The notes below the pieces were generated by a model. It saw only the letters and a program-made list of their open reading frames with translations, searched no databases and had not been told where the DNA came from. Shown here piece by piece: positions 1-63,912 of a DNA stretch of 63,912 nucleotides. Numbering within the stretch: position 1 is the first letter of the stretch; each line of letters opens with the position of its first letter. Origin of the DNA: a virus (Duplodnaviria > Caudoviricetes). The stretch is taken from the IMG/VR virus record IMGVR_UViG_3300037484_000502, positions 1 through 63,912 of that record. One strand, 5' to 3'. Position numbers and translations under genes: made by a program.

Positions 1-85
1 CCATCGGTTTGTCCTGTGCCGCTGCACCCGCATCGGCACAGGCTGTAGGTGCAGCTCTCTCGATGAACGATAGCGAGGTAGCGGG

Positions 86-1216
86 TCATACGTGCCCACC
101 CCCCTCCACGTTGTTCAAAATGATGGATGAGGCCAAGTCCAAAGCCTGGTCAATTCCTTGCACCGAATGCTCGAAGAACTTGGCTGTATCTCGCGCATCA
201 GTTTTCTCGTGCTTGTCAATATCGAAGTACTTTCCGTCTCTGAACATTTGGAGTTTCACTGGTCCGTGGTTCCGCCCCCACTCAAGATCAACAGTCCAGC
301 CTAGAGCGATTTGATGCCCATTTTCATCTCTAGGCTTGTCGAGCATCCGTTTGCAAACACGAGCATCTGCAATCTTCTGGGTAGGGTGCCAACCCTCGAA
401 GCACACACCCGTAGAAAGAGAGTATCCAATGTGCTTGAATGGAGGATGATCTTGCCTCTCTATCACCCGAAGAAACAGTGGATCCGTGGCTTTGTACTCT
501 TCCCACTTCCGGTCATATTCCTTCTGTCGAGCCTCACCTTCTGCTCGACGTATGACTTCGGCATCGTCAATCCAGGAGGAAACCTCAACAAGACTAAGGC
601 CCTCTCGTTTTAGGGTGTGTGTAGCGACTACAACTGGAGTTTCATCATAGTCCTCTGAGACATACTCGACGCCATCAAGACGACCCTTCTGTACCGTCTC
701 GTAGGTGGTGATCGTACCGTCCGATGTGATAGTGGGGGCTATCCCTTCAGCATCAAAACAGGTATCCTCTCCCAACTGAGGCCAGCCCCCCATGGGATTT
801 GAGAAGTCGTAGAAACGGTACTCATAGGGGCACGCCCAGATACAGCCATTCACGAGCATCAATTGATGCTCCCGGTTGTACTTGAAGTCCACCCAACAAA
901 AGCCGTGACCCTTGCTGGCTTCAGGTGGCAGGTAATCTCGACGTTGCACGGTGTCTAACTCAATGACAGTTTGGCCCTGATAGTCCTCACCTGTCACAAG
1001 GTAGTCGTGACCATTAGGATGGTCTTCAACCCACTCATAACAGAACGAGCTGTAATTCCTCTTCACGATGGAGATAGGAGAGCCATCTGCTTTGGTCACT
1101 ACACCATGAGTGTAGTTCCAGCAGCCAGGCTTGGTTTCTATCGTGGAGATCGTGAGTGTGTAGCGCCCTGAGGGGCTCGTAATGACCGTGGGCGAATGTT
1201 CATTGGGGGAATTCAC
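86..1216 (-). CDS. hypothetical phage protein (376 aa)
   Basis: Long ORF; ATGA overlap with the upstream gene at 1213-1216; no family recognised. Confidence 0.8.
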   Translation of the reverse strand: MNSPNEHSPTVITSPSGRYTLTISTIETKPGCWNYTHGVVTKADGSPISIVKRNYSSFCYEWVEDHPNGHDYLVTGEDYQGQTVIELDTVQRRDYLPPEASKGHGFCWVDFKYNREHQLMLVNGCIWACPYEYRFYDFSNPMGGWPQLGEDTCFDAEGIAPTITSDGTITTYETVQKGRLDGVEYVSEDYDETPVVVATHTLKREGLSLVEVSSWIDDAEVIRRAEGEARQKEYDRKWEEYKATDPLFLRVIERQDHPPFKHIGYSLSTGVCFEGWHPTQKIADARVCKRMLDKPRDENGHQIALGWTVDLEWGRNHGPVKLQMFRDGKYFDIDKHEKTDARDTAKFFEHSVQGIDQALDLASSIILNNVEGGGHV

Positions 1217-1662
1217 GCTGCCACCTTCCTTGCCGCTGACCGAATCTTGTACTCGGTTCGGGCCTTTTCCTGTGCCGCAGCCAGGTGCTGTTCGTACGCT
1301 AGGCGCTCTTCTTCGCTAGGCACCTCGTCGAGCCATGCGCGAATCGCTGCCTCTTGTTCCTCAGAGCTATCCCCAAGCATCTGGCAGATCATGTGGCCCA
1401 TCGGCGGGTCGTTGGTGAACCGCTCACACACCCAGTACCGACGGCCCCGTAGCCAGGCGAGGGCGAGCCCCAAGTGTCGCAGCTGCTCCTTATGGAGAGA
1501 GTTCTCGATCCAGTAGGATCGAATGCAGCCCATGCGCTTGTAGTCACCTGGACACGCGGGGTCCGGTGGGTTGGCCTTCTTGTAGGCCAAACGTGCTCGT
1601 GTGTTCTCTTGCTTCCGAGAGATGGTCTCGGCAATCGCCTTCTTCAATTCAATTCGTTCCAT
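1213..1662 (-). CDS. hypothetical protein (149 aa)
   Basis: AAGGAGG SD upstream of ATG; downstream of a sigma70-like promoter. Confidence 0.8.
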   Translation of the reverse strand: MERIELKKAIAETISRKQENTRARLAYKKANPPDPACPGDYKRMGCIRSYWIENSLHKEQLRHLGLALAWLRGRRYWVCERFTNDPPMGHMICQMLGDSSEEQEAAIRAWLDEVPSEEERLAYEQHLAAAQEKARTEYKIRSAARKVAA

Positions 1663-1769
1663 AATGAGATCCTCCTTGAGATTCGTGACGTGGATGACGT
1701 ACAGCGAACTCAGCAGGGGGCGGATCTCGGAGACGAACCTAGTGACGACGTAGTGGCTTCATACCTGGC

Positions 1770-1798
1770 AACCTAACGCAGCTTACGCAGCTTGTCTA
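1770..1798 (-). promoter_or_regulatory. sigma70-like promoter TAGACA-17nt-TAGGTT
   Basis: Minus strand -35 at 1793-1798, -10 at 1770-1775; same architecture, including CCTAGACAAG, at 5311-5339. Confidence 0.65.
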
Positions 1799-1808
1799 GG
1801 GGGTGGCA

Positions 1809-2048
1809 TCATAAAAATCGAGCCAGGGCTCTCATTATCGCGGCTGGGGGTTCCTCGTTCAGGCCAACCACTTCAATTTGTTCACCTTTCTCTGGATCGA
1901 TGAGAGTGACCTGAAGACCGTGATTACCTGAGGCCACGACGATCAGCCGGCCGAAACCGCCAGCCAACCACGCCTCAACGATCCCCCACTTCTCTATGAC
2001 TTGAAGGGATGGGTGCCTAGTTCGTGGGGGTGGGCTATCGTGGGACAC
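1809..2048 (-). CDS. hypothetical protein
   Basis: ORF fills the gap between promoters; protein-like composition. Confidence 0.55.
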   Translation of the reverse strand: MSHDSPPPRTRHPSLQVIEKWGIVEAWLAGGFGRLIVVASGNHGLQVTLIDPEKGEQIEVVGLNEEPPAAIMRALARFL

Positions 2049-2098
2049 GGGCGTAGATCCCTTGAGTACGACGGATCATAGAAGAAAAGGGTAACCCG

Positions 2099-2129
2099 TC
2101 GTGTAATCCTCGATCCGTGAGACGTTACT
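2099..2129 (+). promoter_or_regulatory. ECF-sigma-like promoter TCGTGTAA-16nt-CGTTA
   Basis: Same bipartite motif and 16-nt spacing at 60344-60374 and 62751-62779 (minus); all intergenic and upstream of genes. Confidence 0.6.
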
Positions 2130-2147
2130 GAGGTGAGGATCTACATC

Positions 2148-2363
2148 ATGAACGTCAAAATGCTTCGAGAACTTTTGTCGCACCTTCCGGATGATGCCCC
2201 GATCGTAGTGCCAGACGGGGACCATTCGTACCGGATCGCAAGCGCAAGCGTCACGTCCGCAGGGCGCGTATCGGAACGAGGCCGGAGCCACTACTGCGAG
2301 TGGTATGGGGAAGAGCACGCGGGTGACGGAGAAGAGCGCATCGATGCGCTGGTAGTCCTGTAA
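2148..2363 (+). CDS. hypothetical protein
   Basis: GAGG SD then ATG 2148 (MNVKMLRELLSHLPDDAPIVV, a common phage small-protein start). Confidence 0.7.
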   Translation: MNVKMLRELLSHLPDDAPIVVPDGDHSYRIASASVTSAGRVSERGRSHYCEWYGEEHAGDGEERIDALVVL

Positions 2364-2638
2364 TGGAGACGATTCTCAAGTATCGGATCCCACCGGACGG
2401 CGTCATCAGCATGCCTGAGGACGCCGTGATCCTCCACGTGGATACGCAAGATGATGCTCCTGGCCTCGCCATCTGGGCATTAGTGGAATCCGAAGCAAAG
2501 ACCGTGAGTCGTAAAATTGCAGTCTTTAAGACTGGGCAAGACACCCAGAGTCTCATCCGGATTCACGATGGGAAGTACGTGGGCACAGTTCATCGGATCC
2601 TCCACGTCTTCGACCTGGGTGAAAGCCCATTCTGGTAG
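2363..2638 (+). CDS. hypothetical phage protein
   Basis: TAATG overlap with the previous gene; 91 aa beta-rich. Confidence 0.7.
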   Translation: METILKYRIPPDGVISMPEDAVILHVDTQDDAPGLAIWALVESEAKTVSRKIAVFKTGQDTQSLIRIHDGKYVGTVHRILHVFDLGESPFW

Positions 2639-2769
2639 GCCATGCCAAGCAAGTATCCTGGCCTCAAGCCAGGTAGTTCCGGCGGAACCCCGGCAAGTAG
2701 CTCACTTTCTTGATCGCCATAGGCGACACGAAGCTGAGAAATTCCAACCGCAAGGTTGGAGTGGTTCAC

Positions 2770-2777
2770 GGCGTAAG
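2770..2777 (+). promoter_or_regulatory. GGCGTAAG motif 6 nt before GTG (putative -10 element, leaderless start)
   Basis: Recurs at 3189, 25553, 26756 and (minus) 62709-62716 with 6-7 nt spacing. Confidence 0.55.
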
Positions 2778-2783
2778 AGAGCC

Positions 2784-3449
2784 GTGACGGCCAACATCCA
2801 GAAGACCCCCGGTCTGGAAACTAGCGAGGGGCAACGTGCGTGTATACTCGCGTTGGAATCGATTGGATGGGAACTACACACTGCTGAGATTGACTTAGCG
2901 CGCGGTGTTGCTCGCCTGGAGCTTCAGCATGAAGACCTGCTTGTCACGCTGGACTCAGACGCTCTTGGCCGAGCCACGGTGACTCGTGAACACATTACGC
3001 GCGAGACGGTCCTCGTGGGCCGTCGGGGAGATCAATGTCGAGTAGAGAGGCTTGGCACTGTCTTTCTGGGTCGCACCAGGCATGAGGGCCCTCGTGCCGC
3101 TCTAAGGTGGCTGGCCAACTACATTGAAGACAACAGCTCCTGTGAGAGGTTCTTTGTACGCCACTCACTGGCTCTTTTGACAAACAGTGGCGTAAGAGAG
3201 CACATGGGGTACCACTCTCGGCCAATCGCAAAGGGCGTTTACGGCGAAGTCTCCAAGATCCGAGAGGAACTTGAAGAGCTTGAGGACAGCGAGGAACTCG
3301 GGGTCAAGATCATGGCCATGTGCGAGCTGTCCGACCTCTACGGAGCCCTTCAGGAGTTCGCCAAGCGCAAATACGGTCTGTCGATGGATGACCTGAAGAA
3401 GATGTCAGACCGCACCAAGGAGGCATTCCGTGACGGGACTCGAAGCTGA
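2784..3449 (+). CDS. hypothetical N-terminal part in frame with a MazG-like/all-alpha NTP pyrophosphohydrolase-like domain (likely separate start at ATG 3204)
   Basis: C-terminal 81 aa MGYHSRPIAKGVYGEVSKIREELEELEDSE..CELSDLYGAL shows EExxE..ExxD acidic pattern; own GGCGTAAG motif 7 nt before ATG 3204. Confidence 0.55.
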   Translation: MTANIQKTPGLETSEGQRACILALESIGWELHTAEIDLARGVARLELQHEDLLVTLDSDALGRATVTREHITRETVLVGRRGDQCRVERLGTVFLGRTRHEGPRAALRWLANYIEDNSSCERFFVRHSLALLTNSGVREHMGYHSRPIAKGVYGEVSKIREELEELEDSEELGVKIMAMCELSDLYGALQEFAKRKYGLSMDDLKKMSDRTKEAFRDGTRS

Positions 3450-4056
3450 CGACTTCCGCAGGGTCGGGGCCATCAATTGGCCCCGATTGTCCAGAGCCCA
3501 CGTCTTCTTTCAGGGGAAGTTCTACCGGTACTTAGAGGTTCCGTGGGCGGTGCCGATCTCCGTGGTGGCCACAACCATCCCACCGGAAGCACGTCCTCTG
3601 TGCTTGGCTGACAGCGACTCTGTGCTGATTGGGTCCGCCGAACAGGGGATCATCGACCTGGTATGGAACAGCGGTTTCTGCCCCAGACAAGGCGAGAAGT
3701 ACTTTGCTGTATCTCCCTGCTTTCGAGGAGAGCACCCAGTAACCCCAGGCATTACCCAACTGACCTTCATGAAAGTTGAGCTGTTTTCCCTGAGCGGGCC
3801 GGGTGTGGTTGAAACGCTCGTGAACGACGCCGAAGAGTTCATGACTGGTGAGGGTGCTGTTCTTTCCCGGGTGGAGACCCCTGACGGGATGGACTTGTAC
3901 TGTGGTGGCCTGGAGGTGGGATCCTACGGTGCGCGGTCGGTGCGAGGGCTCCACTGGTCTTACGGTACGGGTCTCGCGGAACCCAGGTTCAACACATCAT
4001 TACGGGCAATGCGCCTCCAACAAGCGCACCAACTGCACCGGGACTACCACACATGA
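3430..4056 (+). CDS. class II aminoacyl-tRNA synthetase-like catalytic core (SerRS-like, no anticodon/tRNA-binding domain)
   Basis: GSAEQ, motif 2 SPCFRGE..TFMKVELF, LEVGSYG, motif 3 GTGLAEPRF; only 208 aa. Confidence 0.75.
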   Translation: MTGLEADDFRRVGAINWPRLSRAHVFFQGKFYRYLEVPWAVPISVVATTIPPEARPLCLADSDSVLIGSAEQGIIDLVWNSGFCPRQGEKYFAVSPCFRGEHPVTPGITQLTFMKVELFSLSGPGVVETLVNDAEEFMTGEGAVLSRVETPDGMDLYCGGLEVGSYGARSVRGLHWSYGTGLAEPRFNTSLRAMRLQQAHQLHRDYHT

Positions 4057-4358
4057 CAGGGCCTCTCGAAAATCTGGTCGATTTGAAGTACAAGATGCTC
4101 TCTGCGGCTTCTCTGGTGAGAACCATTGAGGATTCTCTTCAAAGGGCTCGTACAGAGCTGCACAATGCAGAGCGTGCCTACGAAACCAGCGTATCTCGCA
4201 GTGCGGAGCCTGAGGACAAGAACCTCACTACAGAAGATCTCCGTGAGAGGATTGCCAACTACGCACGGGCGCACGAAACGGGAGAAACGGACTTGTGGTG
4301 GAGGCTGTTCCGTAGGTCACTTGCAGTACTTGCCCAGCGTGCCGAGGGGAAGACCTAA
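4053..4358 (+). CDS. hypothetical coiled-coil protein
   Basis: ATGA overlap; heptad-like helix. Confidence 0.65.
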   Translation: MTGPLENLVDLKYKMLSAASLVRTIEDSLQRARTELHNAERAYETSVSRSAEPEDKNLTTEDLRERIANYARAHETGETDLWWRLFRRSLAVLAQRAEGKT

Positions 4359-4885
4359 TGGGCATCCGAGTTCACAAGGCCATTGGCTATGGAGTGAGGA
4401 AGTTCCGACCAACACTGGAGTTCAACCAGCGTCGAGAAGACTTCTGCGACATGAGCCGTGGTGACTTCAACAAGTGGGTCGCTGCAAATCGCCAGGCCAT
4501 TGAGTCCCTTGCCGGTGGTGATCCCAAGCGGCACTTCGACCTAGACGTTCTTCTCGCGTGCGAGAAATCAAAGTCCTGGGCATACCAAAAGGGCGCGAAC
4601 AACACCAACTACGTCTTCTTGGAAGAGGAGTTCGGGTACAAGGATGCTCTCCTCATTCGGCCCTTGACCTCACACCCTGACTGGTATCGGTTTGACGATT
4701 CCATTGACTACCTTGAAGAGCACACTAAGGACGGCCCACGCAATCGATGGAAGTTCCTCAATCAAGGGCTCTATCCCTATCTCAGGGACGGAGCCCCGAC
4801 GAACGTTGCGGCTGTCTGTTTGTTTTTAGGCGTTCCTGAGGTGTTCCCTCAGTTGCGGGAGGCCTTGTACGTCTGGTGGAGTTGA
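4358..4885 (+). CDS. hypothetical protein
   Basis: TAATG overlap; 175 aa. Confidence 0.7.
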   Translation: MGIRVHKAIGYGVRKFRPTLEFNQRREDFCDMSRGDFNKWVAANRQAIESLAGGDPKRHFDLDVLLACEKSKSWAYQKGANNTNYVFLEEEFGYKDALLIRPLTSHPDWYRFDDSIDYLEEHTKDGPRNRWKFLNQGLYPYLRDGAPTNVAAVCLFLGVPEVFPQLREALYVWWS

Positions 4886-5208
4886 AGAGGCGCTACAAGC
4901 GGTCCAGCGACATATGCCTTGGATGCAGCGAGGTTATCCCGCCAGTCGCAGTCGGCGCATTCACAGTCGAAGGCATCCTGCCAATAGCAGCAATCAAGGC
5001 CATTACAGGACTCGTCCTCTTCCCAGGCCGCATACAAGTCGTTCCGACACAAGTACGTCGTTATCTGCTCGCGCTCTGAGATGCGAGATTTGCGCTCCTG
5101 CCAGGTCTGATGGGCCTCGCTGCCCTTCAGTCCATTTGCCTTCTCAGGCTTGCAAAGAAGACAGCCCGCCCTACGATTTTTCGCCCGTCCGCGTTTGTGG
5201 TGACCCAT
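4849..5208 (-). CDS. basic Cys-rich putative Zn-binding protein (MGHHKRGRAKNRRAGCLLCKP)
   Basis: AAGGAG SD before ATG 5208; CxxC motifs. Confidence 0.65.
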   Translation of the reverse strand: MGHHKRGRAKNRRAGCLLCKPEKANGLKGSEAHQTWQERKSRISEREQITTYLCRNDLYAAWEEDESCNGLDCCYWQDAFDCECADCDWRDNLAASKAYVAGPLVAPLQLHQTYKASRN

Positions 5209-5223
5209 TGGATTTCTCTCCTT

Positions 5224-5264
5224 GTGCAGCCTCAAGCTGCACGTACATGGCAGCCTCAAGCTGC
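5224..5264 (-). repeat. two direct copies of the hairpin GCAGC-CTCAA-GCTGC in a 5' UTR
   Basis: Identical 15-mers at 5226-5240 and 5250-5264, between promoter and SD. Confidence 0.7.
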
Positions 5265-5310
5265 GCGATGAGGATTGAAATCGATCTGGGTACAGGCGGC
5301 ATGAGATGGG

Positions 5311-5339
5311 ATCCTACAGCAGGTTTCAAGTCTTGTCTA
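5311..5339 (-). promoter_or_regulatory. sigma70-like promoter TAGACA-17nt-TAGGAT
   Basis: Exact 17-nt spacing; matches 1770-1798. Confidence 0.65.
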
Positions 5340-5342
5340 GGG

Positions 5343-5978
5343 TTACTCTTCCTCTTCGTCTTCGAGGGATAGCACCCACTCGTCGTAGATCTCTTCGAGC
5401 TTGTTCTCTAGCCGTTCCCGGAGTTTCGGCGTGACGAGCTTTTCGTCCTCGTCACTCAGTTCCAGCCCACTGGCTCCGTACATGCCAGTCGTGAGCTGCT
5501 TTGAGCCCTCGGAGACCTCTAGGTCAATGGCTGGGCGGGGACCGCTGTCAGGCTCGAATGTGAGCTTGACCGTCAGTTCCTTCGTCTTGTCTTTCACCTT
5601 GATGGACTTGGTCTTGGACTCCGCAGCGGCCTTAGCCAACTTGATGAGGTCTGATTGAAGGGAGCTAAGGCGAGGCTCTAGGCTGGATCGCTGTCTGGAT
5701 CTGGCGAATTCCTGATCTGCGATGTTCTCTGACAGCTCCTGATAGTAGGTACGCATGTCCAGAAGTTGTCGGAGGTGGCCTTCGTACTCCTTTCGAGCAG
5801 CACTATAATCCTCTGGTGGGTTCAGCTGAAAGTTACGGCCATGCGGAGCTGCTTCGCCCACTGCCTCTACGGCCTTAAGCAACGCACGGTAAGCCTCCGT
5901 GGCTTGCTTCTGCAAAGTGCGTGTAGTATCCCCATTCATGTTTACAATGGGCATCGTTGGCTTGGTCATTGGAATCAC
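5343..5978 (-). CDS. hypothetical protein, two-domain
   Basis: Overlaps stop of upstream gene; internal LQSDLIKLA resembles a degenerate tag. Confidence 0.7.
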   Translation of the reverse strand: MIPMTKPTMPIVNMNGDTTRTLQKQATEAYRALLKAVEAVGEAAPHGRNFQLNPPEDYSAARKEYEGHLRQLLDMRTYYQELSENIADQEFARSRQRSSLEPRLSSLQSDLIKLAKAAAESKTKSIKVKDKTKELTVKLTFEPDSGPRPAIDLEVSEGSKQLTTGMYGASGLELSDEDEKLVTPKLRERLENKLEEIYDEWVLSLEDEEEE

Positions 5979-6790
5979 TCTTCTCTTTGAGCCAGTAGTG
6001 GAAGCAGGTAGGGGCGCAGCTCGGGGTTCTGATATGCGAGTCGGATCGTGGCCGAGCGGAGATTGCCAGCCTTCTTACCCTTACCCTTACCCATAATCTT
6101 GTGCCAGGCGTCAGTGACGAACTCACTGACAGTCCTCTTCCCGTCGGGGTGCTTCTTGACCCATTCCTTGTGGGCGCTCTCGGACTCAGCCTCGATCTTG
6201 TCCCAATCCTCTGGGGTGTATCCCTTGGGCCATTTGGTCTTGTCATCGAACTTGACCCGGTAGAGGGTGGCTCCCGTCAGGTCTGCATCCGTCAGGTCCG
6301 CACCGCTGAGATCCGCGTGGGACAGGTCAACCTTTTGCAGATTGGCGTCCACCAGATTTGCACCTGACAGGTCGGCCTTGGCCAACTGCGTCTCTTTCAG
6401 ATTGGAGTGGCTCAGGTCTGCCTTGGAGAGTTTGGCACCATTCAGGAACGACTGGCTGATGAAGGCACCCTTCAGGTCGGCACCAGAAAGGTCTTCGTCG
6501 TTCAGTGTCCGGCCGGTTACGCCGCCCTCCGCCATGAGTTCTTCCTTGATGGCTTCCGTGCGCTTCTTGCTCTTACCGGGGGCCTTGTCCTCAGTCTTTT
6601 TCCCAGACTCCTCGGTCTTCTTGACCGAGTGATTGGACTTGTCTGCGTCAGGGTGTTCCTTGAGATACTCTCGAAGGGCATCCTGGGTTGCAAACTCCTT
6701 GGCTGTCTTTGCCAGGATGGGTAGAAGGAATGCACGCAGCTCGGGTCGGGAGTGTGCGAGGCGGATAGTCTGACTTCGAAGATTGATCAT
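5975..6790 (-). CDS. pentapeptide-repeat protein with N- and C-terminal LRS..IRLA..PELR..LLPLL tags
   Basis: A(D/N)LSx repeats (ADLSGANLVDANLQKVDLSHADLSGADLTDADLTGA); tag at both ends. Confidence 0.85.
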   Translation of the reverse strand: MINLRSQTIRLAHSRPELRAFLLPILAKTAKEFATQDALREYLKEHPDADKSNHSVKKTEESGKKTEDKAPGKSKKRTEAIKEELMAEGGVTGRTLNDEDLSGADLKGAFISQSFLNGAKLSKADLSHSNLKETQLAKADLSGANLVDANLQKVDLSHADLSGADLTDADLTGATLYRVKFDDKTKWPKGYTPEDWDKIEAESESAHKEWVKKHPDGKRTVSEFVTDAWHKIMGKGKGKKAGNLRSATIRLAYQNPELRPYLLPLLAQREE

Positions 6791-6799
6791 GGTAGAATC

Positions 6800-7735
6800 C
6801 TAGGCAGCCTTAGGCTGTTTAATCGTCTCTGGGTCCGGCTCTTCGCCACGAAGGATAGCCTGCATGTCTTCGTCGGAAATGCCCTTTGCCATCACCTCAC
6901 CTACAGCCACTGTGAGGTACTGGACGAGCGTCTCTTGGTACTCCTCGTCACTGACCTCGGTGTCTGAAGCCATGACGAGATGCTTGAGCACTTCGGTGAT
7001 CGGGTGCATCGCGTGCAGCGCGGTTTCACCAGCTTCAAAGTGAAGGAAGCCGTGGTCTACAACGTGGGAGATGGCCTTCATCCCAACGTGCATCGCGAAG
7101 CTCTTCCCAACACCCGCCACCGCCATGAGAGGACCCCCTCCGGAGGCTGCCAGTGCCGCACCCGCAGCGTACACCGCAACCGAGTACACGGCCGCTCGGT
7201 CTTCCTTGTTCCACTTCTCCACGGGCTTCTTGAAGAGCTTCTTGACAGCGGTCCCCGCGTGCTTGATCTCTTTCAGCTCGCTCTTGGCCTGCTCCCAAAT
7301 GTGTTTCGCTAACTTCTCGGGGGACTTCTTGATGGCGTTGGCAACATTGGTAGTTGCCCTCTTGCGAGCCTCAGGATCCGACACAAACTCTTGCATCTTC
7401 GCGGGGGCCGCCTGAAGGGCCTTCACCATGTCGGCCTTGGCTCCCTTGACCTTCGAGAGAAAACTCTTGAACTTAGCCGCAATCCCTGGTGAGGGCTTGT
7501 CCTCCCCCTTGGGCTTGTCGTGGGAGGTGTCTTCCTCCTTCCCTTTGCCCTCACTCTTCGAAACGGCAACCGTGTGCTTCGAAGCGTCTGCGTCCGGGTG
7601 CTCGTCCAGGTACTTCTTCCGGGCGTCCTCAGTCGGGAACTCCATGGCCGTCTTCATGAGCAAGGGCAGAAGATGCGGTCGTAGCTCGGGGTTCTGGTGG
7701 GCGAGTCGGATGACTTTGGATCGAAGATTTGACAT
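6800..7735 (-). CDS. tagged hypothetical protein (putative virion internal protein)
   Basis: N-terminal MSNLRSKVIRLAHQNPELRPHLLPLLMKTA plus EFPTEDARKKYLDEHPDAD module shared with neighbour. Confidence 0.8.
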   Translation of the reverse strand: MSNLRSKVIRLAHQNPELRPHLLPLLMKTAMEFPTEDARKKYLDEHPDADASKHTVAVSKSEGKGKEEDTSHDKPKGEDKPSPGIAAKFKSFLSKVKGAKADMVKALQAAPAKMQEFVSDPEARKRATTNVANAIKKSPEKLAKHIWEQAKSELKEIKHAGTAVKKLFKKPVEKWNKEDRAAVYSVAVYAAGAALAASGGGPLMAVAGVGKSFAMHVGMKAISHVVDHGFLHFEAGETALHAMHPITEVLKHLVMASDTEVSDEEYQETLVQYLTVAVGEVMAKGISDEDMQAILRGEEPDPETIKQPKAA

Positions 7736-7747
7736 GGTGTTGGACTC

Positions 7748-8599
7748 TCAAACGACTTCGATGCTTTTCACACGTACGTTGCGGGGGTTGAATACGGCCA
7801 CTTCGGGGACGCCACCGACTAAGTCAAACCCATAGTAAACCACACTATCGAATCCTTTGGAACGTGCCTTACTAGCCTGAGATTTACTTTTAGTGATCAA
7901 GGGATTGTTCACTGTCACTACTACTGTGTAGACCTTTGGACGGTAGGTCTTTGAGTCCAGACCTACTGTATCCAGCTCAGCGTATAGCCAATCAGGCGCC
8001 CCCGTGCTTTGACTGAAGATGTTGATTGGGCCGTCATCCGTACTCAGCGGGGTAATCTTGCTGCCAAGGATATACCCACTGATGTCATTGAGCGTGTTGG
8101 GGTCCACACCGCCCAAGAACCTCCCAAATCCAACCGAGTCAAATGTACCCTCACCAGGTGGTGGATTGTCATTCCAGAACCCTGTGGCCTTGGGGTATGC
8201 CTCCCAGGCGTCAGTGCCCATCTCATAGAGGGTCTGTAGCATCCCGCCCGCATTGGGATTCTTTCGCTTCAAGTCGTCTATGATCGAAACGTCAAATCCG
8301 ATGTTCCGATTGGCATCGGCATACCGCATAGCCACCCGCTTGGATGGAGACAGGAAGATGCCCTTGCCGTAGAATCGATTTACAAGCTCGTCCCGGCTCT
8401 TCTCCATGCTAAATGATTTGAAGAGCTTCGTGGTTCCGTGGTACAACACGACGGGCTTGCCTTCTGCCAATCCCTCCAACCCGTACTCGGATAGGTTGAA
8501 TGCCGTTCTTGCGCTCTTCAACAGAGGTAAGAGAACAGGACGCAACTCGGGTTGGGAGTGGGCCAATCGAATCACCTTGGATCGAAGGGTATCTCCCAT
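7748..8599 (-). CDS. tagged ADP-ribosyltransferase-fold protein (ART-PolyVal-like)
   Basis: LYHGT, FYGKGIFLS..A.RYA, NP, KGFDSV, EVAVFNP motifs. Confidence 0.7.
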   Translation of the reverse strand: MGDTLRSKVIRLAHSQPELRPVLLPLLKSARTAFNLSEYGLEGLAEGKPVVLYHGTTKLFKSFSMEKSRDELVNRFYGKGIFLSPSKRVAMRYADANRNIGFDVSIIDDLKRKNPNAGGMLQTLYEMGTDAWEAYPKATGFWNDNPPPGEGTFDSVGFGRFLGGVDPNTLNDISGYILGSKITPLSTDDGPINIFSQSTGAPDWLYAELDTVGLDSKTYRPKVYTVVVTVNNPLITKSKSQASKARSKGFDSVVYYGFDLVGGVPEVAVFNPRNVRVKSIEVV

Positions 8600-8604
8600 T
8601 CAGA

Positions 8605-9015
8605 TCACTTCACTTTGGAGAGGGGAACCGGGCGGAAGTAGAGATCTCGCTCAACCAGGGGCAGTCCCTTCCGGTTTGCGCTCTCAAGCTCATCGAGGGA
8701 AATGTAGCCCAGCTCTCCCTCACCGTGACCCAGATCGGACCAACCAAACATGGTGTCCTGTCCATCGAACTCTGTGACGTACCAGGTTGCACCCGAGTAC
8801 GGAGAGAAGAACTTGACCACGACCATCGGGTCCGGATTCTTTTCCTGCGAATAGAGCTTGGGAAGTTTTGATCGGATCGCCGCTGGCATGAGCTGGTGCT
8901 TGCGTACCCTATCAAGTGGGGACGCCGCGCTCTTTACCAGCAGGGGCAACAGATGGGTTCGTAGCTCGGGGTTCTCGTGAGCGAGTCGAATTACTTTGGA
9001 ACGAAGATCGGCCAT
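8605..9015 (-). CDS. tagged DUF2958-like protein
   Basis: VVKFFSP..GATWYVTE..MFG..DLG.GE.ELGYISLDEL..VERDLYF; start at MADLRSKV. Confidence 0.8.
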   Translation of the reverse strand: MADLRSKVIRLAHENPELRTHLLPLLVKSAASPLDRVRKHQLMPAAIRSKLPKLYSQEKNPDPMVVVKFFSPYSGATWYVTEFDGQDTMFGWSDLGHGEGELGYISLDELESANRKGLPLVERDLYFRPVPLSKVK

Positions 9016-9038
9016 ACCTTCGAACAGAAATAAAGGGG

Positions 9039-9254
9039 TTAGCGGCGGCTCGCAACTCGCCTTGTAATGGGCCACTCGGAGGAGGCCTTCCGGGCTTCGA
9101 TACTCAGCTCTTTGGCTTCTGTAATAGCCTTTCTCACAGTGGAGGCAAATCCTTCCACGGATGGCTGTAGGGCATAGAGATAACCCATGAGTTCCCCGTC
9201 AATCCGTGCAGCTTCATCCGATTCACGACGAGTTCTCTTAGGCTTGGTTGACAT
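9039..9254 (-). CDS. hypothetical protein
   Basis: AGGAG SD; 71 aa. Confidence 0.55.
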   Translation of the reverse strand: MSTKPKRTRRESDEAARIDGELMGYLYALQPSVEGFASTVRKAITEAKELSIEARKASSEWPITRRVASRR

Positions 9255-9256
9255 TG

Positions 9257-9619
9257 TCAGCTCCTATGGTTCCGAAGTTCATCCCTGAGATCCTTAATCG
9301 TGGATTTGGTTTCCAACATCGTTTCTCTGATGGCCTCAACGGCTGCCGTGGCTGCTGCTACCGCCATCGTACTTTGCTTGGATACCTCAAGCAGGGTTGC
9401 CTGCATCTTTGTGTGATCCAAGATTCGTGCCTCTTGGATAGTGTTCTCTCCTGCCACACGTAAGTCCTGGAGACTGGCAATCCTAGCAAGAAGAGATGTT
9501 CTCTCAGCGTTCCCAGCCTTCCACAGAGCCCAAATCACCACTGCAAAAACAATGGTGTTGATCCCAAGAACGCCATATTGGAGGAGAGGATTGAAAGCGG
9601 TCTTCAGGATGTTGTCCAT
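9257..9619 (-). CDS. single-TM plus coiled-coil protein, holin-like
   Basis: LLQYGVLGINTIVFAVVIWALW hydrophobic helix then coiled coil. Confidence 0.5.
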   Translation of the reverse strand: MDNILKTAFNPLLQYGVLGINTIVFAVVIWALWKAGNAERTSLLARIASLQDLRVAGENTIQEARILDHTKMQATLLEVSKQSTMAVAAATAAVEAIRETMLETKSTIKDLRDELRNHRS

Positions 9620-9653
9620 AGGTATGGGAGGCTATAGGAAATCAACCCTTACG

Positions 9654-9998
9654 TTACGGAAAGAAAGAGCCTAATCCCATACAATGTGGGCATGGGATGC
9701 ACACATCACATCCATGCTGGAGTCCCAAAATGGGAATAGTAATCGTCTGAGGAAGTGTGACCGTAAATGGGGTCACACTGATTTCACAATTTCTCGTGAC
9801 TGACACCTTGCAATTCGGGCAACCCGCAGTATCGCCCTGCATGCCACAACTGAGGCATCGTCCATCGGGGCCACACGCCCCAGGCATAGGATGATTGGGG
9901 AGACTGGTGGTGTATCCCCCAGGTAAGGAATGGACAGGTAGATTGGTGGTGTATTTCATGTCCGGGGAATGGACAGGTAGGTTGGTGGTGTATTTCAT
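9654..9998 (-). CDS. Cys-rich hypothetical protein with N-terminal tandem duplication
   Basis: MKYTTNLPVHS twice (39-bp period, 9927-10001); several CxxC. Confidence 0.55.
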   Translation of the reverse strand: MKYTTNLPVHSPDMKYTTNLPVHSLPGGYTTSLPNHPMPGACGPDGRCLSCGMQGDTAGCPNCKVSVTRNCEISVTPFTVTLPQTITIPILGLQHGCDVCIPCPHCMGLGSFFP

Positions 9999-10897
9999 GT
10001 CTGGATACCTCCATTTGCAAACTCAATGCCGAAGTCCTCTTGGAGCTTTTCCCGATTGAGCTTGAACCCACCGTTATACACCACGTAGCGTGCGCCCATC
10101 ACGAAAAGGAGTCTGGCGGCAAGGGCAGCGGGCAGCAATGTGAACGTTCCGAATCCAAGGGAGTTCATAAGAAAGCCGATGACGGATCCTGGCAAGCTAA
10201 CCAGGAGATCCGCCAAAGAGAGGTGCCCCGTGGCAGCACTGAGAAGCGCTCTCATATCCCACTCGAACTCGACGACATTCACCCATATGAAAATGTAGAC
10301 TGAGACCATGAGCATCTTGCTCATGGTCGGGAGAGACTCCCTGAGCCAGAGGTCAAACTGGTCAATCCTTGGTTTGACGTTCTCCCGAAGGAACCTCTCA
10401 AATCGGGGGGAAGACTTGACGAGCTTCTCTAGGAGCTTGTTGATGCTCAGAAGCCCCGCCTCAGGAAGGGAATAGAGCTTCAGTGGCCATGTACGGAAGG
10501 CATGGGTAAATGCCCTCTTGAGCACTTGGAAGCCCTCACGAGCAAGTTCCTTGATGCGGCCTGGGAGATCACCCAATCCCTCGACACCGAGCAGCTCTTT
10601 GAGCTTACCCCAGAGCTGAGGAAACCGCTTCACAGAGAAAACAACTTGCTTGAACTTGTGGAGCAAGCCCGTGAAGGACGCCTCTCGTGGGAGCCCCTCA
10701 TCTGGGATCAGTACACCCTCTGCCATCGCAACGAGAATGCGTTCTAGATCCAGTCCGGAGGCCATCTTGATGCCAGAAGCACTCTGACAGGCCTCGTGTG
10801 CGGCCCTGAGGATTTCATGGCGGGCAGCAACCCGGACAGCCGAGTACCTGGCTAGGACGCGACTCACCATTGCGGCATGATGAGCCCGGCGGATCAT
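9995..10897 (-). CDS. membrane-associated hypothetical protein
   Basis: C-terminal hydrophobic segments; N-terminal RVLARY/RVAARH motifs. Confidence 0.7.
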   Translation of the reverse strand: MIRRAHHAAMVSRVLARYSAVRVAARHEILRAAHEACQSASGIKMASGLDLERILVAMAEGVLIPDEGLPREASFTGLLHKFKQVVFSVKRFPQLWGKLKELLGVEGLGDLPGRIKELAREGFQVLKRAFTHAFRTWPLKLYSLPEAGLLSINKLLEKLVKSSPRFERFLRENVKPRIDQFDLWLRESLPTMSKMLMVSVYIFIWVNVVEFEWDMRALLSAATGHLSLADLLVSLPGSVIGFLMNSLGFGTFTLLPAALAARLLFVMGARYVVYNGGFKLNREKLQEDFGIEFANGGIQT

Positions 10898-13800
10898 GGG
10901 ATGATCTCAATACCTACCAAACCATGGCAGGTAGCTGTAGCGGCTGTAGCCACAACGTTCTGCCAATCCAGATCCTTGGCAGTGGCATTGTCCCGAAGTC
11001 TGACTTGCACGAGGACTGGGCACTTGTTCTCCCCGTTCAAGAAGAGTGGAGCTAGCGCACCAAGATTGACTTCTACCTGGGCGCATTGAATCTGGCTGGA
11101 GGGGTCCGTGATGTCGAACGTGTTGGGGCCCAAGACAAGACAACCCGCACCATCCACAGCCACATCCTGCTTGGATGGTCCAGCGCCATCCGTGCGACCT
11201 ACATCCATCCAGGTTGTGAGACCTGGAACCTTGGCGAGAAGGGCCAGGCCCACGCCACCAGGGGTCGGACCCACGTAGGCAAAGTCCGCGAGGGAAACAC
11301 CCCAGAACTTCAAGATGACAGACTGCTCACCTACGTTCGCAGCCCCCGCATCGAACGCACGTACGAAATACCTCTCTCCTGCACATGCGGAGTAGTCAGC
11401 ACCCGCTGGTGTGTATCCGCCAGCAGCATAGTTATCCTTCGGATAGATGCAGATGCCTCTTGATGGGAAGGGGGCATCCAACCCATCCGTGTACGGCGGA
11501 TTTCGTTCCGGGAGACCAGCTACCTGGGCTTCTGTCGCGACAGCCGGAACACCAGTAAGGGCCAATAGTTGATATGCCCCGAAGTAGTACCCAAGGTAGT
11601 CAGGATCCCCGAGGATAGGGCGGACCGGGACTGAAACTGCGGCCAGACCACCAGGCAAACCAGGACCAATCAGTTGAGCTGCATCCGCAGGGATCGTTGT
11701 AGCCAGAGGCTCCCAGGTCACGGGATACCGGTAGATTTCGTCAAGGAATAGCTCTTCCCGGTCCTTCGTTGTGTTTTGTATGTAGTTCACAACGTTGGTT
11801 GGGTTACCATAGTTGGGCTTGGTGAATCCAGTGTGCTCGAACATCGAGTGAAAAAGGATGCGCGCACCGCCTGCCTCCACTGCTGTAAGACCTGTTGCCG
11901 GAAGTGCAGGGAGTGGGTAACCCGTAGTGATGTCTGTGTTTAAGGGTCGACGGACGAATACCCGGACCTTGGCGTTCTCCGAAAACGCAGGTGTTGCAGT
12001 ATCCCCAGTAAAACCAATCCAGTCAAATGCACCGCCCCCAACCCACAAGACAGTAGCAGCACTTGCCACAGCGGGATTAGTCAACCCACCGAAAAGATCA
12101 GCGAATCCAAATTCGATCCTTTGGCGCTTGACCTTCCCAAGAGAACCTAGGAAAAGTTGTGGGCTAGCAAAAATCCCGATGTCAATCCCACCCACTTCTG
12201 GGCTCTCTGTTCCCTCATAGGAGAACGGGGAAAGGGAAATGAATACCGGGCACTGATTGAGTGCGTCCCCACGATCATCTCCGAAGAGTGGGCCCGCCGA
12301 CGGAACCGCATCGTGAGTCCGATAGCTTGAGTTGAAGACGTTGGTAATGGACAGGTCCAACCCTGTGATGCGGGCAGTTTGAAGCCCTGTAACCGCGTTA
12401 AGGGGCTTGTAGTAGGAGATGCCTGATACCCACGTTACGTCCGCAGCTGTGAACGTGAACGTGTTGTTGGGGCCAACCATCGCGGGTACAGCCGTCCCCG
12501 TGGGGTCTTCACTGACCTCAGAAACATTGACTGGATATGCTGGGGAAGTAGCGGGAGCCGGGAGAGTCAGGTCAATCAGATTGTCGATCTGAGCCGCGCC
12601 ACTCCACGACACCATGTTGACTGAGTAGAGCTTCGCTGCCGTTGGGACAATGCCGTCTCGGACATACTCCTCAAAGTACTGTTCCTTGCGGAAGTGCACG
12701 AGTGCATAACTACCATCTCGGCGAAGGGCTCCAGGCGCTCCTACAGCAAGAACAAATCGGTGCCGGTAGCGGGCAAGTTGAATCGCCCAGTAGTCAGTTG
12801 TGAAGTCGTCGTAGTTCCCAGCCTTGCCCAAGGCACCGGCTGGTGGGATGCCCACGAAATATCGGGTGGTCTCGTCGTCTGGCAGTAGAGGCGTGTAGCT
12901 CAGAGTCGCGTAGTCCGAAAGGTACGGAAGTCGGTAGGCAAAGAAATTGCTGGCCGTACCACCACCAGTCGCCGCTGCGGTGGCACCCAAGATGGGCATA
13001 CCCCCCGCGACTGTTCCCGGGGAGAACGAAACCGCAGTTGGATCCGTCAGCAACCGGACTTGCCCAGCAGTGGGGTCGGCCGCTGGCGGAGGTCCAAACG
13101 TTCGGGAGATACCGGTGTGGATCTCGTCCAGGTCATACTGACCCGCAGCCTGACCCGGGAAATCGTATGGGGTGGGCGAACCCACCGTGAAAATCCCACC
13201 CACTGTTCCGTCGCATCCACCAACGCCAGTTACGATGCCCTTGCCCAGCAGAACCGCTGCCACACAGACATTCTGAATGTCTGCTACAGAAGCTACCGCA
13301 ACAGGGGGCGTCATGAACCCCGCGTCCCACTTGACGAGCGCAAGAACACCACGGTCAGCCGGAGATACAATTCCGGAGACAATGACTTCGGAAGTCGTGC
13401 CGGGAATGATCCTCCAAGACGGGAACCCATCCGCTGCACCACCACCCATGGAGACCGTGGTAAATCCAGCGTGAGCCTCTCCTGGCCCACCTCCCGAATA
13501 CAGCCCATTCACAACGTTGAACACAGGATCAGTCGCGATATCTGTGCCCGTGCCCGTCTTCGAGAGAGGAGCCCTCCAGTAGTAGGGGTAGACCTCTGGG
13601 GCAGTGTTGCCAGACGTGAACGTGAGCGCCCCATCCCAGAGCTTGAGAATGCCCCAGTCAGGTACCCCCGTGTTGATCGCACCCAGCCATGGAACACCAG
13701 CCGAACCCACACCACCAGGTGACGGGGGAACCAACGCCGCCAGCTCTTCCAGGGCCCCCTCAACCTGTCCGGCGAGGTACCTGTCGAAGATGTCCTGGAT

Positions 13801-13959
13801 GGAGATCGCGGAGGCCGCGTGCGCCCCCTGAGGGTCCAGGACGTGCGCATCGAGCGCGACCCCCGTATCCCCAGAGGTAACGGAGGAAGCACTCACGGAA
13901 CCAGGAACAGCGGATCCTGCGCCCGTAACAATCAGAGATGGGTCTAGTGTACGAGGCAC
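10894..13959 (-). CDS. virion structural protein (tail/baseplate associated)
   Basis: 1021 aa G/A/T/P-rich; AH.ASAIS..VEGALEEL motif typical of phage tail proteins; in operon with baseplate genes. Confidence 0.7.
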   Translation of the reverse strand: MPRTLDPSLIVTGAGSAVPGSVSASSVTSGDTGVALDAHVLDPQGAHAASAISIQDIFDRYLAGQVEGALEELAALVPPSPGGVGSAGVPWLGAINTGVPDWGILKLWDGALTFTSGNTAPEVYPYYWRAPLSKTGTGTDIATDPVFNVVNGLYSGGGPGEAHAGFTTVSMGGGAADGFPSWRIIPGTTSEVIVSGIVSPADRGVLALVKWDAGFMTPPVAVASVADIQNVCVAAVLLGKGIVTGVGGCDGTVGGIFTVGSPTPYDFPGQAAGQYDLDEIHTGISRTFGPPPAADPTAGQVRLLTDPTAVSFSPGTVAGGMPILGATAAATGGGTASNFFAYRLPYLSDYATLSYTPLLPDDETTRYFVGIPPAGALGKAGNYDDFTTDYWAIQLARYRHRFVLAVGAPGALRRDGSYALVHFRKEQYFEEYVRDGIVPTAAKLYSVNMVSWSGAAQIDNLIDLTLPAPATSPAYPVNVSEVSEDPTGTAVPAMVGPNNTFTFTAADVTWVSGISYYKPLNAVTGLQTARITGLDLSITNVFNSSYRTHDAVPSAGPLFGDDRGDALNQCPVFISLSPFSYEGTESPEVGGIDIGIFASPQLFLGSLGKVKRQRIEFGFADLFGGLTNPAVASAATVLWVGGGAFDWIGFTGDTATPAFSENAKVRVFVRRPLNTDITTGYPLPALPATGLTAVEAGGARILFHSMFEHTGFTKPNYGNPTNVVNYIQNTTKDREELFLDEIYRYPVTWEPLATTIPADAAQLIGPGLPGGLAAVSVPVRPILGDPDYLGYYFGAYQLLALTGVPAVATEAQVAGLPERNPPYTDGLDAPFPSRGICIYPKDNYAAGGYTPAGADYSACAGERYFVRAFDAGAANVGEQSVILKFWGVSLADFAYVGPTPGGVGLALLAKVPGLTTWMDVGRTDGAGPSKQDVAVDGAGCLVLGPNTFDITDPSSQIQCAQVEVNLGALAPLFLNGENKCPVLVQVRLRDNATAKDLDWQNVVATAATATCHGLVGIEIIP

Positions 13960-13962
13960 GGA

Positions 13963-16900
13963 TTAGGCTCCGACTGTCAGAAGAAGGTTACGCGTTCGGT
14001 ACAAGGCCGCCGCCGTGCGGATCGCTGGAAGGTCCGTGAACGCAATCTTGTTGTCTTGGTCCAGGTCCGCAAAGCGAGACACCACCATCAGTAGCAGCTC
14101 ACCCCTACGAAAGAGAAGCGTGTCCTGCGTTGTCCGCACCAACATCGGCTGCCACACCTTGTGTCGAGTCGGTCCGAAGAGAGGCTGCGTCATAGCTGTA
14201 GGCTTGTAGCCGCCAGGGTTCGCCATGTCGTAGTAGGCACGGAACTCAGGATCCTTGATGGGCCCACGGCCACCCACAGCATATCCCAATTGAATTGGGT
14301 TCGTGCCGTCCACTTGAACGAACGAGTGCAGACTGAGGATGCCCGTTGCGGCCGAAAAGTCCGAAATTGAAACCTCAGCCATCGCCGAGAAGTACCACTC
14401 ACGAGGCACAGCAGCCGGTGGGTTTCCAGTAGCAATGGCTATCTGGTCCAGAGGGGATTCGTAAGGGAATCCCAACTCTGTGGAGCCCTTGCCGGTCTGG
14501 CCCGTCCACACCTCTGATGAGATAGCTACGGGCTCCACGGTCAGTTCCGTTGGCAGCAAGGTAGCAGGGAGTGCCCCCGCCTGTGTTCCCGCAGTTTGTG
14601 GGGCGTTCGTTCGGTAGTAGACCGCAGTCTGGTAGCCTACGGCGCCCGCGTTGGGAACAGGGTCTTGTGGGTAGTAGTCAACCTGAACGAGGGTTTGACT
14701 CACAACAGCGTGATTGAAGATGATCTTCCGTTCGGAACTCCCATAAGTCGTACCCGCAGCAGTTGCTGCGCCATCTGCCACAAGGGAGTCCGCAAAGAAT
14801 CTTCGGGGGAGGTAGCAGGTGTTGACGCCGGATGCAGAGACCACGAAATCGGTAACTATCACACCAGCTGGAGCCGACTTCTGCTCCAGCTTGACTTCAC
14901 GGTAACCTGCACGGAATTTGGGATTTGGGACCCAAGCGGCAAGCATTTCAGGCGGGCGCTGGGCAGGTGCACTCTCGATGATGGGGCCACCCACATACCC
15001 ATTGTAGCCAGAAGCTGGGTCTGGTACTGCGTCCATGTCTGGAGTCTGGGTCAGACCGAAACCCGTTGGGTACGTGATCTCCAACTCGATGAAAATACGG
15101 CGAGTACTACCCAAGTCAACTGCTGGGTCATCCACCACAGGATGGTCCGCAACCACCGGTCCTAGAACCGCAGGGGCATTGACTTGACTTGCGTTGCCAT
15201 CCAAAGTGATTTCAATCAGATTGGTGCCAATACCAACAATGGTTGTGAGTTGGACATGCTGATCAATGGGTACAGCATTGTGTCCATCATCATGGAACAC
15301 CGAGAGAACATCTGTGACTCTGGTGCCCGCTGGCCATACAGCACCCACATTGGTCAAACCAGCTCCGGTGGTCCAATCCTGTAGAGCGTTTGGATCCAGA
15401 GTGTCAAAATCTATGGAGATAAGGTCTCCCTCACACCAACTGTTCACACTGGCTCCAGCCTTCACCACGGTGATTCCCGGAGGAAGAGCACCGGCGGGGG
15501 TCACTTGGAATACCATGCTTTCAACCACACTCTGCGAACCAAACCGACGAGCTACGTGGTCGTAGTTACGGATCACGTTCCCACGAAGAGTTGCGCCAGA
15601 GGCTGGGGCAACACCACCGGAGGCGGCGGTGCGACCAATCTCATCGCAAAACAGGGGATAGGTGGACTGATCGCCAGAGCCATTTCCAATCGTGGCCCAG
15701 TCGGATCCATCCACCTGCCAAGTAGCAGTCTTCTTGTCGAACAGACTCTGTAGTTGGTACTTGAGTTCGGAGCCAAAGTCGTAGCCCGGTGGCGTGACAT
15801 GCCGACGAAGGTCTAGGATGTCAGTTGAGGCAATGATGTCCGCAAATAGACCGTCTGGACGGTCTGAGTTTCCGGCGAGAATCAGGTACGGTCCCGCAGG
15901 ATTGAGATTGGTGTTGTTGAAGTTTATGTGGGCCACCAGGAGGCCGCTATTGGCGGTTGCTGCCGGGTTGAATCCCCCAGTAGCCGTGGCATCCGCCCGG
16001 CGGAAGGCAAAGCAGATGGGTATCGCGTACGCAAATCCATCCACTGTCCCAAGAGCAATGGCCGAAGCCTGGGTGCCGTTCCCTGCGATGTACAGGCCAT
16101 TGTCCTGAATTCCGTACAGGGTTGCATCAGAGTTTGCAGAGATAGTTGTGTTGTTTGCGCGGACAAAGGGATAAGCCGCAACTGGGGCCGCCTGCGCCCC
16201 CTGAGCTAGGATCACATTCTCGAAGCCATCGGGCTGCGTCTTGGGATTGACTCCGCCAGGGGGTGCTGCCGATGTGATTCGGATACGGTACTGGATCTGA
16301 ACTCGTTGCGCGGTCTCGATGTTCAGGACAGGGTCTACAAGCTCGTCTGCTAGGGCCACAGCCAGTGGGCTGTCCACATTGCCATGGCGGTAGATGGTAT
16401 TCTGAGAAGGCTTGTTTGGACGGTCTGCGCCACCCAGTAGAGTCGCAGCCGATAGGAGAATGGACCCGGGGATGGCTTCAACGAAGGCGAGTGTAATGCC
16501 ATTTCCAAGGACACCGCCAAAGGTCGCCGTGATGGTGACCAGGTTCGAACCACTCGTGTTGGCCGCAACGTAGAGAGGATAGAGCCCGTTGGCTGGGTTG
16601 TTGATCGCCGTAGCAAGATTGGTTGCTGTTGCGGCACCTGAGATACCTATTGCGAATCCAGTTGGGCCACCACCGTTCGCCGTGAAGGTGACTGTGGGTC
16701 CGCCTACGGGAATCGCATTGATCGTAACGGTGTCGCCTGCGGAGATTGCAAAGACAGGGTCTACGATCTCCACCGTGCCAATAGCCCGTGGACTTGGTGC
16801 AACCAGTGTCCGCCAGACCTCAAGGAAAACGAAGTCTGTACGCTTGATGTCTGGAGCTACACCCGGAGAGACCTCAGGCACAGGGAGGGTAATCTCGTTC

Positions 16901-17256
16901 GTACCGGGGGTCACCGTGTTCGAGTACTCAACGACGACGGGCATCCCCGCAACAAACGCCGTGAGCTTCGTGAGGTTGAACAGGTTCTCGTTGCCCGCAA
17001 CCGCCGCTGGGAACGTGTAGTCTGAGAACGAGTTGCTACTGGACTGGCCACGGATGAATCCCGATGGAAGCGTGTGCCCCGCAAGCAACAACCTTGCGTA
17101 CTCCGCCGCCCCCTGAGTGAGCTGGAGTTCAGAGTCCAAAACAGCCCGGCCGCTTTGAAAGATGACCGAGTCGAACGAGTACTCGCCAGCCGGAATGTCC
17201 CGGGAAACCGTTGTCGGGTAGGCCGGGTCATCATAGTATCTGCGGGAGATTGGCAT
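13963..17256 (-). CDS. virion structural protein (baseplate/tail-fibre anchor-like)
   Basis: N-terminal SVIFQSGRAVLDSELQ and RTDFVFLEVW motifs of myovirus baseplate/fibre proteins. Confidence 0.7.
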   Translation of the reverse strand: MPISRRYYDDPAYPTTVSRDIPAGEYSFDSVIFQSGRAVLDSELQLTQGAAEYARLLLAGHTLPSGFIRGQSSSNSFSDYTFPAAVAGNENLFNLTKLTAFVAGMPVVVEYSNTVTPGTNEITLPVPEVSPGVAPDIKRTDFVFLEVWRTLVAPSPRAIGTVEIVDPVFAISAGDTVTINAIPVGGPTVTFTANGGGPTGFAIGISGAATATNLATAINNPANGLYPLYVAANTSGSNLVTITATFGGVLGNGITLAFVEAIPGSILLSAATLLGGADRPNKPSQNTIYRHGNVDSPLAVALADELVDPVLNIETAQRVQIQYRIRITSAAPPGGVNPKTQPDGFENVILAQGAQAAPVAAYPFVRANNTTISANSDATLYGIQDNGLYIAGNGTQASAIALGTVDGFAYAIPICFAFRRADATATGGFNPAATANSGLLVAHINFNNTNLNPAGPYLILAGNSDRPDGLFADIIASTDILDLRRHVTPPGYDFGSELKYQLQSLFDKKTATWQVDGSDWATIGNGSGDQSTYPLFCDEIGRTAASGGVAPASGATLRGNVIRNYDHVARRFGSQSVVESMVFQVTPAGALPPGITVVKAGASVNSWCEGDLISIDFDTLDPNALQDWTTGAGLTNVGAVWPAGTRVTDVLSVFHDDGHNAVPIDQHVQLTTIVGIGTNLIEITLDGNASQVNAPAVLGPVVADHPVVDDPAVDLGSTRRIFIELEITYPTGFGLTQTPDMDAVPDPASGYNGYVGGPIIESAPAQRPPEMLAAWVPNPKFRAGYREVKLEQKSAPAGVIVTDFVVSASGVNTCYLPRRFFADSLVADGAATAAGTTYGSSERKIIFNHAVVSQTLVQVDYYPQDPVPNAGAVGYQTAVYYRTNAPQTAGTQAGALPATLLPTELTVEPVAISSEVWTGQTGKGSTELGFPYESPLDQIAIATGNPPAAVPREWYFSAMAEVSISDFSAATGILSLHSFVQVDGTNPIQLGYAVGGRGPIKDPEFRAYYDMANPGGYKPTAMTQPLFGPTRHKVWQPMLVRTTQDTLLFRRGELLLMVVSRFADLDQDNKIAFTDLPAIRTAAALYRTRNLLLTVGA

Positions 17257-17277
17257 CAGGTTAGCTCAGAGTCGCTA

Positions 17278-17934
17278 TCAGTGAGTAAGGCGCCAAGTTA
17301 GCGTGAGTATTGACAAATTCGGCTTTGAAATGGCGCCAAACGTAAGCGCGTTCGCCTGGATGTCCCATAGAGTTAAATCAATCGTAGTGTCGTATGCAGG
17401 GAACACCGAAGGGACTGGATTGAGAACCAGAGGGTTCATTGAGATCGTCCTAAGGAGGCACATCTCATTCAGGGCACCCACGGCCTCCGCCTCGCCGAAG
17501 ATCGTTGTGTAATCCACAATGTTTGTGGGTACTGCGGACACGGCACCCAAAGACGTACGGAACGTCACACTAGAAAATGGCTTACGGGCAATCTCAGCAT
17601 TGAGGTGTCTCTGACGGGCGTCTGCAACGTCAGGATTAAGCACGGGCCCAGTGGCCCCAGTGCCCACTGCAAGCATCGTAATGCCTGAGGTCATTGTGGC
17701 ACCTGCGGCAAAACACATGGCTGCCAAAATTCCGCCGTCCCGCGTGATGAGGTTTTCCTTCTCTTCGTAGTGAAGGACTTCCCCAGTGCGGGAGTCACGG
17801 AGATCAATGATGAACTTGCCATTTGGGCCCTGGGCTACATCCTCGTAGCGCGCAGCTAGACCCATCTTGAAACCCTGCTTTGGCCTACCCATCGAATCAT
17901 TGTGTCTCACAGAGTTGCTCCCGGTAACCACCAT
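17278..17934 (-). CDS. baseplate wedge / tail-fibre N-terminal-like protein
   Basis: ENLIT..G, MLAVGTG, LNAEIARK, EAVGALNEMCL, LTWRL pattern. Confidence 0.7.
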   Translation of the reverse strand: MVVTGSNSVRHNDSMGRPKQGFKMGLAARYEDVAQGPNGKFIIDLRDSRTGEVLHYEEKENLITRDGGILAAMCFAAGATMTSGITMLAVGTGATGPVLNPDVADARQRHLNAEIARKPFSSVTFRTSLGAVSAVPTNIVDYTTIFGEAEAVGALNEMCLLRTISMNPLVLNPVPSVFPAYDTTIDLTLWDIQANALTFGAISKPNLSILTLTWRLTH

Positions 17935-18050
17935 ACGTCTCAGTGAGAGCGCACAGGTGCCTCATGGGGTGTGATTCCATAGGCCACGTAACGCTGGGAA
18001 GGCGTAAGAGACATGCCCGGAATCCAGGCATTCCGAAGAGGAGATCCCGC

Positions 18051-18347
18051 ATGGACCTTGATCAAAAAATGTTACGGCGTCAGATATTGATCAATGCTGG
18101 CTATATCGAAGCACATATTGATGGCCTTGATAAGGGCCACTATCAGTTGAAGCTGGATGATGTGCCTTCCATTATTAGTGGGTCAGCGGTTTTAGAAGTC
18201 GCCATTTCGAATAGGGAATCCGGCTCTCCCCAGTATATGACCCACATTTGTGAGAACGGTGAGGACGGGATCTCCCTCTGCGACAAACCCGTAAGAAATG
18301 AAGATTGGATATTGCTGAGGGCCATGAGCGAGCGGATAGGTGACTGA
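18051..18347 (+). CDS. hypothetical protein (opposite-strand insert)
   Basis: GAGGAG SD before ATG 18051; GGCGTAAG at 18001. Confidence 0.6.
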   Translation: MDLDQKMLRRQILINAGYIEAHIDGLDKGHYQLKLDDVPSIISGSAVLEVAISNRESGSPQYMTHICENGEDGISLCDKPVRNEDWILLRAMSERIGD

Positions 18348-18847
18348 TGCAATCATACATTTTTAAACTTCGTCAGCTTTGGAGGCTCCATAAAGCTACC
18401 CAAAAGGGGAGGAGATTCCTCCAGACACGGGACAATGACCCCCGATCATTCCGGGATGAGATTCGGTCCACAGGTCTGAGTTCGTCCGACTACAGGCAAG
18501 ATGAAGAAGGGGGTGCGGGACAGTCCCGGCGTCTTTGGGTGGAGGATACAACCCAAATACTCCTAGATACATTTAGCTATGAGGAAGCCAGCCAGTTCGA
18601 GTCCGTAATGCCGAAGAACATTTCTTCGGAGGAAACTCCGGGTATGGCACGACTACGAGCCCAACTTGGTATCCTGCGCCCGCTCAAGAACCAGAAACTA
18701 GATGGGGTGCTTTTCTTTCCTATGGCCCTTTGCAGTGGTTTTCTTTTCACTGCGAGTATTGTACATTCGTGTCCTGTTGCCAACGTACTCGCAACAGGTG
18801 CAACATGCCTTCCGGTCTGGTTAGCTCTGTGGATTCGTTCCAGTTGA
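18347..18847 (+). CDS. hypothetical membrane protein (two C-terminal TM segments)
   Basis: TGATG overlap; hydrophobic C-terminus. Confidence 0.6.
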   Translation: MQSYIFKLRQLWRLHKATQKGRRFLQTRDNDPRSFRDEIRSTGLSSSDYRQDEEGGAGQSRRLWVEDTTQILLDTFSYEEASQFESVMPKNISSEETPGMARLRAQLGILRPLKNQKLDGVLFFPMALCSGFLFTASIVHSCPVANVLATGATCLPVWLALWIRSS

Positions 18848-18856
18848 CCTGAGTCC

Positions 18857-21800
18857 TCAAGGCCGCAGATACCAGAGCACTTCTCGATTGATGGATCCGC
18901 CACCGGAACCGGGTACCATGCCTGCGCTTGGACCAACTGGCACCAACATAGCCGCTACCAAACCGGTGGGTGTCGGATTGGGTCCTGAGAATGGCGTTAC
19001 GTAGCTGGCTGGGCCCAACAGCCCAAGCACCCCAGCGACACCGCCAGATGCGTAGAGCACAGGTCCAAATCGTCCAGCACCCCGCCCAAAGTTCGAGGCG
19101 TACGGCGACGTAGGTGGAGTCATGTTCTCAGAGAACAGTGTCCCATCGAGGCCAATACCACTGGCCCCGGAGCCATCGCAGAACGACGCGATTTCTCCCC
19201 TGGACCCTCCGTCTTCGATCTGGAAGAAGTCCATCCGCTCGTAGAGCACATCAGGATCATCCGAAAACTTCCGTGCGAGGTACTTGTCCCGAAGGAAGTA
19301 GTTGGGGTTGGCCGGAATAGCTGGTGGGAAGGCTGGAGTCGGTCCACCATCCGCAGAGACCGTAGTGACCGTCGCCTGCCCAACGTGACTCATTGGAACG
19401 GGAGGTGTGCCCTCATTCAGGACTGTCTGCGACTCCGAGAGTGGTTGCCCCTGAAGGTATGTATTAGTGACGGGCTTGCCCGCAGCGAACACCACCGTAA
19501 CAGGGAACCCTGTGCTTGCCAGAGCCGTGGTGAGTGTGATTTCCTGGCTGTCCGTGTTAAAGGACCACGAACCCGCCGCAAGGGGCACGCCCTCCACAAT
19601 GACGACGAACACCCGATTGGCGTAGATGTGAGCCGGTCGCAGGCTCACCCGAGTGGGTGTGAGGCTAGCCACGATGACTTGCTCGGGAGACTTATCTTTC
19701 AGGAAGTCACCAGAGGTGATGACGTTCCACTGATTGAGCGCCATTCGCTGAGGCGCCCTGTAGTCCACCGAGGTGTGCGTGAAGACCCGGTACTGGACCT
19801 CGTTCCAGAACTGGAGTGTGGATGCGGCGGGATTCAGTGCTCCGAAGAATACACTTCCGAAACGGGTGTCACTCGTAGAGCGTGGGAGATTGGCGTACTC
19901 CACGCGCACCCAAGCCGCCGTGGGATCCAAGGACTGTGTCGCGAAGTCTCCTGTATATCCTGCGGGTGGCGCCAGATCCGGTCGGATGAGAACGGCTCCG
20001 AAGGTCGGGTCCACAAACAGACGTACCCAACACTCCACGGTCCAATCCATGTCTACGATGACAGAGGATGGATCCGAGTTCAGTACACTGAGGCCATCGG
20101 ACCGGGGGAGTGCCCAGTTATCAATGTCATACTGTGCACCACCCTTCCATAGGCCGAACGTGCGATGGATATTCGCAATCCCATCGAGCCCCTCCATGAA
20201 GCACAAGCTGCTCAGAGAGACCACAAACGAGGCATCCGTGTACGTCAGATACCCCAACTGAAGTCTGTCTGGGATGGGGAACGCTACGATGGGGAACGCT
20301 GCGTATGCCGCTGAGGTAGCGAACACATCATCCACATACAGGCTCACGAGATTGCCCGTGGGGTCTACGTCCAAGCGGTAAGTGCGCTTCGCTCCATCAC
20401 TCCAGGGAATTGCAGCACTTGCCAGAACAACTGGTCCCGACATGTCCATTAGGTTCACTACGTCAGGGCCGGTGAACGTAATGACAATGGAGCTGTTGCT
20501 GACCACCGCCCCAAAAAACAGACCCGTCTCTCCCGTACCACTGAGCGTGTAGGAGTCTATGGCAAGTCGGAACTCAAGGATTCGACCCAGGCTGACAGAC
20601 CCCAATGCGAGGGATTGAGTCAGTAGCCAACTGGTATCCCCCGAGCCCGATAGCAAAGTCTCCGGGCCGTTTGCATAGGGGGTACCCGGACCGTTTAGTG
20701 TCCAACCCTGTTCTGTGTATGAGGTCGCGCCCACCAGGGAGAACGAAGGCTGTGGTAGGATGACCTTCCCGCTTGCTCCCTTGTCCTGGAAGAGGATGTT
20801 CCCGAGCCGTGCCTCACGATGGGTGTCCATCATGGAGATGGCCGCACCGCCCGCTCCGCTGGTGTCCCTGTCTAGATAGAGCTTGGCGTCGAAGGCCGAG
20901 ACCCGCCTCCCGTTCAGGAAGGGATCGATTAGCCCATATCCGTAGGAGGTACCGAGGCTCTCTTCAGCGGGCGTTGCCGTGATTCGAAGGAGTCCACCGG
21001 ATGTGGCGGAGTCTCCGTAGGGAGTCGTGAGGAACCACTCGGCGTCCTCAGGATCTCCCGTCATTAGGGTGTCTACTACGGTGCCCCGAGAAAAGCGTGT
21101 GCCCCCGTCAGGCGTCGAGAGGTAGCGAACGAAGTCCCACTGGACCTTGTTCGTGGCCTGACGGCTGAATGAGCCCCACAGGTACCGACCAGACCCCGAC
21201 GGTAGAACATCGGGCCCCAAGTACGCTGGTGAGGCCAGAACCGGCCCACCAGAAACCGTGGCGAGGGTGCCGCCAGTCGCGCCGCCGAATACGAGTTGAA
21301 CTCCGTCGTTGAGAGTACTTACATAGAGTCGCCATGTACACTGTCCTGTATCCCACGCTGTCTCAAAAACGATGTCTGCGTACTTGTTGCCAATGAGCGC
21401 TGGGTTTGCGGGGAACGTCTCCACGATGGAGATCGTCACCACGCTACTGACTGTATCGATGGAAACCTCATCGACAGTGTAGACGCCTGTCTGACTCCCT
21501 GTGAGAATCTGAAACCGTTGACCACTGGCCAGGAGCTTGGGGGCTTGGGCTACAGAGCACGTCACAATCTTCGTAGATTGGATCGTGCCGTTTGCGTACG
21601 GCCCCACGATCCACGAACTCTGCGCGCTGATCTCCCCAGGTCGAGCCAGAAGGCCAATGTGCTTGAGTCCGTTGACCACAAGGGCGCCAGCCAGGTACAA
21701 GCGCCGATCGTTGTGGAAACCGAAGCCCACGCCGGTGAACACACCATCGAGGGCGTAGCTCTCTACCTGGAAGCGGGCCGCAGTACCCACAACCGACGCC

Positions 21801-24013
21801 GTAGGCAGCTCGAAGTCCTGACTCCAGTAGCCAACTTGCGTTGTGCTCGTAGTTTCAAGGGTGTAGCGATCTCCATCCGAGGAGCCCACGATGCTGCCAG
21901 TAACTGCCCAGGGAGTCGCGGGCCCCTCCGTACCCTCGTACTGGACAGTCGTGGAGGTCACGTCAGCTTCTGCGTACGGAACCGAGACGCGACCGGGTGC
22001 TGCGTTGAGGAGGAAGGTCGTGGGGCTGTTGAGAGCCGCCGTGTACGCACGCTCGAAGGCGATGTACCTGTGGGCAATCTTGACGGGGGGCTTGCGTGTA
22101 GGGAACCTACCAAGGGCGAAGGACAGTGGGAACTTGGAAGTCCGGTACCCTCCCCATAGGCCACCGCTGGTAGGTGACGTGGCCGTACGGCCGCTTGCCA
22201 GGCTCCACCGATTGAGTGTCATGCCCTTCGTGTTGAGCCCGGTAAATCCCATCAGGGGAGCAGGAAACCACCTGTACGTGACCGTGACTGTGTGCGCTCC
22301 GACCGCGAACCGGACGATAGGCGCAGCCAGAGTGATCTCCCCCGTGTATGGGTTCACGTCTGATACCGCGACGGGTGTCCCGTCGTAAAGGACCGTTACG
22401 TCCATACGCGTGGCTGGTGTGGCATCTCCCCAGCGACGTACGAGGGGACCACGCGCCGTGAAGAGAGCTGTGGAGCCACCTGCGGGGGGTGAGTAGAACT
22501 GGGAGGTGACGTTCTCGTTCGTGACCTCCACGGAGGAGCGAACACCCAGCCGATCAACCTCGACCGTGTACTGTATCCCGCTGCCCGCAAGTGGAAAGCG
22601 TGGATTGACGACACGCACGAAGCACATTGCCGGACGCACTTCGGTAGCGGGCCCGGTAGCTATGCCCAGTGGGCCACCGTCGGGTCCCAGAAGGGTCTCA
22701 AGAAGATAGCTGCCCGCGTTGGGGCCCGTGGCGAGTGTCAGAATCTCTCCGGGTACGGCGCCCGCCCAATCCTGAAGGTCATCTACCAGGGCCCCATCCA
22801 CGACGGTGACGGTGCCAGTGAGTCCCGTGGGGGACGTGGTGTACGCTCGTGCAACAGGATCCGACCCGAAGGGAAAATCGAGTACCTCAGTGATTAGGTA
22901 CCGACCGGCATTGGCTCCTACCGTGATGAGCAGCGGAGCCCCCACGCGTACCGATCGAAAGCTCAGTGTGTCATTGAGCGTGTATCGGTCGCTGAGGATG
23001 ACTCCCGTGCTGGAGGAAATCTCCTTGATGCCAGAGCAGTACTTGCGGAAGTCGTCGTAGTAGTAGGCTTGGAGCCCCACTTCCAGATGGTCGTCTGAGA
23101 AAACTTCAGAATACGTCTCGCGAAAGAGATTGCGGTACTCGAAGAGCGTGTGTGCAGGCCGCAGAGCCCTGAGGACAATCCCAACGTTCGTCGCAAGGAC
23201 GAGGGGTAGGTCCGCAAAGTCGGAAAGAAGGTCATGCGTGTGGGAGGCTAGCGCTGGTGGGCCGACAATTGCCGTGGAGTCCTCTACCAGAAATCCGGCG
23301 ATCGTGTGCGTGTGGTCCGGACCCGAACCATCATCCCAGGTGGTGCCCGTCGTCTCCCCGTCGCCCGCAGCGTTGATCGAAACCGTGTGATAGTGAACGT
23401 CTGTCCCGGCGGCAGTCGTACGCCTGTGCTTCGAAACATTGACCTCAAAGGTGAATCGATCCTTGAGGGTCCAACCCACGCCAGGCTGACCAATGTAGGA
23501 GAATTTCTCCAACACAGAGACTTCGGCGTCAGTCAGTGCCTCAACACCCTCCAGCAGAACCGCGGTCTTGCTCCCTCGAAGAAGCAGTGTCACCATCTTC
23601 CGCAGGAACTCGCGGTACGTGATGTCCCCGCTGATGACGGGAAGGCCCGTGGTTTCAGACGTGGGGAAGATCAGGGAGGCGAGAAACTGAAAGAGGACTT
23701 CTGGGCGTGTGAAGTCGTAATCCGTGTCCTCGAAGGCATCCTCTGCGCTGACTTGGATGCGGGCCAGCTCCTCGCTGATCGCCTGAAACTGCTGGACGTA
23801 GCTCGGACCTTTGGTCTGCGAGACGTAGTTCGAGGGCAGCGAATTGAGAAAAACAAGCGTGATTTGGTCGGCGACTGCACGAACTCGCGACTCATCTACC
23901 TGCCCTTCCTGGTCGAAAGGGGCCGGATTCTGCGGCTCTGGGCCAGTGACGCTCGCAGGCAGGACCGTGACTAGGCCGTCTTCAGCCCGGGACTTGGGGG
24001 TGGTGTCGGCCAT
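18857..24013 (-). CDS. large baseplate wedge / tail protein (gp7/tail protein I-like N-terminus)
   Basis: LPSNY..YREFLR..LLRGS and LRPAHT motifs; next same-strand gene after baseplate J-like if the CRISPR locus is removed. Confidence 0.75.
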   Translation of the reverse strand: MADTTPKSRAEDGLVTVLPASVTGPEPQNPAPFDQEGQVDESRVRAVADQITLVFLNSLPSNYVSQTKGPSYVQQFQAISEELARIQVSAEDAFEDTDYDFTRPEVLFQFLASLIFPTSETTGLPVISGDITYREFLRKMVTLLLRGSKTAVLLEGVEALTDAEVSVLEKFSYIGQPGVGWTLKDRFTFEVNVSKHRRTTAAGTDVHYHTVSINAAGDGETTGTTWDDGSGPDHTHTIAGFLVEDSTAIVGPPALASHTHDLLSDFADLPLVLATNVGIVLRALRPAHTLFEYRNLFRETYSEVFSDDHLEVGLQAYYYDDFRKYCSGIKEISSSTGVILSDRYTLNDTLSFRSVRVGAPLLITVGANAGRYLITEVLDFPFGSDPVARAYTTSPTGLTGTVTVVDGALVDDLQDWAGAVPGEILTLATGPNAGSYLLETLLGPDGGPLGIATGPATEVRPAMCFVRVVNPRFPLAGSGIQYTVEVDRLGVRSSVEVTNENVTSQFYSPPAGGSTALFTARGPLVRRWGDATPATRMDVTVLYDGTPVAVSDVNPYTGEITLAAPIVRFAVGAHTVTVTYRWFPAPLMGFTGLNTKGMTLNRWSLASGRTATSPTSGGLWGGYRTSKFPLSFALGRFPTRKPPVKIAHRYIAFERAYTAALNSPTTFLLNAAPGRVSVPYAEADVTSTTVQYEGTEGPATPWAVTGSIVGSSDGDRYTLETTSTTQVGYWSQDFELPTASVVGTAARFQVESYALDGVFTGVGFGFHNDRRLYLAGALVVNGLKHIGLLARPGEISAQSSWIVGPYANGTIQSTKIVTCSVAQAPKLLASGQRFQILTGSQTGVYTVDEVSIDTVSSVVTISIVETFPANPALIGNKYADIVFETAWDTGQCTWRLYVSTLNDGVQLVFGGATGGTLATVSGGPVLASPAYLGPDVLPSGSGRYLWGSFSRQATNKVQWDFVRYLSTPDGGTRFSRGTVVDTLMTGDPEDAEWFLTTPYGDSATSGGLLRITATPAEESLGTSYGYGLIDPFLNGRRVSAFDAKLYLDRDTSGAGGAAISMMDTHREARLGNILFQDKGASGKVILPQPSFSLVGATSYTEQGWTLNGPGTPYANGPETLLSGSGDTSWLLTQSLALGSVSLGRILEFRLAIDSYTLSGTGETGLFFGAVVSNSSIVITFTGPDVVNLMDMSGPVVLASAAIPWSDGAKRTYRLDVDPTGNLVSLYVDDVFATSAAYAAFPIVAFPIPDRLQLGYLTYTDASFVVSLSSLCFMEGLDGIANIHRTFGLWKGGAQYDIDNWALPRSDGLSVLNSDPSSVIVDMDWTVECWVRLFVDPTFGAVLIRPDLAPPAGYTGDFATQSLDPTAAWVRVEYANLPRSTSDTRFGSVFFGALNPAASTLQFWNEVQYRVFTHTSVDYRAPQRMALNQWNVITSGDFLKDKSPEQVIVASLTPTRVSLRPAHIYANRVFVVIVEGVPLAAGSWSFNTDSQEITLTTALASTGFPVTVVFAAGKPVTNTYLQGQPLSESQTVLNEGTPPVPMSHVGQATVTTVSADGGPTPAFPPAIPANPNYFLRDKYLARKFSDDPDVLYERMDFFQIEDGGSRGEIASFCDGSGASGIGLDGTLFSENMTPPTSPYASNFGRGAGRFGPVLYASGGVAGVLGLLGPASYVTPFSGPNPTPTGLVAAMLVPVGPSAGMVPGSGGGSINREVLWYLRP

Positions 24014-24046
24014 CGTTCCACCCTACGGCGGTCAAAGGTGGATTAC

Positions 24047-25470
24047 CGCCCATCCCCGTTTGCACGGGGGATACCAACCAACGCCCGGTTGACCAATGAA
24101 GGCGAACGGTTCATCCCCGCTTGCACGGGGATACTCCTCGACCAGCTCGTCTCTGAGACCGCCGAGGGGTCCATCCCCGCTTGCGCGGGGGATACTCAGG
24201 TATCTGAGGGCAGCCCCCGCCTTATCGAGGTCCATCCCCGCTTGCGCGGGGGATACCCATTGACGTAATAATTTCCGTACCCGTCGGAAGGTCCATCCCC
24301 GCTTGCGCGGGGGATACGTCTCCGCAAACGTTGTGGTGCCCAAGATGGCAGGTCCATCCCCGCTTGCGCGGGGGATACCGACGAGAGCTGTTCGGTGGAC
24401 GTGGAGCCACTGGTCCATCCCCGCTTGCGCGGGGGATACCGGGAGTGCGACGTGCAACAGCAGCGGCTCAGGGGTCCATCCCCGCTTGCGCGGGGGATAC
24501 CCTTGCACCGCCTCGGCCCCTTCGAGAGATCGAGGTCCATCCCCGCTTGCGCGGGGGATACGTGGGATTCGGAGCGACCGCTCGTAGCTCTTCAGGTCCA
24601 TCCCCGCTTGCGCGGGGGATACGAATCGTGGAACTTGCTACCGATGCCGAGACCGGGTCCATCCCCGCTTGCGCGGGGGATACCCTACTTCCGTCTCTAC
24701 CCACACGGCCGCATAGGGTCCATCCCCGCTTGCGCGGGGGATACTAGCATGCCTTGGCCAGGTCCATGTCTACGTAGGGTCCATCCCCGCTTGCGCGGGG
24801 GATACGTCACGTCCAGGCCACAGGACCCTACTAGACGGGGTCCATCCCCGCTTGCGCGGGGGATACGACGCCACGCACCCAGATAGTTCTGTAGGGCAGG
24901 GTCCATCCCCGCTTGCGCGGGGGATACTAGGCTGTGCAGACCGACGGTAGTAGAGGTGGAGGTCCATCCCCGCTTGCGCGGGGGATACCTGGGCAGCCGC
25001 TACCTGAGGGCACGATCAGAAGGTCCATCCCCGCTTGCGCGGGGGATACTCACCGTGAAATTTACCCGCGAGGAGTACTCCATCCCCGCTTGCGCGGGGG
25101 ATACGCCGCTGCCTGCTGTGCACGGGTCAGGACTGAGGGTCCATCCCCGCTTGCGCGGGGGATACCACGGGCGTACGCTTCCGCCGATCACCCGCATGGG
25201 TCCATCCCCGCTTGCGCGGGGGATACAATACGATGCCCCTGGTGCAACTGCTGCCCGGAGGTCCATCCCCGCTTGCGCGGGGGATACTCCTTAGTGGTAA
25301 GCGCCCATGCGTGTTCACGCGGTCCATCCCCGCTTGCGCGGGGGATACGCGGCGTGACGTAAGTGCCAGGCGCTACATGGAGGTCCATCCCCGCTTGCGC
25401 GGGGGATACAGGGAGGCGGGTAGCTGGTAGGTCGTCGCTGCAGGTCCATCCCCGCTTGCGCGGGGGATAC
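24047..25470 (-). CRISPR. type I-E CRISPR array 1: 24 repeats / 23 spacers; repeat GTATCCCCCGCGCAAGCGGGGATGGACC
   Basis: 28-nt repeat, 61-nt period; leader on right, degenerate repeats at left end; one unit shortened by 6 nt near 25050-25104. Confidence 0.98.
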
Positions 25471-25541
25471 TCTGCGACAACTTGTCGCAGGAAAGAAGTC
25501 TGATTCAGTTTTCAGAGATGGAGTCGAGACCCCCTTACTCC
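25471..25541 (-). promoter_or_regulatory. CRISPR leader 1
   Basis: Shares 21-nt TCCATCTCTGAAAACTGAATC and the palindrome CTGCGACA-N3-TGTCGCAG with leader 2; GGAGTAAG (minus, 25534-25541) resembles the promoter motif. Confidence 0.85.
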
Positions 25542-25552
25542 TTTTTCCCGGG

Positions 25553-25560
25553 GGCGTAAG
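25553..25560 (+). promoter_or_regulatory. GGCGTAAG motif 6 nt before cas1 ATG
   Basis: Recurrent motif; no SD before cas1. Confidence 0.55.
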
Positions 25561-25566
25561 TAGTTC

Positions 25567-26463
25567 ATGTTTCTGAAAGGTCGCCTTGGAATCGATGGGG
25601 CGCAGATTGCGCAGGCGGATCGCCATGGGGTACTTTGGTTGGGTCGTGGGATCCTGGATGTTCGGGATGGTGTCGCACGATTCGTGACTGTGGGAACAGA
25701 ATGGCTCCCGGCGGGGGATTACGCAATTCCATTTCAACAATTGTCGTGCGTGGTTTTGGGGCCCGGTACCTCTATTACGCACGATGTACTTAGGATCTTT
25801 GCGGCCCACGGAACTGGTTTGGTAATGACTGGTGAGGATGGGGTGAAGTTCTATGCCAGTATGCCATTTGGCCCGGATGACTCCAGGCGGGCTAGAAGAC
25901 AGGTCGCGATATGGTCAGATGAATCAAAGAGATCACTCCTGGTGAGACGAATGTATGCCTGGCGTATGGGAGAAATCTTCCCAGATGCAAGTCTCGATGT
26001 TCTTCGTGGGATGGAGGGTGCACGAGTGAAGGCATCCTATGAGCATCTAGCACACGCTCACGGAATTACTTGGAAGGGGAGGCAATACGACCGCGGTGAC
26101 CCCGAATCCGCAGATCACCCCAACCAAGCGATAAATCACGCATCCACAGCAGTCAACGCATGTGCAATGGTCGCAACGGCTGTGACTGGCACCATCCCTC
26201 AACTGGGATTCATCCATGAGACGAGTGGTAATGCACTCTGTCTCGATGTTGCGGATATGTTCCGGGAATCTGCGACAGTACCGACGGCATTTGCAGCAGT
26301 GAAAGAGCACCAGAAGGCACCTGATAAGTCACTTGAACGCACAGTGCGTAAGTTCGTGGGAAAGCTGGCACGGAGAACACAGCTTGTTGCTCAGATGATT
26401 GACAAGATCAAGGAGATGTTTGATGGGTGCGACAACGATTCTAGTGACGAGAAACGTACGTGA
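25567..26463 (+). CDS. cas1: type I-E CRISPR integrase Cas1
   Basis: LGPGTSITHD, LRGMEGARVK, LGFIH, LDVADMFR; catalytic E/H/D present. Confidence 0.97.
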   Translation: MFLKGRLGIDGAQIAQADRHGVLWLGRGILDVRDGVARFVTVGTEWLPAGDYAIPFQQLSCVVLGPGTSITHDVLRIFAAHGTGLVMTGEDGVKFYASMPFGPDDSRRARRQVAIWSDESKRSLLVRRMYAWRMGEIFPDASLDVLRGMEGARVKASYEHLAHAHGITWKGRQYDRGDPESADHPNQAINHASTAVNACAMVATAVTGTIPQLGFIHETSGNALCLDVADMFRESATVPTAFAAVKEHQKAPDKSLERTVRKFVGKLARRTQLVAQMIDKIKEMFDGCDNDSSDEKRT

Positions 26464-26770
26464 CCGCTTTCGTGGATTCCTTGCATCATGTACCTGTGAG
26501 GTGGCACCTGGAGTGTACCTCGGTTTCGATATGAACTCTAGGGTACGAGAACGTGTGTGGGATGTTCTTGAATCGTGGTGGCAACTTGGGGACGACGCCA
26601 GCGTTGTTATGGCATGGCCCAAAGCTGATGCACCTGGAGGTATGCGTGTCAAAACTCTCGGTGTCCCACCCGTTGAACTTGTCGAGATTGATGATTTGAT
26701 ACTAACACGTCGGGATGCGGATGCAGAACAACGAACTGTTCTGACGAAGCGGCTGGGCGTAAGAACCTGA
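26423..26770 (+). CDS. cas2: type I-E Cas2
   Basis: RFRGFLAS..EVAPGVY..RVRERVW; follows cas1; start approximate. Confidence 0.93.
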   Translation: MGATTILVTRNVRDRFRGFLASCTCEVAPGVYLGFDMNSRVRERVWDVLESWWQLGDDASVVMAWPKADAPGGMRVKTLGVPPVELVEIDDLILTRRDADAEQRTVLTKRLGVRT

Positions 26771-29451
26771 TGCGAGGAACACCAACGACATTTTGGGGGA
26801 AGCTGACGAGAAACGCGGCTGGAGAAGTCACCGATTGGCATCCCCTGGTTGCCCATTGCGCTGATGTGGCTGCTGTTGTGGAGGCCCTGCTCACAAGAAC
26901 GATCCTTGGTATCAGATTTGCCCATATTTTGGGTATGGGTACCCTCGACAGATGCACCATAGCAAAGTTGTGTGTCCTTGCTGCACTCCACGATATCGGA
27001 AAATTTAATCATGGATTTCAAGCAAAATCCCTACCCCTGGGTAGCAAGGTAGAACGTAGGGGACACACCACTGAAGGTTTGTCACTTTTCAATCCACCGG
27101 GACCAGATCCTGAGATTCTTGCTCTGCAAGAGCGCCTCCCTCTTGCGGATTTCAAAATGTGGGGGGAAGAAGAGAGCATCGGGCTTCTTCTTGCTTCAAT
27201 CAGTCATCACGGTAGGCCGGGGGATGTGGATGCAGCTCGATTTGAACGGGAGATTTGGCGCCCTCGGGGTGGGAAGGATCCAGGTGAGGGCCTTGGCCTT
27301 CTTGTCTCCCACATCAAGGGATGGTTTCCGGAGGCATTCTCCGGTGTTGGGACACTCCCATCCGCACCGGCTTTTCAACACGCCTATGCGGGGCTCGTCA
27401 TGCTTGCAGACTGGGTTGGATCGGATAGTTCGGAGGGGGCATTCCGATACCAAACAGATCTGGATCCTTCTGACCGCATGGTGTTCTCCAGGGCGCAAGC
27501 TGCTAAGTCCCTAGTTGCACTAGGTCTCGATGTAGAAACCTACCGAACCTCCCTTGGTATTGAGACCCCCAAATTCGGGAACATTTGGACACCATATCAA
27601 CCCAACAGTGCCCAACAGGCTGTGATTGATCTCCGCTTGGCACTCAAGTCGGGCATGCTGTCGTTGCTTGAGTCAGAAACAGGATCCGGCAAAACAGAAG
27701 CGGCGATCATCCACTTCCTGAGACTTTTTCATCTGGGTCTTGTGGACGGCTTGTACTTTGCGTTACCTACCAGAACAGCTGCAACACAGATTCACAAGCG
27801 AGTAGTGGATGCTGTTGCGAAAGCTTTCCCGGATAGTGTGTGTCGGCCACCAGTCGTACTTGCAGTACCTGGGTATCTTCGCATAGATGAAATCGAGGGC
27901 AGGAAGCTTCTACCTGGGTTTGAGGTTCTATGGAACGATGACCCACTTAGGGCTCAACGGTATAGGGGGTGGGCTGCCGAACTCCCGAAGCGTTTTTTAG
28001 CCGGGGCTATTGCTGTCGGGACCATTGACCAGGCATTACTTTCGGCACTGCAAGTAGACCATGCCCATCTTCGATCTACAGCACTGTTGAGGCATCTTCT
28101 CGTAGTCGATGAAGTCCATGCCTCGGATGCATACGGAACGAGACTCCTCACGGAAGTTTTGGGCACACACCTATCGGCCGGTGGTCATGCATTGCTGCTC
28201 TCTGCAACACTTGGGACAGAGGCTCGAACCAGACTTTTCACACCTCAGGATGCACCACCCCAAAAACCGCCCCCTCTCTCGGAGGCCAAACTTGCTCCGT
28301 ACCCAGCACTCACTACTCGTATTGAGGGTGAGACTGAGGTGGTTGTACGCACAATCAAAGTCTCCTCAACTTCAGTGCCCAAGTATGTGATGCCAGACCT
28401 GCGCCCTTGGATCCGCGATCCCTCAAAGATCATTGCCGAAGCACTTGAAGCAGCTAGAAGAGGAGCACGCATCATCATCCTGCGAAACACTGTGGGTGAC
28501 TGTGTTGCGACACAAAAGGCTCTCGAAACAGCGGTAGCTGCTAGTGGGGAGGGTCATTTGCTCTTTAGGTGCAAGGGCGTTTCGGCCCCCCACCATTCCC
28601 GCTTCGCCCGTGAGGATAGGAACGATCTTGACGTTGCGATTGGGGAGTCCTTCGGTAGAAATGGGAAACACCACTTTGGGATGATTGCGGTTACGACTCA
28701 GACCATACAACAAAGTCTCGATTTGGATGCCGACCTACTCATTACTGATTTGTGCCCCATGGACATACTGCTCCAGCGTATTGGGCGTCTTCATAGGCAC
28801 CCAATACGAGTAAGGCCCGAGGGATATGGGAAGCCACGAGTGGTTGTGCTTGTCCCTACGGACCGTAATCTAGGCAAACTGATTGGTCCCAAAGGTGAGG
28901 CGCGTGGAAGACATGGGTTTGGCCGTGTGTATGAAGATCTACGCATCCTGGAAGCAACGTGGAGACTGCTGGAAACTGAGAGTGTCCTGGAGATTCCGAC
29001 GATGAACCGGCACCTCGTTGAACACACCACCCATCCTGAGGCACTTGGTGCAATCGTGCGTGAACTTGGGGGCGTGTGGCCTGTGCACCAGATAAGGGTT
29101 GACGGGATCCGACTAGCTAGCAGCGGTGTGGCAATGCTCAATCTAGTCAGACGTGATCAACCCTTTGGTGAGCTTGCAACATGTTTCCCGAGCAAAGGGG
29201 AGGACAGTCGTCGCATCCCCACTCGCTTGGGGGAAGGGGATCGCAGGTTGGTGTTCCAGGACTCCTTTGAGAGCCCGTTTGGGCATTGGATTCGAGAACT
29301 GAGCGTGCAAGGGTGGCTCGCTGATGGGGCGGCTTCCGATGGGGCTGCGATAGTTATGGGGGTAAGTGGGGAATCGACTCTAATCTCGTCTGGGGATGCG
29401 ATTTTTGTCTACGATCGGCTGGGACTGCGTAAAGGAGACAACGCACTGTGA
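26770..29451 (+). CDS. cas3: Cas3 HD nuclease-helicase
   Basis: LVAHCADVAAV, LHDIGK, SHHG, LADWVGS; TGSGKTE, DEVH, SAT, QRIGRLHRH. Confidence 0.97.
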   Translation: MRGTPTTFWGKLTRNAAGEVTDWHPLVAHCADVAAVVEALLTRTILGIRFAHILGMGTLDRCTIAKLCVLAALHDIGKFNHGFQAKSLPLGSKVERRGHTTEGLSLFNPPGPDPEILALQERLPLADFKMWGEEESIGLLLASISHHGRPGDVDAARFEREIWRPRGGKDPGEGLGLLVSHIKGWFPEAFSGVGTLPSAPAFQHAYAGLVMLADWVGSDSSEGAFRYQTDLDPSDRMVFSRAQAAKSLVALGLDVETYRTSLGIETPKFGNIWTPYQPNSAQQAVIDLRLALKSGMLSLLESETGSGKTEAAIIHFLRLFHLGLVDGLYFALPTRTAATQIHKRVVDAVAKAFPDSVCRPPVVLAVPGYLRIDEIEGRKLLPGFEVLWNDDPLRAQRYRGWAAELPKRFLAGAIAVGTIDQALLSALQVDHAHLRSTALLRHLLVVDEVHASDAYGTRLLTEVLGTHLSAGGHALLLSATLGTEARTRLFTPQDAPPQKPPPLSEAKLAPYPALTTRIEGETEVVVRTIKVSSTSVPKYVMPDLRPWIRDPSKIIAEALEAARRGARIIILRNTVGDCVATQKALETAVAASGEGHLLFRCKGVSAPHHSRFAREDRNDLDVAIGESFGRNGKHHFGMIAVTTQTIQQSLDLDADLLITDLCPMDILLQRIGRLHRHPIRVRPEGYGKPRVVVLVPTDRNLGKLIGPKGEARGRHGFGRVYEDLRILEATWRLLETESVLEIPTMNRHLVEHTTHPEALGAIVRELGGVWPVHQIRVDGIRLASSGVAMLNLVRRDQPFGELATCFPSKGEDSRRIPTRLGEGDRRLVFQDSFESPFGHWIRELSVQGWLADGAASDGAAIVMGVSGESTLISSGDAIFVYDRLGLRKGDNAL

Positions 29452-30992
29452 CCAACCATCAAAACGATCTACTGACAGAATCCATCTTCGGAGTCGAAGG
29501 TCGGGATGGACGATCCAGAGTATCTCTTGCGGGCCTTCTAGCGCGCCTTGGACAAGGTGTTCCGACCGAGATGACGGCACTTATGTCGCATCAACAGCAC
29601 CCGTGGCACGCATTTGTAGTACAACTTGCGGCACTGGTTCTTGCTCGAAATGGGGACACTAGACTCGACCGATCGGAAATCGAGTGGTGTGACGCCTTGC
29701 GAAATCTGGCCGGTGGGGAAGAGGCATTCTCTCTTGTCGTCCCTGACCTGTCAAAGCCTGGATTCATGCAGTCCCCGGTTCCTGAGGGCTCCCTATCGGA
29801 TTGGAAGAAAGATCAGGTACACCACACGCCGGGTGAACTCGATGTAATCCCTACTGCGAGAAACCACGATGTGAAGATCGGCAGATTTAGTAGTCCTGCA
29901 CTTGAGCACTGGATCTACGCGCTTGTGTCCCTACAGACGAACGAAATGTTCATGGGCGCTAAGAATTGGGGTATTGCACGCATGAATGGTGGGACTTCAT
30001 CGCGCCCTTGTATCAGTGCTGCCAGAAGTAGCAACTTTGAAGTGCGGTTCACCCGTGACGTGACAACGTGGCTGCAAGAACGCGAGAGACTCGTTCGTGA
30101 ACGTGGTTACGATTCCGCTGGGATTGGACTCGTGTGGGCTGCCCCCTGGGATGGCGAACAGAGTCTGGCACCCTCGGACTTAGATCCTTTCTTCATAGAG
30201 GTATGTCGTAGAGTCCGATTTGTGTCGAATGGGTGTGGTGGATTACAAGCACACTATCGCCCTACTAACGTCTTACGAATCTCACCAATGGGGATGCCAA
30301 AGGCATACGGTGCAACGGGTGACATTTGGACTCCCCTTAAAACCAAAGATGGCGGTTCCCTGACTGTTTCCTCGAATGGTTTCGACTATAGAACTCTTTC
30401 AGACCTACTATTCAGTTCTGACTGGCGCCAAAGCCCCTCACAGATAGTACGAAAGGAAGACGGCCCTACCCCTGTACTGATTGCATGTGCGTTAGCGCGT
30501 AAGCAAGGTGGGACTGAGGGACTTCATGAGCGTGTCATCCCTATCCCAGAGAAAGCGAAGAGATGTTTTGCTTCCCCTGGGGATCGTGTGCAGATTGGCA
30601 AGGTGGCGAAGGACCGGGTCGCCCGCGTATTGAAGATGCGGGACGGTGTCCTCAAGCACGCACTCCTCGCTATAGTCCAAGGGGGCCCTACCAAGATCAA
30701 CTTCAAGGACAAGAGCGCCAAAGTCCATCTAGATGCCTTCGAGCAACGTATTGATGGCCTGTTCTTCGAGCACCTCTTTGATGCGATAGGTCTTGAACCA
30801 GAAGAGTCTGAATCCCTTTGGGATGCCCTTCTCCTCAAAGAGGCGAAAGACGTGAAGAAGCGTGCGGAGGGTACACTCACGATTCCTATCTCACGTCGGT
30901 ACAAGGCACTTGCCGCAGGGGACCGCACCTTTCTAGATTCGTCCAAGAAGCATAAGTTTTACCGGCCTGTTCCCGATACTGGAGCCAAATGA
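29448..30992 (+). CDS. cas8e: Cascade large subunit Cas8e/Cse1
   Basis: HQQHPWHAFVVQLA, NWGIARMNGG, LDPFFIEVCRRVR; position after cas3. Confidence 0.9.
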   Translation: MTNHQNDLLTESIFGVEGRDGRSRVSLAGLLARLGQGVPTEMTALMSHQQHPWHAFVVQLAALVLARNGDTRLDRSEIEWCDALRNLAGGEEAFSLVVPDLSKPGFMQSPVPEGSLSDWKKDQVHHTPGELDVIPTARNHDVKIGRFSSPALEHWIYALVSLQTNEMFMGAKNWGIARMNGGTSSRPCISAARSSNFEVRFTRDVTTWLQERERLVRERGYDSAGIGLVWAAPWDGEQSLAPSDLDPFFIEVCRRVRFVSNGCGGLQAHYRPTNVLRISPMGMPKAYGATGDIWTPLKTKDGGSLTVSSNGFDYRTLSDLLFSSDWRQSPSQIVRKEDGPTPVLIACALARKQGGTEGLHERVIPIPEKAKRCFASPGDRVQIGKVAKDRVARVLKMRDGVLKHALLAIVQGGPTKINFKDKSAKVHLDAFEQRIDGLFFEHLFDAIGLEPEESESLWDALLLKEAKDVKKRAEGTLTIPISRRYKALAAGDRTFLDSSKKHKFYRPVPDTGAK

Positions 30993-31543
30993 TGACTGAT
31001 TCGACAACTGAGTTGGTGGAACAACCACAAACTGAGCCCCCTTATCGTGAGCGTCTCTCATCGGCGGTCAACACAATCTCGATTGGGATGAGTCGTGGAT
31101 ACTCTCGGGGGGACGTTTCAGCACTTCGCCGTCTCAACTCAAAAAGTTGGGGGGCCCCCATCTTCTGGCACATTGTTACCCAAATACTTGAGCCTAATGG
31201 GCTAGTGTCCCCTGTGGGACACCGTGCACAAGAGGATGAGAGGCGCTGGGCTGTCCTGCTTGCCTCTATGGCCCTACTCCAGGGGCAGCACACACATCAA
31301 GTCCCCTTCGGTAAGGGGCTTGCTGTTGCTCAGGTGAGCCCACTTCGCGTCGAGCGCCTGTTACGTGCACATGGCAGTGCACTCCTCGATCTTGTCAAAT
31401 CCATGGCCCACCAACTATCCTCGAAAGGCGTAAAGTTCGACCAGGTGGGGTTGGTTGAGTTGGTGCTCTCAGACGGGGCCCCCTATGAAGAGAGCATCCG
31501 CCGATCAATTGCCCGAAGCTTCTACCGCATCGAAACACGCTAA
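30989..31543 (+). CDS. cas11: Cascade small subunit Cse2/Cas11
   Basis: GDVSALRRL, SPLRVERLL, RRSIARSFY. Confidence 0.9.
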   Translation: MMTDSTTELVEQPQTEPPYRERLSSAVNTISIGMSRGYSRGDVSALRRLNSKSWGAPIFWHIVTQILEPNGLVSPVGHRAQEDERRWAVLLASMALLQGQHTHQVPFGKGLAVAQVSPLRVERLLRAHGSALLDLVKSMAHQLSSKGVKFDQVGLVELVLSDGAPYEESIRRSIARSFYRIETR

Positions 31544-31574
31544 CAACCGAATCACAATGTACATGGATAACTCA

Positions 31575-32810
31575 ATGACCCTGACCCGTTTCCTTCAGAT
31601 CAACTGTCTCACATCGTACCCGGCGTCCCTCCTCAACAGGGATGACTCAGGATTTGCAAAGCGAATCCCGTTTGGTGGGACCACCAGAACTCGTTGCTCT
31701 TCACAGAGCCTCAAATACCACTGGCGGTCGCATGATGGGGAGTATGCGATCTCTGGTATCGAAGGCGTCGAACTCTCAGTCCGCTCACGGGTGACTTTCG
31801 AGAGTGAGGTGTTTGCGAAGCTTGTCGCTGAGGGGGTACCTGAGGTGCGGGCTGACGTGCTGACGAAGGCGCTTCTGGCACTGGTACTCGGAAAGAGTGA
31901 CAAGGCCGCACAGGAAGAGACGGACGAAGAGGACAAGCCCAAGAAGAGCAAGAAGAGCAAGAAGAGTGAACCTGAGTCCCGTGAGTCGATCCAAACGAAT
32001 CAGGTGACTGTTTTCGGCAGGCCCGAGCTGAGTTATCTGTTTGGGGAAGCCCTGAAGATTGCAACCACCCCCACCTTTGAGGCTCTTTTCAGTAGCCCCG
32101 AGAAGGTAAAGGAGGCCGTCAGTGGTGCTGTTGAGGCGCACTTCAAGTCGAAAGACCATAAGGCCAACCTCAAGGCTCTCAAGCTGGGTGCTGGTATCGA
32201 CGCAACGCTCTTTGGTCGAATGGTAACTGGGGACATCCTTGCGCGATGTGATGCGGCAATTCATGTCTCCCATGCCTTCACAGTCCACGAGGAAGCAACC
32301 GAGAGCGATTACTGGTCGGCAGTGGACACCTTGTCGGAAGCAGCGGGAAGTGCACACATCAATTCCAGTGAACTCACGACCGGTCTCTTCCACATCTACA
32401 TTTGTGTAGACATCCCCCTACTCGTTTCGAATCTGGGTGGTGACTTGGCGCTTGCAGGTGAAGTCCTTGCACGTCTGGTGCACACTGTCTCAACAGTGTC
32501 TATCGGTGCAAAGCTGGGATCAACAGCGCCACATACCTACGCACAAATGGTGCTCGTGGAAGCTGGTAACTCTCAACCCTGCACAATGGCAAATGCTTTC
32601 GCAAATGCTGTGAGCACCAACGGATCCCTGCTTGCAAATGCCTACGATGCACTCGCACGATTCGTAACTGACCTCGATGCGATGTACGGTTCGAAGAACA
32701 AGCGTGTGATCGCAATGATGGGGCCCCGAGAGAAGCTCGCAGGTGTGTTCCCGGCACCTGTAACTCTTGCGGAGGTTGCGGACTTTGCTCGCGCTGTGGT
32801 CTCCAAATGA
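31575..32810 (+). CDS. cas7: Cas7/Cse4 backbone subunit
   Basis: LLNRDDSGFAKRIPFGG..R.SSQSLK, LFGRM, ESDY.SAVD; start may be 31557 or 31563. Confidence 0.95.
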   Translation: MTLTRFLQINCLTSYPASLLNRDDSGFAKRIPFGGTTRTRCSSQSLKYHWRSHDGEYAISGIEGVELSVRSRVTFESEVFAKLVAEGVPEVRADVLTKALLALVLGKSDKAAQEETDEEDKPKKSKKSKKSEPESRESIQTNQVTVFGRPELSYLFGEALKIATTPTFEALFSSPEKVKEAVSGAVEAHFKSKDHKANLKALKLGAGIDATLFGRMVTGDILARCDAAIHVSHAFTVHEEATESDYWSAVDTLSEAAGSAHINSSELTTGLFHIYICVDIPLLVSNLGGDLALAGEVLARLVHTVSTVSIGAKLGSTAPHTYAQMVLVEAGNSQPCTMANAFANAVSTNGSLLANAYDALARFVTDLDAMYGSKNKRVIAMMGPREKLAGVFPAPVTLAEVADFARAVVSK

Positions 32811-33565
32811 TCGATGTCCTCGTGCTGCGATTTGAGGCCCCCCTTATGTCGTTTGGTGACGTTGCCATCGACAGTAAGAGGCCCACACGCATGTTTCCTA
32901 CCCAGTCCATGATCACAGGTCTGTGTGCCAATGCACTAGGACATGGGCACCATGAGCCGGATCGAACCGGTGCCTTGCAAGCAAGAATCCGTTTTGCTGC
33001 ACGGCGTGACCGTGAGGGGGAAATGCTGCGTGACTACCACACGGTAGATTTGGGTCAAAAGGACTCCCGTGGGGTGTATTGGATGGCAGACACAGGTTGG
33101 ACAACACACGGCGCCCCGGAGTGTCGTGGCGGGGACTCCAAAAACAGAATGGGGACACACCAACGTGAGCGGTTCTATCTGGCAGATGCCATCTACACTG
33201 TCGTGCTGGCTCTGTCCCCATCTGAATCTGAGGAGTCACCATCTCTTGAGTCCTTAGAAGCTGCATTACAGGAACCAGCTCGCCCTCTCTTCCTCGGACG
33301 GAAGACATGCATCCCCGCGTCCCCAATCCTTGTGGGTCGTACAAGCGCAAGCACCCTACTCTCAGCACTCTCTACAGCCCCACTCGCAAATAGGTCCACA
33401 ATCCGAGATGGCCGTGTCCTTGCGGAGTGGCCTGACGATGGGACTGAAACGGACATCTTGAAATCGCGTCGATCAGCAATCACTGATGAACGAGATTGGG
33501 CAAATCAGATCCATGTTGGCCGACGATTTGTACGTGAAGGAATGCTGACACTGGAGATGAAGTGA
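32807..33565 (+). CDS. cas5: Cas5e
   Basis: LRFEAPLMSFG, PTQSMITGL.ANALG, DYHTV, R.YLADA, LFLGRK.CIP. Confidence 0.95.
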   Translation: MIDVLVLRFEAPLMSFGDVAIDSKRPTRMFPTQSMITGLCANALGHGHHEPDRTGALQARIRFAARRDREGEMLRDYHTVDLGQKDSRGVYWMADTGWTTHGAPECRGGDSKNRMGTHQRERFYLADAIYTVVLALSPSESEESPSLESLEAALQEPARPLFLGRKTCIPASPILVGRTSASTLLSALSTAPLANRSTIRDGRVLAEWPDDGTETDILKSRRSAITDERDWANQIHVGRRFVREGMLTLEMK

Positions 33566-34239
33566 CCCCCCAATTGCACCTTGTCCGACTCGAACTGAAT
33601 CCCTCACGGGTTTTTGATTTTGGGGCGCACCTTCGTCTGCCTCAGGGTACAGACTTGGGCTATCTGGTGCACTGCCAATTAGGCACCCTCTTTGGAGAGT
33701 GCAGCCTCACACCATTTGTTATAGAGGACACCAAGAAATCCCGTAACATCATTGTGCAAGGATACAGCACGCGTAGTGGTGAAGAACTTCGAGAGTATGC
33801 TCAGACTTTCTCGGACCCCAGAGCCTTTGAGGCGTGTGATTGGACTACATTTGCAAGCAAACCCATGCCTATGGCTTCGGTGCTCAAGCATGGAATGCAA
33901 CTAGGTTTTGCCACACGAGTTCACCCAGTTAAGCGTACTAGATCGGGGGAAAGAACACTCTCAGAACAAGAATTGCCTGCGTGGGTTACAAGAGAACTCT
34001 CCCGTAATGGGGCAGCAACTCTCAACGTAGTCAAAGTGTCACCTATCCGACTTATCCCTATGACTCGGCGCACGCAGGGTGTTGATCGTCAGATTGTGTG
34101 TTGGGGTGGTCCTGAGGTTCACCTGGAGGGGGCCTTCACTGTCAGGGACCCTGAATCTTTCCAAATGTTGTTGTTACGAGGTGTGGGACGCCAACATGCG
34201 TTTGGATTTGGAATGCTTCGGTTGCGTTCTGCGCGATAG
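33562..34239 (+). CDS. cas6e: Cas6e/Cse3 crRNA endonuclease
   Basis: N-terminal His (GYLVHCQL) and C-terminal GVGRQHAFGFGML glycine loop. Confidence 0.93.
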   Translation: MTPQLHLVRLELNPSRVFDFGAHLRLPQGTDLGYLVHCQLGTLFGECSLTPFVIEDTKKSRNIIVQGYSTRSGEELREYAQTFSDPRAFEACDWTTFASKPMPMASVLKHGMQLGFATRVHPVKRTRSGERTLSEQELPAWVTRELSRNGAATLNVVKVSPIRLIPMTRRTQGVDRQIVCWGGPEVHLEGAFTVRDPESFQMLLLRGVGRQHAFGFGMLRLRSAR

Positions 34240-34289
34240 AATCCATCTCTGAAAACTGAATCGGAGCCCCTGCGACAACCTGTCGCAGA
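34240..34289 (+). promoter_or_regulatory. CRISPR leader 2 (50 nt)
   Basis: Conserved blocks 34242-34262 and 34270-34288 shared with leader 1. Confidence 0.85.
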
Positions 34290-36037
34290 GTATCCCCCGC
34301 GCAAGCGGGGATGAACCTCTTCCCAAGACCAGGTGATGCACACCTGACCGTATCCCCCGCGCAAGCGGGGATGAACCTCCTCGAACGGCCCCATCTCCAC
34401 CCTGAATGCCGTATCCCCCGCGCAAGCGGGGATGAACCTTCTCGATTAGTCTACGAAGTTCCGGGGCGCGAGTATCCCCCGCGCAAGCGGGGATGAACCC
34501 GACACGCTCCCGCCCTACCTCGGAAACCGAATGTATCCCCCGCGCAAGCGGGGATGAACCGATGCAGCGCTGCTATTTCCAGCACGCTAGGACGTATCCC
34601 CCGCGCAAGCGGGGATGAACCTACCTAAGTAATAGTTTTCTCTTAGGTGAAAAGGTATCCCCCGCGCAAGCGGGGATGAACCTCTTTATGAAGGCTTCAG
34701 CGAAGGACGAGAAGGGTATCCCCCGCGCAAGCGGGGATGAACCCTCGTAGGAATACGACAGGCGGGGTCTTGGCGAGTATCCCCCGCGCAAGCGGGGATG
34801 AACCCTCATTACAGCCTCTGTAACGGAGATTCCGAAGGTATCCCCCGCGCAAGCGGGGATGAACCCGTGACAAGGCGCTCTCCGTCCCCCATGCCGTCGT
34901 ATCCCCCGCGCAAGCGGGGATGAACCGCCACCTTTGTAGCCGCTAGGGTGGCCCACACGGTATCCCCCGCGCAAGCGGGGATGAACCTGCCACCACGTAC
35001 CTGTCATCTACCGGCAACATGTATCCCCCGCGCAAGCGGGGATGAACCTCCACTGTGACGACTTTGGAGATCATCTTGGCAGTATCCCCCGCGCAAGCGG
35101 GGATGAACCTGCCTGGGCACCGGCCCCCGTAGCATGGATGATGTATCCCCCGCGCAAGCGGGGATGAACCTCATCTCTCGTGTCCCTACCCAGACAGCAG
35201 TACGTATCCCCCGCGCAAGCGGGGATGAACCTCTATCTCGTAATCCAGCACGTCATCGGGGTCTGTATCCCCCGCGCAAGCGGGGATGAACCTGAGTGCT
35301 CTCCAAATTCAATACCTGGTGGACAGTATCCCCCGCGCAAGCGGGGATGAACCGTGAAGGAGCCCACGTATGAACGACTACAAGACGTATCCCCCGCGCA
35401 AGCGGGGATGAACCCTGAGATTCAATGCCGCAGAGCTGGCCTCCCTCGTATCCCCCGCGCAAGCGGGGATGGACCTCCCAGTGCCGCTCTCGAATCGCGT
35501 TGCGGACAGTATCCCCCGCGCAAGCGGGGATGGACCCGGAGGGGCACGTCGACCGATCTGATGCCGCTTGTATCCCCCGCGCAAGCGGGGATGGACCCCT
35601 GCGTTTGGCGCGTTCTGGTCGATCGAAGTTGTATCCCCCGCGTAAGCGGGGGATGGGCCGCGAGTCGATCATGCGGACGTAGTGGGCGGGTGTGTTTCTC
35701 GCGTATCCCCCGTGCAAACGGGGATGAACCCGACGGAGACCTTCCGGCGGTGCGGCCCAAGGATTATCCCCCGTGTGAACGGGGATGGACCTCCCACACA
35801 TCGTTAGGTTTATGCAACGTTGGAGTGTCTCCCCCGTGCGAACGGGGATGGGCCGCACTCTTCCAGCGTCATCATGGCGGCACCGCAGTATCCCCCGTGT
35901 AAGCGGGGATGAACCGTGTCCGACGCTTTCCGAACGTCTGTCGGAGAAGTATCCCCCGTGCGAACGGGGATGGACCCTTCACAGTCACCTACCAAACCAA
36001 TCTGATCACGTATCCCCCGTGCAAACGGGGATGGGCC
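34290..36037 (+). CRISPR. type I-E CRISPR array 2: 29 repeats / 28 spacers; repeat GTATCCCCCGCGCAAGCGGGGATGAACC
   Basis: 61-nt period; last 7 repeats degenerate; one 43-nt spacer (35660-35702). Confidence 0.98.
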
Positions 36038-36041
36038 CTGG

Positions 36042-39000
36042 TTAGGCCCGATCTTCACTGAACGAGAAAGTCCAAACCCCGGGAGTCAGGTATTCAACTC
36101 CCGTCGGGTCAATGTCTCGTTCACCAGTCTCAAGTCCCACGATGTATGTCGCCCAGTACGCATGATTGCTTGGTGCGTCTCCCACAGGCAGGGACACCAT
36201 CACCCTATTCTGTGTGATTGCCACGCGCCGGGCGGCAATCTCCGCCGGTGTCACGTACCCTTGGGAAATTAGTGTATTATCGTCACTATAGGCGGGGATC
36301 ACCACGCCTTCAGCCCCGATGATGTACGTGCGACCCGCAGCCTCCTGCAACTGCTCAGGCAGCGTCAGTTGCAAGGTGAGTTGCACATCGTCCTCGAACA
36401 CACCAACGAATGAGCCTGTGGGCCCGCCGCCAGTCGTTGTCGCCGCAGTCAGCTCTTGAGTTATGAGCCAGGTGCTTACGACAGCATCCGACCACTGATC
36501 TAGGCGGACGGTGTCTCCGATTTGCCCTGACGCCAAGTCATCCTTTGCCACGGTTGATCCGAAGGCACGCACAAGTGTCGTGAGTGGGAGCACCACGTAC
36601 GACACTCCCGAGCTGGAGTCCAACACGTTCACTACATCAGAGCGGCGAAGGGGGCTACCCATACGCAACCGTGAGAGAAGAAGCCCTAGATTTGTGCGCA
36701 GCGTAGCATCCACCGTGCTCTGCTGGAATCCCTTCTTGAGTACGCATGTCGCCGTCAGATCTACAGGAACGGGAATCCCGCCCTTCGCCAGCACATCTGC
36801 CGCTCCGTGCTTGGATCCATCAAGGGCCGTTTGCAGGGCGCTTGTGATCAAGTTGGTCTGGTAGGTGATGACAAAATTCTCGTCGTAGGAGTAGCTAATG
36901 AGAATCGTCTGGCCATCGGTGATTGCACTGCCGGATGTTCGCTTGATTCCCAGGGGGTTCGTCTGGTCACCGTCGGCAATAGAGTAATCTGGCGACACCG
37001 AGGTAAATGGATTGTTGTAGGTGACCGTGCCGTCTGCATTCTTCACGACGATGGTCATGGAGTCCGCGCCCAAGTGCAGCACGTACTCCGTGTAGTCGCC
37101 TACGATCACATGTTCTTCGTCCACGACCGAAAGGATCGCCCCCGTGGGTACGGAAAGTGCGGGGTCCGCGCTGCCCGTGATCTGAAGGTAGTCCCCAGCC
37201 TGCGTAGACCGCCCTAGGGCGAGGGGCGAGTTGGGATGGACCAAGGTCCAGGTAGAGGCGTCGAGCGTGCCGCTGGCCTCCCCCACGACCTGCGTTATGC
37301 TCTCTACGGGCTGGCGCGTGAGGACGAACTTCTCACCTGTCCGGTACCGGTAGTCTCCGAGGATTACGTCGGTCAATGTGGGAAGGCCAACGGGCTGTGG
37401 CACATCCAGAGAGAGTGCAATCGTGTTGTAGTTGAGGTACGTGACCCCCGACAGGTTGTAGACCATCGAAGTGGTGGCGTTCCGCAGCCCCAGACCGATG
37501 GCCGAGTAGTCGAGCATCTGGCTCAGGGGATTTGTTGCGGACAGGTCGGAGTCCAATGCCTGAAATTGATAAGCACTGGGGTCCCCCACCACCACGAACT
37601 GCACGTCCCGCTTGCGTACGAACGTGAAGGCGAAGGAGTCTGTTACCGTGGCGAGACGCTGGCCCTGGGACCACACGTCGACCTTGCCACCGATGTGCGT
37701 GGCACTCGCCACATCGTAGTCCCGCTGCATGAGGGGATTGCCAGCCTCTACGACCTGTGCCTGAATCAGGCCGGGTACCTTGGCAGCCGTCTGGAAGTAG
37801 CCACGCTGCGTGCCGGTGTCCACTGCGGAGAGTGCGCCTCTGGACTCCGCAGCGAGCTGTGCGTTAGTCTGTGCGTTAGTACCCCCGAAGAACTCGTTGT
37901 CATTGATGACGGAGAGGCCGAATGGTGCCCCAGAAGAGATCTGTCTGGCTCCAATGTTTCCCGAGCTGCCAGGGTTCACGGCCTGAGCCGGAACCGTGAT
38001 CGAATATTGCCCTGTGGATGGGTTGTAGAATGAAGCCAATCTCGAAAGTGGGATTTCCGCAATCCTAGACGATCGAAACGAGACACCTCCCCCTGAGAGT
38101 AGGGTTCCCAGTTGGGCTTGAAGCGTTGTCGTGGGCGTGGTCCCCGTGTAGAAGCGGGCCTCTCCGATTGCCCTTTGCCCGGGAGTGCGTGTCACCCCGA
38201 AGTTGGCAGCCAGCTTATCGAAGGCGCCGTCGATGACGGTTTGAACGAGGGCCGGATCCGAGAGATAAAGTGCCTTGCTCAAAGCAATCTTGTAGTTGGA
38301 GGACGCAGGCGCGAGGGATACACCGCTGCCTGAGGGATCATCGATCTCCAAGAGCGTATCAAAGGACGACGCCCGGTAGATGAAGTCCAACAGGAACCGG
38401 ATGCGTTCGGCCTCTGTCGAGAACGGATCTAGAACCGTGTCCCGAACGACGGCACCCGGCTGGACTGCAATGTCCTTGTCCTTGCGGTAGATGCTGGCCA
38501 CCGCGTTCTGTAAGATCTGTTGCCGGCTAACCGACGGCAGACTCTGCGTGCTCACCCTGATGTTGATAGGATTGGCAACGACCTCTTGAGAGAAACTAGA
38601 CTCATACTCAATCTGAGTGAGCGGATCGAAGTACACAGCGGTCGCCACGTAGTAGAGAGGCTCCGTAGAAGGAAGCACCGCGAATGCGCCCACAGGGATT
38701 GTAGAAGGTACAGAGGTGAGGTTGTACTTCCTGTTGTGTAGGAACTCGAAGTACTCGATCAACTCAAGAGAGGAAATCGAAATGTCCACCTGAACTTCGG
38801 TGACTGTCTCCGGAATTTGAACCGCAGAGTTGACGTCGGTCTCCAACGTAGCCTGGGTGGAATCCTCTTGAGTGATGAGCGCTCTCACGAAGAGGGGGTC
38901 TGCACCCTGTGCGACATTCTTGCTGGTCAGGTTGAAGAGAGAAACCGTGCTCTCTTTCGTTACGGGCACCGTCACCGAGATGGCATTGATTCTGGAGTAT

Positions 39001-39467
39001 CCTACGGTGCCTCCACCTGCGAAAGCGGAAGCGTAGAAGTTGTACCCCGTGATATCGGGGTCGCTCATCCCCTGGACAGAGACATTCACCGAGGAGTCGA
39101 ATCGCTCTACGGTGATAGCTGTAGGGGACTCAATCGATGAGACCGTTGAAGACGCAAGAAGGAAGGCGGTTGCCAGAACGGGAGCGGATGGGGTTCCACT
39201 GAGGGGGATAGACCGTACCTCGATCGTGTTCTCACCGGAGAACAGTTCCAACCCATTTGGGTAGGCAGTTGGGTTGGGCACGATCCAACCACTTGCAGAG
39301 AAAGAGATGAGAGATGGGTCCGTGGAGAATCCGCCCCCACGAATCGATACTTCAAGGTCCGCAGTATCCGTGTTGATCGTGCCGGTGAAGAAGCGCGTAG
39401 TTGAAGTGGTCGAAAAGGCCACCTCATCTGCGTATACCGAGTCAGGTCCGAGTACTTTGAGCGCCAT
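36042..39467 (-). CDS. baseplate J-like (gp6-type) wedge protein
   Basis: QPGAVVRD..DP, FDKLAANFGVTR..GQRA.G..RF, PGSSGNI, GG...QT..QL, GKVDVW. Confidence 0.85.
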   Translation of the reverse strand: MALKVLGPDSVYADEVAFSTTSTTRFFTGTINTDTADLEVSIRGGGFSTDPSLISFSASGWIVPNPTAYPNGLELFSGENTIEVRSIPLSGTPSAPVLATAFLLASSTVSSIESPTAITVERFDSSVNVSVQGMSDPDITGYNFYASAFAGGGTVGYSRINAISVTVPVTKESTVSLFNLTSKNVAQGADPLFVRALITQEDSTQATLETDVNSAVQIPETVTEVQVDISISSLELIEYFEFLHNRKYNLTSVPSTIPVGAFAVLPSTEPLYYVATAVYFDPLTQIEYESSFSQEVVANPINIRVSTQSLPSVSRQQILQNAVASIYRKDKDIAVQPGAVVRDTVLDPFSTEAERIRFLLDFIYRASSFDTLLEIDDPSGSGVSLAPASSNYKIALSKALYLSDPALVQTVIDGAFDKLAANFGVTRTPGQRAIGEARFYTGTTPTTTLQAQLGTLLSGGGVSFRSSRIAEIPLSRLASFYNPSTGQYSITVPAQAVNPGSSGNIGARQISSGAPFGLSVINDNEFFGGTNAQTNAQLAAESRGALSAVDTGTQRGYFQTAAKVPGLIQAQVVEAGNPLMQRDYDVASATHIGGKVDVWSQGQRLATVTDSFAFTFVRKRDVQFVVVGDPSAYQFQALDSDLSATNPLSQMLDYSAIGLGLRNATTSMVYNLSGVTYLNYNTIALSLDVPQPVGLPTLTDVILGDYRYRTGEKFVLTRQPVESITQVVGEASGTLDASTWTLVHPNSPLALGRSTQAGDYLQITGSADPALSVPTGAILSVVDEEHVIVGDYTEYVLHLGADSMTIVVKNADGTVTYNNPFTSVSPDYSIADGDQTNPLGIKRTSGSAITDGQTILISYSYDENFVITYQTNLITSALQTALDGSKHGAADVLAKGGIPVPVDLTATCVLKKGFQQSTVDATLRTNLGLLLSRLRMGSPLRRSDVVNVLDSSSGVSYVVLPLTTLVRAFGSTVAKDDLASGQIGDTVRLDQWSDAVVSTWLITQELTAATTTGGGPTGSFVGVFEDDVQLTLQLTLPEQLQEAAGRTYIIGAEGVVIPAYSDDNTLISQGYVTPAEIAARRVAITQNRVMVSLPVGDAPSNHAYWATYIVGLETGERDIDPTGVEYLTPGVWTFSFSEDRA

Positions 39468-39472
39468 GGTGA

Positions 39473-40591
39473 TTAGAATCCTGGATTACCGAGGGAGAGA
39501 CGGTTTGTACCGGGCAGCGCGTAGGCTCCGGGGGCGGTGTACACGATCGAGATCTCAACTGGTGTCTGGGCGTAGTTTCGAACGGTCACGTCCACGAGGA
39601 AGACGGTGGGATCGGAGGGAGACTGTCGCACTCCAATGTTATCCACTGAGTAGAGGCGTTCCTTGGGAGTGATTCTCTGATACTTGGACTGCTGCGCCTG
39701 GAGGTTTTGAAAGGTTGCAAGGGCCTGTTGAATTCCTTGCCGAATGTTGACCTCGGAAGCGGAGTTGGACTTCGAGCCAATGAGGCTCATAAGATTGGTC
39801 CCGTACCAGGGGTAGTAGATGTTGGACTTCAGCTCCGTGAGTAGAATCTTCAGGACCGACTGATAGAGCAGATTGTCATCCTGTACGACAAGTACCTGTC
39901 GGTCCGCACCGTACCGGAAATCGTTTTCAACCTCTGTGCCACGGCACCGCAGGCATTGGTGCCAAACCACCTGGTAGGTGACGCTGAAATAGTAGTTGGC
40001 CCTCACTGGCCGGTCGAACCGGATGAAGTAGCCCTCTTCGAAGACACCTTCAGGATCTTGGAACGCGAGGCTGAATAGGTTGAAGGGCGGCAGAACGACC
40101 TGCCCAACGGAACCTGTCTGGTCCAGGAACCCAAGGCCGCTTGTTGCACCACCTGTGACCCTGACCTGGGAGGTAGGGCCAAAGGCCTGGTTCTCTGTGA
40201 GCACCAGGACCCCTCGGACAACCGAGGCAATGAGGTAGGGGCGCTCTGTGGGATTTGCTACCGCTGTGTTGATCAGCGTGGCGAGAGTGAGAGCCGACTG
40301 GTACCCCGTGGGGAGAGTGAGTGGCAGGTACCGTGTTTGCGTCCGGATGACCAAGTCCGTAAGTCCTGGGGTAACCAGGTAGGGCTCTGCCTTGCTGGAC
40401 GTGAGCGACGCCCCGGACTGAATCCCTTGGGATGGGCTCACAGGGTACACGTCATTAGCCACGACCTGCAACAGGCCCACGCCGCTGATTGGCTTGCGCG
40501 TTTGGAGCGTAGCTCTATCTGCGGAGAGCGCCGTGCGCTCCTCTCCGATGATGTGTTCGCAAGCCCACCCCAATCTCAGATCGCGTGACAT
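39473..40591 (-). CDS. gp25/GPW-like baseplate wedge protein with N-terminal extension
   Basis: LLYQSVLKILLTE..SN.YYPWYGTNL..LIG; directly upstream of J-like gene. Confidence 0.8.
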   Translation of the reverse strand: MSRDLRLGWACEHIIGEERTALSADRATLQTRKPISGVGLLQVVANDVYPVSPSQGIQSGASLTSSKAEPYLVTPGLTDLVIRTQTRYLPLTLPTGYQSALTLATLINTAVANPTERPYLIASVVRGVLVLTENQAFGPTSQVRVTGGATSGLGFLDQTGSVGQVVLPPFNLFSLAFQDPEGVFEEGYFIRFDRPVRANYYFSVTYQVVWHQCLRCRGTEVENDFRYGADRQVLVVQDDNLLYQSVLKILLTELKSNIYYPWYGTNLMSLIGSKSNSASEVNIRQGIQQALATFQNLQAQQSKYQRITPKERLYSVDNIGVRQSPSDPTVFLVDVTVRNYAQTPVEISIVYTAPGAYALPGTNRLSLGNPGF

Positions 40592-40641
40592 GCTGTGGTC
40601 TCACACCTTGCGCAGGCATAGACCGAAACGCGCAGCGTGTG

Positions 40642-41505
40642 TCAAATCCCAGTCCAATCTTCTTCGCCAGTAGGGGCGTCCTCAAGGAGAACAGGGTACG
40701 GAGGATTGTTCTCGGACGCACGGGGGTTGAGGAAGTCGTACTCCCCATCTTCTGTGAGTGGGTAGAACACCTTGTCTACGGCGTCCACAATGGAAGAAAC
40801 GTGAAACGAAAGGGCGAAGTTGTCTCCCCAGGGTAGACCGGGGACAACGCCGCCGACGGCTTGTGGGAGAATCTCGTCCCGCTCTTTCATGAGCTGTTCT
40901 CTCAAGTCGCACTGCTTGATGATGCGAGCCTCAATGTCATTTCGCTTAGTGCGAATCTCTTGGGAAATCCAATCACGAGCTGCGTGGATGGCTGTGGCCA
41001 TCTCGGCAGACTCTGAAACGTGTGATATCGAATTCCCAAATTTGCGATTTGGGTAGCGCCAGATTGGGAGCCAACCGCCTGTATAGAGACCCTCGGTTAC
41101 GGGGTCCGCTGTCCGTGGGGAGAGGATGCCACCGTAGGGCTGCGTCTCGCGGATCTCCGTGATGTTCCCGTCCCCGTCTGTGTCCGCAATCTCGAAGCTA
41201 TCGGGGACGAGGAAATGTGAGATATCATACGGGTTTCCACCCATTGCGATGTACGCCTGCAAGAGCCTTTCGAGAGTCGTATTTGCAGCAACGTCCAGCC
41301 CGATTCGGTGCTCGCTCATGGGGCTGTTGGGGTCTTCCGGATTGGATCGGCCGTATAGAACCCTTACCTCCCCCGCGCGAACCAATTCAGAATTAATAGC
41401 GAGTATACGGGCAGTTGTATCCCGCCTTTCGTTCAGGGTGAACGAACGCATTGTGCGCCACGAACCCGCGCGAAAAAATCCAAGCCAACCAAAACTCATT
41501 TGCAT
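40642..41505 (-). CDS. hypothetical protein, probably structural
   Basis: 287 aa ORF upstream of baseplate genes. Confidence 0.7.
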   Translation of the reverse strand: MQMSFGWLGFFRAGSWRTMRSFTLNERRDTTARILAINSELVRAGEVRVLYGRSNPEDPNSPMSEHRIGLDVAANTTLERLLQAYIAMGGNPYDISHFLVPDSFEIADTDGDGNITEIRETQPYGGILSPRTADPVTEGLYTGGWLPIWRYPNRKFGNSISHVSESAEMATAIHAARDWISQEIRTKRNDIEARIIKQCDLREQLMKERDEILPQAVGGVVPGLPWGDNFALSFHVSSIVDAVDKVFYPLTEDGEYDFLNPRASENNPPYPVLLEDAPTGEEDWTGI

Positions 41506-42281
41506 TCCCCTTGGGTTCGTAGTCTTGCTTGACGGAGAAGTTGAGCTTGCCTCATCCTCTCTCGCGTCTCCATAGAGAATTTCCTACCGAGTTTTGCCTG
41601 GCGCATCTTCCGACGCGTCTCCTCGCCTGGACTTCTCCCTAAGCTGGCCTGTCGCGTCTTCTCCCTACTCTCTGGAGACTGTTTTCTATTGGCCTCGCCT
41701 ATTTTGGCTCTTGTCTCCGGGGAAAGGATTCTACCCAAGCCCTTCTGTCGGATCTTCTCCTTAGTCTCAGGAGAAGCTTTTCGACCGAGACTAGCCTTCC
41801 CTATCTTTACCAATGCTTCTGGAGTGTGTTTTTTCCCCTTACGACGTATGAGACCAATTTGAGTACGACCCTCTATGGTCTGGGCCCATTTCTTCAAGCT
41901 CTGTCGGAGTTTCTCGGAATGCTCTGGGGAACGAATACGACCACTCATTTTCTCCCTGGTTTCGAGAGAATGCTTACCCATACCCCCACCTTCTTTGAGG
42001 TTGTACCCATTTGGGGTTTGGGTATTCAATTTCTGAATCCAAGACCTTTCCTTCTCATCCAACTCTTCTTGATTGCAGACTGAATCTACAACCGATATGG
42101 AGAAGAGATCCACCCCGTATTTGGTGATGGATTTTGATAACAGAAATCCTTTCCCAGATCTCGCAAGAGCCTTATGTTGCTGCCAACGCTTCTCAGCACC
42201 GCAAGTAGTCTGCCCGACGTACTGCTTGCCATTGATAGAGCACGTCACGACGTAAACCTCGCCATATGGTGGGAGGGTCAT
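41496..42281 (-). CDS. GIY-YIG homing endonuclease with NUMOD3 repeats
   Basis: VYVVTCSINGKQYVGQT, NGYN, repeated (H/A)SxET(R/K)xK(M/I) units. Confidence 0.92.
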   Translation of the reverse strand: MTLPPYGEVYVVTCSINGKQYVGQTTCGAEKRWQQHKALARSGKGFLLSKSITKYGVDLFSISVVDSVCNQEELDEKERSWIQKLNTQTPNGYNLKEGGGMGKHSLETREKMSGRIRSPEHSEKLRQSLKKWAQTIEGRTQIGLIRRKGKKHTPEALVKIGKASLGRKASPETKEKIRQKGLGRILSPETRAKIGEANRKQSPESREKTRQASLGRSPGEETRRKMRQAKLGRKFSMETRERMRQAQLLRQARLRTQGECK

Positions 42282-42454
42282 GGTGTTTCTACCGGGGCAG
42301 AGGTTGCCGCTGCTTCCGAAGCCTGACGATCCACGATCAGATCACGGACGATCTGGGAGAGTGAGCTATGCCTGCGCGCAGCCTCAGCCCTCAGCCATTC
42401 CATGAGAGGTAGGTCGAGGTAAATTCTTGCCGGATGCTTGTCTGTAGTAGTCAT
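42278..42454 (-). CDS. ribbon-helix-helix (CopG-like) DNA-binding protein, 58 aa, not in ORF track
   Basis: Translated by hand: MTTTDKHPARIYLDLPLMEWLRAEAARRHSSLSQIVRDLIVDRQ...; ATGA overlap with the endonuclease. Confidence 0.75.
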   Translation of the reverse strand: MTTTDKHPARIYLDLPLMEWLRAEAARRHSSLSQIVRDLIVDRQASEAAATSAPVETP

Positions 42455-42456
42455 AG

Positions 42457-42486
42457 ATAGGCCCGCTCTACCTAGAGCGGGCCTAT
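42457..42486. promoter_or_regulatory. perfect 14-bp inverted repeat (operator or hairpin)
   Basis: ATAGGCCCGCTCTA-CC-TAGAGCGGGCCTAT, 2 nt from the RHH start codon. Confidence 0.7.
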
Positions 42487-42515
42487 AACGAGCCTACCGC
42501 GAAACGATCCGGACC

Positions 42516-42737
42516 TTAGGTAATGGTCACCACCACCAGGGCACACTCACCAATGTTCTCACGCTTGAAACTCCCGATCCCGTCGAACCACACACAAGAT
42601 GCGCCGTCCTGTCCAACATACTCCACGGTCATCATGCGGTGGCGCTCGGTGTCAGAACGGAGACTCACGACGTTTCCGGCCTGGATTTTCTTGGTCTTTG
42701 CCTCGACCTCGGTAGTCTTCTTGGTCCTCGTCTTCAT
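42516..42737 (-). CDS. YodC/DUF2158-like small protein
   Basis: GNVVSLRS..MTV..SCVWFDG..FKRE. Confidence 0.75.
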   Translation of the reverse strand: MKTRTKKTTEVEAKTKKIQAGNVVSLRSDTERHRMMTVEYVGQDGASCVWFDGIGSFKRENIGECALVVVTIT

Positions 42738-42864
42738 GTTGCCCCCGTCGTGCGCAACCGTGCGTCCCGCTTCCGCTGGCGTTTCGCCCCGGCGGCGGCC
42801 ATCAGACGCGCCTGTATCGCCTCGCTGGGTGGGTTCTTGGGTGGGTTCTTCCTGGTTGTCTTTT

Positions 42865-43038
42865 TCATGGGTCAGTCCTTTCGATCACGCCGCCAGTTAC
42901 CGGGTCTCGATCCAGGAAGAAACGCGGACGTCCTTCCAGGTCGATGAATGCGATCCAAGATCTGTCCTCGGGCTCTAGCCACCCAGCCCAACCGACTGCC
43001 TGTGGATTGCTGTACCGCTTTACGCTGATGTTCTGCAT
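42865..43038 (-). CDS. small hypothetical protein
   Basis: AGGAG SD before MQNISVKRY. Confidence 0.55.
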   Translation of the reverse strand: MQNISVKRYSNPQAVGWAGWLEPEDRSWIAFIDLEGRPRFFLDRDPVTGGVIERTDP

Positions 43039-43054
43039 GGGATCCGACTCCTGA

Positions 43055-43333
43055 TTAGGGGTTTGATCCGCGAACATCCATCGCGGTTGTTGACACTATA
43101 CCCTTAGTCCCATAGTGCTTGCACCACTTCGCATGCTCCCCGTCGAAGCCGCGACATTGGGTGACATGGTCGTAGTCACTCACAACTCGACATAGCTTTG
43201 CTGCCTGCTTGGGGTCATCCCCGCCAGTTGCGGAGTTCCGCATCATTTCCCAGATCTTGTTACGAACAGCCCCCGCAGCGTGCGGATGGTCATTCAGGAA
43301 CTCAATCATATCCGGTGGTAGTTTGAATGTCAT
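43055..43333 (-). CDS. hypothetical protein
   Basis: ATGA overlap at 43330-43333 (MTFKLPPD). Confidence 0.5.
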   Translation of the reverse strand: MTFKLPPDMIEFLNDHPHAAGAVRNKIWEMMRNSATGGDDPKQAAKLCRVVSDYDHVTQCRGFDGEHAKWCKHYGTKGIVSTTAMDVRGSNP

Positions 43334-43701
43334 TGGAATGGGGACTCCAAAAGGAATTGGACACAGACGTCCACTGCTTCCCCATCTCCAGCGAGTGCCG
43401 CAGAGCAGCAAAGGGCCAGATCAAAGTCCCATTGGGCGATGGCCCTGATTCGAAGCCTAGCCACTTCAAAACGTGTCACCTCAGGATGCTTCGTTGGATC
43501 GCTACCCAACAGGCTGTCAGGACACGCGCAGATGCACCACCCAAGCTCTTTGCTAGTACAAGAGGCCAGGTGTTCCCCACTCCAATGACCCTTGCAAGAG
43601 ACTGGAGTGCCATCCCCACTCGGCACGTTCCAGACGCATGTGGACTCTGTGCACGGTGTCCACATGAAGGGATTGTCGATGTTCAGCTTCTCACTGGACA
43701 T
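43330..43701 (-). CDS. Cys-rich hypothetical protein
   Basis: ORF overlaps neighbours on the same strand. Confidence 0.5.
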   Translation of the reverse strand: MSSEKLNIDNPFMWTPCTESTCVWNVPSGDGTPVSCKGHWSGEHLASCTSKELGWCICACPDSLLGSDPTKHPEVTRFEVARLRIRAIAQWDFDLALCCSAALAGDGEAVDVCVQFLLESPFQ

Positions 43702-44596
43702 AGATCACCAGATCGTACTTTTTGCTTGGATTCCACTTGTTGCTCTTGGAGATGGTGAGGTTCTTACTGGTTGGCAAGTTCGCGCGTAAGACCAACTCTT
43801 GTTTGTCTGAGTCAATGACGATGAGAACCTTCCCGTTGTTCGCCAAGGCTTCTCGAACCTTCTTGACTACCGCTTGGACATCGAACTTGACAGGCTCGTC
43901 GGCCACCTTCTCCCCAAGTTCTTCCCTCGGATCCGGATTGATACCCACCCAGTGACCCTTGTTGTACAGAGAGTTGTTCGCGTCGTGCAGCCTTTCCTTG
44001 TCCTTCTTTTCGAGATCTAGTGATAGCGACAAGAGTCTGCGCGCCGTGAGTAGCTGAAATCCAAGGCACTTCACCTGACGTTCCAGGGCCAGCTTCTCCC
44101 GTTGCTTTGCAACCCGTTGGGCCTCCTCCGGACCCTTTCCGTTAATTTCTTCGGACTCCTCATGGGTACCACGATCTGATTCCACGAGTGCCAGAAATGG
44201 CACCAAAGTAGGGTCCGAAGGGCCAATCTCATTGGAAAGTCTGTCTGGAATGAAATCCTCTAGGGATCGGGGAAGGCTGCTTCCGCGCCACCCTGTTTCA
44301 CCAGCAATTGGAGGTGAGTTGTTGCGCTCAAATCGAGCCTCAACACCCAGATCCAAGCTATCCGCGGCGTCCATGAACATGAGCGCCAAGTCTCGGAGCT
44401 GGTGAGCTGTCATGCCCTTGTAGTCATTCCCCCTGATGCCCATTCGGGTTGTGAATGCCCCAAAGGCACTGTTTTCAACAGTGACCTCAGCACGGTCCAC
44501 CCGCTCAACATCGCGATTAACAGAGAATGTCACACCAGAGTTTCCGGTGTGGATATAGCGCGACGAGAGGCAAAGCCTCTCCTGATTGCGTGACAT
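43691..44596 (-). CDS. hypothetical protein (301 aa)
   Basis: AGGAG SD; long ORF. Confidence 0.7.
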   Translation of the reverse strand: MSRNQERLCLSSRYIHTGNSGVTFSVNRDVERVDRAEVTVENSAFGAFTTRMGIRGNDYKGMTAHQLRDLALMFMDAADSLDLGVEARFERNNSPPIAGETGWRGSSLPRSLEDFIPDRLSNEIGPSDPTLVPFLALVESDRGTHEESEEINGKGPEEAQRVAKQREKLALERQVKCLGFQLLTARRLLSLSLDLEKKDKERLHDANNSLYNKGHWVGINPDPREELGEKVADEPVKFDVQAVVKKVREALANNGKVLIVIDSDKQELVLRANLPTSKNLTISKSNKWNPSKKYDLVIYVQ

Positions 44597-44653
44597 GTCG
44601 AACTCCTACGGTTAGGTGTTCAGCGGGGATGCTGAATTTACCTGTGACGTACT

Positions 44654-44848
44654 CTACCGAGATGGCCAAGTCTTCTGACAACGAGCGCACTCCATGAAGG
44701 TCGTTCTAACGGTGACCTCAGGCAATGTGATCTTGACCACACTGTTGTTGTCAGACACCCAAATGTGTCCGAGTCCGTAACCCACACCAATTGGGGTGAT
44801 GGAGCACACGAACTGCTTCCAACGAGTTCGAAAACTACGGTGTGTCAT
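44654..44848 (-). CDS. small hypothetical protein with CxxC
   Basis: ATGA overlap at 44845-44848. Confidence 0.45.
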   Translation of the reverse strand: MTHRSFRTRWKQFVCSITPIGVGYGLGHIWVSDNNSVVKITLPEVTVRTTFMECARCQKTWPSR

Positions 44849-45594
44849 TTTCCCCACCGCTTTTGGGCATCGTAGTCGCGAGCTGCGATGCATACCTGGT
44901 GTGCACAGGTGACCTCACGTGGGTTATTAGTGTTCTCTGTGCTGCACAGATCATGTGGATAGGCATCTCTCAGCACATCAGCTGCAATAATGATACGAGC
45001 GGCGTTCCTGGCCCACTCAGTTACCATCATCGTGTGGATTGGGGTCGGAACGACCGAACCCAAAATTGCGATTACCTCTGCGTCCAGCTCTTCCTGACGG
45101 GCCTCAGCTGACTCACTACGCAAGCGTGGTCCTTCGGGATGTTCGTCAGACCATTCACAGCAGCAATCTGGTGCCATCTCACCGCGTCCACTCCAGCAGA
45201 ATCCAGCGTGATCCAGTGCGGTCTGTCGTAGCTTGTCGGTTCCGTAGTGTTGATAGGGGGAGTTCACATCGTGCTTTGGGTGCTTCAGCGCTCGCAGCAT
45301 CCGACGAATCTCCCGACCAGTCTTTATGGCACGGATCTCCATGCACTCCAGTGACTCATCATTGATCGGAGGCTGATCAACAACACCCACCCGTGCAGCG
45401 TCATAGCCCAGAGCAGCATCAGTCAGCTCACCGGGCCCATAGTACACGAGTGGCTGCACTCGGCGCATGGCATCGGCCGCTGCAATCACCTTGTCCTGTG
45501 TGGCGACTCGCGCCCGTAGACGATCTATTTCTACGTTCCGGCGCTCAAGTTCACCCTCGGCCCATACTTGCCGTTCCTCTGTCATGGTGCTCAC
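44845..45594 (-). CDS. hypothetical protein
   Basis: GTGA overlap; 249 aa. Confidence 0.65.
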   Translation of the reverse strand: MSTMTEERQVWAEGELERRNVEIDRLRARVATQDKVIAAADAMRRVQPLVYYGPGELTDAALGYDAARVGVVDQPPINDESLECMEIRAIKTGREIRRMLRALKHPKHDVNSPYQHYGTDKLRQTALDHAGFCWSGRGEMAPDCCCEWSDEHPEGPRLRSESAEARQEELDAEVIAILGSVVPTPIHTMMVTEWARNAARIIIAADVLRDAYPHDLCSTENTNNPREVTCAHQVCIAARDYDAQKRWGK

Positions 45595-45863
45595 TTGAGC
45601 CCCCGTGCAGCGTAGTACATGCTGGCACTGCGTGCGACGGACTCACTACAGGTACAGACATCGGTACATTGGTGCATCAAGTCCGCCACCGTGACAATCA
45701 CTCGTAGTGCGTCGATCTCAGCCAGAAGCTTGGCTATCTCATGTGCCTGCGGAATGCCTCTCGGCTTCTCTCGGATGTACTGCTCTTCCTCCGCTGTCAT
45801 CGTGAGTGGCTTCACATCTACGGTGACCGAGTCAAACACACTCTTCGGTGTGAGTGGCTTCAC
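45591..45863 (-). CDS. hypothetical protein
   Basis: GTG start overlapping TGA of upstream gene; LLAEIDALR helix. Confidence 0.5.
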   Translation of the reverse strand: MKPLTPKSVFDSVTVDVKPLTMTAEEEQYIREKPRGIPQAHEIAKLLAEIDALRVIVTVADLMHQCTDVCTCSESVARSASMYYAARGLK

Positions 45864-46915
45864 TTGGGATCCTTGGTGGCGTCTACCACGGCCCAACCAC
45901 ACTCCGGACGCAGAGTTGCATCCCCCGCCATGGAAACCCCAAGAAGGCCACCATAGAACTTCACGTCGAGTTTCATCCCATAGCGGATCCACTCCACATC
46001 CACCTTGGAGATGCCCCGGTCGAAATCACTCGGGTGAAGTCCATGCATCGAGAACCTGTCACCCTTCTTCGGGATGTCACCCAGGTAACGGTTCTCAATC
46101 CACTCGCTCTTGTAGTTGAGGACGTACGGGAAAAAGTTCACGACGTGCCCACTGACATAGGGCCCGCCAGAACCACCGCCCTCCCGGTAGAAACTCCGCC
46201 AGAACTCCTTGTTCACGTTGCCCTTGGAGGACTTGTACATCGCGGCCAAGGTAGGCAAGATGGCATCCATCCACCGATTCATGTGGGCGTCGCTAGCCAC
46301 AGTGACGAGGTCACCGAAGGCCCGGACACGGTCGTAGATTTTCTCCCAATCTTCTGGTGTCCCCTCCAGAGTGATTCTCGGGAATCCGCACTTCGTCAAC
46401 ATCCCGTAGTCGAAGTACCCGCTCATCCCATACATCAGCACAACTTCGCTCGCCACCCTCTCATGAATGGTAGTCGTGCTGAAATCGGCAACGAACAGAT
46501 CTCGCTTCTTGCCGATGTACCCCTGAAGGATCCCGGAGAACTTGGCCAAGGTCAAGTCCCAATCGGGCTCCGGTGGGACTTCAAGTACAATCTTGACCTT
46601 GCCCTCGAAGTCCACAAACTGCTTTCGGACGGCCTCAGTATTCCTGGTAATCCACGTGCTCATGCCCTGAGCAATCGTCATCCAGACCGCGTCCGGAGAG
46701 AGACTGAGGGGGTGATGCTGATTGTACGCCAGGCCCACGGCACCCACGAGCGGGTGTGATGCGGCGGATTCCGAGATGAAATTCCCTGGGGAACACCCAA
46801 GCACCCTACCCCCGAAGGACTCCTTGCACAAATCGTCCGCCGTGACCCGCTCAGCCGTAACCTCATTCGCATCTATGATCTCAACGTCATCTACTTCGAA
46901 AGTTCGCATGATCAC
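45860..46915 (-). CDS. DUF4419-like protein
   Basis: AYNQHHPLSLSPDAVWMTIAQG, DFSTTT, CGFPRITLEGTPEDW, GSGGPYVSG. Confidence 0.85.
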   Translation of the reverse strand: MIMRTFEVDDVEIIDANEVTAERVTADDLCKESFGGRVLGCSPGNFISESAASHPLVGAVGLAYNQHHPLSLSPDAVWMTIAQGMSTWITRNTEAVRKQFVDFEGKVKIVLEVPPEPDWDLTLAKFSGILQGYIGKKRDLFVADFSTTTIHERVASEVVLMYGMSGYFDYGMLTKCGFPRITLEGTPEDWEKIYDRVRAFGDLVTVASDAHMNRWMDAILPTLAAMYKSSKGNVNKEFWRSFYREGGGSGGPYVSGHVVNFFPYVLNYKSEWIENRYLGDIPKKGDRFSMHGLHPSDFDRGISKVDVEWIRYGMKLDVKFYGGLLGVSMAGDATLRPECGWAVVDATKDPK

Positions 46916-47235
46916 TCCTCCGGCCGGTTACACATACTCAGTGGGTCATTCATTTTGGATGGTGCATTCCCACAGATACAGCAGAACACAGTCTCATCCA
47001 GAAAACTCTGTTCAAGTCGAAGCACCTCGTGCTTGCACTGCGTTTCAAGAGCAGTTTTCTTTGCCTCGTTGTCCCTCTCACTCTGAGCGAAACGTTGAGC
47101 GTTGAGCTGAATCTCGGTGCTTACGCCTTGGATTTCAAACCGAAGTTGTTTTTGCTCACCCGTAAGCTGCCACACAGGCTTCCATTTACCCTTACGGCTT
47201 TGCCTGTACCCAATGGGGGGAGGGGGTTTTTTCAT
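46912..47235 (-). CDS. hypothetical protein
   Basis: Overlapping start/stop with neighbours. Confidence 0.55.
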   Translation of the reverse strand: MKKPPPPIGYRQSRKGKWKPVWQLTGEQKQLRFEIQGVSTEIQLNAQRFAQSERDNEAKKTALETQCKHEVLRLEQSFLDETVFCCICGNAPSKMNDPLSMCNRPEE

Positions 47236-47441
47236 ATCGTCTCTGGGTTACTGAGTTGCTCTTTGTATCCTGCGATCCTCTCAAGAGTTCTTTTGCGCTT
47301 GGCCGTTAAGCGCACAATGTTCTCATCAATATGGATCAGATCCTCTTCGGCAAACCTCAACGAGTCCCGTATGTAGCGCAGCCGATCAGCAGGACTACTG
47401 AGGTTGTAAGACGTTCCAGCATTGTCAGTTCCACTGCTCAT
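47232..47441 (-). CDS. small coiled-coil protein
   Basis: GGAG SD; heptad pattern. Confidence 0.55.
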   Translation of the reverse strand: MSSGTDNAGTSYNLSSPADRLRYIRDSLRFAEEDLIHIDENIVRLTAKRKRTLERIAGYKEQLSNPETI

Positions 47442-47458
47442 AGGACTCCCTTACGCTC

Positions 47459-48139
47459 TTACTCGAATACGACGATTGCGTGCTCCGCATAGAACTCCAA
47501 ACCAACCTCGGCCGTCTTGAGGAGGTATGGAAAAGATCTCAGGGTGTCATAGTATCCAATGACCACTTTTCCGTTAGGGTAGGCACCCACAGGGTCCGCA
47601 GATCGGTAGGGCCCAGCACCAATCTCCCGAGGCTTACTCAAAGGTCCAAACAAAGACCGAATGATACGTTCCTCTGAGAACACGGTGTCCTTCAGCGCTG
47701 TTTGTATCCCACGAAAGAGTTCTGAGAGTAGCACATCACCATTAGCCTTGCGGTCGATGAATACCCGGGTTACGAAACAGGTGAACTCCGGGTACGCGGA
47801 TCGATAACGGAATCCAGACGCTGCTCGTTGGTGCACAGCCCACGGGGTACGAGCCGTGGTGACATTAGCGGGCCATGCGGGATTGAAAAACGCACCACGC
47901 GGTACTTCATGTACCTGGATGTTCATGGATGTGCGATGTCTCATCCAGATTTCTTGAACGTGCTCCGCAATCAAATCTCCAACAGGATTTTCCTTCACGA
48001 GTCCGTGAATCTCTATCGGTACAACAGCAAGAGCCCTAACAACTGCCTGGATCTCCTCATCTGTGAGCTGCGGTTGCTCTGGTGAGACATACGCTTGTTG
48101 GACGTACTTCTGAATTGCGGACCCAAGGGCAGACATCAA
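47459..48139 (-). CDS. hypothetical protein (226 aa)
   Basis: Long ORF in gene-dense minus-strand run. Confidence 0.65.
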   Translation of the reverse strand: MMSALGSAIQKYVQQAYVSPEQPQLTDEEIQAVVRALAVVPIEIHGLVKENPVGDLIAEHVQEIWMRHRTSMNIQVHEVPRGAFFNPAWPANVTTARTPWAVHQRAASGFRYRSAYPEFTCFVTRVFIDRKANGDVLLSELFRGIQTALKDTVFSEERIIRSLFGPLSKPREIGAGPYRSADPVGAYPNGKVVIGYYDTLRSFPYLLKTAEVGLEFYAEHAIVVFE

Positions 48140-48354
48140 TACTTCCGGTAGAAGCGCGGACCTGCATACCCCGAGGTCTCGACTGTCTCAGTGAAGTTCT
48201 TGACCGAGCGAACGAACTGTCTTCCCGGATCACTTTGAAGAGCTTCGTAGAGGACGCACTCGATTGGCGGGTCTGCTTCGACATTCATAACCACTCCGTG
48301 AACGAAGTAGTCCTTGCCTTTGAAGTGCCGATAGATCCCACGAGTCACCGTCAT
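48136..48354 (-). CDS. DUF1653-like protein
   Basis: GIYRHFKGKDY.V..VLYEAL..FVRS...F...PRF. Confidence 0.85.
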   Translation of the reverse strand: MTVTRGIYRHFKGKDYFVHGVVMNVEADPPIECVLYEALQSDPGRQFVRSVKNFTETVETSGYAGPRFYRKY

Positions 48355-48992
48355 CGCGCCACCAACATGACACTCTCTGGGTCATTCAGAACTCGAATAG
48401 CGTGCTCCACATGCTCTCTAGTGATCCCCGTCTTGAAGTCGGTTTGCACAAGAAAATCACCCAGTGGTCGCCTCGTTGCAGCAGCCAGCTTTCCCCAGCC
48501 ATGGTCCTGATCATCGAGCACGGCAAATCCTGTGATGTCAACTATCAGCATCCATACTAGGAGGAAACCAATGATCTCATCAGCGCGTGAGGGCGCCTCA
48601 TACACCGAACCGTCCACATTCGTATCCCACAGGAGTACGGGAGTTGGTGCGAGGATGGGACGCAGCCCGGCACGTGCTAGAACTACGCTCATTCGAGGAT
48701 CTACCCGTGTGCTACTAGAGAGGACAATCTTGGCACCTGTCCGGTCAACAATCTCGTTCACAAGAGCGACGAGTGCAGGGTCAATCCAACGCACGAGATC
48801 CTCGATGCTTGGAGTAAGACTCGGAGTGAGTCCATGATCTGGACCCCACTGTTCATTGTTAATGACGCCATCGACGTCCAGAAACAACAACTTGAACTGC
48901 TCCCTTGATAAGGGGTCAAGTGTGATTTGCACTACCCCTTCCCCATCAACTCGCACAGAGGCATCCATGTTACCTGTCATTTGTACCCCCAC
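48351..48992 (-). CDS. HAD-family phosphatase (Swiss-army-knife RNA-repair-like)
   Basis: FLDVDGVIN, IVLSSS.R, RADEI, FAVLDD. Confidence 0.85.
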   Translation of the reverse strand: MGVQMTGNMDASVRVDGEGVVQITLDPLSREQFKLLFLDVDGVINNEQWGPDHGLTPSLTPSIEDLVRWIDPALVALVNEIVDRTGAKIVLSSSTRVDPRMSVVLARAGLRPILAPTPVLLWDTNVDGSVYEAPSRADEIIGFLLVWMLIVDITGFAVLDDQDHGWGKLAAATRRPLGDFLVQTDFKTGITREHVEHAIRVLNDPESVMLVAR

Positions 48993-49465
48993 TTCACGCG
49001 CATGAAGCTCTCTAATGGGATATGGTGCTTGGTCGGCTCATGCTCCTCGTGGCTAGCTAAGTCGAGTCTCAGGCGCCTACGTACACGCCGCTCCCAGTCT
49101 CGCTTTGTCGCGCTCCAGATCCGAGCATGAGAGAACATCCACGAACCCCACCGGGTTCCAGCCCTGCCATGGGCTTGTAGATAGCCATTCATGATGGGTG
49201 GTACAATCTTGCGGCGATAGTTCTTGTGGCTGCCACCGCAACCCATCCTGGGTGTGATCCAAATCTCCCCTTCAGGCAGATCTCGGACCAGAGTGAGTGG
49301 GTCGATGACCTGGCCTGTGGCGTCCCGAATCTCAAAATCGGATGGTGGGCGGCTCACGTTGTGAGTCTCAATGAGGACTTGCAGCCGGATGGCAAACACC
49401 ATCTGACTCTCGTCACACTCCCGGCGAAGAGGATCCCCCATCACGATAAAGTTCAGGACTCTCAT
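48977..49465 (-). CDS. ubiquitin-like (DUF2604-like) domain ending in GG with a C-terminal extension
   Basis: LNFIVMG..ETHN..RP..FEIRDATGQVIDP..IWITPRMGCGG then about 84 further aa. Confidence 0.6.
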   Translation of the reverse strand: MRVLNFIVMGDPLRRECDESQMVFAIRLQVLIETHNVSRPPSDFEIRDATGQVIDPLTLVRDLPEGEIWITPRMGCGGSHKNYRRKIVPPIMNGYLQAHGRAGTRWGSWMFSHARIWSATKRDWERRVRRRLRLDLASHEEHEPTKHHIPLESFMRVKWGYK

Positions 49466-49831
49466 GGCAGTCACCTCATGGCCTTGAGGATCGCTAGTAA
49501 ATCCAACCGGCACTGTTTCTTTTCCAGAGCTGACAACACGTCATAGTCTGGACCAGGCTGCCCCTCCCCCTCGGGAATCCAGTCCTGTCGCATACGAACT
49601 GCACAACCAGCGTCTAGTTGCCTAATTGTGAATGGTCCCACCTTAGCCATCGGAATCCCTTTCCAGTGATGTGATTGAAGCTGGAATCGTCCGCCGCCGG
49701 CCTCCATGCCGGTTTGCGCACAAGTTGCCGTGGTCAAAGCTCTTTGGCTCAAGGATGGCCGCGAATGCTCGCACGACTAGACGTCAATTCGCCCCGTTTG
49801 ACAGGCCCCTGCATCAGCCCGCGCCACAAGG

Positions 49832-50116
49832 TCAGCCGATTCCAGCTTCAATCCCACCACCCCGTAGCGCCGCAGCCTCCTCCAATGCGTACAACTGAGT
49901 TTCTTGCCGAGCAACTCTCTCCCGAAGCTCACTCAGCTCCTTACGCTGTAGCTTGTTCAAGAAGTTGCTGAAGTAGAGCATAGTCAGGCCGGTGACCAGC
50001 CAGCCACCGGTTCTCCAATCCCCCAGTACAAAACAACCGATGACCCCGAAAAGAAGAGCGACTCCAGCCAGTGCCCCAATCAGAGGGATGATTCGATACG
50101 AAAATTCCTTCATCAC
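49832..50116 (-). CDS. two-TM membrane protein with coiled tail
   Basis: Two hydrophobic helices. Confidence 0.65.
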   Translation of the reverse strand: MMKEFSYRIIPLIGALAGVALLFGVIGCFVLGDWRTGGWLVTGLTMLYFSNFLNKLQRKELSELRERVARQETQLYALEEAAALRGGGIEAGIG

Positions 50117-50568
50117 TCATCCCCTGGAGTAGCAAGAAGCTCATGCTCTTGAACGTCTTCTACCCCGTAGAAACTAGGCTCGTGACCAGTCTGTTCACAC
50201 CAGGTGTCAAACACTTCTTGTAGCAGCACATCGAGTGCCGCCTGCTGTTCCTTCGTCACACCATGAAGCCAGCTCTCTGCGTGATCTCCAACTGCCTCAT
50301 ACGCAGCCTCTTGAGCGTGCTCAACCATACGTTCTGCGTAGTCCCGAATGTAGTAACTTGGGGGCCTCTTTATGCATCGCGCCGTGTACACCGTCGTCAC
50401 TTCCGCAGGGGTGAACGAGGAGTGTTCGCAAGTACCCGTTCTGTCTGCTACCGCCACTATGGCCTCTGCAAGAGCTTCCTCACGGGTACCCCCTCCGTTC
50501 TCGTAGTCCTCTTCATTGAGGGAGTAGCAGTACTCCACAGGCGGTACCAACCATAACATTTCGCTCAT
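50113..50568 (-). CDS. acidic hypothetical phage protein
   Basis: TREEALAEA..PSFYGV pattern common in phage small proteins. Confidence 0.7.
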   Translation of the reverse strand: MSEMLWLVPPVEYCYSLNEEDYENGGGTREEALAEAIVAVADRTGTCEHSSFTPAEVTTVYTARCIKRPPSYYIRDYAERMVEHAQEAAYEAVGDHAESWLHGVTKEQQAALDVLLQEVFDTWCEQTGHEPSFYGVEDVQEHELLATPGDE

Positions 50569-50852
50569 GACATCCCTCTCGGCTCTTGTCCTGGCAACCA
50601 GAAGATTCGCACGCGTCTGTTACGCCCCGTTAGGGTTGTTCCCGCCACGAGTGTGCCTGGTTGACGAGAGAGTGCAGCCAGTACTCGATCATGGAGGTCC
50701 GGAATCCCACCCATGTATTTGGTTGGGCGCCGCAACACACCAGCACGAGCAGCAATTCGATCGAGCAGGCCACAATCGCCCCACATCACGGCAGGGTTAC
50801 CGGTTTCCTGGAGTACTTCTACCGCAGCGTCGCACATCCTCATTCTGGTCAC
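50565..50852 (-). CDS. hypothetical protein, possibly winged helix
   Basis: Overlaps both neighbours. Confidence 0.55.
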   Translation of the reverse strand: MTRMRMCDAAVEVLQETGNPAVMWGDCGLLDRIAARAGVLRRPTKYMGGIPDLHDRVLAALSRQPGTLVAGTTLTGRNRRVRIFWLPGQEPRGMS

Positions 50853-51802
50853 TCGGTAGGTACTCTTAGGATGGACCCATCAGCTTCAATCCTAACGGAT
50901 CGAACCCGAAGCTTTCTCACTTCGCTCTTTCTGCCCTCGTACTCTTGAGCTGTTTGTACGTTGGAGTTGATAACCTCCAGAGCTTCTTCCAGGGTAGGAA
51001 ATAATGCCAATCCCATACCCGACTCTACTATATCCCAAACTGGAGGGGCACTCTCCAGTTCGCCATTCGCTGGGTTGCGAATGCCCTCGATCGCAAATCC
51101 CTCTACTGGTCCACCACCCAACTCATTGAGCTTGGCCAGTAACGTAACCAAGGCAGGTCGAATTCTTGCGATCAACGAAAGGTCGAATGCCTTCTCTTGA
51201 ATGTGCTTTTCTTTCCCACGTTCAAATGATCTGATCATCGAGAGTGCCCAACTTGATCGGCCAACCGTGCGCAGAGCCAAGTCAGCTTCTGACAGGTGGG
51301 TTGCCGCAAGGTGCATCTCGGCCGTTTGGTCAAAGAAGTCCTTCAAGAGATACCAGGCCATAGCGATACGACCCCAAGAGCTGAGCTTTGCGTCGTTTTC
51401 AGGGTCAAGATGGGAGGCAATTACCTTGGAGATTCGGTCATCCCCCATATCGTCACTCCAAGTGTCATCCCCACAGTCGTGCTGTCTCATAGCCTCTGAA
51501 ACAGTTTGGAGATCTCGCACAGGGATCCAGTCCCCCTCCCGCCACCACCCATTCACGACGTCCTGTACATGGGACATTGCCCCGCAACAACCTCCTATGT
51601 AGGCGTCACCATCTCGACGAGTCAGATCAGACCAGTCTTGTAGACTGAGTCCGAAGTTTACTTCATTGACCACAGAAACGTCGTACGGAGATCTGTTGGG
51701 ACCGGTACCACGCCACTCCTGATCTAGACGGACGTCCATCCCAATCGATTGAAGCTGTGCAATTGCACTCTGTAGTCGAACAGCTCGCTCGGTGTTTGAC
51801 AT
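50849..51802 (-). CDS. hypothetical protein (317 aa)
   Basis: Long ORF; GAGG SD. Confidence 0.7.
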   Translation of the reverse strand: MSNTERAVRLQSAIAQLQSIGMDVRLDQEWRGTGPNRSPYDVSVVNEVNFGLSLQDWSDLTRRDGDAYIGGCCGAMSHVQDVVNGWWREGDWIPVRDLQTVSEAMRQHDCGDDTWSDDMGDDRISKVIASHLDPENDAKLSSWGRIAMAWYLLKDFFDQTAEMHLAATHLSEADLALRTVGRSSWALSMIRSFERGKEKHIQEKAFDLSLIARIRPALVTLLAKLNELGGGPVEGFAIEGIRNPANGELESAPPVWDIVESGMGLALFPTLEEALEVINSNVQTAQEYEGRKSEVRKLRVRSVRIEADGSILRVPTE

Positions 51803-51812
51803 GCTTCCGTCC

Positions 51813-52826
51813 TCAGATTCCCAGTCGGTCCCACATCTTACGCCATGAACTTCGTGGGGATGTTGGCATCGACACTACAGGTGCTGAATTCTTCGTCGTG
51901 TACGAGTCCCGGAAAGCATCGAAGGCCGACACTGCTGGGCCCAGGAACTCTTCCTTCAGGCACAGCTCATCGCAGAGCATGATGTTTCGGTAGCCAATGT
52001 CGTAGAGCCACGCCAGTTCCGAGAAATCAGTACACGATGGGACCGGGGAGCGAACGATGGAAAGGAGCAAACGGGAGGCCACACACGCCTTCGGATCCTT
52101 CTCAATGAGCATCTTCTGAGCCGCTAGGATCTCGTGTGGCATGAGTAGCTCAACGTAGAGGTCCCCTCGGGCTACCACCAGAGTCAGGTTGTCCTGCTTC
52201 TTGAACTCTCGTTCGACGTATTCGAGTCCCTTTTTGGACTCGATCTTCAACATCACGTCTGCGTCCTTCCCCACTAGCTCGCGGAACTCATCAATGTCCC
52301 GCTGACTTTCCACGTAGGATAGGAACCACTTGGTAAACCCAGATTTCCTAACTCGATCGATCTTGGACAGCTCTGCATCCGTGAACTGATTGCCACCCAC
52401 GCACAGACTCGGATGACGGATGTGGAGGGACTCCCCCGCTCGCACCACGTACTTCGGCCCACCCTCAAAGACCAAACGATAGCCGTCATCTTCGATGGAT
52501 TCGAGCAGGGCTGCATCGGCCCCCGCCTTGAACAGGACCGGAGTCGGAGTGTTAACGGTGATTGGGTGATTGAGTCGGATCTCCAGGTGATCTGGATTCG
52601 GGATGACCTCTTCGATACGAAGCTGCCTGCCCTTAATGTCGTAGAACAAGGGAACAGTGCGAGTTCCCTGTTCACGCTTCACGATGGACAGCTCCCGATC
52701 CAACTCTGTCAGCGCCATCATGGCGCTATTGAGTCGAATACCAGAAAGGCGATCATCATTCAGAAACGACTTAAAGTGGGGAAAGCTGGGCCACAGTGTA
52801 ACCATCAGCTTGAGGTCGTTTTTCAT
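51813..52826 (-). CDS. pyruvate kinase-like protein (barrel plus B domain, no C-terminal domain)
   Basis: IRLN, DIKGRQLRI, LSYVES..D, LKIESKKGL, VARGDL.VE, MLCDE. Confidence 0.85.
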   Translation of the reverse strand: MKNDLKLMVTLWPSFPHFKSFLNDDRLSGIRLNSAMMALTELDRELSIVKREQGTRTVPLFYDIKGRQLRIEEVIPNPDHLEIRLNHPITVNTPTPVLFKAGADAALLESIEDDGYRLVFEGGPKYVVRAGESLHIRHPSLCVGGNQFTDAELSKIDRVRKSGFTKWFLSYVESQRDIDEFRELVGKDADVMLKIESKKGLEYVEREFKKQDNLTLVVARGDLYVELLMPHEILAAQKMLIEKDPKACVASRLLLSIVRSPVPSCTDFSELAWLYDIGYRNIMLCDELCLKEEFLGPAVSAFDAFRDSYTTKNSAPVVSMPTSPRSSWRKMWDRLGI

Positions 52827-53125
52827 GTGCCCTCCGGCCAGGTAAGGTAAGGGCCTTGACCATTGGACTGAAGATCTAACCAGCGCTGTTCCCTGTCATC
52901 CACACTCAAATGACATGCTTGCCCCTCTTGCCAAATGATGTACGGCCCTTGACCACTAGATTGGATGACCACCCAACCCAGGATCGGATCATGTGCGATT
53001 CCAGTGGGTACACGGAGAGCAGACTCCCCCGTAGCCAGAGCCACTGCTTCAGGCGGAGCACCACAAGTCCACCACTCTGCGTAGGGGACGAGCTTTCGCT
53101 CAAGCTCGAATAAGTCGGTGGTCAT
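52823..53125 (-). CDS. hypothetical protein
   Basis: ATGA overlaps; internal repeat QS(S/N)GQGPY. Confidence 0.55.
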   Translation of the reverse strand: MTTDLFELERKLVPYAEWWTCGAPPEAVALATGESALRVPTGIAHDPILGWVVIQSSGQGPYIIWQEGQACHLSVDDREQRWLDLQSNGQGPYLTWPEGT

Positions 53126-54090
53126 CCGAGCGGCTTTGTCTTCGTGCCGGTACCTGGCTTGTGCAGTGTGCTGGCGCCACGAGGGAGTCTCTTGTCCATT
53201 GGGGTCGAGGCATGAACCGTTGCCAGAGACCTCATGACCGTTGCCACTTGGGCTGGGGTCTGACGGTCATTCAGTTCCTTCGTGAAGTAGTCGATCTTGC
53301 CCGACTCCCTAGCGAAGATACCGAAGATCACGTCTATGACGCGACCCGCTTCAGGCAGATAGACCACACGGTCATCACCCACGAGATCACACCACGTCTT
53401 GTGTTCTCGGCTAACACTCCCATCCCTTTCCTCCCCGTAGGGCTTACGGATGTAGTAGACAGAGTATTTCTGGGCCAGCTCAGCGAAGACTTCCTTCGTG
53501 GTGATCTTCTGTGGCATGGCCGTGTGAGTGTACCTCTCTGCGATGTCCGGAGCGATCGTGTCGTACGGAATCTCGTCTCCGATCATGATGAAGATCGGCT
53601 TCCGAACAGCTCGTGGCATAGCCACATTGCGGGCGAAGTACAGAGCCGCCAGCTCGTAGCTCTCGTTGCCGCCACCCCCGCCGCCACCTTCGATGACAAG
53701 ACTGGTGAGGCGTGCCTTCATCTCTTCGCCCTTGGCGAACTCCCCTGCCTGGAGTGGGTACTTGTCAGAGAAGGCATCGCCCACTGCGGCGAAGCAGATC
53801 TCTGATCCCGATCCGAAGTACTCCGTATTCATCTCATGTTCGAGATAGGGTAGCTTCGAGAAGATGGTCGCAGGCCACTTCGCCATAGAACCGGTCACAT
53901 CGCATGCGATGACGACCGGAGCCGGGCTATCTGTCGTGATTGAACGGGGCAGAAAGTCAGCCGCCGTCTTGCCAGCGCTAGCGGCTGTAGCGTAGCTGCG
54001 TCCGGCATAGGCATCGTACGAAGCCCTTGCCGATGCGAAGCTGTCCTTCTTGGCCCACGTTGCGGGAGCGTAGTCATCGCCTTCAGCCAT
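53122..54090 (-). CDS. vWA (MIDAS) domain protein
   Basis: DVTGSM MIDAS, GGGG..ESYELA, IGDE. Confidence 0.88.
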   Translation of the reverse strand: MAEGDDYAPATWAKKDSFASARASYDAYAGRSYATAASAGKTAADFLPRSITTDSPAPVVIACDVTGSMAKWPATIFSKLPYLEHEMNTEYFGSGSEICFAAVGDAFSDKYPLQAGEFAKGEEMKARLTSLVIEGGGGGGGNESYELAALYFARNVAMPRAVRKPIFIMIGDEIPYDTIAPDIAERYTHTAMPQKITTKEVFAELAQKYSVYYIRKPYGEERDGSVSREHKTWCDLVGDDRVVYLPEAGRVIDVIFGIFARESGKIDYFTKELNDRQTPAQVATVMRSLATVHASTPMDKRLPRGASTLHKPGTGTKTKPLG

Positions 54091-54319
54091 CTGAGTCCCT
54101 CTTTCTTTGAATCGCTTTTTCTACAGCACCTTCGCAGGTGCATTCGTAACCGTCCACATCAAAGACCTGGCAATCCCTAGCATGATCCGCAGGTGCCGTC
54201 CCATCCAAATACTCGCAACATTCGCACTCCCAACCACATTGCGGACCATCATGAACCGTGAGGAATATACCCTTCCCTGAATTGTACTCTGTACCTATGT
54301 AGTAGGTGCCTGGCTTCAT
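54083..54319 (-). CDS. small Cys-rich protein
   Basis: ATGA overlap; multiple Cys. Confidence 0.5.
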   Translation of the reverse strand: MKPGTYYIGTEYNSGKGIFLTVHDGPQCGWECECCEYLDGTAPADHARDCQVFDVDGYECTCEGAVEKAIQRKRDSDG

Positions 54320-55338
54320 GCGAATCCAGGAATGGCCTTGAGATTGGACTGCGTGCGCCCGAACGAGTCAACACGCATCTTCTGGAACGTCTCGATGAGA
54401 TTCTCCTTGGTCCAGTTGGGACGGGCCAATGGGTCTCGAACGATGAGTCGCTTGATGAACTTGCACATGGGATCTGGGGTAGACGCGGGGACGTTAAGCT
54501 TCTCTACGCCTTCGTAGTCCCCAGTGAGGCAGTACAGCATGGTCTTTCCCAGGCTGTAGAAATCTGTCTCCGGGATAGGTGGCTTACCCTCTACCATCTC
54601 AGGCGCCGAAAAGATTTCGGTGTACCCCTTACTCGCTGTCTTCCCAGTTGGTCGGATTGCACTGAGACCGAAATCCACGAGCACAGCAAGATGATCACTC
54701 GGCTGCACAATGACGTTCTTCGGCTTCAAATCTCCGTGCACGATTCCGTGCTGGTGGAGGTACAGCAAGCCATTGAGCAAGCGTTGAATAATCCACGCCA
54801 CATTCTCCGGATCCAACCGCCCTGCCTTGGTCACCACTTCTTCAAGGGTCGGTCCCTCGATGTACGACATGACGAGAATGATGCTGCCATCATCATGGCG
54901 AATAACGTCCCGCATGGAAGGGAGCGCATAGTGACGCATGTCCCAGAGAGCACCGGCCTCATCCAAGAGGATGGACTCGGATTCAGAGCTGTTCAGGAAC
55001 CCCTGCTTGAGGCAAGACAGGCGCTTCGAGATCGTGTGTTCGGCCTTGTAGGTAGACCCAAATCCACCATCTGTGATCTTCTCCACAATGCGGTAGTTGC
55101 CGATGATCGCGCCCTTCTTCGCACGCTTCTCGAAGCGAGCACGATGCTCGTCATCCGTAAGAATATTGTGGGCCTCCGAGATGTCCTTGAATCGCAGATC
55201 GTTCCCGACCTTATCTGGATGGTACTTAGCCATCAGGGCTTTCTTCGCTGCATCCATGACCTCACGGGAGGCATGGATGGAGACCTGAAGAACCTCGGCC
55301 ACATCCCGAAGGGAATCTGTGCTATCGCTAAGGCTCAC
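54316..55338 (-). CDS. DnaJ-domain / Hanks-type Ser/Thr protein kinase fusion
   Basis: KYHPDK J motif; GGFGSTY, LK, HGDLKPKN, DFG, APE. Confidence 0.92.
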   Translation of the reverse strand: MSLSDSTDSLRDVAEVLQVSIHASREVMDAAKKALMAKYHPDKVGNDLRFKDISEAHNILTDDEHRARFEKRAKKGAIIGNYRIVEKITDGGFGSTYKAEHTISKRLSCLKQGFLNSSESESILLDEAGALWDMRHYALPSMRDVIRHDDGSIILVMSYIEGPTLEEVVTKAGRLDPENVAWIIQRLLNGLLYLHQHGIVHGDLKPKNVIVQPSDHLAVLVDFGLSAIRPTGKTASKGYTEIFSAPEMVEGKPPIPETDFYSLGKTMLYCLTGDYEGVEKLNVPASTPDPMCKFIKRLIVRDPLARPNWTKENLIETFQKMRVDSFGRTQSNLKAIPGFA

Positions 55339-55850
55339 GACTTGTCCTTGGTGTCGTCTACGATTGCAGCCCCAAAGCAGGCACGCAAGAACTTCTCTTC
55401 CGGAGACAGGATTGCCGAAGGTCTACGACTCGCAAGAAGTCTGGTCTCCGGGGTCGTGGGCGGTCCTGGGTGGAAGTACCACATGCACTCAGGGGAGCCC
55501 TCACCTGGACCAATGATGGCAGTCACATAGGGGGCCTTGACCAGCCTTTCACTCAGGGTTCCCATCCAACCCTGGAGGTCGAATGTACGGAACGCCTTAG
55601 CAGTACTTGGGACCCCAGGATGGTCGAAGGCGCTCCACTCGCAGGCACGCAACGCTGCCTCCACGGTGCCCGTGTAGCCCGTGCGAAGGTCCAGGACGCC
55701 CCCAGCTAGGGGTCCCTGGACGCGCGGGTCACAGAGGTTGCAGCACTTCTCCCAATAGGTGGGGTCCGCCTTCCGGATGACGTCGATTGCCGCGTGAACT
55801 CGCGGGGTGAGGGCAGGATCTGGTGTGAGGTCTGAAAGCACGGGATTTAG
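55335..55850 (-). CDS. hypothetical protein (start uncertain)
   Basis: 3' part of ORF 55335-56078 not overlapping the upstream gene. Confidence 0.45.
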   Translation of the reverse strand, partial: LNPVLSDLTPDPALTPRVHAAIDVIRKADPTYWEKCCNLCDPRVQGPLAGGVLDLRTGYTGTVEAALRACEWSAFDHPGVPSTAKAFRTFDLQGWMGTLSERLVKAPYVTAIIGPGEGSPECMWYFHPGPPTTPETRLLASRRPSAILSPEEKFLRACFGAAIVDDTKDKS

Positions 55851-56275
55851 TCCTGTTTCTGATGGTGCTGGCGCACGATTTTCGATAGATAGTGCGCCAG
55901 AGCCCCATCTTCTAGGCGAAGTCTTGTGATGGCGTCGGTGAATCCCACAGCCACCTTTCCGCCTTCCGAGGTCAAATCGTCCACGACGCAGGTGATGTTG
56001 TTCGCCGAAAAAATGACGTGGACCATCTTCGAGTCGAATTCCGGTACATGTCCGTGATGGCACCAGGACATGAAGCACTCAATGTTCTTGTAGGCAAAAA
56101 ACCCACTCATGGATGGAGACGGGAACGGGACGGCAGAGAGTGCTGTGAGCGTGTGTCGTGCGCCGTCCTCTAGAATCCCATCCGGCCACACTTCCCTCAG
56201 GAACAGAATGATCACTTCCTGCTCCGACGGATCTGGGGCCCCTTCAAGGATGACGTTCACTCCGCGGCCCATCAT
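55847..56275 (-). CDS. hypothetical protein
   Basis: GAGG SD before MMGRGVNV. Confidence 0.6.
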   Translation of the reverse strand: MMGRGVNVILEGAPDPSEQEVIILFLREVWPDGILEDGARHTLTALSAVPFPSPSMSGFFAYKNIECFMSWCHHGHVPEFDSKMVHVIFSANNITCVVDDLTSEGGKVAVGFTDAITRLRLEDGALAHYLSKIVRQHHQKQD

Positions 56276-56286
56276 GTGTACCTCAT

Positions 56287-56877
56287 TCAGATGCCACTGC
56301 ACTGGGACTTACGCTGTTTGGATCGTGACTGCACGCGCTGTTGCACCAAACCTTCTGGCACTTCGCCCACACCCCCGTTTGCTATCCATGCACGCATCGC
56401 TGACGCTTTTGGGCTGTCACCGATTGCAACGTCAAGCCTAGCCAATTCTGCGAGATCCTCAGGCGTAGGATTGTGCTTCAACAACAGATCACGTTCCTGC
56501 ATCAGAAGTGCGTCACGTTCCGATAGTGGGCTATCCTTCGGATGGATCTCTTTCGGCCTTGACTTGGTGGCCATAGACCCATTGGACTTCCGAATCTTTC
56601 GAGCTTCATTCGGGCTCCACTCGGCCACAACTATCCAATGGGTGCTCAAGTCTTCCACCAAAACACCCTCTTGGAGCATCTGTGTAATCTCGTAGTTGAC
56701 AAGCTCCGGAGAGTACTGGCGCTTCCGCACTTCCCCCCAGATCGTATTTTCGGCTAAGGCCTCTTTGACAATGAGATTTCGTGGTGTTCCTTTATCCACG
56801 AGGAAGAGGATATCCGCTCTCAGAGACCGGACCTTTCCATCCAGTCGTCGAATGGCCTTCGTGCTGATCTTGATCAT
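56287..56877 (-). CDS. hypothetical protein
   Basis: ATGA overlap with sigma factor gene. Confidence 0.65.
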   Translation of the reverse strand: MIKISTKAIRRLDGKVRSLRADILFLVDKGTPRNLIVKEALAENTIWGEVRKRQYSPELVNYEITQMLQEGVLVEDLSTHWIVVAEWSPNEARKIRKSNGSMATKSRPKEIHPKDSPLSERDALLMQERDLLLKHNPTPEDLAELARLDVAIGDSPKASAMRAWIANGGVGEVPEGLVQQRVQSRSKQRKSQCSGI

Positions 56878-57728
56878 GATAGGAGAGCCTTTCTAGCATC
56901 CCCGAATCGCTCTGTCAGGTACGCTTCCAGTCTCCTTTTCAAACTCCACTCAATCTGTTCCACACGTTGCTTGCTAACACCCCAGGACTCCCCCAGAGTA
57001 CCAAAAGGAGTTGGGTCCACGGACAAGAGGCGCTCTCTGAGGATGGTAGTCTCCTGTTCGTTGAGACTCTTGCCGAACTCAATAATCGCCTCACGAAGCA
57101 AGTCGAACACTTCCCCATTGGCGGCTGCCTCATCCGGAAGCTGGCAATCCGAAGACAGGCTGTCCCCAAGTGGTAGAAGGGTAGATCCCACAGGGACGTC
57201 TGTGGAGACCTCGTTGAAGCTACTGAGCTTGCAATCCATCATCTCCACATCTTCGGTCGTCACGCCTAGGCGCTTAGCGACCTCCACTACGGTTGGGTCA
57301 ATCCCCATGGCAGACAGCCTGGCTCTCTCCTTAGCAAGGCCGAAGAAGAGACTACGTTGTGCCTTGGTTCCGCCAACCTTCACTAGGCGAAGATTGCTCA
57401 TCGTGAACCGAATGCAGTACGCTCGGATCCACCAAGCTGCATAGGATGTAAGCTTCACGCCCTTGTACGGGTCGTACTTCTTCACAGCCTGCATGAGGCC
57501 AATGTTCCCCTCCTGCACCAAGTCCAACACATTGGTAGACCTACGCTTGTAGTCCTGAACAATCTTCACAACCAGTCGCAGGTTCGAGGTCACCAGGCGC
57601 GCAGCTATTTTGGTGTCTCCAGTTTCTACGTAAGCCACAGCCAGTGCATGTTGCTCCTCGTGAGAAAGCACCGGATACCGCTGGATATCACGCATGTACG
57701 AGTCTAGTGGATCTTGTCTGGAAAGCAT
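56874..57728 (-). CDS. RNA polymerase sigma factor, sigma32/RpoH (myxobacterial SigB/C/E-like) family
   Basis: LVTSNLRLVVKI, DLVQEGNIGLMQAVKKYDP.KG.KL.SYAAWWIRA, RpoH-box-like TKAQRSLFFGL, region 4 HTH; start at MLSRQDPLDSY. Confidence 0.92.
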   Translation of the reverse strand: MLSRQDPLDSYMRDIQRYPVLSHEEQHALAVAYVETGDTKIAARLVTSNLRLVVKIVQDYKRRSTNVLDLVQEGNIGLMQAVKKYDPYKGVKLTSYAAWWIRAYCIRFTMSNLRLVKVGGTKAQRSLFFGLAKERARLSAMGIDPTVVEVAKRLGVTTEDVEMMDCKLSSFNEVSTDVPVGSTLLPLGDSLSSDCQLPDEAAANGEVFDLLREAIIEFGKSLNEQETTILRERLLSVDPTPFGTLGESWGVSKQRVEQIEWSLKRRLEAYLTERFGDARKALLS

Positions 57729-57735
57729 ATGGTCT

Positions 57736-58062
57736 TCACCCAAATCGAAGAGTAGTGCCGTAGTGGGCATCCCATCCGGATGCTCCGAATGGAGACACCA
57801 TGCTACCCTCATCTACCAATTGGAAGGGCTGAAAACACCCATCGTTCTCGCGATACAGAGGTTCACATTTGATGACCCACTCATCGAACTTACTGCCAAT
57901 CACGAGGAAGTGTTTCCCCGTCCAAAGTCCAACGTTACCGTTACGTCCACGACCCACGTACCATCGGTTCACAAGGAGCTGTCCTTCAGGTATGAGAGGT
58001 ACGTCAGTCAAAACGGAATGACCCCCTTGCAGGACCCTCTTGGAGAGCATTCGACAGTCCAC
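57736..58062 (-). CDS. hypothetical protein (start probably downstream of 58062)
   Basis: WYVGRGRNGNVGLWTG..CFQPF. Confidence 0.55.
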   Translation of the reverse strand: MDCRMLSKRVLQGGHSVLTDVPLIPEGQLLVNRWYVGRGRNGNVGLWTGKHFLVIGSKFDEWVIKCEPLYRENDGCFQPFQLVDEGSMVSPFGASGWDAHYGTTLRFG

Positions 58063-58892
58063 CCACCTGGGAATGTGACTGTCCTTGGAGCGAAGACCAC
58101 AGACCCCTTCCCAACAGGGATGGGGTCATTGCAGAGATGGCACTTCCCATCCTTTTTGTTCCGTTTGATCCGACCGGAAGACCCAACGTGGGCATCCTGC
58201 TCTTTCTTCTTGGCATCGTATGCCCCGGTCTGAGCCAGAAATATAGAGTACTCTGCTTCTGCAATGCTGTAGTTAGCACGCCTTACGGAGCTGAACTCTG
58301 AAACTAGCTTGTCTGCATTGGAGAAGAGCTTTGCGATACGTAAAAGCCCTTCTTTCTGAGTGGCACTTGGTTGTGATGACTCCGCCACAAGCAACAGGGT
58401 CAGGGCCTCCGCCACACAGTATTGAGGGACGAACCACAAGCGGGACTTGGAATCCCATTTACCATGCAGGTCTTTCTTGATCTTCACCCGAAATGGGTAT
58501 GTGTCTCCATAGATGGCAACTAGTTTGTGCCCTACAGGAGGGGGTTCAGATGTGGGGTCGAAGGAATCTGGTAGGCTCTCAGCCTCATTCTGAATGAGCC
58601 CATCCCACTCGCTCTTGGACATGTAGAGAACGGACCCATACACCATCTTGTGTTGAAGGACAATTCTACGTGTATCCATGAGACTCTTGGCCCGTGTGTT
58701 CACGTAATCCGTAAGAGCACTGTCCTCAACCCCGAATGGATTAGCGCATATGAACGCCTCTCCCAAGGTAGACATCCACACCTCGCGTTGGAAGACCGGC
58801 ACCGACCCTGAGATCAGTGCATCCACCCCAAGACGACTTTGAGGGGGGGCTATGGGTAGCATCTCGCCCAGCACTGGGATCAGGGTTGCCAT
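58008..58892 (-). CDS. hypothetical protein with HARP/DUF5710-like motif and C-terminal Zn ribbon
   Basis: GDTYPFRVKIK..GKWD...RLWFVP; CHLC. Confidence 0.65.
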   Translation of the reverse strand: MATLIPVLGEMLPIAPPQSRLGVDALISGSVPVFQREVWMSTLGEAFICANPFGVEDSALTDYVNTRAKSLMDTRRIVLQHKMVYGSVLYMSKSEWDGLIQNEAESLPDSFDPTSEPPPVGHKLVAIYGDTYPFRVKIKKDLHGKWDSKSRLWFVPQYCVAEALTLLLVAESSQPSATQKEGLLRIAKLFSNADKLVSEFSSVRRANYSIAEAEYSIFLAQTGAYDAKKKEQDAHVGSSGRIKRNKKDGKCHLCNDPIPVGKGSVVFAPRTVTFPGGWTVECSPRGSCKGVIPF

Positions 58893-58931
58893 TCAAGCTC
58901 CATTACACCCCCTGACCTCAAATCTTTCCTG

Positions 58932-59507
58932 TCATGAGATTGGTCTCTGGGTGTGCCTTGTCGAAGGACGCCCGCAGCTCTTCCAGACGCACAGTCGCCT
59001 TGAGACGGGCTTCCTTGGCCTCAGCCTCCAACCGCTTGTAGTCCGGGTGCTCAGTGAGCAACAGGCGCTTGGCCTCGACTTCTGATTCGCCCGGATCATC
59101 TTCCAGATGTTCGGGAGGTACTTCTTCAAATTGATGGAGGACCACCGGTGCGATGTACCGGTCTGACTCCCACCACCCCCGCAGCCACCCTCAAAGAAAT
59201 CGCGCCCGTAGCCTGTCCACTGAGAAAGAATGGAGCCCTTCGGTGCACGGTGCTGGCACCGGCCATTGGCCAGATCCAACCACACGTAGTCGTTCCGCCA
59301 GTCACCATCCCCCACGTAGGTCTTGGACGCCTCGATGTTGAAATCCAGATAATCTCCGCTCACATCTGGGCGGACACCGCTGACCTTCCAGTACTTGAAC
59401 TTGCGGCCCCGAATTCGCTCCAAGTCTGCCCGCAGAAGCCTGAAGAACTCGTTGAGAGACGTAACGTTGACGAACGGATTGTCGATCTTCTTCTTGCTCA
59501 TGTACAC
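58932..59507 (-). CDS. hypothetical protein
   Basis: GAGGGG SD; 191 aa; 3' end overlaps an alternative small ORF. Confidence 0.55.
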   Translation of the reverse strand: MYMSKKKIDNPFVNVTSLNEFFRLLRADLERIRGRKFKYWKVSGVRPDVSGDYLDFNIEASKTYVGDGDWRNDYVWLDLANGRCQHRAPKGSILSQWTGYGRDFFEGGCGGGGSQTGTSHRWSSINLKKYLPNIWKMIRANQKSRPSACCSLSTRTTSGWRLRPRKPVSRRLCVWKSCGRPSTRHTQRPIS

Positions 59508-59722
59508 CCCTCATCGGAACAGTCTGTCCAACATCCCTTACGAAACTGCACTGCGCCAAATCCGTGCAGCGCAGTCCACAGCCATGCACGAAGGTATGCG
59601 GTCCAGTACCAGCGGTGCCACGTGTATGACTCGACCTGCGCACCGTAGACGATGTCTACACGGCGTACTGTCCAACCAGACTCATTGGTCGTCAGAATCC
59701 CAGCAGTGCGGTACGGGCTCAC
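59498..59722 (-). CDS. small hypothetical protein
   Basis: GTGA overlap with HD gene. Confidence 0.45.
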   Translation of the reverse strand: MSPYRTAGILTTNESGWTVRRVDIVYGAQVESYTWHRWYWTAYLRAWLWTALHGFGAVQFRKGCWTDCSDEGCT

Positions 59723-60324
59723 GTCCGCTCCTTCACGTCTACGGCAGTGGTCTTCTGCGCCGCACGGAACTCCATCTCCGAGGCTAGGTCCAGGACTTCC
59801 TGGGAGGCTTTCCAGAAGAGGGCTAGGAGCTGAGGAGGCACCTCCCCGTTGGCGTTCAGGCCCGCCACAACCTCACGGGAATGATTGGCGTAGTCCCTGA
59901 AGTCCTGGACCGTGTACTTCGGCGGGTGGTAGCGAATCAGGTCGCGGTTGTTGCTGATCTTGTCGGCGCACTTGACGAGCTTCGCAGCATAGCTCTTGGT
60001 GTGGGCCGCCGAGATTTGAGCCAGCTTCTGAGCCTCACGCGTCATCTTCTTGTCGTCGGTGACTTCCTTCACGATCTCCAGGACCCGCCCACCGAACTTG
60101 AAGAGAATGTCCTCTTCCGTTGTGTCCGTGTCTTCGAGCAGGTCATGTAGGGAACCCCCCAGAAGGATGTCCTCATCAAAAACGCCAACATCTACGAGGA
60201 TCTGTGTGACCTCGATGGGATGGGTCATGTAGGGGACCACAGTGTGGCTTGCAGCCTTGCGCCGCATGGTCCCATGCTTGAGGGTAGCGAACTTGATGCC
60301 TTCGAGGAAGCGGGAGCTGGTCAT
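59719..60324 (-). CDS. HD-domain (p)ppGpp hydrolase-like protein (Mesh1/SpoT small alarmone hydrolase family)
   Basis: H..MRRK..PY.THP.EV, LHDLLEDT, FG.RV..IV.EVTDDK, VKCADKISN.RD. Confidence 0.9.
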   Translation of the reverse strand: MTSSRFLEGIKFATLKHGTMRRKAASHTVVPYMTHPIEVTQILVDVGVFDEDILLGGSLHDLLEDTDTTEEDILFKFGGRVLEIVKEVTDDKKMTREAQKLAQISAAHTKSYAAKLVKCADKISNNRDLIRYHPPKYTVQDFRDYANHSREVVAGLNANGEVPPQLLALFWKASQEVLDLASEMEFRAAQKTTAVDVKERT

Positions 60325-60343
60325 GTGGGGTGTCCTTCACCTA

Positions 60344-60374
60344 AGTAACGGACCGGACCCCACCCCTTACACGA
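60344..60374 (-). promoter_or_regulatory. ECF-sigma-like promoter TCGTGTAA-16nt-CGTTA
   Basis: Near-identical to 62751-62779; same motif at 2099-2129. Confidence 0.65.
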
Positions 60375-60394
60375 TTCATTGGGGGAGATTCAAC

Positions 60395-62521
60395 CTAGGC
60401 CAAGAAATCCTTCAAGATTCGGTCCTGGTCGAAGGGGGTGATGCCTTCGTAAAGGGAGAATATGGTCTCCGCCTCTTCCTTCAGAACCGGCTTGCCCCGA
60501 GCCTCGATGTGCATCTCGAAAAGGTCGTAGAGCGCCGGCTTCTGGAGCGTAGAAATCGCCTTCGCCATCTGGGAGATTCCCACTCTGTTCTGACCGACAT
60601 TGTTGATTGCAGCTGCGCTATTCAGGGAAAGGTCGGCCCAGATCGCGACACGCTCCTGCAAGTCAAACACGATCGGCACAGAGACCTTCGTCTCCGCTGT
60701 CACGTCAATCTTGTCCTGGACAGTCCGCGCATCAAATACCTCACCGGACTGGACCTTGGAACGAGCCATCCATCCTGCGAAGCATTCTGGCAGATCCTTG
60801 AACGGCTGCTGAGTGAAGCTGTTCACAACCATCACTACGTACCGCCCGTGCTTGCGGGCCTTTGAGATGTCAATGTCGATGAACTCAGACGCCCCGTTCG
60901 GAGCGCTAGTGATGTCACCGCTGTGATGAGCCCCCATCTCACGGAGATTGTAGTAGGTAACCGCGGTCTTGAACTTGAAGTCATCGTCAAGAAATGCTGC
61001 GGACAAATCCAGATCCGTCCGGCTCTCCCCGTCCTTCCACCAGATGAAGAAGCGCAACGTTGAGCAATCCGGCAGCGGAATCCGCGACCCTCGCGCAACC
61101 GTCCGAAGGCTCTTGCTTGCGGAGCGAACCGAGAACGGTACCAGCTGCGTCTTCAATCGCGAATCGAGATACGTGGGCCCAAGAGCCGGGAGCTTCGCGA
61201 AGCGCCGAACAAGAGCTGCACGAATGATCCCCGCCGCTTGATCGGACACCTCCCCCAACTTCGGGAGTGAACCATCAACGACCTGAACCTTCGCCACATT
61301 TCCCTTCGGAAAGAACGCGCGGAACCCGAGATCGTTGTTCCGGTTCTTGAAGTGAGCGAACGCCTGGAGGAGAACCGGCGTAGAGACCTGATCAACGATT
61401 GCTTCGTACTGCTTCAGAACCCAGAGTGGGTGCGAAGATTTCACACCCCCCTCCAAACGGAGGAGATGATCGAGACGACGAGAGAAATCCCCCGGTCGCG
61501 TCGAAAGGAGATCCGCTGCTGCAAGGACGTTGTCAAACATGAGAGCACTCTCGACTTTGCTGTTGAAAGTGTCGAAGTCCTCATCGTTCCGAATGACCTT
61601 AAAAGCACTATAGGCCTTCGGAAATCTATCAGCGTAGTCCCCGGCACGAAGGCCGTGACCGAAGCGCTTGAACACCTCAGGACGACGCAGCATGTCCTCG
61701 GTTGCCGAAGACGCCCTCTCAATCACTGAGAGGAAGAACCGACGCTCACTCCGCTTGAACTTGCGGAACTTCGTGGGCTTCGCCAGAGACACGTCCCCGC
61801 CAGACATCACTACTGCCACTCGAAGGGCATCCGTTGCAGTCTTCAGGTACGGGAGCAGGTACTCAGGTGTCCCGGAGGCCGAAAGCTCCCCAAACAGGTG
61901 GGCGAGGTTTTCCTTCTGTGGGATCGCCTCCGGAAGGAGGGTCGGAATCTCGGATCGGCGATTCTTCACGAACCACGTTACGATGTCCTTGTCCGCCTGG
62001 GACAGGGCCGCGTTGGCTCCAACGAGCGTGCCGAAAATCGAATCGAAGTCCTTCGCGGACCCGAGCCGTAGGACACGCAACTTGATCTCTCCATCGGGAA
62101 GAGCTTCACGGTGGTCCTTCTGGTAGTCCGGCAAGTACTGGACCGGGACGCTCGTCACATCGTGGATGAAGCTCCCCCAATAGTGGAGGATGGCGTTCAA
62201 GTACAACTCGACCGCCGACGCCTCCATGACCTGCTTCGGGAAGTTCGGGTACATCGGCTTGTGGACCTGATGTGCCCCGGTCATCTCCTTCAAAATCGGA
62301 AAAATCCCATTGTAGAGGGCAACCATGTTCTCAAGACCGCTCTTAGCAACCGCCAGGAGAAGCTCCAGATCCATCGTGAACCCGATAGTGTTGAGGTTCC
62401 TGTTGAACGTCGCGACATACGTGCGCTCTATGGAAATAGTTGGGTGGCCATCCGGGACCCCCTCCGGAAGGATGACCCTTGCCCGCTTCTGGAGGTAAAT
62501 AGATGTGGGGGTCAGAGTCAT
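60395..62521 (-). CDS. large helical protein with C-terminal TerD-like domain
   Basis: PMYPNFPKQVME, RPGDFSRRLDHLLR; C-terminal LRFFIWW..DLDLSA..HSGDITSAPNGASEFIDID. Confidence 0.85.
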   Translation of the reverse strand: MTLTPTSIYLQKRARVILPEGVPDGHPTISIERTYVATFNRNLNTIGFTMDLELLLAVAKSGLENMVALYNGIFPILKEMTGAHQVHKPMYPNFPKQVMEASAVELYLNAILHYWGSFIHDVTSVPVQYLPDYQKDHREALPDGEIKLRVLRLGSAKDFDSIFGTLVGANAALSQADKDIVTWFVKNRRSEIPTLLPEAIPQKENLAHLFGELSASGTPEYLLPYLKTATDALRVAVVMSGGDVSLAKPTKFRKFKRSERRFFLSVIERASSATEDMLRRPEVFKRFGHGLRAGDYADRFPKAYSAFKVIRNDEDFDTFNSKVESALMFDNVLAAADLLSTRPGDFSRRLDHLLRLEGGVKSSHPLWVLKQYEAIVDQVSTPVLLQAFAHFKNRNNDLGFRAFFPKGNVAKVQVVDGSLPKLGEVSDQAAGIIRAALVRRFAKLPALGPTYLDSRLKTQLVPFSVRSASKSLRTVARGSRIPLPDCSTLRFFIWWKDGESRTDLDLSAAFLDDDFKFKTAVTYYNLREMGAHHSGDITSAPNGASEFIDIDISKARKHGRYVVMVVNSFTQQPFKDLPECFAGWMARSKVQSGEVFDARTVQDKIDVTAETKVSVPIVFDLQERVAIWADLSLNSAAAINNVGQNRVGISQMAKAISTLQKPALYDLFEMHIEARGKPVLKEEAETIFSLYEGITPFDQDRILKDFLA

Positions 62522-62548
62522 TGGAATAGCTCGGGGTGGTAAAAAGAA

Positions 62549-62615
62549 GCGCAGGAAAGCAGCAGAGGTAGGTTTTGGTTGAAAAAAGAGAAGGAACCCC
62601 TGCTATGGCCTGCGC
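62549..62615 (-). ncRNA. structured RNA motif copy B (67 nt), unknown class
   Basis: GCGCAGG-CCAU-AGCAG-G-GGUUCCUUCU-loop-CUACC-U-CUGCU-GCUUU-CCUGCGC; stems covary with copy A. Confidence 0.75.
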
Positions 62616-62635
62616 GGAAATTCAGTCGAAAGAGG

Positions 62636-62702
62636 TGTTCAGGAAAGCGGTGGAGGTAGTTTTCCAGTAGTTTTAGAAGGAACCACCACCATGGCCTGAA
62701 CA
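62636..62702 (-). ncRNA. structured RNA motif copy A (67 nt), unknown class
   Basis: UGUUCAGG-CCAU-GGUGG-U-GGUUCCUUCU-loop-CUACC-U-CCACC-GCUUU-CCUGAACA; 5' end 6 nt after GGCGTAAA. Confidence 0.75.
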
Positions 62703-62708
62703 AGTACC

Positions 62709-62716
62709 TTTACGCC
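62709..62716 (-). promoter_or_regulatory. GGCGTAAA motif 6 nt before the structured RNA
   Basis: Same spacing as before the cas1, cas3 and 2784 start codons. Confidence 0.55.
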
Positions 62717-62750
62717 TTTGATCCCGAAATCAGGATCCTGTCTACTCTGA

Positions 62751-62779
62751 TAACGGATCGGACCCCACTTCTTACACGA
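62751..62779 (-). promoter_or_regulatory. ECF-sigma-like promoter TCGTGTAA-16nt-CGTTA
   Basis: Third copy of the bipartite motif. Confidence 0.65.
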
Positions 62780-62791
62780 TTCGTCAGGATT

Positions 62792-63181
62792 TCATTCCCA
62801 GGCCTCGTGCCCTACCAGCTCACCATCAGCGGAGAAGGTCAAAATCGTGAAAAATCTCGCGTAGCCAGGGCCCTTGCCCAACACAGGGATTCGAAGCGCC
62901 GTGATTGCCCGTGGGTCCCGCAGCTCGACGAAGTTCAGGGCGTCAGGGTCCTCTTCCTTCCGCTTCTTGGGGACCCGATGCTCGGTATGCTTGATGCCGG
63001 CACGCGTCAACATTGCGGTCACATGTCCCAAATCTGTCAGTGGACTGGCGCTGGCGACGGTGAACGTCTGGCTGTCGGTCATCTTGAAGGGACGCTCTGG
63101 TTCACAATCCTTGGGCGGATGTTCAGTACATGTACACAGAGCGTGCCCGTGAATCTTGCACCAAGGGTCTCCGAAAGTCAT
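62792..63181 (-). CDS. hypothetical protein
   Basis: 129 aa ORF; start uncertain. Confidence 0.55.
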   Translation of the reverse strand: MTFGDPWCKIHGHALCTCTEHPPKDCEPERPFKMTDSQTFTVASASPLTDLGHVTAMLTRAGIKHTEHRVPKKRKEEDPDALNFVELRDPRAITALRIPVLGKGPGYARFFTILTFSADGELVGHEAWE

Positions 63182-63258
63182 GGCGTTCCCCTGGGGATGG
63201 GATGGGTTGCAAAGCGTGTCATGTGATTTCCTTTACCCCCCACGGGTTAGCAAATCAA

Positions 63259-63912
63259 TCAGAAATGCGAGACAATCCACTCCTTCTCAAATCCGAAGGC
63301 GGGGATGTAGTCCTCGGTTCGGATACCTCGGGTACCCTTCGGAAGAGTGAGAACACGCCCCCCGTTCCGACCGGCCCAAAATTCAGCGTATTTCCTTGAG
63401 GTTGTCCATGCCTGAAGCTCTGTGGGCGCTTCATGGGAACCCCTGTACAAAGGAACCGGGCTGGCCTTGCTGTTGTGCTGCATCTCCCAAAGGAGTGCTC
63501 CAGCAGCCGCACGATCTTTCTTCCCGTTTCCACTTCCAGGATGCTGGTGCCCAACCATCTCGTCCCGGATGTTCAGGATCATTTCCGTAGGTGAGCCCTT
63601 CCAGGTGTTTAGAGCCTGTGCCACCAACTTCTGATGGTTCTGTCTCCAACGGATTGCATCACCATCCTCGTCCCTCACCCACTCTCCGTTCTGCGGGGCA
63701 CCGGGATCCGGCTCGTACTTTTCTACAGTCGAGGCTTCACGCCCCCCGAACTTGAAGGCCACCGAAGAGGCCGCGGACTTATTTGGGAGGGCTCCCATCT
63801 TCTGGAGCATCTCATCGGTAATAGACGAGTCCACAAGGGTCTTGATTGTCTTCCAACCCAACTCCCAGGCTGCACTAAGACGGTGATGCCCCTCAACAAC
63901 GTGGGGTCTCTT
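63259..63912 (-). CDS. partial: ParB/Srx-like motif fused to an ADP-ribosyltransferase-like C-terminal domain
   Basis: Frame stays open to the window edge and reads KRPHVVEGHHRLSAAWELGWKTI; C-terminus LYRG..AWTT..EKEWIV. Confidence 0.6.
   Translation of the reverse strand, partial: KRPHVVEGHHRLSAAWELGWKTIKTLVDSSITDEMLQKMGALPNKSAASSVAFKFGGREASTVEKYEPDPGAPQNGEWVRDEDGDAIRWRQNHQKLVAQALNTWKGSPTEMILNIRDEMVGHQHPGSGNGKKDRAAAGALLWEMQHNSKASPVPLYRGSHEAPTELQAWTTSRKYAEFWAGRNGGRVLTLPKGTRGIRTEDYIPAFGFEKEWIVSHF

Follow-up and report, generated by a model that had tools for sequence, protein, structure and literature searches.

The 63,912-nt stretch of Caudoviricetes DNA analysed here, hereafter the window, carries a type I-E cas operon on its plus strand (25567-34239; cas1, cas2, cas3, cse1, cse2, cas7, cas5 and cas6e). 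On the minus strand are a gene of the sigma-70 family (56874-57812), which scores best against RpoH models (211.9 bits, short of their curated cut-off, 323.1), and a 708-aa gene (60395-62521) preceded by a putative structured region, a leader or separate RNA that would form two long hairpins (62522-62703). No relatives of the 708-aa protein, Cas3 or the sigma factor were found among the viral contigs searched (viral_contigs). Scattered among these features is a short word, GGCGTAAR, with nine copies in the window against a mean of 1.70 and a maximum of 6 in 100 dinucleotide shuffles; the shorter GCGTAAR is present 19 times, with 6.23 copies expected from shuffles.

Four of the nine GGCGTAAR copies are followed, 5-12 nt past GCGTAA, by an ATG or GTG that opens at least 60 codons (P = 0.003 against the 7.6% seen for 63 other NNNTAA words). 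All four stand 6-7 nt ahead of the start codon of a long frame, and cas1 and cas3 are among the genes so marked. The first copy (GGCGTAAG, 2770-2777, plus strand) lies in a 145-nt gap past a plus-strand ORF ending at 2638, 6 nt before GTG 2784, which opens a 221-codon frame. The second (GGCGTAAG, 3189-3196, plus strand) is located within the open frame of 2784, 7 nt before ATG 3204, a start supported by its 81-aa product, which matches the phrog_6408 profile (83 positions) from position 2 to position 83. The shorter word GCGTAAG is found on the minus strand at 56308-56314, 5 nt before GTG 56302 (a 151-codon frame), and at 47450-47456, where GGAG follows and an ATG 8 nt past the motif opens 69 codons.

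Within the 8.8-kb cas operon, GCGTAAR is found six times on the sense strand and never on the antisense strand (P = 6e-6 if copies fell as often as in the shuffles, 0.002 if as often as in the window overall). The cas1 copy (GGCGTAAG, 25553-25560, plus strand) is 6 nt before ATG 25567, a start supported by a profile offset of about 5 residues. The cas3 copy (GGCGTAAG, 26756-26763, plus strand) lies inside the end of cas2, 6 nt before ATG 26770, where an SD has no room; the cas2 stop (26768-26770) overlaps this ATG, and the HD-domain profile of Cas3 begins at residue 9, in support of the start. Other sense copies are more distant: GCGTAAG at 26346-26352, in the 3' part of cas1, is 70 nt before the probable cas2 start (ATG 26423, with AAGGAG 7 nt ahead), and GGCGTAAA at 31427-31434, inside cse2, lies some 122-140 nt ahead of the positions at which cas7 probably begins (31557-31575). 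A GCGTAAA at 29427-29433 that abuts the AGGAGA of cse1 (GTG 29448) is ambiguous, as TAA-AGGAG could be merely an extended SD. A GGAGTAAG variant on the minus strand (25534-25541) forms a back-to-back pair with the motif of cas1 and points towards CRISPR array 1, with its conserved leader and a first repeat that ends at 25472; as a single variant copy it is weak evidence.

Several further copies in the window precede genes that have their own SD, at distances that would leave an ordinary leader. The GGCGTAAG at 18001-18008 (plus strand), in a divergent intergenic region, stands 42 nt before ATG 18051, which is preceded by GAGGAG at 18038-18043; ATG 18013, 4 nt past the motif, opens only 25 codons and was rejected in favour of 18051. 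On the minus strand, GCGTAAC (13987-13993) precedes GTG 13959, the SD-led start of a 1021-aa gene, by 27 nt, GGCGTAAC (50620-50627) precedes ATG 50568, the SD-led start of a phrog_1672 gene, by about 50 nt, and GGCGTAAG (51837-51844), within the last part of the preceding gene, is 34 nt before ATG 51802, with GAGGA in front. The GGCGTAAG at 47120-47127 (minus strand) has no start codon near it. Every motif coordinate in the initial annotation of this DNA proved correct, its spacings of 6-7 nt to 2784, 3204, cas1 and cas3 were reproduced, and the reverse variant that it described facing the array 1 leader is present; the copies at 31427, 47120 and 51837 are additional to its list.

The last copy (GGCGTAAA, 62709-62716, minus strand) heads a pyrimidine-rich, strongly folding leader of 180 nt that runs to ATG 62521. 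The 194 nt downstream of it fold at -57.9 kcal/mol (z = -5.2), which makes plausible the structured RNA that the initial annotation had placed here, with a putative 5' end. A 61-codon TTG frame inside the leader is probably not a gene. No Rfam family matched the window at the gathering score, and a sub-threshold Vault RNA match in the leader, at 26 bits where 34 are needed, was set aside.

The link between the word and gene starts extends beyond the window. Among hexamers at -22 to -3 of 181 ORF starts in the window and the related record G001, GCGTAA is the most enriched (15 against 0.5 expected), more strongly so than the SD-like AAGGA (13 against 4.0), and it is also among the top enriched hexamers in the related record G005 alone. 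Proposed as a genome-wide check in the initial annotation, the position of the motif relative to starts proved non-random here too: across five related records, 50 of the 119 occurrences of GCGTAA have a start codon 5-12 nt downstream, compared with 7.6% of 1170 sites of 63 other NNNTAA words (P = 6e-25). Spacing is sharply peaked, with the start codon 7-9 nt past GCGTAA at 51 of 68 sites, and the start codons at these 68 sites are ATG (47), GTG (14), TTG (4) and CTG (3). Many start-adjacent sites trail a same-strand gene by just 5-30 nt. Whole-record motif counts are not above those of the control word in LR745208.1, G002, G003, G004, G006, G007 and G008. In a check for stop-codon recoding, standard-code ORFs of at least 100 aa cover about 0.90 of each record and TAG readthrough adds at most 0.03.

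A single-base scan of GCGTAA found G1, T4, A5 and A6 to be required, with most other single-base variants about 7% start-adjacent. At position 7, the start-adjacent share is 30/59 for G, 15/35 for C, 4/13 for T and 1/12 for A. The consensus is G-C-G-T-A-A-[G/C/T], with 7-8 informative positions. Three candidate variants were rejected: CGTAGG (5/59) and GTGTAAG (0/11) are not start-linked, and CGTGTAA occurs in the window about as often as expected (4 against 3.96). The motif recurs in relatives whose sheath proteins are merely 55-75% identical. Orthologues retain it at altered distances, or where nothing else has been conserved. A pair in G003 and G005 (41% identity) has it 8-9 nt upstream in both cases, and at another orthologous pair the distance differs, the window gene 9257-9619 having CGTAAG 28 nt upstream and its G002 counterpart GCGTAAG 10 nt upstream. 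The motif is a real feature of these genomes: it is enriched, has a preferred place and strand relative to genes, is specific in sequence and is kept among relatives.

Several results bear on what the motif does. Of the 69 non-adjacent sites in the five records, 20-21 have an SD-led start 13-80 nt downstream, compared with about 9-10% for controls (P ~ 2e-6); with sites whose TAA closes a long frame set aside, 15 of 52 remain (P = 1.5e-4). In three relatives (G001, G002 and G003), three of four tRNA genes are preceded by the motif at 8-41 nt (chance 5e-7): a tRNA(CTA) in G001 has it 8 nt before its 5' end, a tRNA(CTA) in G002 41 nt upstream and a tRNA-Gln in G003 22 nt upstream. Pooled over all 40 tRNAs, LR745208.1 included, these three matches compare with 0.23 expected (P = 0.0017). 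Back-to-back copies between divergent genes form five pairs against 0.94 expected, with no convergent pairs; in G005, two divergent pairs have only about 37-42 nt between their start codons.

Around the motif little else is shared. No -35 hexamer was found 16-18 bp upstream, and neither columns -50 to -3 of 27 aligned sites nor columns -55 to -13 of 50 aligned sites hold notable information, which bears out the initial annotation's remark that no shared -35 is evident; the flanks show no conservation in the aligned sites. A hairpin or terminator cassette upstream was rejected, the 40 nt ahead of the motif folding no better than random windows. When the TAA of the motif is set to T-10 A-9 A-8 of TATAAT, an alignment of our own choosing, the standard -10 hallmarks are absent, with G at -11 instead of A and G/C at -7 instead of T. 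No match to a known sigma specificity was found for the GCGTAA word.

Taken together, we infer that GGCGTAA(G/C/T) acts as a promoter element of -10 type without a -35, from whose predicted start sites many mRNAs would be leaderless, with a probability that we put at roughly 60%. Outside LR745208.1, which shows neither an SD-led excess nor tRNAs with the motif close by, SD-led downstream genes, tRNA genes, divergent pairs and the copy before the structured leader all favour a promoter over a ribosome site, and the suggestion in the initial annotation of a -10 element and not an RBS is, to this extent, upheld: the motif looks more like a transcription signal. The transcriptional role, the exact start point and leaderless translation are each read from the arrangement of the DNA. 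In the proposed mechanism, this huge-phage lineage would use the GCGTAA core as a short -10-like element without a -35 partner, and RNA polymerase would start about 7-10 nt past it. At about 40% of sites, transcription would begin on the first base (A or G) of the start codon or 1-2 nt ahead of it, yielding a leaderless mRNA, which would account for the missing SD, and the absent room for one, at start-adjacent genes. Elsewhere the transcript would consist of a tRNA or would carry a leader, either structured or of the ordinary kind with an SD. Within the window, cas1 and cas3 would be headed by the element as leaderless genes, and it also stands upstream of cas2, several non-cas genes and the structured leader at 62522-62703. 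As it precedes cas genes and phage genes alike, the acquired type I-E system would share the phage's own signal. The claim that the cas genes have been wired into the phage's transcription programme is therefore reasonable, given the sense-strand bias in the operon and the presence of the same word before non-cas genes both here and in cas-less relatives.

The main alternative is that the word works on the mRNA, as a signal for translation initiation, either a non-SD ribosome site or a site for a ribosome-recruiting factor of phage or host, serving a subset of mostly non-structural genes in the manner of the start-associated sequence (SAS) of Cluster K mycobacteriophages. The start-adjacent sites have the position of an RBS and prefer ATG, as does the SAS, for which 80 of 93 ATG are reported (PMC3203893). 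Their frequent placement just past a same-strand gene, or overlapping its end as does the cas3 copy in cas2, is operon-like, and divergent pairs would arise with a ribosome site too. LR745208.1 (485 kb) also fits: start-adjacent sites are the only enriched class there (25/89, P = 8e-9), with no enrichment of the SD-led class (5/64, P = 0.72) and no GCGTAA within 100 nt upstream of any of its 36 tRNAs, the nearest being at 133 and 144 nt. On the other hand, GCGUAAS contains neither GGAG nor GAGG and lacks complementarity to the CCUCC anti-SD, and at most UAAG could pair with the ...CCUUA 3' end, as judged by textbook 16S rRNA, which may not be the host's. A ribosome site is also not expected three times more often than control words 13-80 nt ahead of genes with their own SD, before three tRNA genes and a folded untranslated leader, or at both 10 nt and 28 nt from the starts of orthologues. 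Moreover, the SAS has an AGGAG core and, in its usual orientation, is nearly always start-adjacent, neither of which holds for the GCGTAA word. We therefore regard a translation signal as rather unlikely.

Still less probable is a regulator site, that is, an asymmetric phage repressor site set along transcription units like a stoperator, or a site at which an RNA endonuclease trims polycistronic transcripts just ahead of starts and tRNAs. The word is one-directional relative to genes, is found in short gaps between genes, close to starts, stops and tRNAs, and is spread across many transcription units in several relatives, for which the L5 stoperators mentioned in PMC3203893 offer a comparison. 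However, 7-8 informative positions are short for a specific repressor (the L5 sites are 13 bp; PMC3203893), a sharp start spacing of 7-9 nt is unexpected for one, divergent genes with starts about 40 nt apart would still need promoters there, and neither a hairpin upstream nor any other partner element could be found. The idea that the copies merely reflect codon usage, TAA stops at gene ends or repeated DNA, suggested by the 17 of 50 start-adjacent sites whose TAA would close an open frame of 60 codons or more and by two G001 copies similar over about 28 nt upstream, is refuted by the shuffles, none of 100 of which reached the observed count, and by the control words (7.6% start adjacency against 42%), as well as by the unconserved flanks and the recurrence of the word in diverged relatives. 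Re-initiation after the motif's TAA as a stop was likewise rejected, as 17 of 50 is about the one-third that a random upstream frame gives.

A promoter needs a recogniser, and the initial annotation had put forward the sigma factor of the window. The motif is used in LR745208.1, yet no homologue of this sigma factor was found there, and sigma-70 region 2 went unmatched both in that genome and in a complete 536-kb relative. A search with sigma-70 region 2 (PF04542) likewise gave none in LR745208.1, G007, G001, G002 and G005, where the control matched 10 of 14 genomes; G001, G002 and G005 are fragments and hence uninformative on co-occurrence. The link to the RpoH-like sigma is weak for want of a detectable sigma-70 gene in LR745208.1, and we consider it a doubtful candidate among others for the recognising factor. 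RNA polymerase beta had no match in LR745208.1, G007 and G008, and the single-subunit RNA polymerase family (PF00940) had none in three relatives, its control likewise matching nowhere. With neither sigma-70 region-2 nor RNA polymerase beta matches in the relatives searched, no recogniser can be named. Tentatively, GGCGTAA(G/C), with no -35 and neither -10 hallmark base, might represent a promoter class of its own, read by a phage factor that is not recognisable as a sigma-70 or an RNA polymerase subunit and governing a largely leaderless regulon that includes the type I-E CRISPR-Cas system, suppressor tRNAs and the structured RNA.

Parts of this arrangement have parallels elsewhere. The late promoters of phage T4 (TATAAATA) consist of a single short element without a -35, read by gp55, and T4 late mRNAs carry leaders with an SD. 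Like them, the GCGTAA word is one short element near -10, present in many copies directly before genes; T4 late promoters use the host polymerase with a phage factor, their sequence is unrelated, and no gp55-like factor was identified here. The Thermus phage phiYS40 reportedly produces leaderless middle and late transcripts. An SD site shares the position 5-12 nt before the start codon but has the anti-SD core complementarity that our motif lacks, and GGAG-type sites coexist with the motif, sometimes downstream of it.

In Deinococcus, leaderless genes are driven by a -10 motif placed 6-7 bp ahead of the ORF, other genes forming a distinct GGAG class, and the Deinococcus-Thermus motif is TANNNT with near-invariant T1, A2 and T6 (PMC12340547). 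The systems as described there share a short motif 6-9 bases before the starts of SD-less genes, no obligatory -35, a second gene class with GGAG-type sites and a motif sometimes inside the upstream frame. They differ in that GCGTAA(G/C/T) fits TANNNT in no register, T1, A2 and T6 being absent, and that the phage motif is confined to one lineage and part of its genes. The Cluster K SAS is a 13-bp sequence (GGGATAGGAGCCC) with an AGGAG core, nearly all of whose usual-orientation sites are immediately upstream of starts (PMC3203893). Both it and the GCGTAA word are asymmetric repeats of putative function a few bases before starts, in one orientation, mostly at non-structural genes and ATG-preferring, kept across related phages ahead of unrelated genes. 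Unlike the SAS, the phage word is 7-8 bp without an SD core, lies away from starts at 69 of its 119 sites, and also precedes SD-led genes (13-80 nt), tRNAs and a folded leader. Full-text searches of main texts for GCGTAAG and GGCGTAAG returned mainly unrelated primer-type papers, and a literature search on leaderless promoters of huge phages found nothing on a GCGTAA motif.

The host of the window could not be named by its CRISPR repeat: the 21-nt core matches seven bacterial contigs of mixed phyla, only one of them with four repeats, and five of the repeat-matching bacterial genomes show no excess of GGCGTAAS. Should the word be a translation signal, it would represent a second, SD-free kind of start-associated sequence. 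If it is a promoter, it would provide a sequence rule for transcription units and true starts in an uncultivated clade of huge phages, where gene callers that expect an SD would misplace starts, as exemplified by the in-frame pair 2784/3204. It would also imply a novel recognition factor in genomes without a recognisable sigma or polymerase gene. A phage-borne CRISPR-Cas system could then be controlled by phage and not host signals, which would make the timing of its immunity directly testable.

GGCGTAAR occurs nine times in the window against 1.70 expected, with a maximum of six over 100 shuffles. All coordinates given in the initial annotation proved correct on recheck: the copies at 2770, 3189, 25553 and 26756 stand 6-7 nt before GTG 2784, ATG 3204, the cas1 ATG 25567 and the cas3 ATG 26770, respectively, and additional copies that it had missed lie at 31427, 47120 (-) and 51837 (-). 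The start codons of cas1 and cas3 are consistent with the respective Pfam profiles, and the 81-aa product from ATG 3204, in frame within the ORF from 2784, spans the entire phrog_6408 profile. The region 2784-3449 (+) is a single open frame with two motif-led starts, in which GTG 2784 gives 221 aa and the phrog_6408 match is confined to the 81-aa part from ATG 3204; possibly, two products come from this one frame.

The positional enrichment at starts also holds beyond the window. When words were counted without bias in the 20 nt that precede each of 181 longest-ORF starts, taken from the window and the 97.6-kb IMG/VR contig G001, GCGTAA ranked first in enrichment among 6-mers (15 observed against 0.5 expected), ahead of words resembling the Shine-Dalgarno (SD) sequence, among them AAGGA (13 against 4.0). 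Across five records totalling 406 kb (the window, G001 and the related phage records G002, G003 and G005), an ATG or GTG 5-12 nt downstream opens at least 60 codons at 50 of 119 GCGTAA sites, those at record ends excluded, compared with 7.6% of the 1,170 sites of 63 other NNNTAA words (P = 6e-25). The spacing to the start codon peaks at 7-9 nt (51 of 68 sites), and the starts comprise 47 ATG, 14 GTG, 4 TTG and 3 CTG. As shown by a single-base scan, G1, T4, A5 and A6 are required, while position 7 tolerates G, C or T and is rarely A. Ahead of the motif, the aligned sites show no column of notable information content, and therefore there is no shared -35 element, in line with the initial annotation.

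These observations confirm the motif and extend it across a phage lineage. The window, which spans an entire virus record of 63,912 bases, encodes tail and baseplate genes; its baseplate protein shares 71% identity with the counterpart in G001 and 53% with that of LR745208.1, a 485-kb uncultured phage, and its sheath-like protein has 199 relatives among viral contigs. G001 contains 15 GGCGTAAR against 2 of the reversed control word, and the fragment G005 contains 23 GGCGTAAB against 4 of the control, mainly in the form GGGCGTAAC. Raw motif counts do not exceed those of the control word in LR745208.1, G002, G003, the complete 536-kb relative G007 and the further related records G004, G006 and G008. 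Such counts can hide genuine start-linked use, as LR745208.1 demonstrates: over its whole genome, 25 of 89 motif sites are start-adjacent (P = 8e-9). In the structural region of this phage (243839-287213), the highest-ranking word ahead of starts is CTAAGG or CCTAAG (4 against 0.1), at a variable distance of 2-12 nt, which may represent a TAA stop followed by a short SD-like GG.

The start-adjacent class by itself cannot separate transcription from translation. The best-supported reading, with a probability of roughly 0.6, is that the motif acts as a promoter whose start-adjacent copies would give leaderless mRNAs; a serious though unlikely rival is that it is a translation signal. Many start-adjacent sites lie only 5-30 nt behind a same-strand gene, as ribosome sites do, which argues for the rival. 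Transcription is nevertheless favoured because of five results. First, outside the start-adjacent class there are 69 sites, of which 20-21 sit 13-80 nt upstream of a start with its own GGAG-type site, compared with 9-10% for control words (P = 2e-6), an excess that survives removal of sites whose TAA ends a long frame (15 of 52, P = 1.5e-4) and persists when the SD is required to lie at least 8 nt past the motif. In the window, these SD-led copies include 18001, in a divergent intergenic region 42 nt before ATG 18051 with GAGGAG, 51837 (-), 34 nt before ATG 51802, and those at 50620-50627 and 13987-13993. Second, in three relatives with few tRNAs (G001, G002 and G003), a same-strand motif precedes three of four tRNA genes, at 8, 41 and 22 nt from the 5' end, respectively (chance of all three 5e-7). 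LR745208.1 points the other way on both counts: its SD-led class is at background level (5 of 64, P = 0.72), and not one of its 36 tRNAs has a copy closer than 100 nt; when all 40 tRNAs are pooled, three are motif-preceded against 0.23 expected (P = 0.0017).

Third, opposite-strand copies stand back to back five times against 0.94 expected and never face to face. Divergent pairs alone are also compatible with a ribosome site. The start codons in two G005 pairs are only ~37-42 nt apart, and this leaves little space for another promoter. Fourth, orthologues retain the motif at differing distance, 28 nt before the window gene 9257-9619 and 10 nt before its G002 orthologue. Fifth, 180 nt of pyrimidine-rich sequence, with the 62709 (-) copy at its head, extend to ATG 62521 and have a much more stable fold than shuffled versions (z = -5.2); a 61-codon TTG frame within it is probably not a gene.

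The folded leader (62522-62703, -) consists of two similar halves, each with GGTTCCTTCT plus an ACCTCC or ACCTCT stretch resembling the anti-SD itself, and ATG 62521 has no SD in front. A 32-nt element containing CGTGTAAG exists in two copies, 91% identical and both read on the minus strand, upstream of an SD-led HD-domain gene with ATG 60324 (60346-60377) and of the 62709 motif (62751-62782). A third CGTGTAA lies at 2100-2106 (+), upstream of the SD-led ATG 2149, and the word overall is not enriched in the window (4 against 3.96).

The complete type I-E cas operon (25567-34239, +), encoding Cas1, Cas3 HD/helicase, CT1975-type Cas7, Cas5 and Cas6e, contains no GCGTAAR on the antisense strand and six on the sense strand, the latter against an expectation of 0.43 from the shuffle rate (P = 6e-6) or 1.3 from the rate in the window itself (P = 0.002). 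Two of the six, ahead of cas1 and cas3, belong to the start-adjacent class. Another, at 26346, is 70 nt away from the probable start of cas2 downstream, ATG 26423, which stands behind AAGGAG; the copy at 29427 merges into the cse1 SD and is ambiguous, and no clear target was found for those at 30497 and 31427. On either side of the operon is a CRISPR array (array 1, about 24040-25472, -; array 2, about 34290-36037, +), and the two have a conserved leader in common (25473-25530, -, and 34240-34290, +), composed of CCATCTCTGAAAACTGAATC and then the inverted repeat GCGACAA-NN-TGTCGC directly before the first CRISPR repeat. A single copy of a GGAGTAAG variant is oriented toward the array 1 leader. 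No such word precedes array 2, whose leader is preceded by TAGAAT and begins right behind the stop codon of cas6e.

The closest mechanism is the ORF-adjacent -10 motif of Deinococcus-Thermus, in which TANNNT 6-7 bp before ORFs drives leaderless genes alongside a GGAG class (PMC12340547), although GCGTAA does not match that consensus. The closest descriptive phage precedent is the 13-bp start-associated sequence of Cluster K mycobacteriophages, which contains AGGAG and lies directly upstream of gene starts at nearly all usual-orientation sites (PMC3203893). GCGTAA was not found described as a signal in a listing-level literature search. Further comparisons are offered by the Thermus phage phiYS40, with its leaderless transcripts, and by the late promoter of T4.

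Other features of these genomes include a shared ~28-aa N-terminal module in four neighbouring genes of the window (5975-6790, 6800-7735, 7748-8599 and 8605-9075), encoded by an 85-nt repeat of 60-81% identity across 5986-9015 (-). The module also occurs in G001, G002, G003 and G005, at gene starts or within genes, and its carriers include pentapeptide-repeat, ART-PolyVal and DUF2958 proteins. A tandem 39-nt duplication (9927-10004, 95% identical) crosses the boundary between genes 9654-9998 and 9995-10897. Suppressor-type tRNAs have anticodon CTA in G001 (two, L019:4093-4252) and G002 (one, L114:15763-15835) and TTA in LR745208.1 (one, 7629-7705); under the standard code, long ORFs already cover ~0.90 of each record, and TAG readthrough gains at most 0.03. 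G003 carries a CyVA-1 RNA (RF02965; L116:6391-6469; 55.8 bits, above gathering) with no GCGTAA ahead of it.

While the promoter part of the initial proposal is the best supported, its link to the window's sigma-70 family gene (56874-57812, -) is unsupported. LR745208.1 uses the motif and has no homologue of this sigma, nor do G004, G006, G007 and G008. The sigma-70 region-2 family has no match in LR745208.1, G007, G001, G002 or G005 against matches in 10 of 14 control genomes, and RNA polymerase beta (PF00562) has none in LR745208.1, G007 or G008 against 14 of 14. The motif is thus in use in a complete relative that lacks any recognisable gene for a sigma factor or a polymerase, and this weakens the proposed link. 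With the motif's TAA set on -10 to -8 of TATAAT in our own alignment, position -11 is occupied by G and position -7 by G or C, a combination that is, to our knowledge, not shared by any standard -10 element; in this register, the 6-7 nt spacing seen in the window would be canonical if transcription began at the A of ATG. RpoH models give the nearest match to the window's sigma (211.9 bits, under the curated cut-off of 323.1), and a 708-aa protein (60395-62521, -) resembles the RING-domain family MXAN_6230/SCO0854 (457 bits, under the cut-off of 600); each of the two is a hint that the host may be of proteobacterial, myxobacterial or actinobacterial type. The factor that reads the motif may instead be a sigma of the host or a phage protein that has escaped recognition.

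Follow-up and report, generated by a model that had tools for sequence, protein, structure and literature searches.

A modular peptide tag on unrelated accessory proteins of phage-G-related huge phages, a candidate head-loading label

In phage T4, the capsid-targeting sequence (CTS) is about 10 residues long and the motif of the prohead protease is hydrophobic-x-Glu. Encapsulin cargo-loading peptides, which are short, N- or C-terminal and carried by unrelated cargo, dock inside an HK97-fold shell and are not known to be cleaved. The CTS is the only feature that the diverse T-even internal proteins have in common, and it encapsidates them into the scaffolding core (PMC3012670). T4 packages and injects the ADP-ribosyltransferase (ART) Alt, and genes of the Alt family are linked to baseplate genes (PMC5512222), the same source describing polyvalent proteins with 2-15 conflict-related domains per polypeptide. 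[quoted passage not shown]

Here we describe a peptide tag of about 25 residues, with the consensus LRSxxIRLA(H/Y)xxPELRxxLLP(L/I)L, in a 63,912-nt stretch of viral DNA (IMG/VR record IMGVR_UViG_3300037484_000502), hereafter called the window. A first-pass annotation had reported five tag copies in four neighboring genes (5975-9015), one of them C-terminal and the others N-terminal, and this observation was borne out, as six-frame translation of the whole window gave exactly five tag matches, all on the minus strand (Table 1). An HMM built from the five copies, whose alignment has 15 invariant columns, scored them at 64.5-77.2 bits (E 3e-22 to 2.6e-18), the runner-up match elsewhere in the window reaching 8.6 bits. 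The sequence check also agreed with the annotation in that KTA follows the N-terminal copies of g1 and g2 and KSA those of g3 and g4, with one additional residue separating LLP(L/I)L from the K in g1, g2 and g4. The C-terminal copy of g1 is preceded by GKKAG.

Table 1. Tagged genes, tag copies and mini-motifs in the window.
Feature	Position	Strand	Length or residues	Content	HMM score (bits)	Sequence
g1	5975..6790	-	271 aa	tag, EHPDAD-type mini-motif, K-rich linker, pentapeptide repeats, second tag		
g2	6800..7735	-	311 aa	tag, EHPDAD-type mini-motif, K/E-rich region, hydrophobic segment		
g3	7748..8599	-	283 aa	tag, ART-PolyVal-type ADP-ribosyltransferase domain (predicted)		
g4	8605..9015	-	136 aa, counted from ATG at 9015	tag, DUF2958		
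g1 N-terminal tag	6701..6790	-	residues 1-30	MINLRS...LLPILAKTA	71.6	MINLRSQTIRLAHSRPELRAFLLPILAKTA
g1 C-terminal tag	5978..6067	-	last 30 residues, then stop	GNLRSATIRLAY...LLPLLAQREE	64.5	GNLRSATIRLAYQNPELRPYLLPLLAQREE
g2 N-terminal tag	7646..7735	-			77.2	MSNLRSKVIRLAHQNPELRPHLLPLLMKTA
g3 N-terminal tag	8510..8599	-			69.1	MGDTLRSKVIRLAHSQPELRPVLLPLLKSA
g4 N-terminal tag	8926..9015	-			70.3	MADLRSKVIRLAHENPELRTHLLPLLVKSA
g1 EHPDAD-type mini-motif	6623..6700	-		immediately downstream of N-terminal tag		KEFATQDALREYLKEHPDADKSNHSV
g2 EHPDAD-type mini-motif	7568..7645	-		second motif common to g1 and g2		MEFPTEDARKKYLDEHPDADASKHTV

The cargoes joined to these copies had been called unrelated, and the domain scan supported this: it identified pentapeptide repeats in g1 (Pentapeptide, PF00805, 1.1e-22), an ART-PolyVal domain in g3 (PF18760, 3.9e-12; a partial match of residues 46-97 to profile positions 3-47 of 140) and DUF2958 in g4 (PF11171, 5.2e-19), and placed no Pfam family above threshold in the g2 cargo. 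The g2 protein has conserved relatives of 295-312 aa in metagenomes, and its cargo gave a best value of at most 0.83 in the ESM Atlas, the g2 model itself being poor. Sequence relatives with a solved structure were found neither for g3 and g4 nor for the window proteins of 1,097 and 1,141 aa. The stop-to-stop frame of g4 extends to a GTG at 9075; we prefer the ATG at 9015, since the tag then starts three residues after the Met, which matches the other copies. The four tagged genes are tightly packed and co-directional with ORFs of 1,021-1,718 aa, one of which gave a weak sheath match. Between 4800 and 11200, promoter-like sites numbered three and terminator-like sites ten (shuffle means 2.7, sd 1.8, and 5.9, sd 2.6, respectively), and none of those on the minus strand falls within the tagged cluster.

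Recent duplication of the DNA does not account for the five copies. Their 69-nt cores share pairwise nucleotide identities of 0.55 to 0.84, 7-14 of the 16-21 same-residue codons differ in pairwise comparisons, and 13 of the 15 invariant amino-acid columns are encoded by at least two codons, which points to selection on the peptide. The location of the copies at gene and domain boundaries might suggest a feature of the DNA, be it a site of recombination or shuffling or a regulatory element where genes meet, with peptide conservation as a by-product; this is contradicted by the diverged synonymous sites and by the presence of copies at 5′ as well as 3′ gene ends, and we give it next to no probability. 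The codon diversity, the alignment and the wide cargo range thus support a modular tag, with a selected peptide sequence, on cargoes that are unrelated: the tag is real, under purifying selection, modular, flexible in position and phage-restricted, and has conserved flanks.

The tag is also far more widespread than was first visible in the window. A profile search returned 4,364 representative proteins (clusters) at E<=1e-3, most of them without a known domain, and 982 at E<=1e-10; the retrieved viral loci (44 from the tag query) contained 78 distinct tagged ORFs. In 185,579 species genomes, the query that had given the 44 viral loci gave one locus, on a 1.3-kb MAG contig; the tag is not a common cellular domain. 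It occurs almost only in uncultured huge phages with a phage-G-like capsid protein (match to phage G Gp27, PDB 6WKK, 1.2e-59), a group in which copies per genome range from 0 to 25 and tag-rich genomes have 8-25 tags per 250-500 kb. Among 50,697 phage records, tblastn matched one alone, uncultured and 485 kb long, and none from a cultured phage; with a four-tag protein, tblastn gave no match among GenBank phages, low-complexity masking being a possible cause. No PHROGs family covers the tag, and NCBIfam gave no match to it on eight proteins. We found no published description, the full-text matches to motif words being unrelated among the matches listed, and the huge-phage literature made no mention, among the matches listed, of a targeting peptide, a shared N-terminal or a leucine-rich repeat variant. 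The identifiable cargo domains comprise ART-PolyVal, ParBc_2, RNA ligase, RelA_SpoT, GNAT, WGR and pentapeptide, with 12 recognizable families in 110 multi-tag proteins. Judged by these domain assignments, the identifiable cargoes are host-manipulating enzymes, and the domains fit injected effectors.

The tag is predicted to form a helix-kink-helix hairpin of about 24-27 residues. AF2 modeled each tag as two helices (block-mean pLDDT 76-87 in P0114 and 74-92 in P0125), and three arginines and two prolines in the sequence are near-invariant, while leucines form its core. A Foldseek comparison of the two-tag model with the PDB gave no match at E<=0.001, and the tag sequence profile found there one chance-level match alone (E 2.7). 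Leucine-rich repeat variant (LRV) repeats (PF01816, PF25591) are likewise helix-helix units of ~24 residues and share the pattern (V/I)R.A...NP....L..L with the tag. A weak LRV_2 match of the g1 C-terminal tag reached 15.1 bits, under the Pfam cut-off of 27 bits. LRV forms tandem solenoid arrays, whereas tag copies are mostly single and at protein ends and, unlike the LRV family, phage-restricted. This likeness, together with the confident prediction of an autonomous hairpin, would suit a structural or solubilizing cap, that is, an LRV-like helix pair that stabilizes or oligomerizes small domains, with no common partner and no targeting. We consider such a role improbable: the near-invariant surface arginines are retained over thousands of unrelated cargoes, the linkers between tag and cargo are disordered, and the tag hardly occurs in cells and stays within a single phage clade, all of which indicates one common partner.

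The view of the tag as an N-terminal leader held only in part, since 192 tagged proteins contain 155 N-terminal copies but also 182 internal and 61 C-terminal ones, the internal copies lying between domains and the terminal ones at the extreme ends. The T4 leader differs in this respect from the tag, which can also be repeated in up to 7 matched stretches per protein (profile search; up to 6 in a separate mapping). At least two copies occur in 172 of 277 tagged proteins, a set biased by the ranking of top matches by summed score, and at least 17 proteins are composed of tags only, joined by short linkers that are at least 38% charged. Inter-tag segments are 38.7% charged overall, with a net charge of about 0, and 22 of 222 measure 15 aa or less. 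Multiplicity and charged linkers of this kind would be accommodated by a sticker-and-spacer arrangement, in which the tag binds itself or a hub protein and recruits clients to an intracellular body made by the phage, such as a factory or condensate, or to an inner-body-like matrix, and is not removed by proteolysis. Proteins with several tags or with tags only would serve as scaffolds and single-tag enzymes as clients. One of the 110 multi-tag proteins scores as an LRV array (PF01816, 3.2e-11), so that adjacent tags may stack; the model of P0125, with two tags and a 34-residue linker, has a pTM of 0.29 and predicts no tag-tag packing, which is weak evidence to the contrary. As most tags per genome are on single-tag ORFs, and as such stickers leave both the K/R-x-A flanks and the coincidence of protein ends with cuts (see below) unexplained, we regard the arrangement as unlikely. 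With an even smaller probability, single LRV-like units might stack in trans, the hairpins of dozens of proteins co-assembling with tags-only linker proteins into one superhelical or gel-like protein core, either as an inner body of the giant capsid or within the infected cell. If true, this would be a 'molecular velcro' for a mixed-cargo body, unlike one-to-one leader-receptor targeting, and would account for the multi-copy and tags-only proteins.

Cleavage at K(T/S)A after the tag had also been proposed; the motif is present after all four N-terminal copies of the window but after only 40 of 375 copies overall. The more general (K/R)-x-A directly follows 169 of the 375 copies, or 242 if a one-residue offset is admitted, against a background of 2.2% per position, and is found upstream of internal copies as well. 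LLPLL is followed by K in 53%, then by E/K/S/Q/T, then by A in 42%, and non-N-terminal copies are preceded by K at -4 (40%), A at -2 (37%) and S at -1 (38%). Natural protein ends match putative cuts beside the flanking K/R. The commonest lead of N-terminal copies is three residues before the L (83/197), which is also the commonest remainder if a cut fell behind the closest upstream K/R (69/213); C-terminal copies most commonly end one residue past LLPLL (18/48, of which 16 end in K/R), the position that holds the nearest downstream K/R in 226 of 362 copies. Alternatively, both the K-x-A beside the tag and the S at -1 might cap helices instead of marking cuts. The same flanks could be processing sites if the tag were a recognition element for a phage protease, unfoldase or chaperone, that is, a degron or adaptor tag timing the destruction or activation of accessory proteins. 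ClpX-type degrons work at either terminus, where the tag too occurs. Phage G, which has a related capsid protein, encodes ClpP and ClpX (PMC12484599). A conserved 24-residue hairpin with invariant Arg and Pro would however be unusually elaborate for a degron, and tags-only proteins are hard to explain as substrates, which leaves this explanation a slim chance.

Modularity, scale, the predicted hairpin, the flanks, the natural ends, the cargo types, the T4 precedent and the genome context lead us to favor, at somewhat under an even chance, a removable docking peptide that would load effectors into the prohead of phage-G-related huge phages; it is from these lines that we infer a binding partner, a head destination, cleavage and injection. 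The context includes, besides the tight gene cluster of the window, a tagged gene of the 485-kb relative that has protease/scaffold-like genes on one side and the capsid gene on the other. The clade would attach the portable hairpin to many accessory proteins, a set with fast turnover, at their ends or between domains, and the hairpin would bind a common prohead partner, candidates being the core of the scaffold, the inside of the capsid and the portal region. Enzymes with a tag would so be built into the assembling head, the head maturation protease would then cut the tag away at its (K/R)-x-A borders, and the freed ADP-ribosyltransferase, DUF2958, pentapeptide protein and others would enter the host with the DNA.

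Several observations count against the head-loading reading. Multi-copy and tags-only proteins exceed the needs of a simple leader, and head genes are absent from the window. Nor is there an enrichment of tagged genes at the capsid gene: a tag lies within its ~8-kb flanks at 17 of 80 capsid loci, close to an informal expectation from tag density, and linkage was rejected. The scaffold-like 422-aa protein of the 485-kb relative has no tag. A complete 375-kb genome with a capsid 89% identical to the query capsid carries no tag at all, so that a capsid receptor, if one exists, can do without tags. 

Complex prediction for capsid protein and tag, both led by sequences of the 485-kb phage, gave no answer (score 0.00), which speaks neither for nor against. 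Clustering of 543 ORFs from the 44 loci and the first 26 kb of the window revealed no universal partner among recurrent untagged neighbors. DNA methylases, a VWA protein and a Ros/MucR-nuclease are among the untagged neighbors.

In comparison with P22, the scaffold domain and the tag are both small helix-turn-helix units, that of the tag being predicted and having invariant basic residues, and no sequence relation was found between them; the P22 coat-binding unit sits on the scaffold, whereas the scaffold-like protein of the 485-kb relative is untagged. Encapsulin peptides and the tag are both terminal on unrelated cargo, and we know of no sequence relation between the two; unlike in encapsulin, the shell in the proposed system would be a phage capsid that also holds DNA. 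As in the T4 CTS system (IPI-III, Alt), a short peptide is the sole feature common to diverse, defence-related cargo (PMC3012670), an ADP-ribosyltransferase is among the cargo of both (PMC5512222), and a candidate cut site adjoins each. The tag has a different sequence from the CTS, is longer (~27 residues) and is a predicted hairpin, and its enriched flank is (K/R)-x-A and not the Glu-ending T4 protease motif. The capsid of the tag-bearing clade is of the phage G type and not of the T4 gp23 type, the T4-type capsid profile PF07068 giving no match, with a control that likewise matched nothing anywhere.

The first-pass annotation had further invoked polyvalent proteins (Iyer et al., 2017, PMC5512222). 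This argument holds for ART, by its Pfam family name and that source, but 'DUF2958' has no occurrence in the main text of PMC5512222. ART, ParB-type nuclease and RelA/SpoT domains overlap between polyvalent and tagged proteins, and polyvalent proteins (PMC5512222) and multi-unit tagged proteins are both beads-on-a-string and both proposed to be co-delivered with DNA, although a recognizable domain is present in few units of the latter. Tagged units are, in contrast, mostly separate small genes, each with the same short tag, as are the four ORFs of the window, and no such tag is described for polyvalent proteins in the relevant parts of PMC5512222. The MuF and metallopeptidase (MPTase) domains, the usual polyvalent anchors in that paper, were absent among the scanned tagged proteins.

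Should the tag prove to label proteins for head loading, a giant-phage clade would bring a large, quickly exchanged arsenal of ready-made enzymes into its host, the tag would be a simple sequence key to list such proteins in metagenomes, and the T4 internal-protein idea would extend to another capsid lineage, another protease site and C-terminal, internal and multi-copy use. A multivalent sticker would instead suggest that huge phages have a protein body not yet described. A 27-residue folded tag for either end could help to package proteins in capsid-like particles. The EHPDAD-type mini-motif was matched by regular expression in 40 of the 281 proteins of the collected set.

The five copies of the tag (LRSxxIRLA(H/Y)xxPELRxxLLP(L/I)L, about 27 residues) that the first-pass annotation had placed on four adjacent genes, here g1 to g4, were recovered on the minus strand by a six-frame pattern scan of the whole window, which found no other, and an HMM built from them scored its own copies at 64.5-77.2 bits and the next-best window match at 8.6 bits. 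The window record is linear, 63,912 bases long and about 7% complete by the CheckV estimate. The five-copy alignment has 15 invariant positions, at 13 of which at least two codons are used, and the pairwise nucleotide identity of the 69-nt tag cores is 0.55-0.84. With codons this varied and cores this diverged, it is therefore the peptide, not the DNA, that is maintained by selection, and the copies are old; a DNA-level explanation of the tag is contradicted by the codon data. The cargoes are unrelated, as had been proposed: g1 carries Pfam Pentapeptide (1.1e-22), g3 ART-PolyVal (3.9e-12) and g4 DUF2958 (5.2e-19), while no Pfam family was found for the g2 cargo. The intergenic gaps measure 5-12 nt, and a promoter/terminator scan found no minus-strand promoter-like or terminator-like site inside the cluster.

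Positions of features in the window and in other tag-bearing viral sequences (L052, stretch of the 485-kb phage with its head module, listed in gene order; L032, 167-kb viral contig; G001, 406-kb IMG/VR record)
Sequence	Feature	Position	Strand	Description
Window	untagged gene	5343-5978	-	211 aa; 4-nt overlap with g1 stop; acidic tail EDEEEE at end; no family found
Window	g1	5975-6790	-	271 aa; tag at each end
Window	second motif in g1	6623-6700	-	directly after tag
Window	g2	6800-7735	-	311 aa; one tag
Window	second motif in g2	7568-7645	-	directly after tag
Window	g3	7748-8599	-	283 aa; one tag
Window	g4	8605-9015	-	136 aa counted from ATG at 9015; one tag
Window	Cys-rich ORF	9654-9998	-	114 aa; start segment MKYTTNLPVHS duplicated; a short way upstream of tagged cluster
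Window	type I-E-like Cas block	24044-36037	+	
Window	CRISPR array	24044-25470		24 repeats
Window	Cas3	26770-29451	+	Cas3_HD 2.3e-30
Window	Cas7/CT1975-like gene	31455-32810	+	1.8e-80; neighbouring ORFs up to 34239
Window	CRISPR array	34285-36037		29 repeats
Window	ORFs called inside arrays	e.g. 24032-24601, 35253-35858		spurious
Window	baseplate-type genes	36042-40591		
Window	GIY-YIG/NUMOD3 homing endonuclease	41496-42281	-	directly downstream of baseplate-type genes
Window	DUF4419 protein; pyruvate-kinase-barrel-like match	45860-46915 and 51813-52826	-	6.6e-64; 9e-13
L052	head-module proteins with shared leaders	12707-17999	-	
L052	GIY-YIG-like ORF	16115-16975		within head module
L052	1st, head maturation protease			474 aa; phrog_18299, 1.9e-10
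L052	2nd, scaffold-like protein			422 aa; extremely K/E-rich; no tag
L052	3rd, tagged gene			134 aa
L052	4th gene			228 aa
L052	5th, major capsid protein			291 aa; phrog_2522, 2.1e-47; PDB 6WKK 'Gp27 major capsid protein', 1.2e-59
L032	actin-like protein	7738-9951	+	737 aa; Pfam Volactin 5e-69; adjoins tagged genes
G001	single, divergent C-terminal tag	171246-171335		on 1,305-aa ORF

The 211-aa gene overlapping g1 could be co-translated with the tagged genes. The second motif common to g1 and g2 reads EFxTxDAxxxYLxEHPDADxSxHxV, and a loose regular expression for motifs of this type matches 40 of 281 tagged proteins; the linker motifs C(E/D/G)KLPxGxM and NPxTGxxV..(S/T)L each recur in 13 of the 281.

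A search with the alignment of the five window copies retrieved 44 tagged loci from IMG/VR, in contigs 8-407 kb long and often several to a contig, and an HMM scan of these loci (cut-off at least 27 bits, duplicates removed) gave 83 copies in 78 distinct ORFs. An automatic rule called 69 of them N-terminal, 9 internal and 5 C-terminal, which is nearer to 66, 9 and 8 in truth, three of the N-terminal calls being C-terminal copies with a chance Met before them. It had been considered that the motif might be a domain common in cellular proteins; with the same five-copy alignment as query, 185,579 prokaryote species (one genome each) yielded a single locus, on a 1.3-kb MAG contig, and the tag is therefore no common cellular domain. 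One of 50,697 GenBank phage records carries it, at 11 places: that of an uncultured 485-kb phage. Of 1.84 billion representative proteins searched with a profile of 80 tag sequences, 4,364 matched at E≤1e-3; tightening the threshold to E≤1e-10 and to E≤1e-30 left 982 and 13, respectively. The tagged proteins come almost entirely from metagenome collections, and almost all bear the name 'hypothetical protein'.

The best 150 of these 4,364 matches, ranked by summed score and so biased towards multi-copy proteins, have 2-7 matched stretches each. Together with the hits of one further search they make up 192 mapped proteins, in which 155 copies are N-terminal, 182 internal and 61 C-terminal; frequent arrangements are 'bookends', with a tag at either end, and the same with an internal copy added. 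The median length of the 222 inter-tag segments is 158 aa; 38.7% of their residues are charged (Lys 15.4%), with a net charge of about zero. Some proteins consist only of tags on charged linkers, for example 63 aa with two tags or 321 aa with four, and at least 17 are tags plus short linkers that are at least 38% charged.

The tag consensus, drawn from 410 copies, reads (S/T/N/D)-L-R-S-x-(L/V)-I-R-L-A-(H/Y)-x-(N/K)-P-E-L-R-x-x-L-L-P-L-(L/I/V)-K-x-A-A, and conservation is highest at L0 (96%), R1 (94%), R6 (80%, plus 16% Lys), L7 (95%), A8 (99%), P12 (99%), R15 (99%), L19 (94%) and P20 (98%). AlphaFold2 modelled each tag as helix-kink-helix: the 63-aa two-tag protein has helices at 6-16, 18-29, 37-50 and 52-62 (mean pLDDT 79.7, pTM 0.57), and in an 86-aa two-tag protein the tags reach block-mean pLDDT values of 74-92, whereas the 34-residue linker stays at about 51-53 and lacks secondary structure. 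The unit appears from its sequence to resemble one LRV repeat; the C-terminal tag of g1 has a sub-threshold LRV_2 match, and PF01816 is matched by one of 110 multi-tag proteins (3.2e-11). We found no solved structure, NCBIfam model or PHROG that covers the tag. A mere structural cap, to which such a repeat-like fold might lend itself, is in our estimation improbable; the arginines, near-invariant across cargoes that number in the thousands, speak for a single shared partner that the tag would contact. The main rival to the destination that we favour, loading into the prohead, is a multivalent sticker network that would build or populate a protein body. The existence of tags-only proteins counts against prohead loading, and in the model of the 86-aa protein (pTM 0.29) no tag-on-tag packing across the linker was predicted; we consider such a network unlikely.

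The majority of tagged proteins lack any Pfam domain. In 76 proteins from the tagged loci, DUF2958, DUF5710 and ART-PolyVal were found twice each, along with RNA_ligase, Pentapeptide, DUF7919, ParBc_2, SH3_2 and Fer4_19; 110 representative proteins, picked by rank from the 192 after dropping those below 90 aa and those past a 49,000-residue limit, showed DUF7717 (two), DUF7007, WGR, RelA_SpoT, GNAT, DUF6706 and TFIIS_M. No core replication, transcription or virion-shell domain was found among these scanned proteins (76 + 110). Several of the cargo domain types are placed by the text of Iyer et al. (PMC5512222) in polyvalent proteins predicted to be co-delivered with DNA, and the same text describes the T4 Alt ART as packaged and injected and Alt-family genes as sitting by baseplate genes. 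Of the two domains that the first-pass annotation had ascribed to polyvalent proteins, ART types are indeed treated there, but the name DUF2958 does not occur in the main text.

The 485-kb phage has a tagged gene within its head module, between the scaffold-like and capsid genes, and the capsid protein matches gp27, described in PMC12484599 as the capsid protein of phage G. Of 491 related viral stretches, the best 80, which lie on contigs of up to 619 kb, encode this capsid protein at 89-100% identity, and at least 8 of these contigs are also tag-bearing. No head genes were found in the window; its 1,718-aa protein has a counterpart in the 485-kb phage with 59% identity from end to end, by which the window is assigned to the same clade of phage-G-related huge phages. 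Four large fragments and the 485-kb record hold 8-12 tag copies each, and five further large clade genomes 25, 19, 3, 1 and 0, the tag-free one being 375 kb and rated 100% complete. G001 is labelled a provirus by IMG/VR, unlike the other tag-bearing records. An intein, comprising a splicing domain (3.3e-15) and an HNH endonuclease, splits the Volactin protein of L032.

The cut site K(T/S)A originally proposed after the tag occurs as written in just 40 of 375 copies; the wider (K/R)-x-A is enriched, directly following LLPLL in 169 of 375 and, with a one-residue offset allowed, in 242, against a background of 2.2% per position in the same proteins. Upstream, copies with preceding sequence have Lys at -4 (40%), Ala at -2 (37%) and Ser at -1 (38%). 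In N-terminal copies the commonest run before the first Leu is three residues (83/197), and three is also what would most often be left in the other copies by a putative cut behind the closest K/R upstream (69/213). The commonest end of a C-terminal copy is one residue past LLPLL (18/48, 16 of these in K or R), and at this same position 226 of 362 other copies have their first downstream K/R. Natural protein ends thus agree with the flanking K/R junctions. This fits a putative clipping of the tag unit beside them; it fits equally well flanks that are mere border marks, basic and helix-capping residues, of a folded module. That the tag is itself recognized by a protease or unfoldase, as these junctions might also allow, seems to us improbable. 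Head-module proteins of the 485-kb phage have other short leaders in common: MDFAxRCDLLSD...K-x-A-(S/G) in a 221-aa and a 152-aa protein, and the segment AAGELPPALQKINDEKAEKA in the 152-aa and the scaffold-like protein, which hints at K-x-A junctions after more than one kind of leader.

We regard it as all but certain that the peptide is a portable interaction module, maintained by selection and specific to a single clade of huge phages. For its destination we tentatively prefer, at somewhat less than probable, that tagged proteins would be loaded into the prohead through the tag, which would be trimmed at the flanking junctions. This is favoured because the capsid targeting sequence (CTS) of T4 internal proteins is a documented precedent, as PMC3012670 relates, and because the cargo is effector-like, the junctions are conserved on both flanks and one tagged gene lies inside a head module. 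Counting against it are the absence of a general linkage of tags to head genes, a scaffold-like protein devoid of the tag and a tag-free relative with a nearly identical capsid protein. Only 17 of 80 capsid loci have a tag within flanks of about 8 kb, all co-directional with the capsid gene, a rate taken to be no higher than overall tag density predicts, and neighbour clustering found no universal untagged partner gene. Compared with the known capsid-targeting leader, the tag would be a variant that differs in sequence, predicted fold, position flexibility, copy number, flanking motif and capsid lineage. In the collection of papers searched, no description of the motif was found.

In the window, the tagged cluster and ORFs of 1,021, 1,097 and 1,718 aa form one co-directional block, the 1,097-aa ORF having a weak tail-sheath PHROG match (E 9.8e-4). 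Other contigs have homologues of the 1,097-aa and 1,718-aa proteins beside tagged genes. About 27 kb from the cluster, past the CRISPR-Cas block, lie baseplate J and a gp25-like sheath initiator. The CRISPR-Cas block lies between the contig's two minus-strand gene blocks, and its flanking arrays share the same repeat in opposite orientation, successive repeats being spaced about 61 nt apart; no cas1 or cas2 was identified in it. The DUF4419 and pyruvate-kinase-barrel-like proteins are unusual cargo for a phage contig.

What the first reader, a model, noticed from the sequence alone, without database searches (positions are those of the whole stretch)
24047..36037. Complete type I-E CRISPR-Cas with two arrays embedded in a phage baseplate operon
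Seen: all eight cas genes with catalytic motifs intact and 51 spacers, with none obviously shared between arrays. The locus lies between baseplate J-like and the next wedge gene. Established: most phage-borne CRISPR loci are mini-arrays or lack cas1/2 or cas3; ICP1 type I-F is the classic complete case. A full adaptation-plus-interference I-E system inside a structural module is unusual. Inference: used against competing phages, satellites or host defence islands.
Basis: partly seen in the sequence, partly recalled or inferred. Interest (0 to 1): 0.85.

Follow-up and report, generated by a model that had tools for sequence, protein, structure and literature searches.

The report
Complete CRISPR system inside huge phage
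A fragment of a very large bacterial virus carries a full, apparently working CRISPR immune system wedged between two tail-baseplate genes, and its two oldest memories match those same genes in rival related viruses.

Summary
At 24047-36037 lie eight intact type I-E cas genes (cas1-cas2-cas3-cse1-cse2-cas7-cas5-cas6e). They are flanked by two outward-reading arrays with 24 and 29 repeats, 51 unique spacers in all. The 12-kb block sits 4 nt after the stop of a baseplate-J-like gene and 33 nt before the start of a 1718-aa gene.

The flanks belong to a phage, not a chromosomal tailocin. The same gene pair is adjacent in 41 of 52 IMG/VR relatives, and in G001 and a 485-kb phage record, the latter with a phage-G-like head protein. 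None of these carries cas genes there. Three relatives hold a GIY-YIG homing endonuclease at that junction, and one holds 11.9 kb of other cargo.

Two spacers could be traced, and they are the trailer-most one of each array. They copy the two flanking genes as found in relatives (31/33 in two contigs). The phage's own copies differ at seed positions.

My best reading is a real and probably active phage-borne I-E system used against related phages. This is a new member of a known kind. Read coverage could not be checked, and 49 of 51 spacers have no known target. A bolder reading, CRISPR-guided homing of the island, is not excluded.

The parts
24047..25470 (-). CRISPR array 1: 24 repeats and 23 spacers, read on the - strand away from the cas genes. 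The degenerate repeats lie at the 24047 end.
   Evidence: hairpin fold
25471..25566 (-). Leader of array 1. It shares with leader 2 a 21-nt block and a palindrome that abuts the first repeat. It is also the region upstream of cas1.
   Evidence: (D9)
25567..26463 (+). cas1 (type I-E)
   Evidence: (TIGR03638, 266 bits)
26399..26770 (+). cas2 (type I-E). The coordinates are the outer limits of the ORF; the true start is probably a few codons in.
26770..29451 (+). cas3, a fused HD nuclease and helicase
29448..30992 (+). cse1/cas8e-like large subunit. The model match is weak; its position fits.
   Evidence: 43.7 bits, below cut-off; no Pfam or PDB sequence match; 43-47% identical to the gene in the same position in metagenome I-E loci
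30989..31543 (+). cse2/cas11 small subunit
   Evidence: 49 bits against a 28.5 cut-off
31557..32810 (+). cas7e. The start is inferred from the 417-aa database entry P0001.
32807..33565 (+). cas5e
33562..34239 (+). cas6e
34240..34289 (+). Leader of array 2
   Evidence: (D9)
34290..36037 (+). CRISPR array 2: 29 repeats and 28 spacers, read on the + strand. The degenerate repeats lie at the 36037 end.
24075..24107 (-). Trailer-most spacer of array 1 (A1_sp23). It derives from a relative's copy of the 1718-aa gene.
   Evidence: (D7)
35977..36009 (+). Trailer-most spacer of array 2 (A2_sp28). It derives from a relative's baseplate-J gene.
23472..23504 (-). The phage's own, mismatched counterpart of A1_sp23, inside the 1718-aa gene (27/33)
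36844..36876 (-). The phage's own, mismatched counterpart of A2_sp28, inside the baseplate-J gene (24/33; guide positions 3-7 all differ)
36042..39467 (-). Baseplate-J-like gene (1141 aa). Its stop codon lies 4 nt from the last repeat of array 2.
18857..24013 (-). 1718-aa structural-module gene. It follows baseplate J directly in relatives. Its start lies 33 nt from the last repeat of array 1.

Best explanation
This is a genuine, complete and probably active type I-E CRISPR-Cas island of about 12 kb, carried by a huge phage related to phage G and Tunturi_5. It was gained horizontally and sits in the short junction between the baseplate-J-like gene and the next gene (1718 aa). In relatives that junction is a few bases long or holds other mobile cargo.

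Shown:
- The anatomy of the island and the intact motifs.
- That it is an insertion relative to other phages of the clade.
- That the two arrays have homologous leaders.
- That two spacers derive from related phages.

Inferred mechanism: each array is transcribed outward from a leader next to the cas operon. Cas6e cuts the hairpin repeats. Cascade (Cse1, Cse2, Cas7, Cas5, Cas6e) loaded with crRNA finds protospacers next to an AA-type PAM. Cas3 then degrades the target. Cas1-Cas2 add spacers at the leader ends. At least part of the memory is aimed at closely related phages that would co-infect the same host, while the phage's own copies escape through seed mismatches.
For: Completeness: eight open, tightly coupled cas genes with type I-E model matches. 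Cas3 and Cas1 motifs align with solved structures.

Arrays: 53 repeats all keep one 6-bp hairpin. The eight repeats with T at stem position 7 (seven among the nine trailer-end variant repeats, plus the second-to-last repeat of array 1) pair it with A (6 of 8) or G (2 of 8). The two leaders share a 21-nt block and a palindrome. Successive repeat variants run along the arrays (T-A type, then GGACC, then GAACC). The first variable base is T or C in 41 of 51 spacers. Both features fit repeated, PAM-dependent acquisition.

Phage context: the record is an IMG/VR virus record. Eight module genes are syntenic, at 46-62% identity, with the 485-kb record LR745208.1, where the two flanking genes lie 3 nt apart. 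That record has a head protein 47.8% identical to the one in Tunturi_5 and 37% to the one in phage G. In 41 of 52 IMG/VR relatives, plus G001, both genes are visible. The gaps are 3-652 nt in 37, 1.1-2.2 kb in 4, and 11.9 kb in G001. None of the 42 carries cas genes.

Foreign origin: GC3 of the cas genes is 0.53, against 0.64 and 0.63 for the phage genes. The closest Cas7 proteins are 57-63% identical.

Targets: A2_sp28 matches the baseplate-J genes of L170 and L171 at 31/33 and of L195 at 30/33. In all three the 5' flank is CGAGAA. The only mismatches in L170 and L171 are at guide positions 6 and 18. The phage's own copy matches at 24/33, with positions 3-7 all different. A1_sp23 matches the phage's own 1718-aa gene at 27/33 and relatives at 24-26/33, with mostly synonymous differences. 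Shuffled spacers reached at most 24/33 on the ±10-kb loci and 26/33 on the whole contigs.
Against: - Activity is inferred from sequence only. No expression or interference data exist.
- Cse1 scores below its family cut-off, and the Cas6e His was judged by eye.
- 49 of 51 spacers have no identified target in GenBank phages, in plasmids, or in about 1.4 Mb of relatives.
- Only two spacers were searched exactly in IMG/VR, and neither was found.
- The two traced spacers are the oldest ones. They may record past conflicts rather than present ones, or immunity of a former bacterial owner.
- The island is a singleton. Its repeat, its ancestral repeat variant and its leader each have 0 matches in IMG/VR.
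- Its GC3 differs from the phage's.
- Read support for the junctions could not be obtained.
- No sigma-70-like promoter was found at either leader.
Confidence: 0.65

Rival explanations
1. Captured host memory. The island, with its arrays, was taken recently from a bacterial chromosome or plasmid. That bacterium's CRISPR had been immunised against this phage clade. The trailer spacers then record bacterial defence, not phage-versus-phage attack. The system's role in the phage could be different, or it could be neutral cargo.
For: - GC3 of the cas genes (0.53) differs from the phage genes (0.63-0.64).
- The nearest named Cas7 relatives are bacterial: Polyangia, Myxococcales, Binatia and Acidobacteriota, at about 50-55% identity.
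- The traced spacers are the oldest in each array.
- The island is found in no relative.
Against: - No bacterial genome among 185,579 species carries the exact repeat.
- The gene order with cas1-cas2 in front of cas3 appears in 0 of 35 related metagenome loci that show both genes, so this is not a simple copy of a sampled chromosomal locus.
- This reading does not explain why the traced spacers match exactly the two genes that abut the island.
- The closest Cas7 is only 63% identical, which gives no sign of recent transfer.
Confidence: 0.2
2. Assembly chimera. A bacterial CRISPR-Cas contig was wrongly joined into a phage contig.
For: The island is a singleton, its composition differs from the phage, and reads could not be checked.
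Against: - A chimera would have to be spliced in at both ends, exactly between a stop codon and the next start codon of an operon that continues in synteny on both sides.
- The same junction holds other insertions in relatives.
- The phage's own near-protospacers match at only 24-27/33 and lie 0.5-0.8 kb from the junctions. They could not have misled an assembler.
Confidence: 0.04
3. The flanks are a chromosomal tailocin or contractile injection system, or a degraded prophage, so the CRISPR locus is simply bacterial.
For: - The window holds no capsid, portal or terminase gene, and CheckV estimates it at 7% complete.
- One relative (G002) is labelled a provirus by IMG/VR.
Against: - The module is syntenic with a 485-kb phage record that has a phage-G-like major head protein.
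- All 52 relatives are virus records, on contigs up to 485 kb.
- The rest of the window holds ORFans, homing endonucleases, a sigma factor, a polyvalent-protein ART domain and PHROG-only families. It has no housekeeping genes and no tRNA genes.
Confidence: 0.03

Closest known systems
Vibrio phage ICP1 type I-F CRISPR-Cas (Seed et al. 2013; as described in passages of the review PMC11656645)
   Same: Both are phage-borne class 1 systems with arrays, an adaptation module and an interference nuclease. Both are present in only some members of the phage lineage. Both occupy a fixed accessory locus that other members fill with a GIY-YIG nuclease. In ICP1 that nuclease is Odn. Here it is a GIY-YIG/NUMOD3 gene at the same junction in L195, L177 and L179.
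   Different: The subtype here is I-E, not I-F. The carrier is a huge phage related to phage G and Tunturi_5 with an unknown host. The locus sits inside the baseplate operon. The traced spacers hit related phages, not a host satellite. Nothing here has been tested experimentally.
CRISPR-Cas loci of metagenomic huge phages (Al-Shayeb et al. 2020, PMC7162821; passages read)
   Same: The carrier is the same kind of phage; the syntenic relative LR745208.1 is a 485-kb uncultured-phage record. That paper already reports phage spacers that target structural genes of other phages.
   Different: The paper states that almost all such loci lack Cas1, Cas2 and Cas4 and have a median of six repeats per array. 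This locus has cas1, cas2 and cas3 and 24 + 29 repeats. I could not see the paper's supplementary tables, which may list type I-E cases.
Canonical bacterial type I-E loci (E. coli K-12 type; 80 metagenome loci examined here)
   Same: The set of eight genes is the same. The repeat is a 28-29-nt hairpin and the spacers are 32-33 nt. Cas1, Cas3 and Cas7 are 45-60% identical to those of the metagenome loci.
   Different: The order is cas1-cas2-cas3-cse1-cse2-cas7-cas5-cas6e. In the metagenome loci cas1 follows cas6e in 56 of 56 loci that show cas1, and it precedes cas3 in 0 of 35 that show both. Two arrays read outward from short leaders of about 50-95 nt.
Freestanding phage homing endonuclease genes (GIY-YIG/NUMOD3, T4 seg/mob type; Barth et al., PMC10055350, search listing only)
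   Same: Both are presence/absence polymorphisms at an intergenic junction between conserved structural genes. In both, a nuclease specificity is aimed at sequence within 1 kb of the insertion site in genomes that lack the element, while the carrier's own copy differs.
   Different: Here the specificity would be RNA-guided and the element is 12 kb long. No second genome carrying the island is known, so mobility has not been shown.
Virus-borne I-F CRISPR-Cas in Acinetobacter baumannii that targets a prophage competing for the same integration site (bioRxiv 10.1101/2023.09.20.558655; abstract and outline read)
   Same: A virus-carried CRISPR-Cas whose spacers target a rival linked to the element's own insertion site.
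   Different: There the site is a bacterial ssrA hotspot and the rival is an unrelated prophage. Here the site is inside the phage genome and the targets are homologous genes of sister phages.

Membership tests
Type I-E CRISPR-Cas | Cas3 with fused HD nuclease and superfamily-2 helicase | tested here: met
   Pfam Cas3_HD, DEAD and Cas3-like_C_2. Aligned over residues 4-753 with the Cas3 structure 4q2c. The HD, GxGKT, DEVH and SAT motifs are present.
Type I-E CRISPR-Cas | Cascade subunits Cse1 (Cas8e), Cse2 (Cas11), Cas7e, Cas5e and Cas6e | tested here: met
   Cse2, Cas7e and Cas5e score above the NCBIfam cut-offs. Cas6e is above the Pfam cut-off (69 against 25) but below the NCBIfam one (37.5 against 45.2). 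Cse1 reaches only 43.7 bits against a cut-off of 70.05, but it is 43-47% identical to the gene in the same position in metagenome I-E loci.
Type I-E CRISPR-Cas | Cas1e and Cas2e adaptation genes with catalytic residues | tested here: met
   TIGR03638 at 266 bits against 215.6; TIGR01873 at 74 against 33. The E, H and D..D positions align with E. coli Cas1 (which residues are catalytic is recalled).
Type I-E CRISPR-Cas | 28-29-nt hairpin repeat ending ...GGGGAT(G/A)AACC, with 32-33-nt spacers | tested here: met
   53 repeats on a 61-nt period; 47 of 51 spacers are 33 nt. A 6-bp stem with a tetraloop. The likeness to the E. coli repeat is recalled.
Type I-E CRISPR-Cas | Canonical operon order cas3-cse1-cse2-cas7-cas5-cas6e-cas1-cas2 | tested here: not met
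   cas1-cas2 precede cas3. Among related metagenome loci this holds in 0 of 35 that show both genes. Order is typical of the subtype rather than defining.
Type I-E CRISPR-Cas | crRNA processing, PAM-dependent interference and spacer uptake | not testable with these tools
   Only indirect signs are available: the hairpin is kept by compensatory changes, 41 of 51 first bases are pyrimidines, and both traced protospacers follow GAGAA.
Phage-encoded complete CRISPR-Cas (ICP1-like kind) | The locus lies in a phage genome | tested here: met
   IMG/VR virus record. Synteny with a 485-kb phage record that has a phage-G-like head protein. 52 viral relatives. The window itself holds no capsid or terminase gene.
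Phage-encoded complete CRISPR-Cas (ICP1-like kind) | Spacers against a host defence element or satellite | tested here: not met
   No match to plasmids, GenBank phages or the fetched bacterial loci beyond repeat-to-repeat likeness. The host genome is unknown, so this test is weak.
Phage-encoded complete CRISPR-Cas (ICP1-like kind) | Spacers against competing phages | tested here: met
   2 of 51 spacers trace to baseplate-module genes of related phages (31/33 and 30/33, and 26-27/33), above the shuffled controls.
Homing (selfish) nuclease element | Presence/absence polymorphism at one fixed site among related genomes | tested here: met
   Island present here, absent in 42 of 42 relatives that show both flanking genes.
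Homing (selfish) nuclease element | Nuclease specificity for the empty allele close to the site, with the carrier's allele immune | tested here: inconclusive
   The trailer spacers match relatives' sequences 0.5-0.8 kb on either side of the junction. The phage's own copies have seed mismatches. Cleavage is untested, and the matches to sampled relatives are 31/33 at best.
Homing (selfish) nuclease element | The same element found in two or more different genomic backbones | tested here: not met
   0 other IMG/VR contigs carry the repeat, the ancestral repeat variant or the leader. None of the 52 relatives has cas genes.

The most novel reading that the evidence does not exclude
The island may behave as an RNA-guided homing element, in effect a natural CRISPR 'gene drive' among phages.

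The trailer-most spacer of each array is kept because it directs Cascade-Cas3 to the two genes that flank the empty junction in co-infecting sister phages. The targets lie about 0.5 and 0.8 kb from the site. The resulting damage would be repaired from the island-bearing genome. That repair would copy the 12-kb island, or at least the carrier's flanking alleles, into the rival. The carrier itself is protected by seed mismatches.

In this reading the island competes for the very junction that GIY-YIG homing endonucleases occupy in other relatives.

In favour: of 51 spacers, the only two that can be traced are exactly the two terminal ones, about 1 chance in 1275 if position were random, and they match exactly the two abutting genes.

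Against: no second carrier of the island is known. Tracing is biased towards conserved patches of the one module I could sample. The orientation of the targets predicts that Cas3 would move towards the junction from one side only; the direction of Cas3 travel is recalled.
Probability: 0.13. Interest if true: 0.9.

Novelty: new member of a known kind. Interest (0 to 1): 0.6.

Why it matters
Phage-borne CRISPR systems with all three parts present (adaptation genes, Cas3 and long arrays) are rare.
- One survey passage reports that 250 of 299 phage systems lack Cas1/2/4 (PMC12676247).
- The huge-phage study reports that almost all lack these genes and gives a median of six repeats per array (PMC7162821).
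- In the passages I read, I-E is named among the subtypes that predominate in host genomes (I-C, II-A, I-E), not in phage genomes, where I-C, I-F and II-C are commonest.

This locus therefore offers several things:
- A compact I-E operon shaped by life in a phage, with very short leaders and an unusual gene order.
- A case where the insertion site, the empty alleles and the alternative occupants (homing endonucleases and other cargo) can all be compared.
- Direct sequence evidence of a phage keeping memory of its own relatives' baseplate genes while its own copies escape.

If the flank-targeting trailer spacers turn out to drive spread of the island, it would be a natural RNA-guided homing system built from a full CRISPR-Cas locus.

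Tried and rejected
Read support: the look-up of sequencing runs listed no run for 22500-26500. None was listed, which is not the same as none existing.

Other holders of the island: none was found.
- Cas7 alone against viral contigs gave 0 relatives.
- A Cas7 alignment against metagenome contigs gave 80 loci, all 54% identical or less. All have the canonical gene order and none has baseplate genes.
- The exact repeat gave 0 matches in genome contigs and 0 in viral contigs.
- The ancestral repeat variant and the leader block each gave 0 matches in viral contigs.

Host: a relaxed repeat pattern hit 46 stretches from many phyla, so it does not point to a host. None of their spacers matched the window or its relatives convincingly. 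One Roseivivax spacer resembles G001's 1718-aa gene only if two indels are allowed, and I set it aside as chance.

Spacer targets:
- GenBank phages and PLSDB plasmids gave only repeat-to-repeat matches or matches at E of 0.1 or worse.
- The exact trailer spacers gave 0 hits in viral contigs.
- A2_sp17 matches LR745208.1 at 25/33. No closer relative supports it, and one shuffle reached 26/33, so I rejected it.
- A translated spacer search put the same two spacers on top. Its first run timed out with no output. The second printed the real hits but timed out before any shuffled control ran. That search therefore has no control, and its lesser hits (for example A1_sp8) are not used.

Capture by spacer-protospacer recombination: rejected. 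Both flanking genes are intact. The junctions are not at the protospacers. One spacer is inverted relative to its protospacer.

Phage hallmark genes: Terminase_6C and Terminase_6N gave no match in the window or in its relatives. Phage_capsid gave one match, below the cut-off, in LR745208.1. That match was then confirmed as a head protein by tblastn.

Promoter and terminator scans found nothing above the shuffled expectation.

The function of the 1718-aa protein has only a weak Atlas lead. No structure, complex or profile job was run. I could not read Al-Shayeb et al. 2022 (Cell), which appeared only as a citation. Supplementary tables were closed, and they may list type I-E phage loci.

Full report
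WHAT IS THERE

The window is one entire IMG/VR virus record of 63,912 bp. It is linear, and CheckV estimates it at 7% complete.

Between 24047 and 36037 lie two CRISPR arrays with an eight-gene operon between them.
- Array 1 (24047-25470) has 24 repeats and 23 spacers.
- Array 2 (34290-36037) has 29 repeats and 28 spacers.
- Together that is 51 spacers on a 61-nt period, and 47 of the 51 are 33 nt long.
- No two spacers resemble each other. The best pair shares 19 of 33 bases.

The genes on the + strand are cas1, cas2, cas3, cse1, cse2, cas7, cas5 and cas6e. Most overlap their neighbours by 1-4 nt. All match type I-E models. Cas1e, Cas2e, Cse2, Cas7e and Cas5e score above the curated cut-offs. 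Cas6e is above the Pfam cut-off but below the NCBIfam one. Cse1 is weak, at 43.7 bits against a cut-off of 70.05, but it is 43-47% identical to the gene in the same position in other I-E loci.

The Cas3 HD motifs and the helicase motifs GxGKT, DEVH, SAT and QRxGRxxR align with the solved Cas3 structure 4q2c. The Cas1 E, H and D..D positions align with E. coli Cas1. Which residues are catalytic is my recollection. The C-terminal half of Cas6e aligns with T. thermophilus Cse3. Its N-terminal His sits in YLVHCQL and was judged by eye only.

HOW THE ARRAYS ARE BUILT

The repeat orientation, the positions of the degenerate repeats and the leaders all agree that both arrays are read outward from the cas operon. 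Array 1 is read on the - strand and array 2 on the + strand.

The sequences next to the first repeat of each array share a 21-nt block and a palindrome that abuts the repeat (D9, 73, 74). Both arrays therefore have the same short leader.

Repeat variants are ordered along the arrays.
- At both trailer ends the stem carries T at a position where the main type has C. Its partner is A in 6 of 8 such repeats and G in the other 2. The 6-bp hairpin with its tetraloop is therefore kept.
- The last repeats of the two arrays are almost the same variant.
- Moving towards the leader, a ...GGACC type follows. In array 2 the 19 newest repeats are ...GAACC.
- This is the pattern expected when each new repeat is copied from the leader-proximal one during many rounds of acquisition.

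The first variable base after the repeat is T or C in 41 of 51 spacers. That fits a base carried over from the PAM, as in E. coli (recalled).

IS IT IN A PHAGE, AND IS IT AN INSERTION?

The gene at 36042-39467 (- strand) is baseplate-J-like. The gene upstream of it is a gp25-like sheath initiator. The 1718-aa gene at 18857-24013 has no family match. Calling it a wedge gene rests only on an Atlas lead at a score that chance hits also reach.

The last repeat of array 2 ends 4 nt from the baseplate-J stop codon. The last repeat of array 1 lies 33 nt before the ATG of the 1718-aa gene.

In LR745208.1, a 485-kb record deposited as an uncultured phage, eight genes of this module are syntenic at 46-62% identity. 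There the two genes are 3 nt apart with nothing between them. That record encodes a major head protein 47.8% identical to the one in the isolated jumbo phage Tunturi_5, and 37% identical to the one in Bacillus phage G. The clade is therefore viral, not a tailocin.

A baseplate-J alignment retrieved 52 IMG/VR loci. Several are near-duplicates, to judge by identical identity values, and about 29 are distinct.
- 41 loci show both genes.
- The apparent gap is 100 nt or less in 19 loci, 107-652 nt in 18, and 1.1-2.2 kb in 4.
- In G001 the gap is 11.9 kb. It holds unrelated cargo: a PolA-like fragment, a histidine phosphatase and a DEAD helicase.
- None of these 42 has a cas gene.
- Three of the four kilobase-sized gaps hold a GIY-YIG or GIY-YIG/NUMOD3 homing endonuclease gene.

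The junction is therefore a recurrent landing site for mobile cargo, and the CRISPR island is one occupant, seen only here.

The GC3 of the cas genes is 0.53, against 0.64 for the structural module and 0.63 for the other ORFs. The nearest Cas7 proteins are 57-63% identical and sit on short metagenome contigs. Named bacterial ones, mostly Myxococcota, are about 50-55% identical.

The gene order is unusual. In 80 related metagenome loci, cas1 follows cas6e in 56 of 56 loci that show it, and it precedes cas3 in 0 of 35.

CHIMERA?

I could not examine reads. The indirect arguments are against a chimera.
- Two clean junctions fall exactly at gene boundaries of one operon.
- The operon continues in synteny on both sides.
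- The same site is used by other insertions in relatives.
- Some spacers come from this very phage clade.
- The phage's own near-protospacers match at only 24-27/33 and lie away from the junctions, so they could not have caused a misjoin.

WHAT THE SPACERS SAY

I compared all 51 spacers, without gaps, against three sets of sequence:
- the window with its arrays masked;
- the whole of LR745208.1 and four whole relative contigs (310 kb);
- 52 loci of ±10 kb (0.82 Mb).

Shuffled spacers reached at most 24/33 in two of these sets, and 26/33 once in the third.

Two real spacers stand out, and they are the trailer-most spacer of each array.

A2_sp28 (35977-36009):
- It matches the baseplate-J genes of L170 and L171 at 31/33, of L195 at 30/33, and of four further relatives at 27/33.
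- The match is always in the coding sense and always follows CGAGAA. BLAST confirmed it independently.
- In L170 and L171 the only mismatches are at guide positions 6 and 18. In E. coli Cascade those are flipped-out, unread positions (recalled).
- The phage's own copy (36844-36876) matches at 24/33. The PAM-adjacent base and guide positions 3-7 all differ.

A1_sp23 (24075-24107):
- It matches the phage's own 1718-aa gene (23472-23504) at 27/33. Four of the six differences are synonymous third positions. The encoded peptide is KFAFIGQPGVGW, against the phage's own KFSYIGQPGVGW.
- Relatives match at 24-26/33, and most carry a GAGAA-type flank.

Both spacers were therefore copied from homologous genes of phages close to, but not the same as, any sampled one. 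Neither should target the carrier.

The other 49 spacers have no target in what I could search.

MECHANISM

My best reading (confidence 0.65) is a real and probably active I-E system. The arrays are transcribed from leaders next to the cas operon. Cas6e processes the hairpin repeats. Cascade recognises targets next to an AA-type PAM. Cas3 degrades them. Cas1-Cas2 insert new spacers at both leaders. At least part of the memory is directed at sister phages, as already reported for huge phages in general (PMC7162821, passages).

The main rival (0.2) is that the arrays were immunised in a bacterium and captured along with the cas genes.

AN UNEXPLAINED REGULARITY

Only two of the 51 spacers can be traced. 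They are exactly the two terminal ones, which has a chance of 1 in 1275 if position were random. They also match exactly the two genes that abut the island, 0.5 and 0.8 kb from the junction.

Part of the positional coincidence is ascertainment. Only the conserved structural module could be sampled in relatives, and only conserved patches can be traced. The baseplate-J protospacer starts right after one of the two most conserved peptides, the one search for related loci chose as a search pattern. The terminal position of both spacers is not explained by that.

Together with the homing endonucleases at the same junction in relatives, this suggests that the island's flank-directed spacers might act like a homing nuclease against empty alleles. 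I give that reading 0.13. No second carrier of the island is known. Capture by spacer-protospacer recombination does not fit the geometry.

COMPARISON AND NOVELTY

The closest known case is ICP1's I-F system. It is complete, phage-borne and variably present, and it alternates at its locus with a GIY-YIG nuclease (review passages).

Complete systems in jumbo phages are known: 'some appear fully functional' (PMC11656645), and 37 of 243 phage-targeting systems were complete in PMC12676247. This locus is therefore a new member of a known kind. What sets it apart is its subtype, its full gene set, its large arrays, its permuted order and its well-resolved insertion site.

I could not read Al-Shayeb et al. 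2022 or any supplementary table. Those may list other I-E phage loci.

Interest: 0.6.

Noticed in passing
window 41496-42281 (-): A GIY-YIG + NUMOD3 homing endonuclease gene sits inside the same baseplate module, upstream of the 287-aa gene. A 45% identical copy lies at the syntenic place in G002. G001, G003 and G004 show no match at E of 1e-8 or better. This is a second presence/absence nuclease polymorphism in the module.
   Followed up: partly
L010 13418-23417 = G001 contig 21349-33210: In this 97.6-kb relative the same junction holds 11.9 kb of different cargo, mostly on the opposite strand. It includes a DNA-polymerase-A-like fragment, a histidine phosphatase and a DEAD/Helicase_C protein.
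   Followed up: partly
L195 13463-14341; L177 11592-12668; L179 8256-9335: GIY-YIG (with or without NUMOD3) homing endonuclease genes occupy the junction between baseplate J and the 1718-aa gene in three relatives. In L170 the junction instead holds a 378-aa ORF with weak methyltransferase matches and a 162-aa ORF.
   Followed up: yes
window 5975-9075 (-): A run of accessory ORFs: a pentapeptide-repeat protein (5975-6790) and a protein with an ART-PolyVal ADP-ribosyltransferase domain (7748-8599). Three neighbouring ORFs (6800-7735, 7748-8599, 8605-9075) share an N-terminal stretch of about 30-45 aa that matches a single place in LR745208.1.
   Followed up: no
window 54316-55338 (-) and 56874-57812 (-): A Ser/Thr protein kinase with an N-terminal DnaJ domain, and a full sigma-70-family factor (regions 1.2, 2, 3 and 4). 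This is typical huge-phage host-takeover cargo. The sigma factor may explain why no sigma-70 consensus promoter was found at the CRISPR leaders.
   Followed up: no
window 45860-46915 (-) and 51813-52826 (-): A DUF4419 protein (E 7e-64) and an ORF with a partial pyruvate-kinase barrel match. Their function in the phage is unknown.
   Followed up: no
GenBank JX006077.1 (Saccharomonospora phage PIS 136) 15680-15896 and three other places: Array 2 gives multi-unit matches at about 70% identity to this 94.9-kb phage record. This suggests that the record holds I-E-like repeats under a 'hypothetical protein' annotation.
   Followed up: no
L131 2604-2640 (Roseivivax sediminis array) vs G001 19395-19431: A bacterial I-E spacer resembles the 1718-aa gene homologue of relative G001, but only if two indels are allowed. 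It is probably chance and not usable as a host link.
   Followed up: yes
G002 (contig of L195, 76,089 bp): IMG/VR classes this close relative (78% baseplate-J identity) as a provirus, unlike the other relatives. I did not look for bacterial flanks, which could give a host.
   Followed up: no
window 25050-25137 and 35598-35887: Irregular units inside the arrays. In array 1, a repeat truncated at its 3' end is followed by a 27-nt spacer. In array 2, two spacers are 43 and 35 nt long, and one repeat has an extra G. These are signs of small deletions and insertions in old parts of the arrays.
   Followed up: partly
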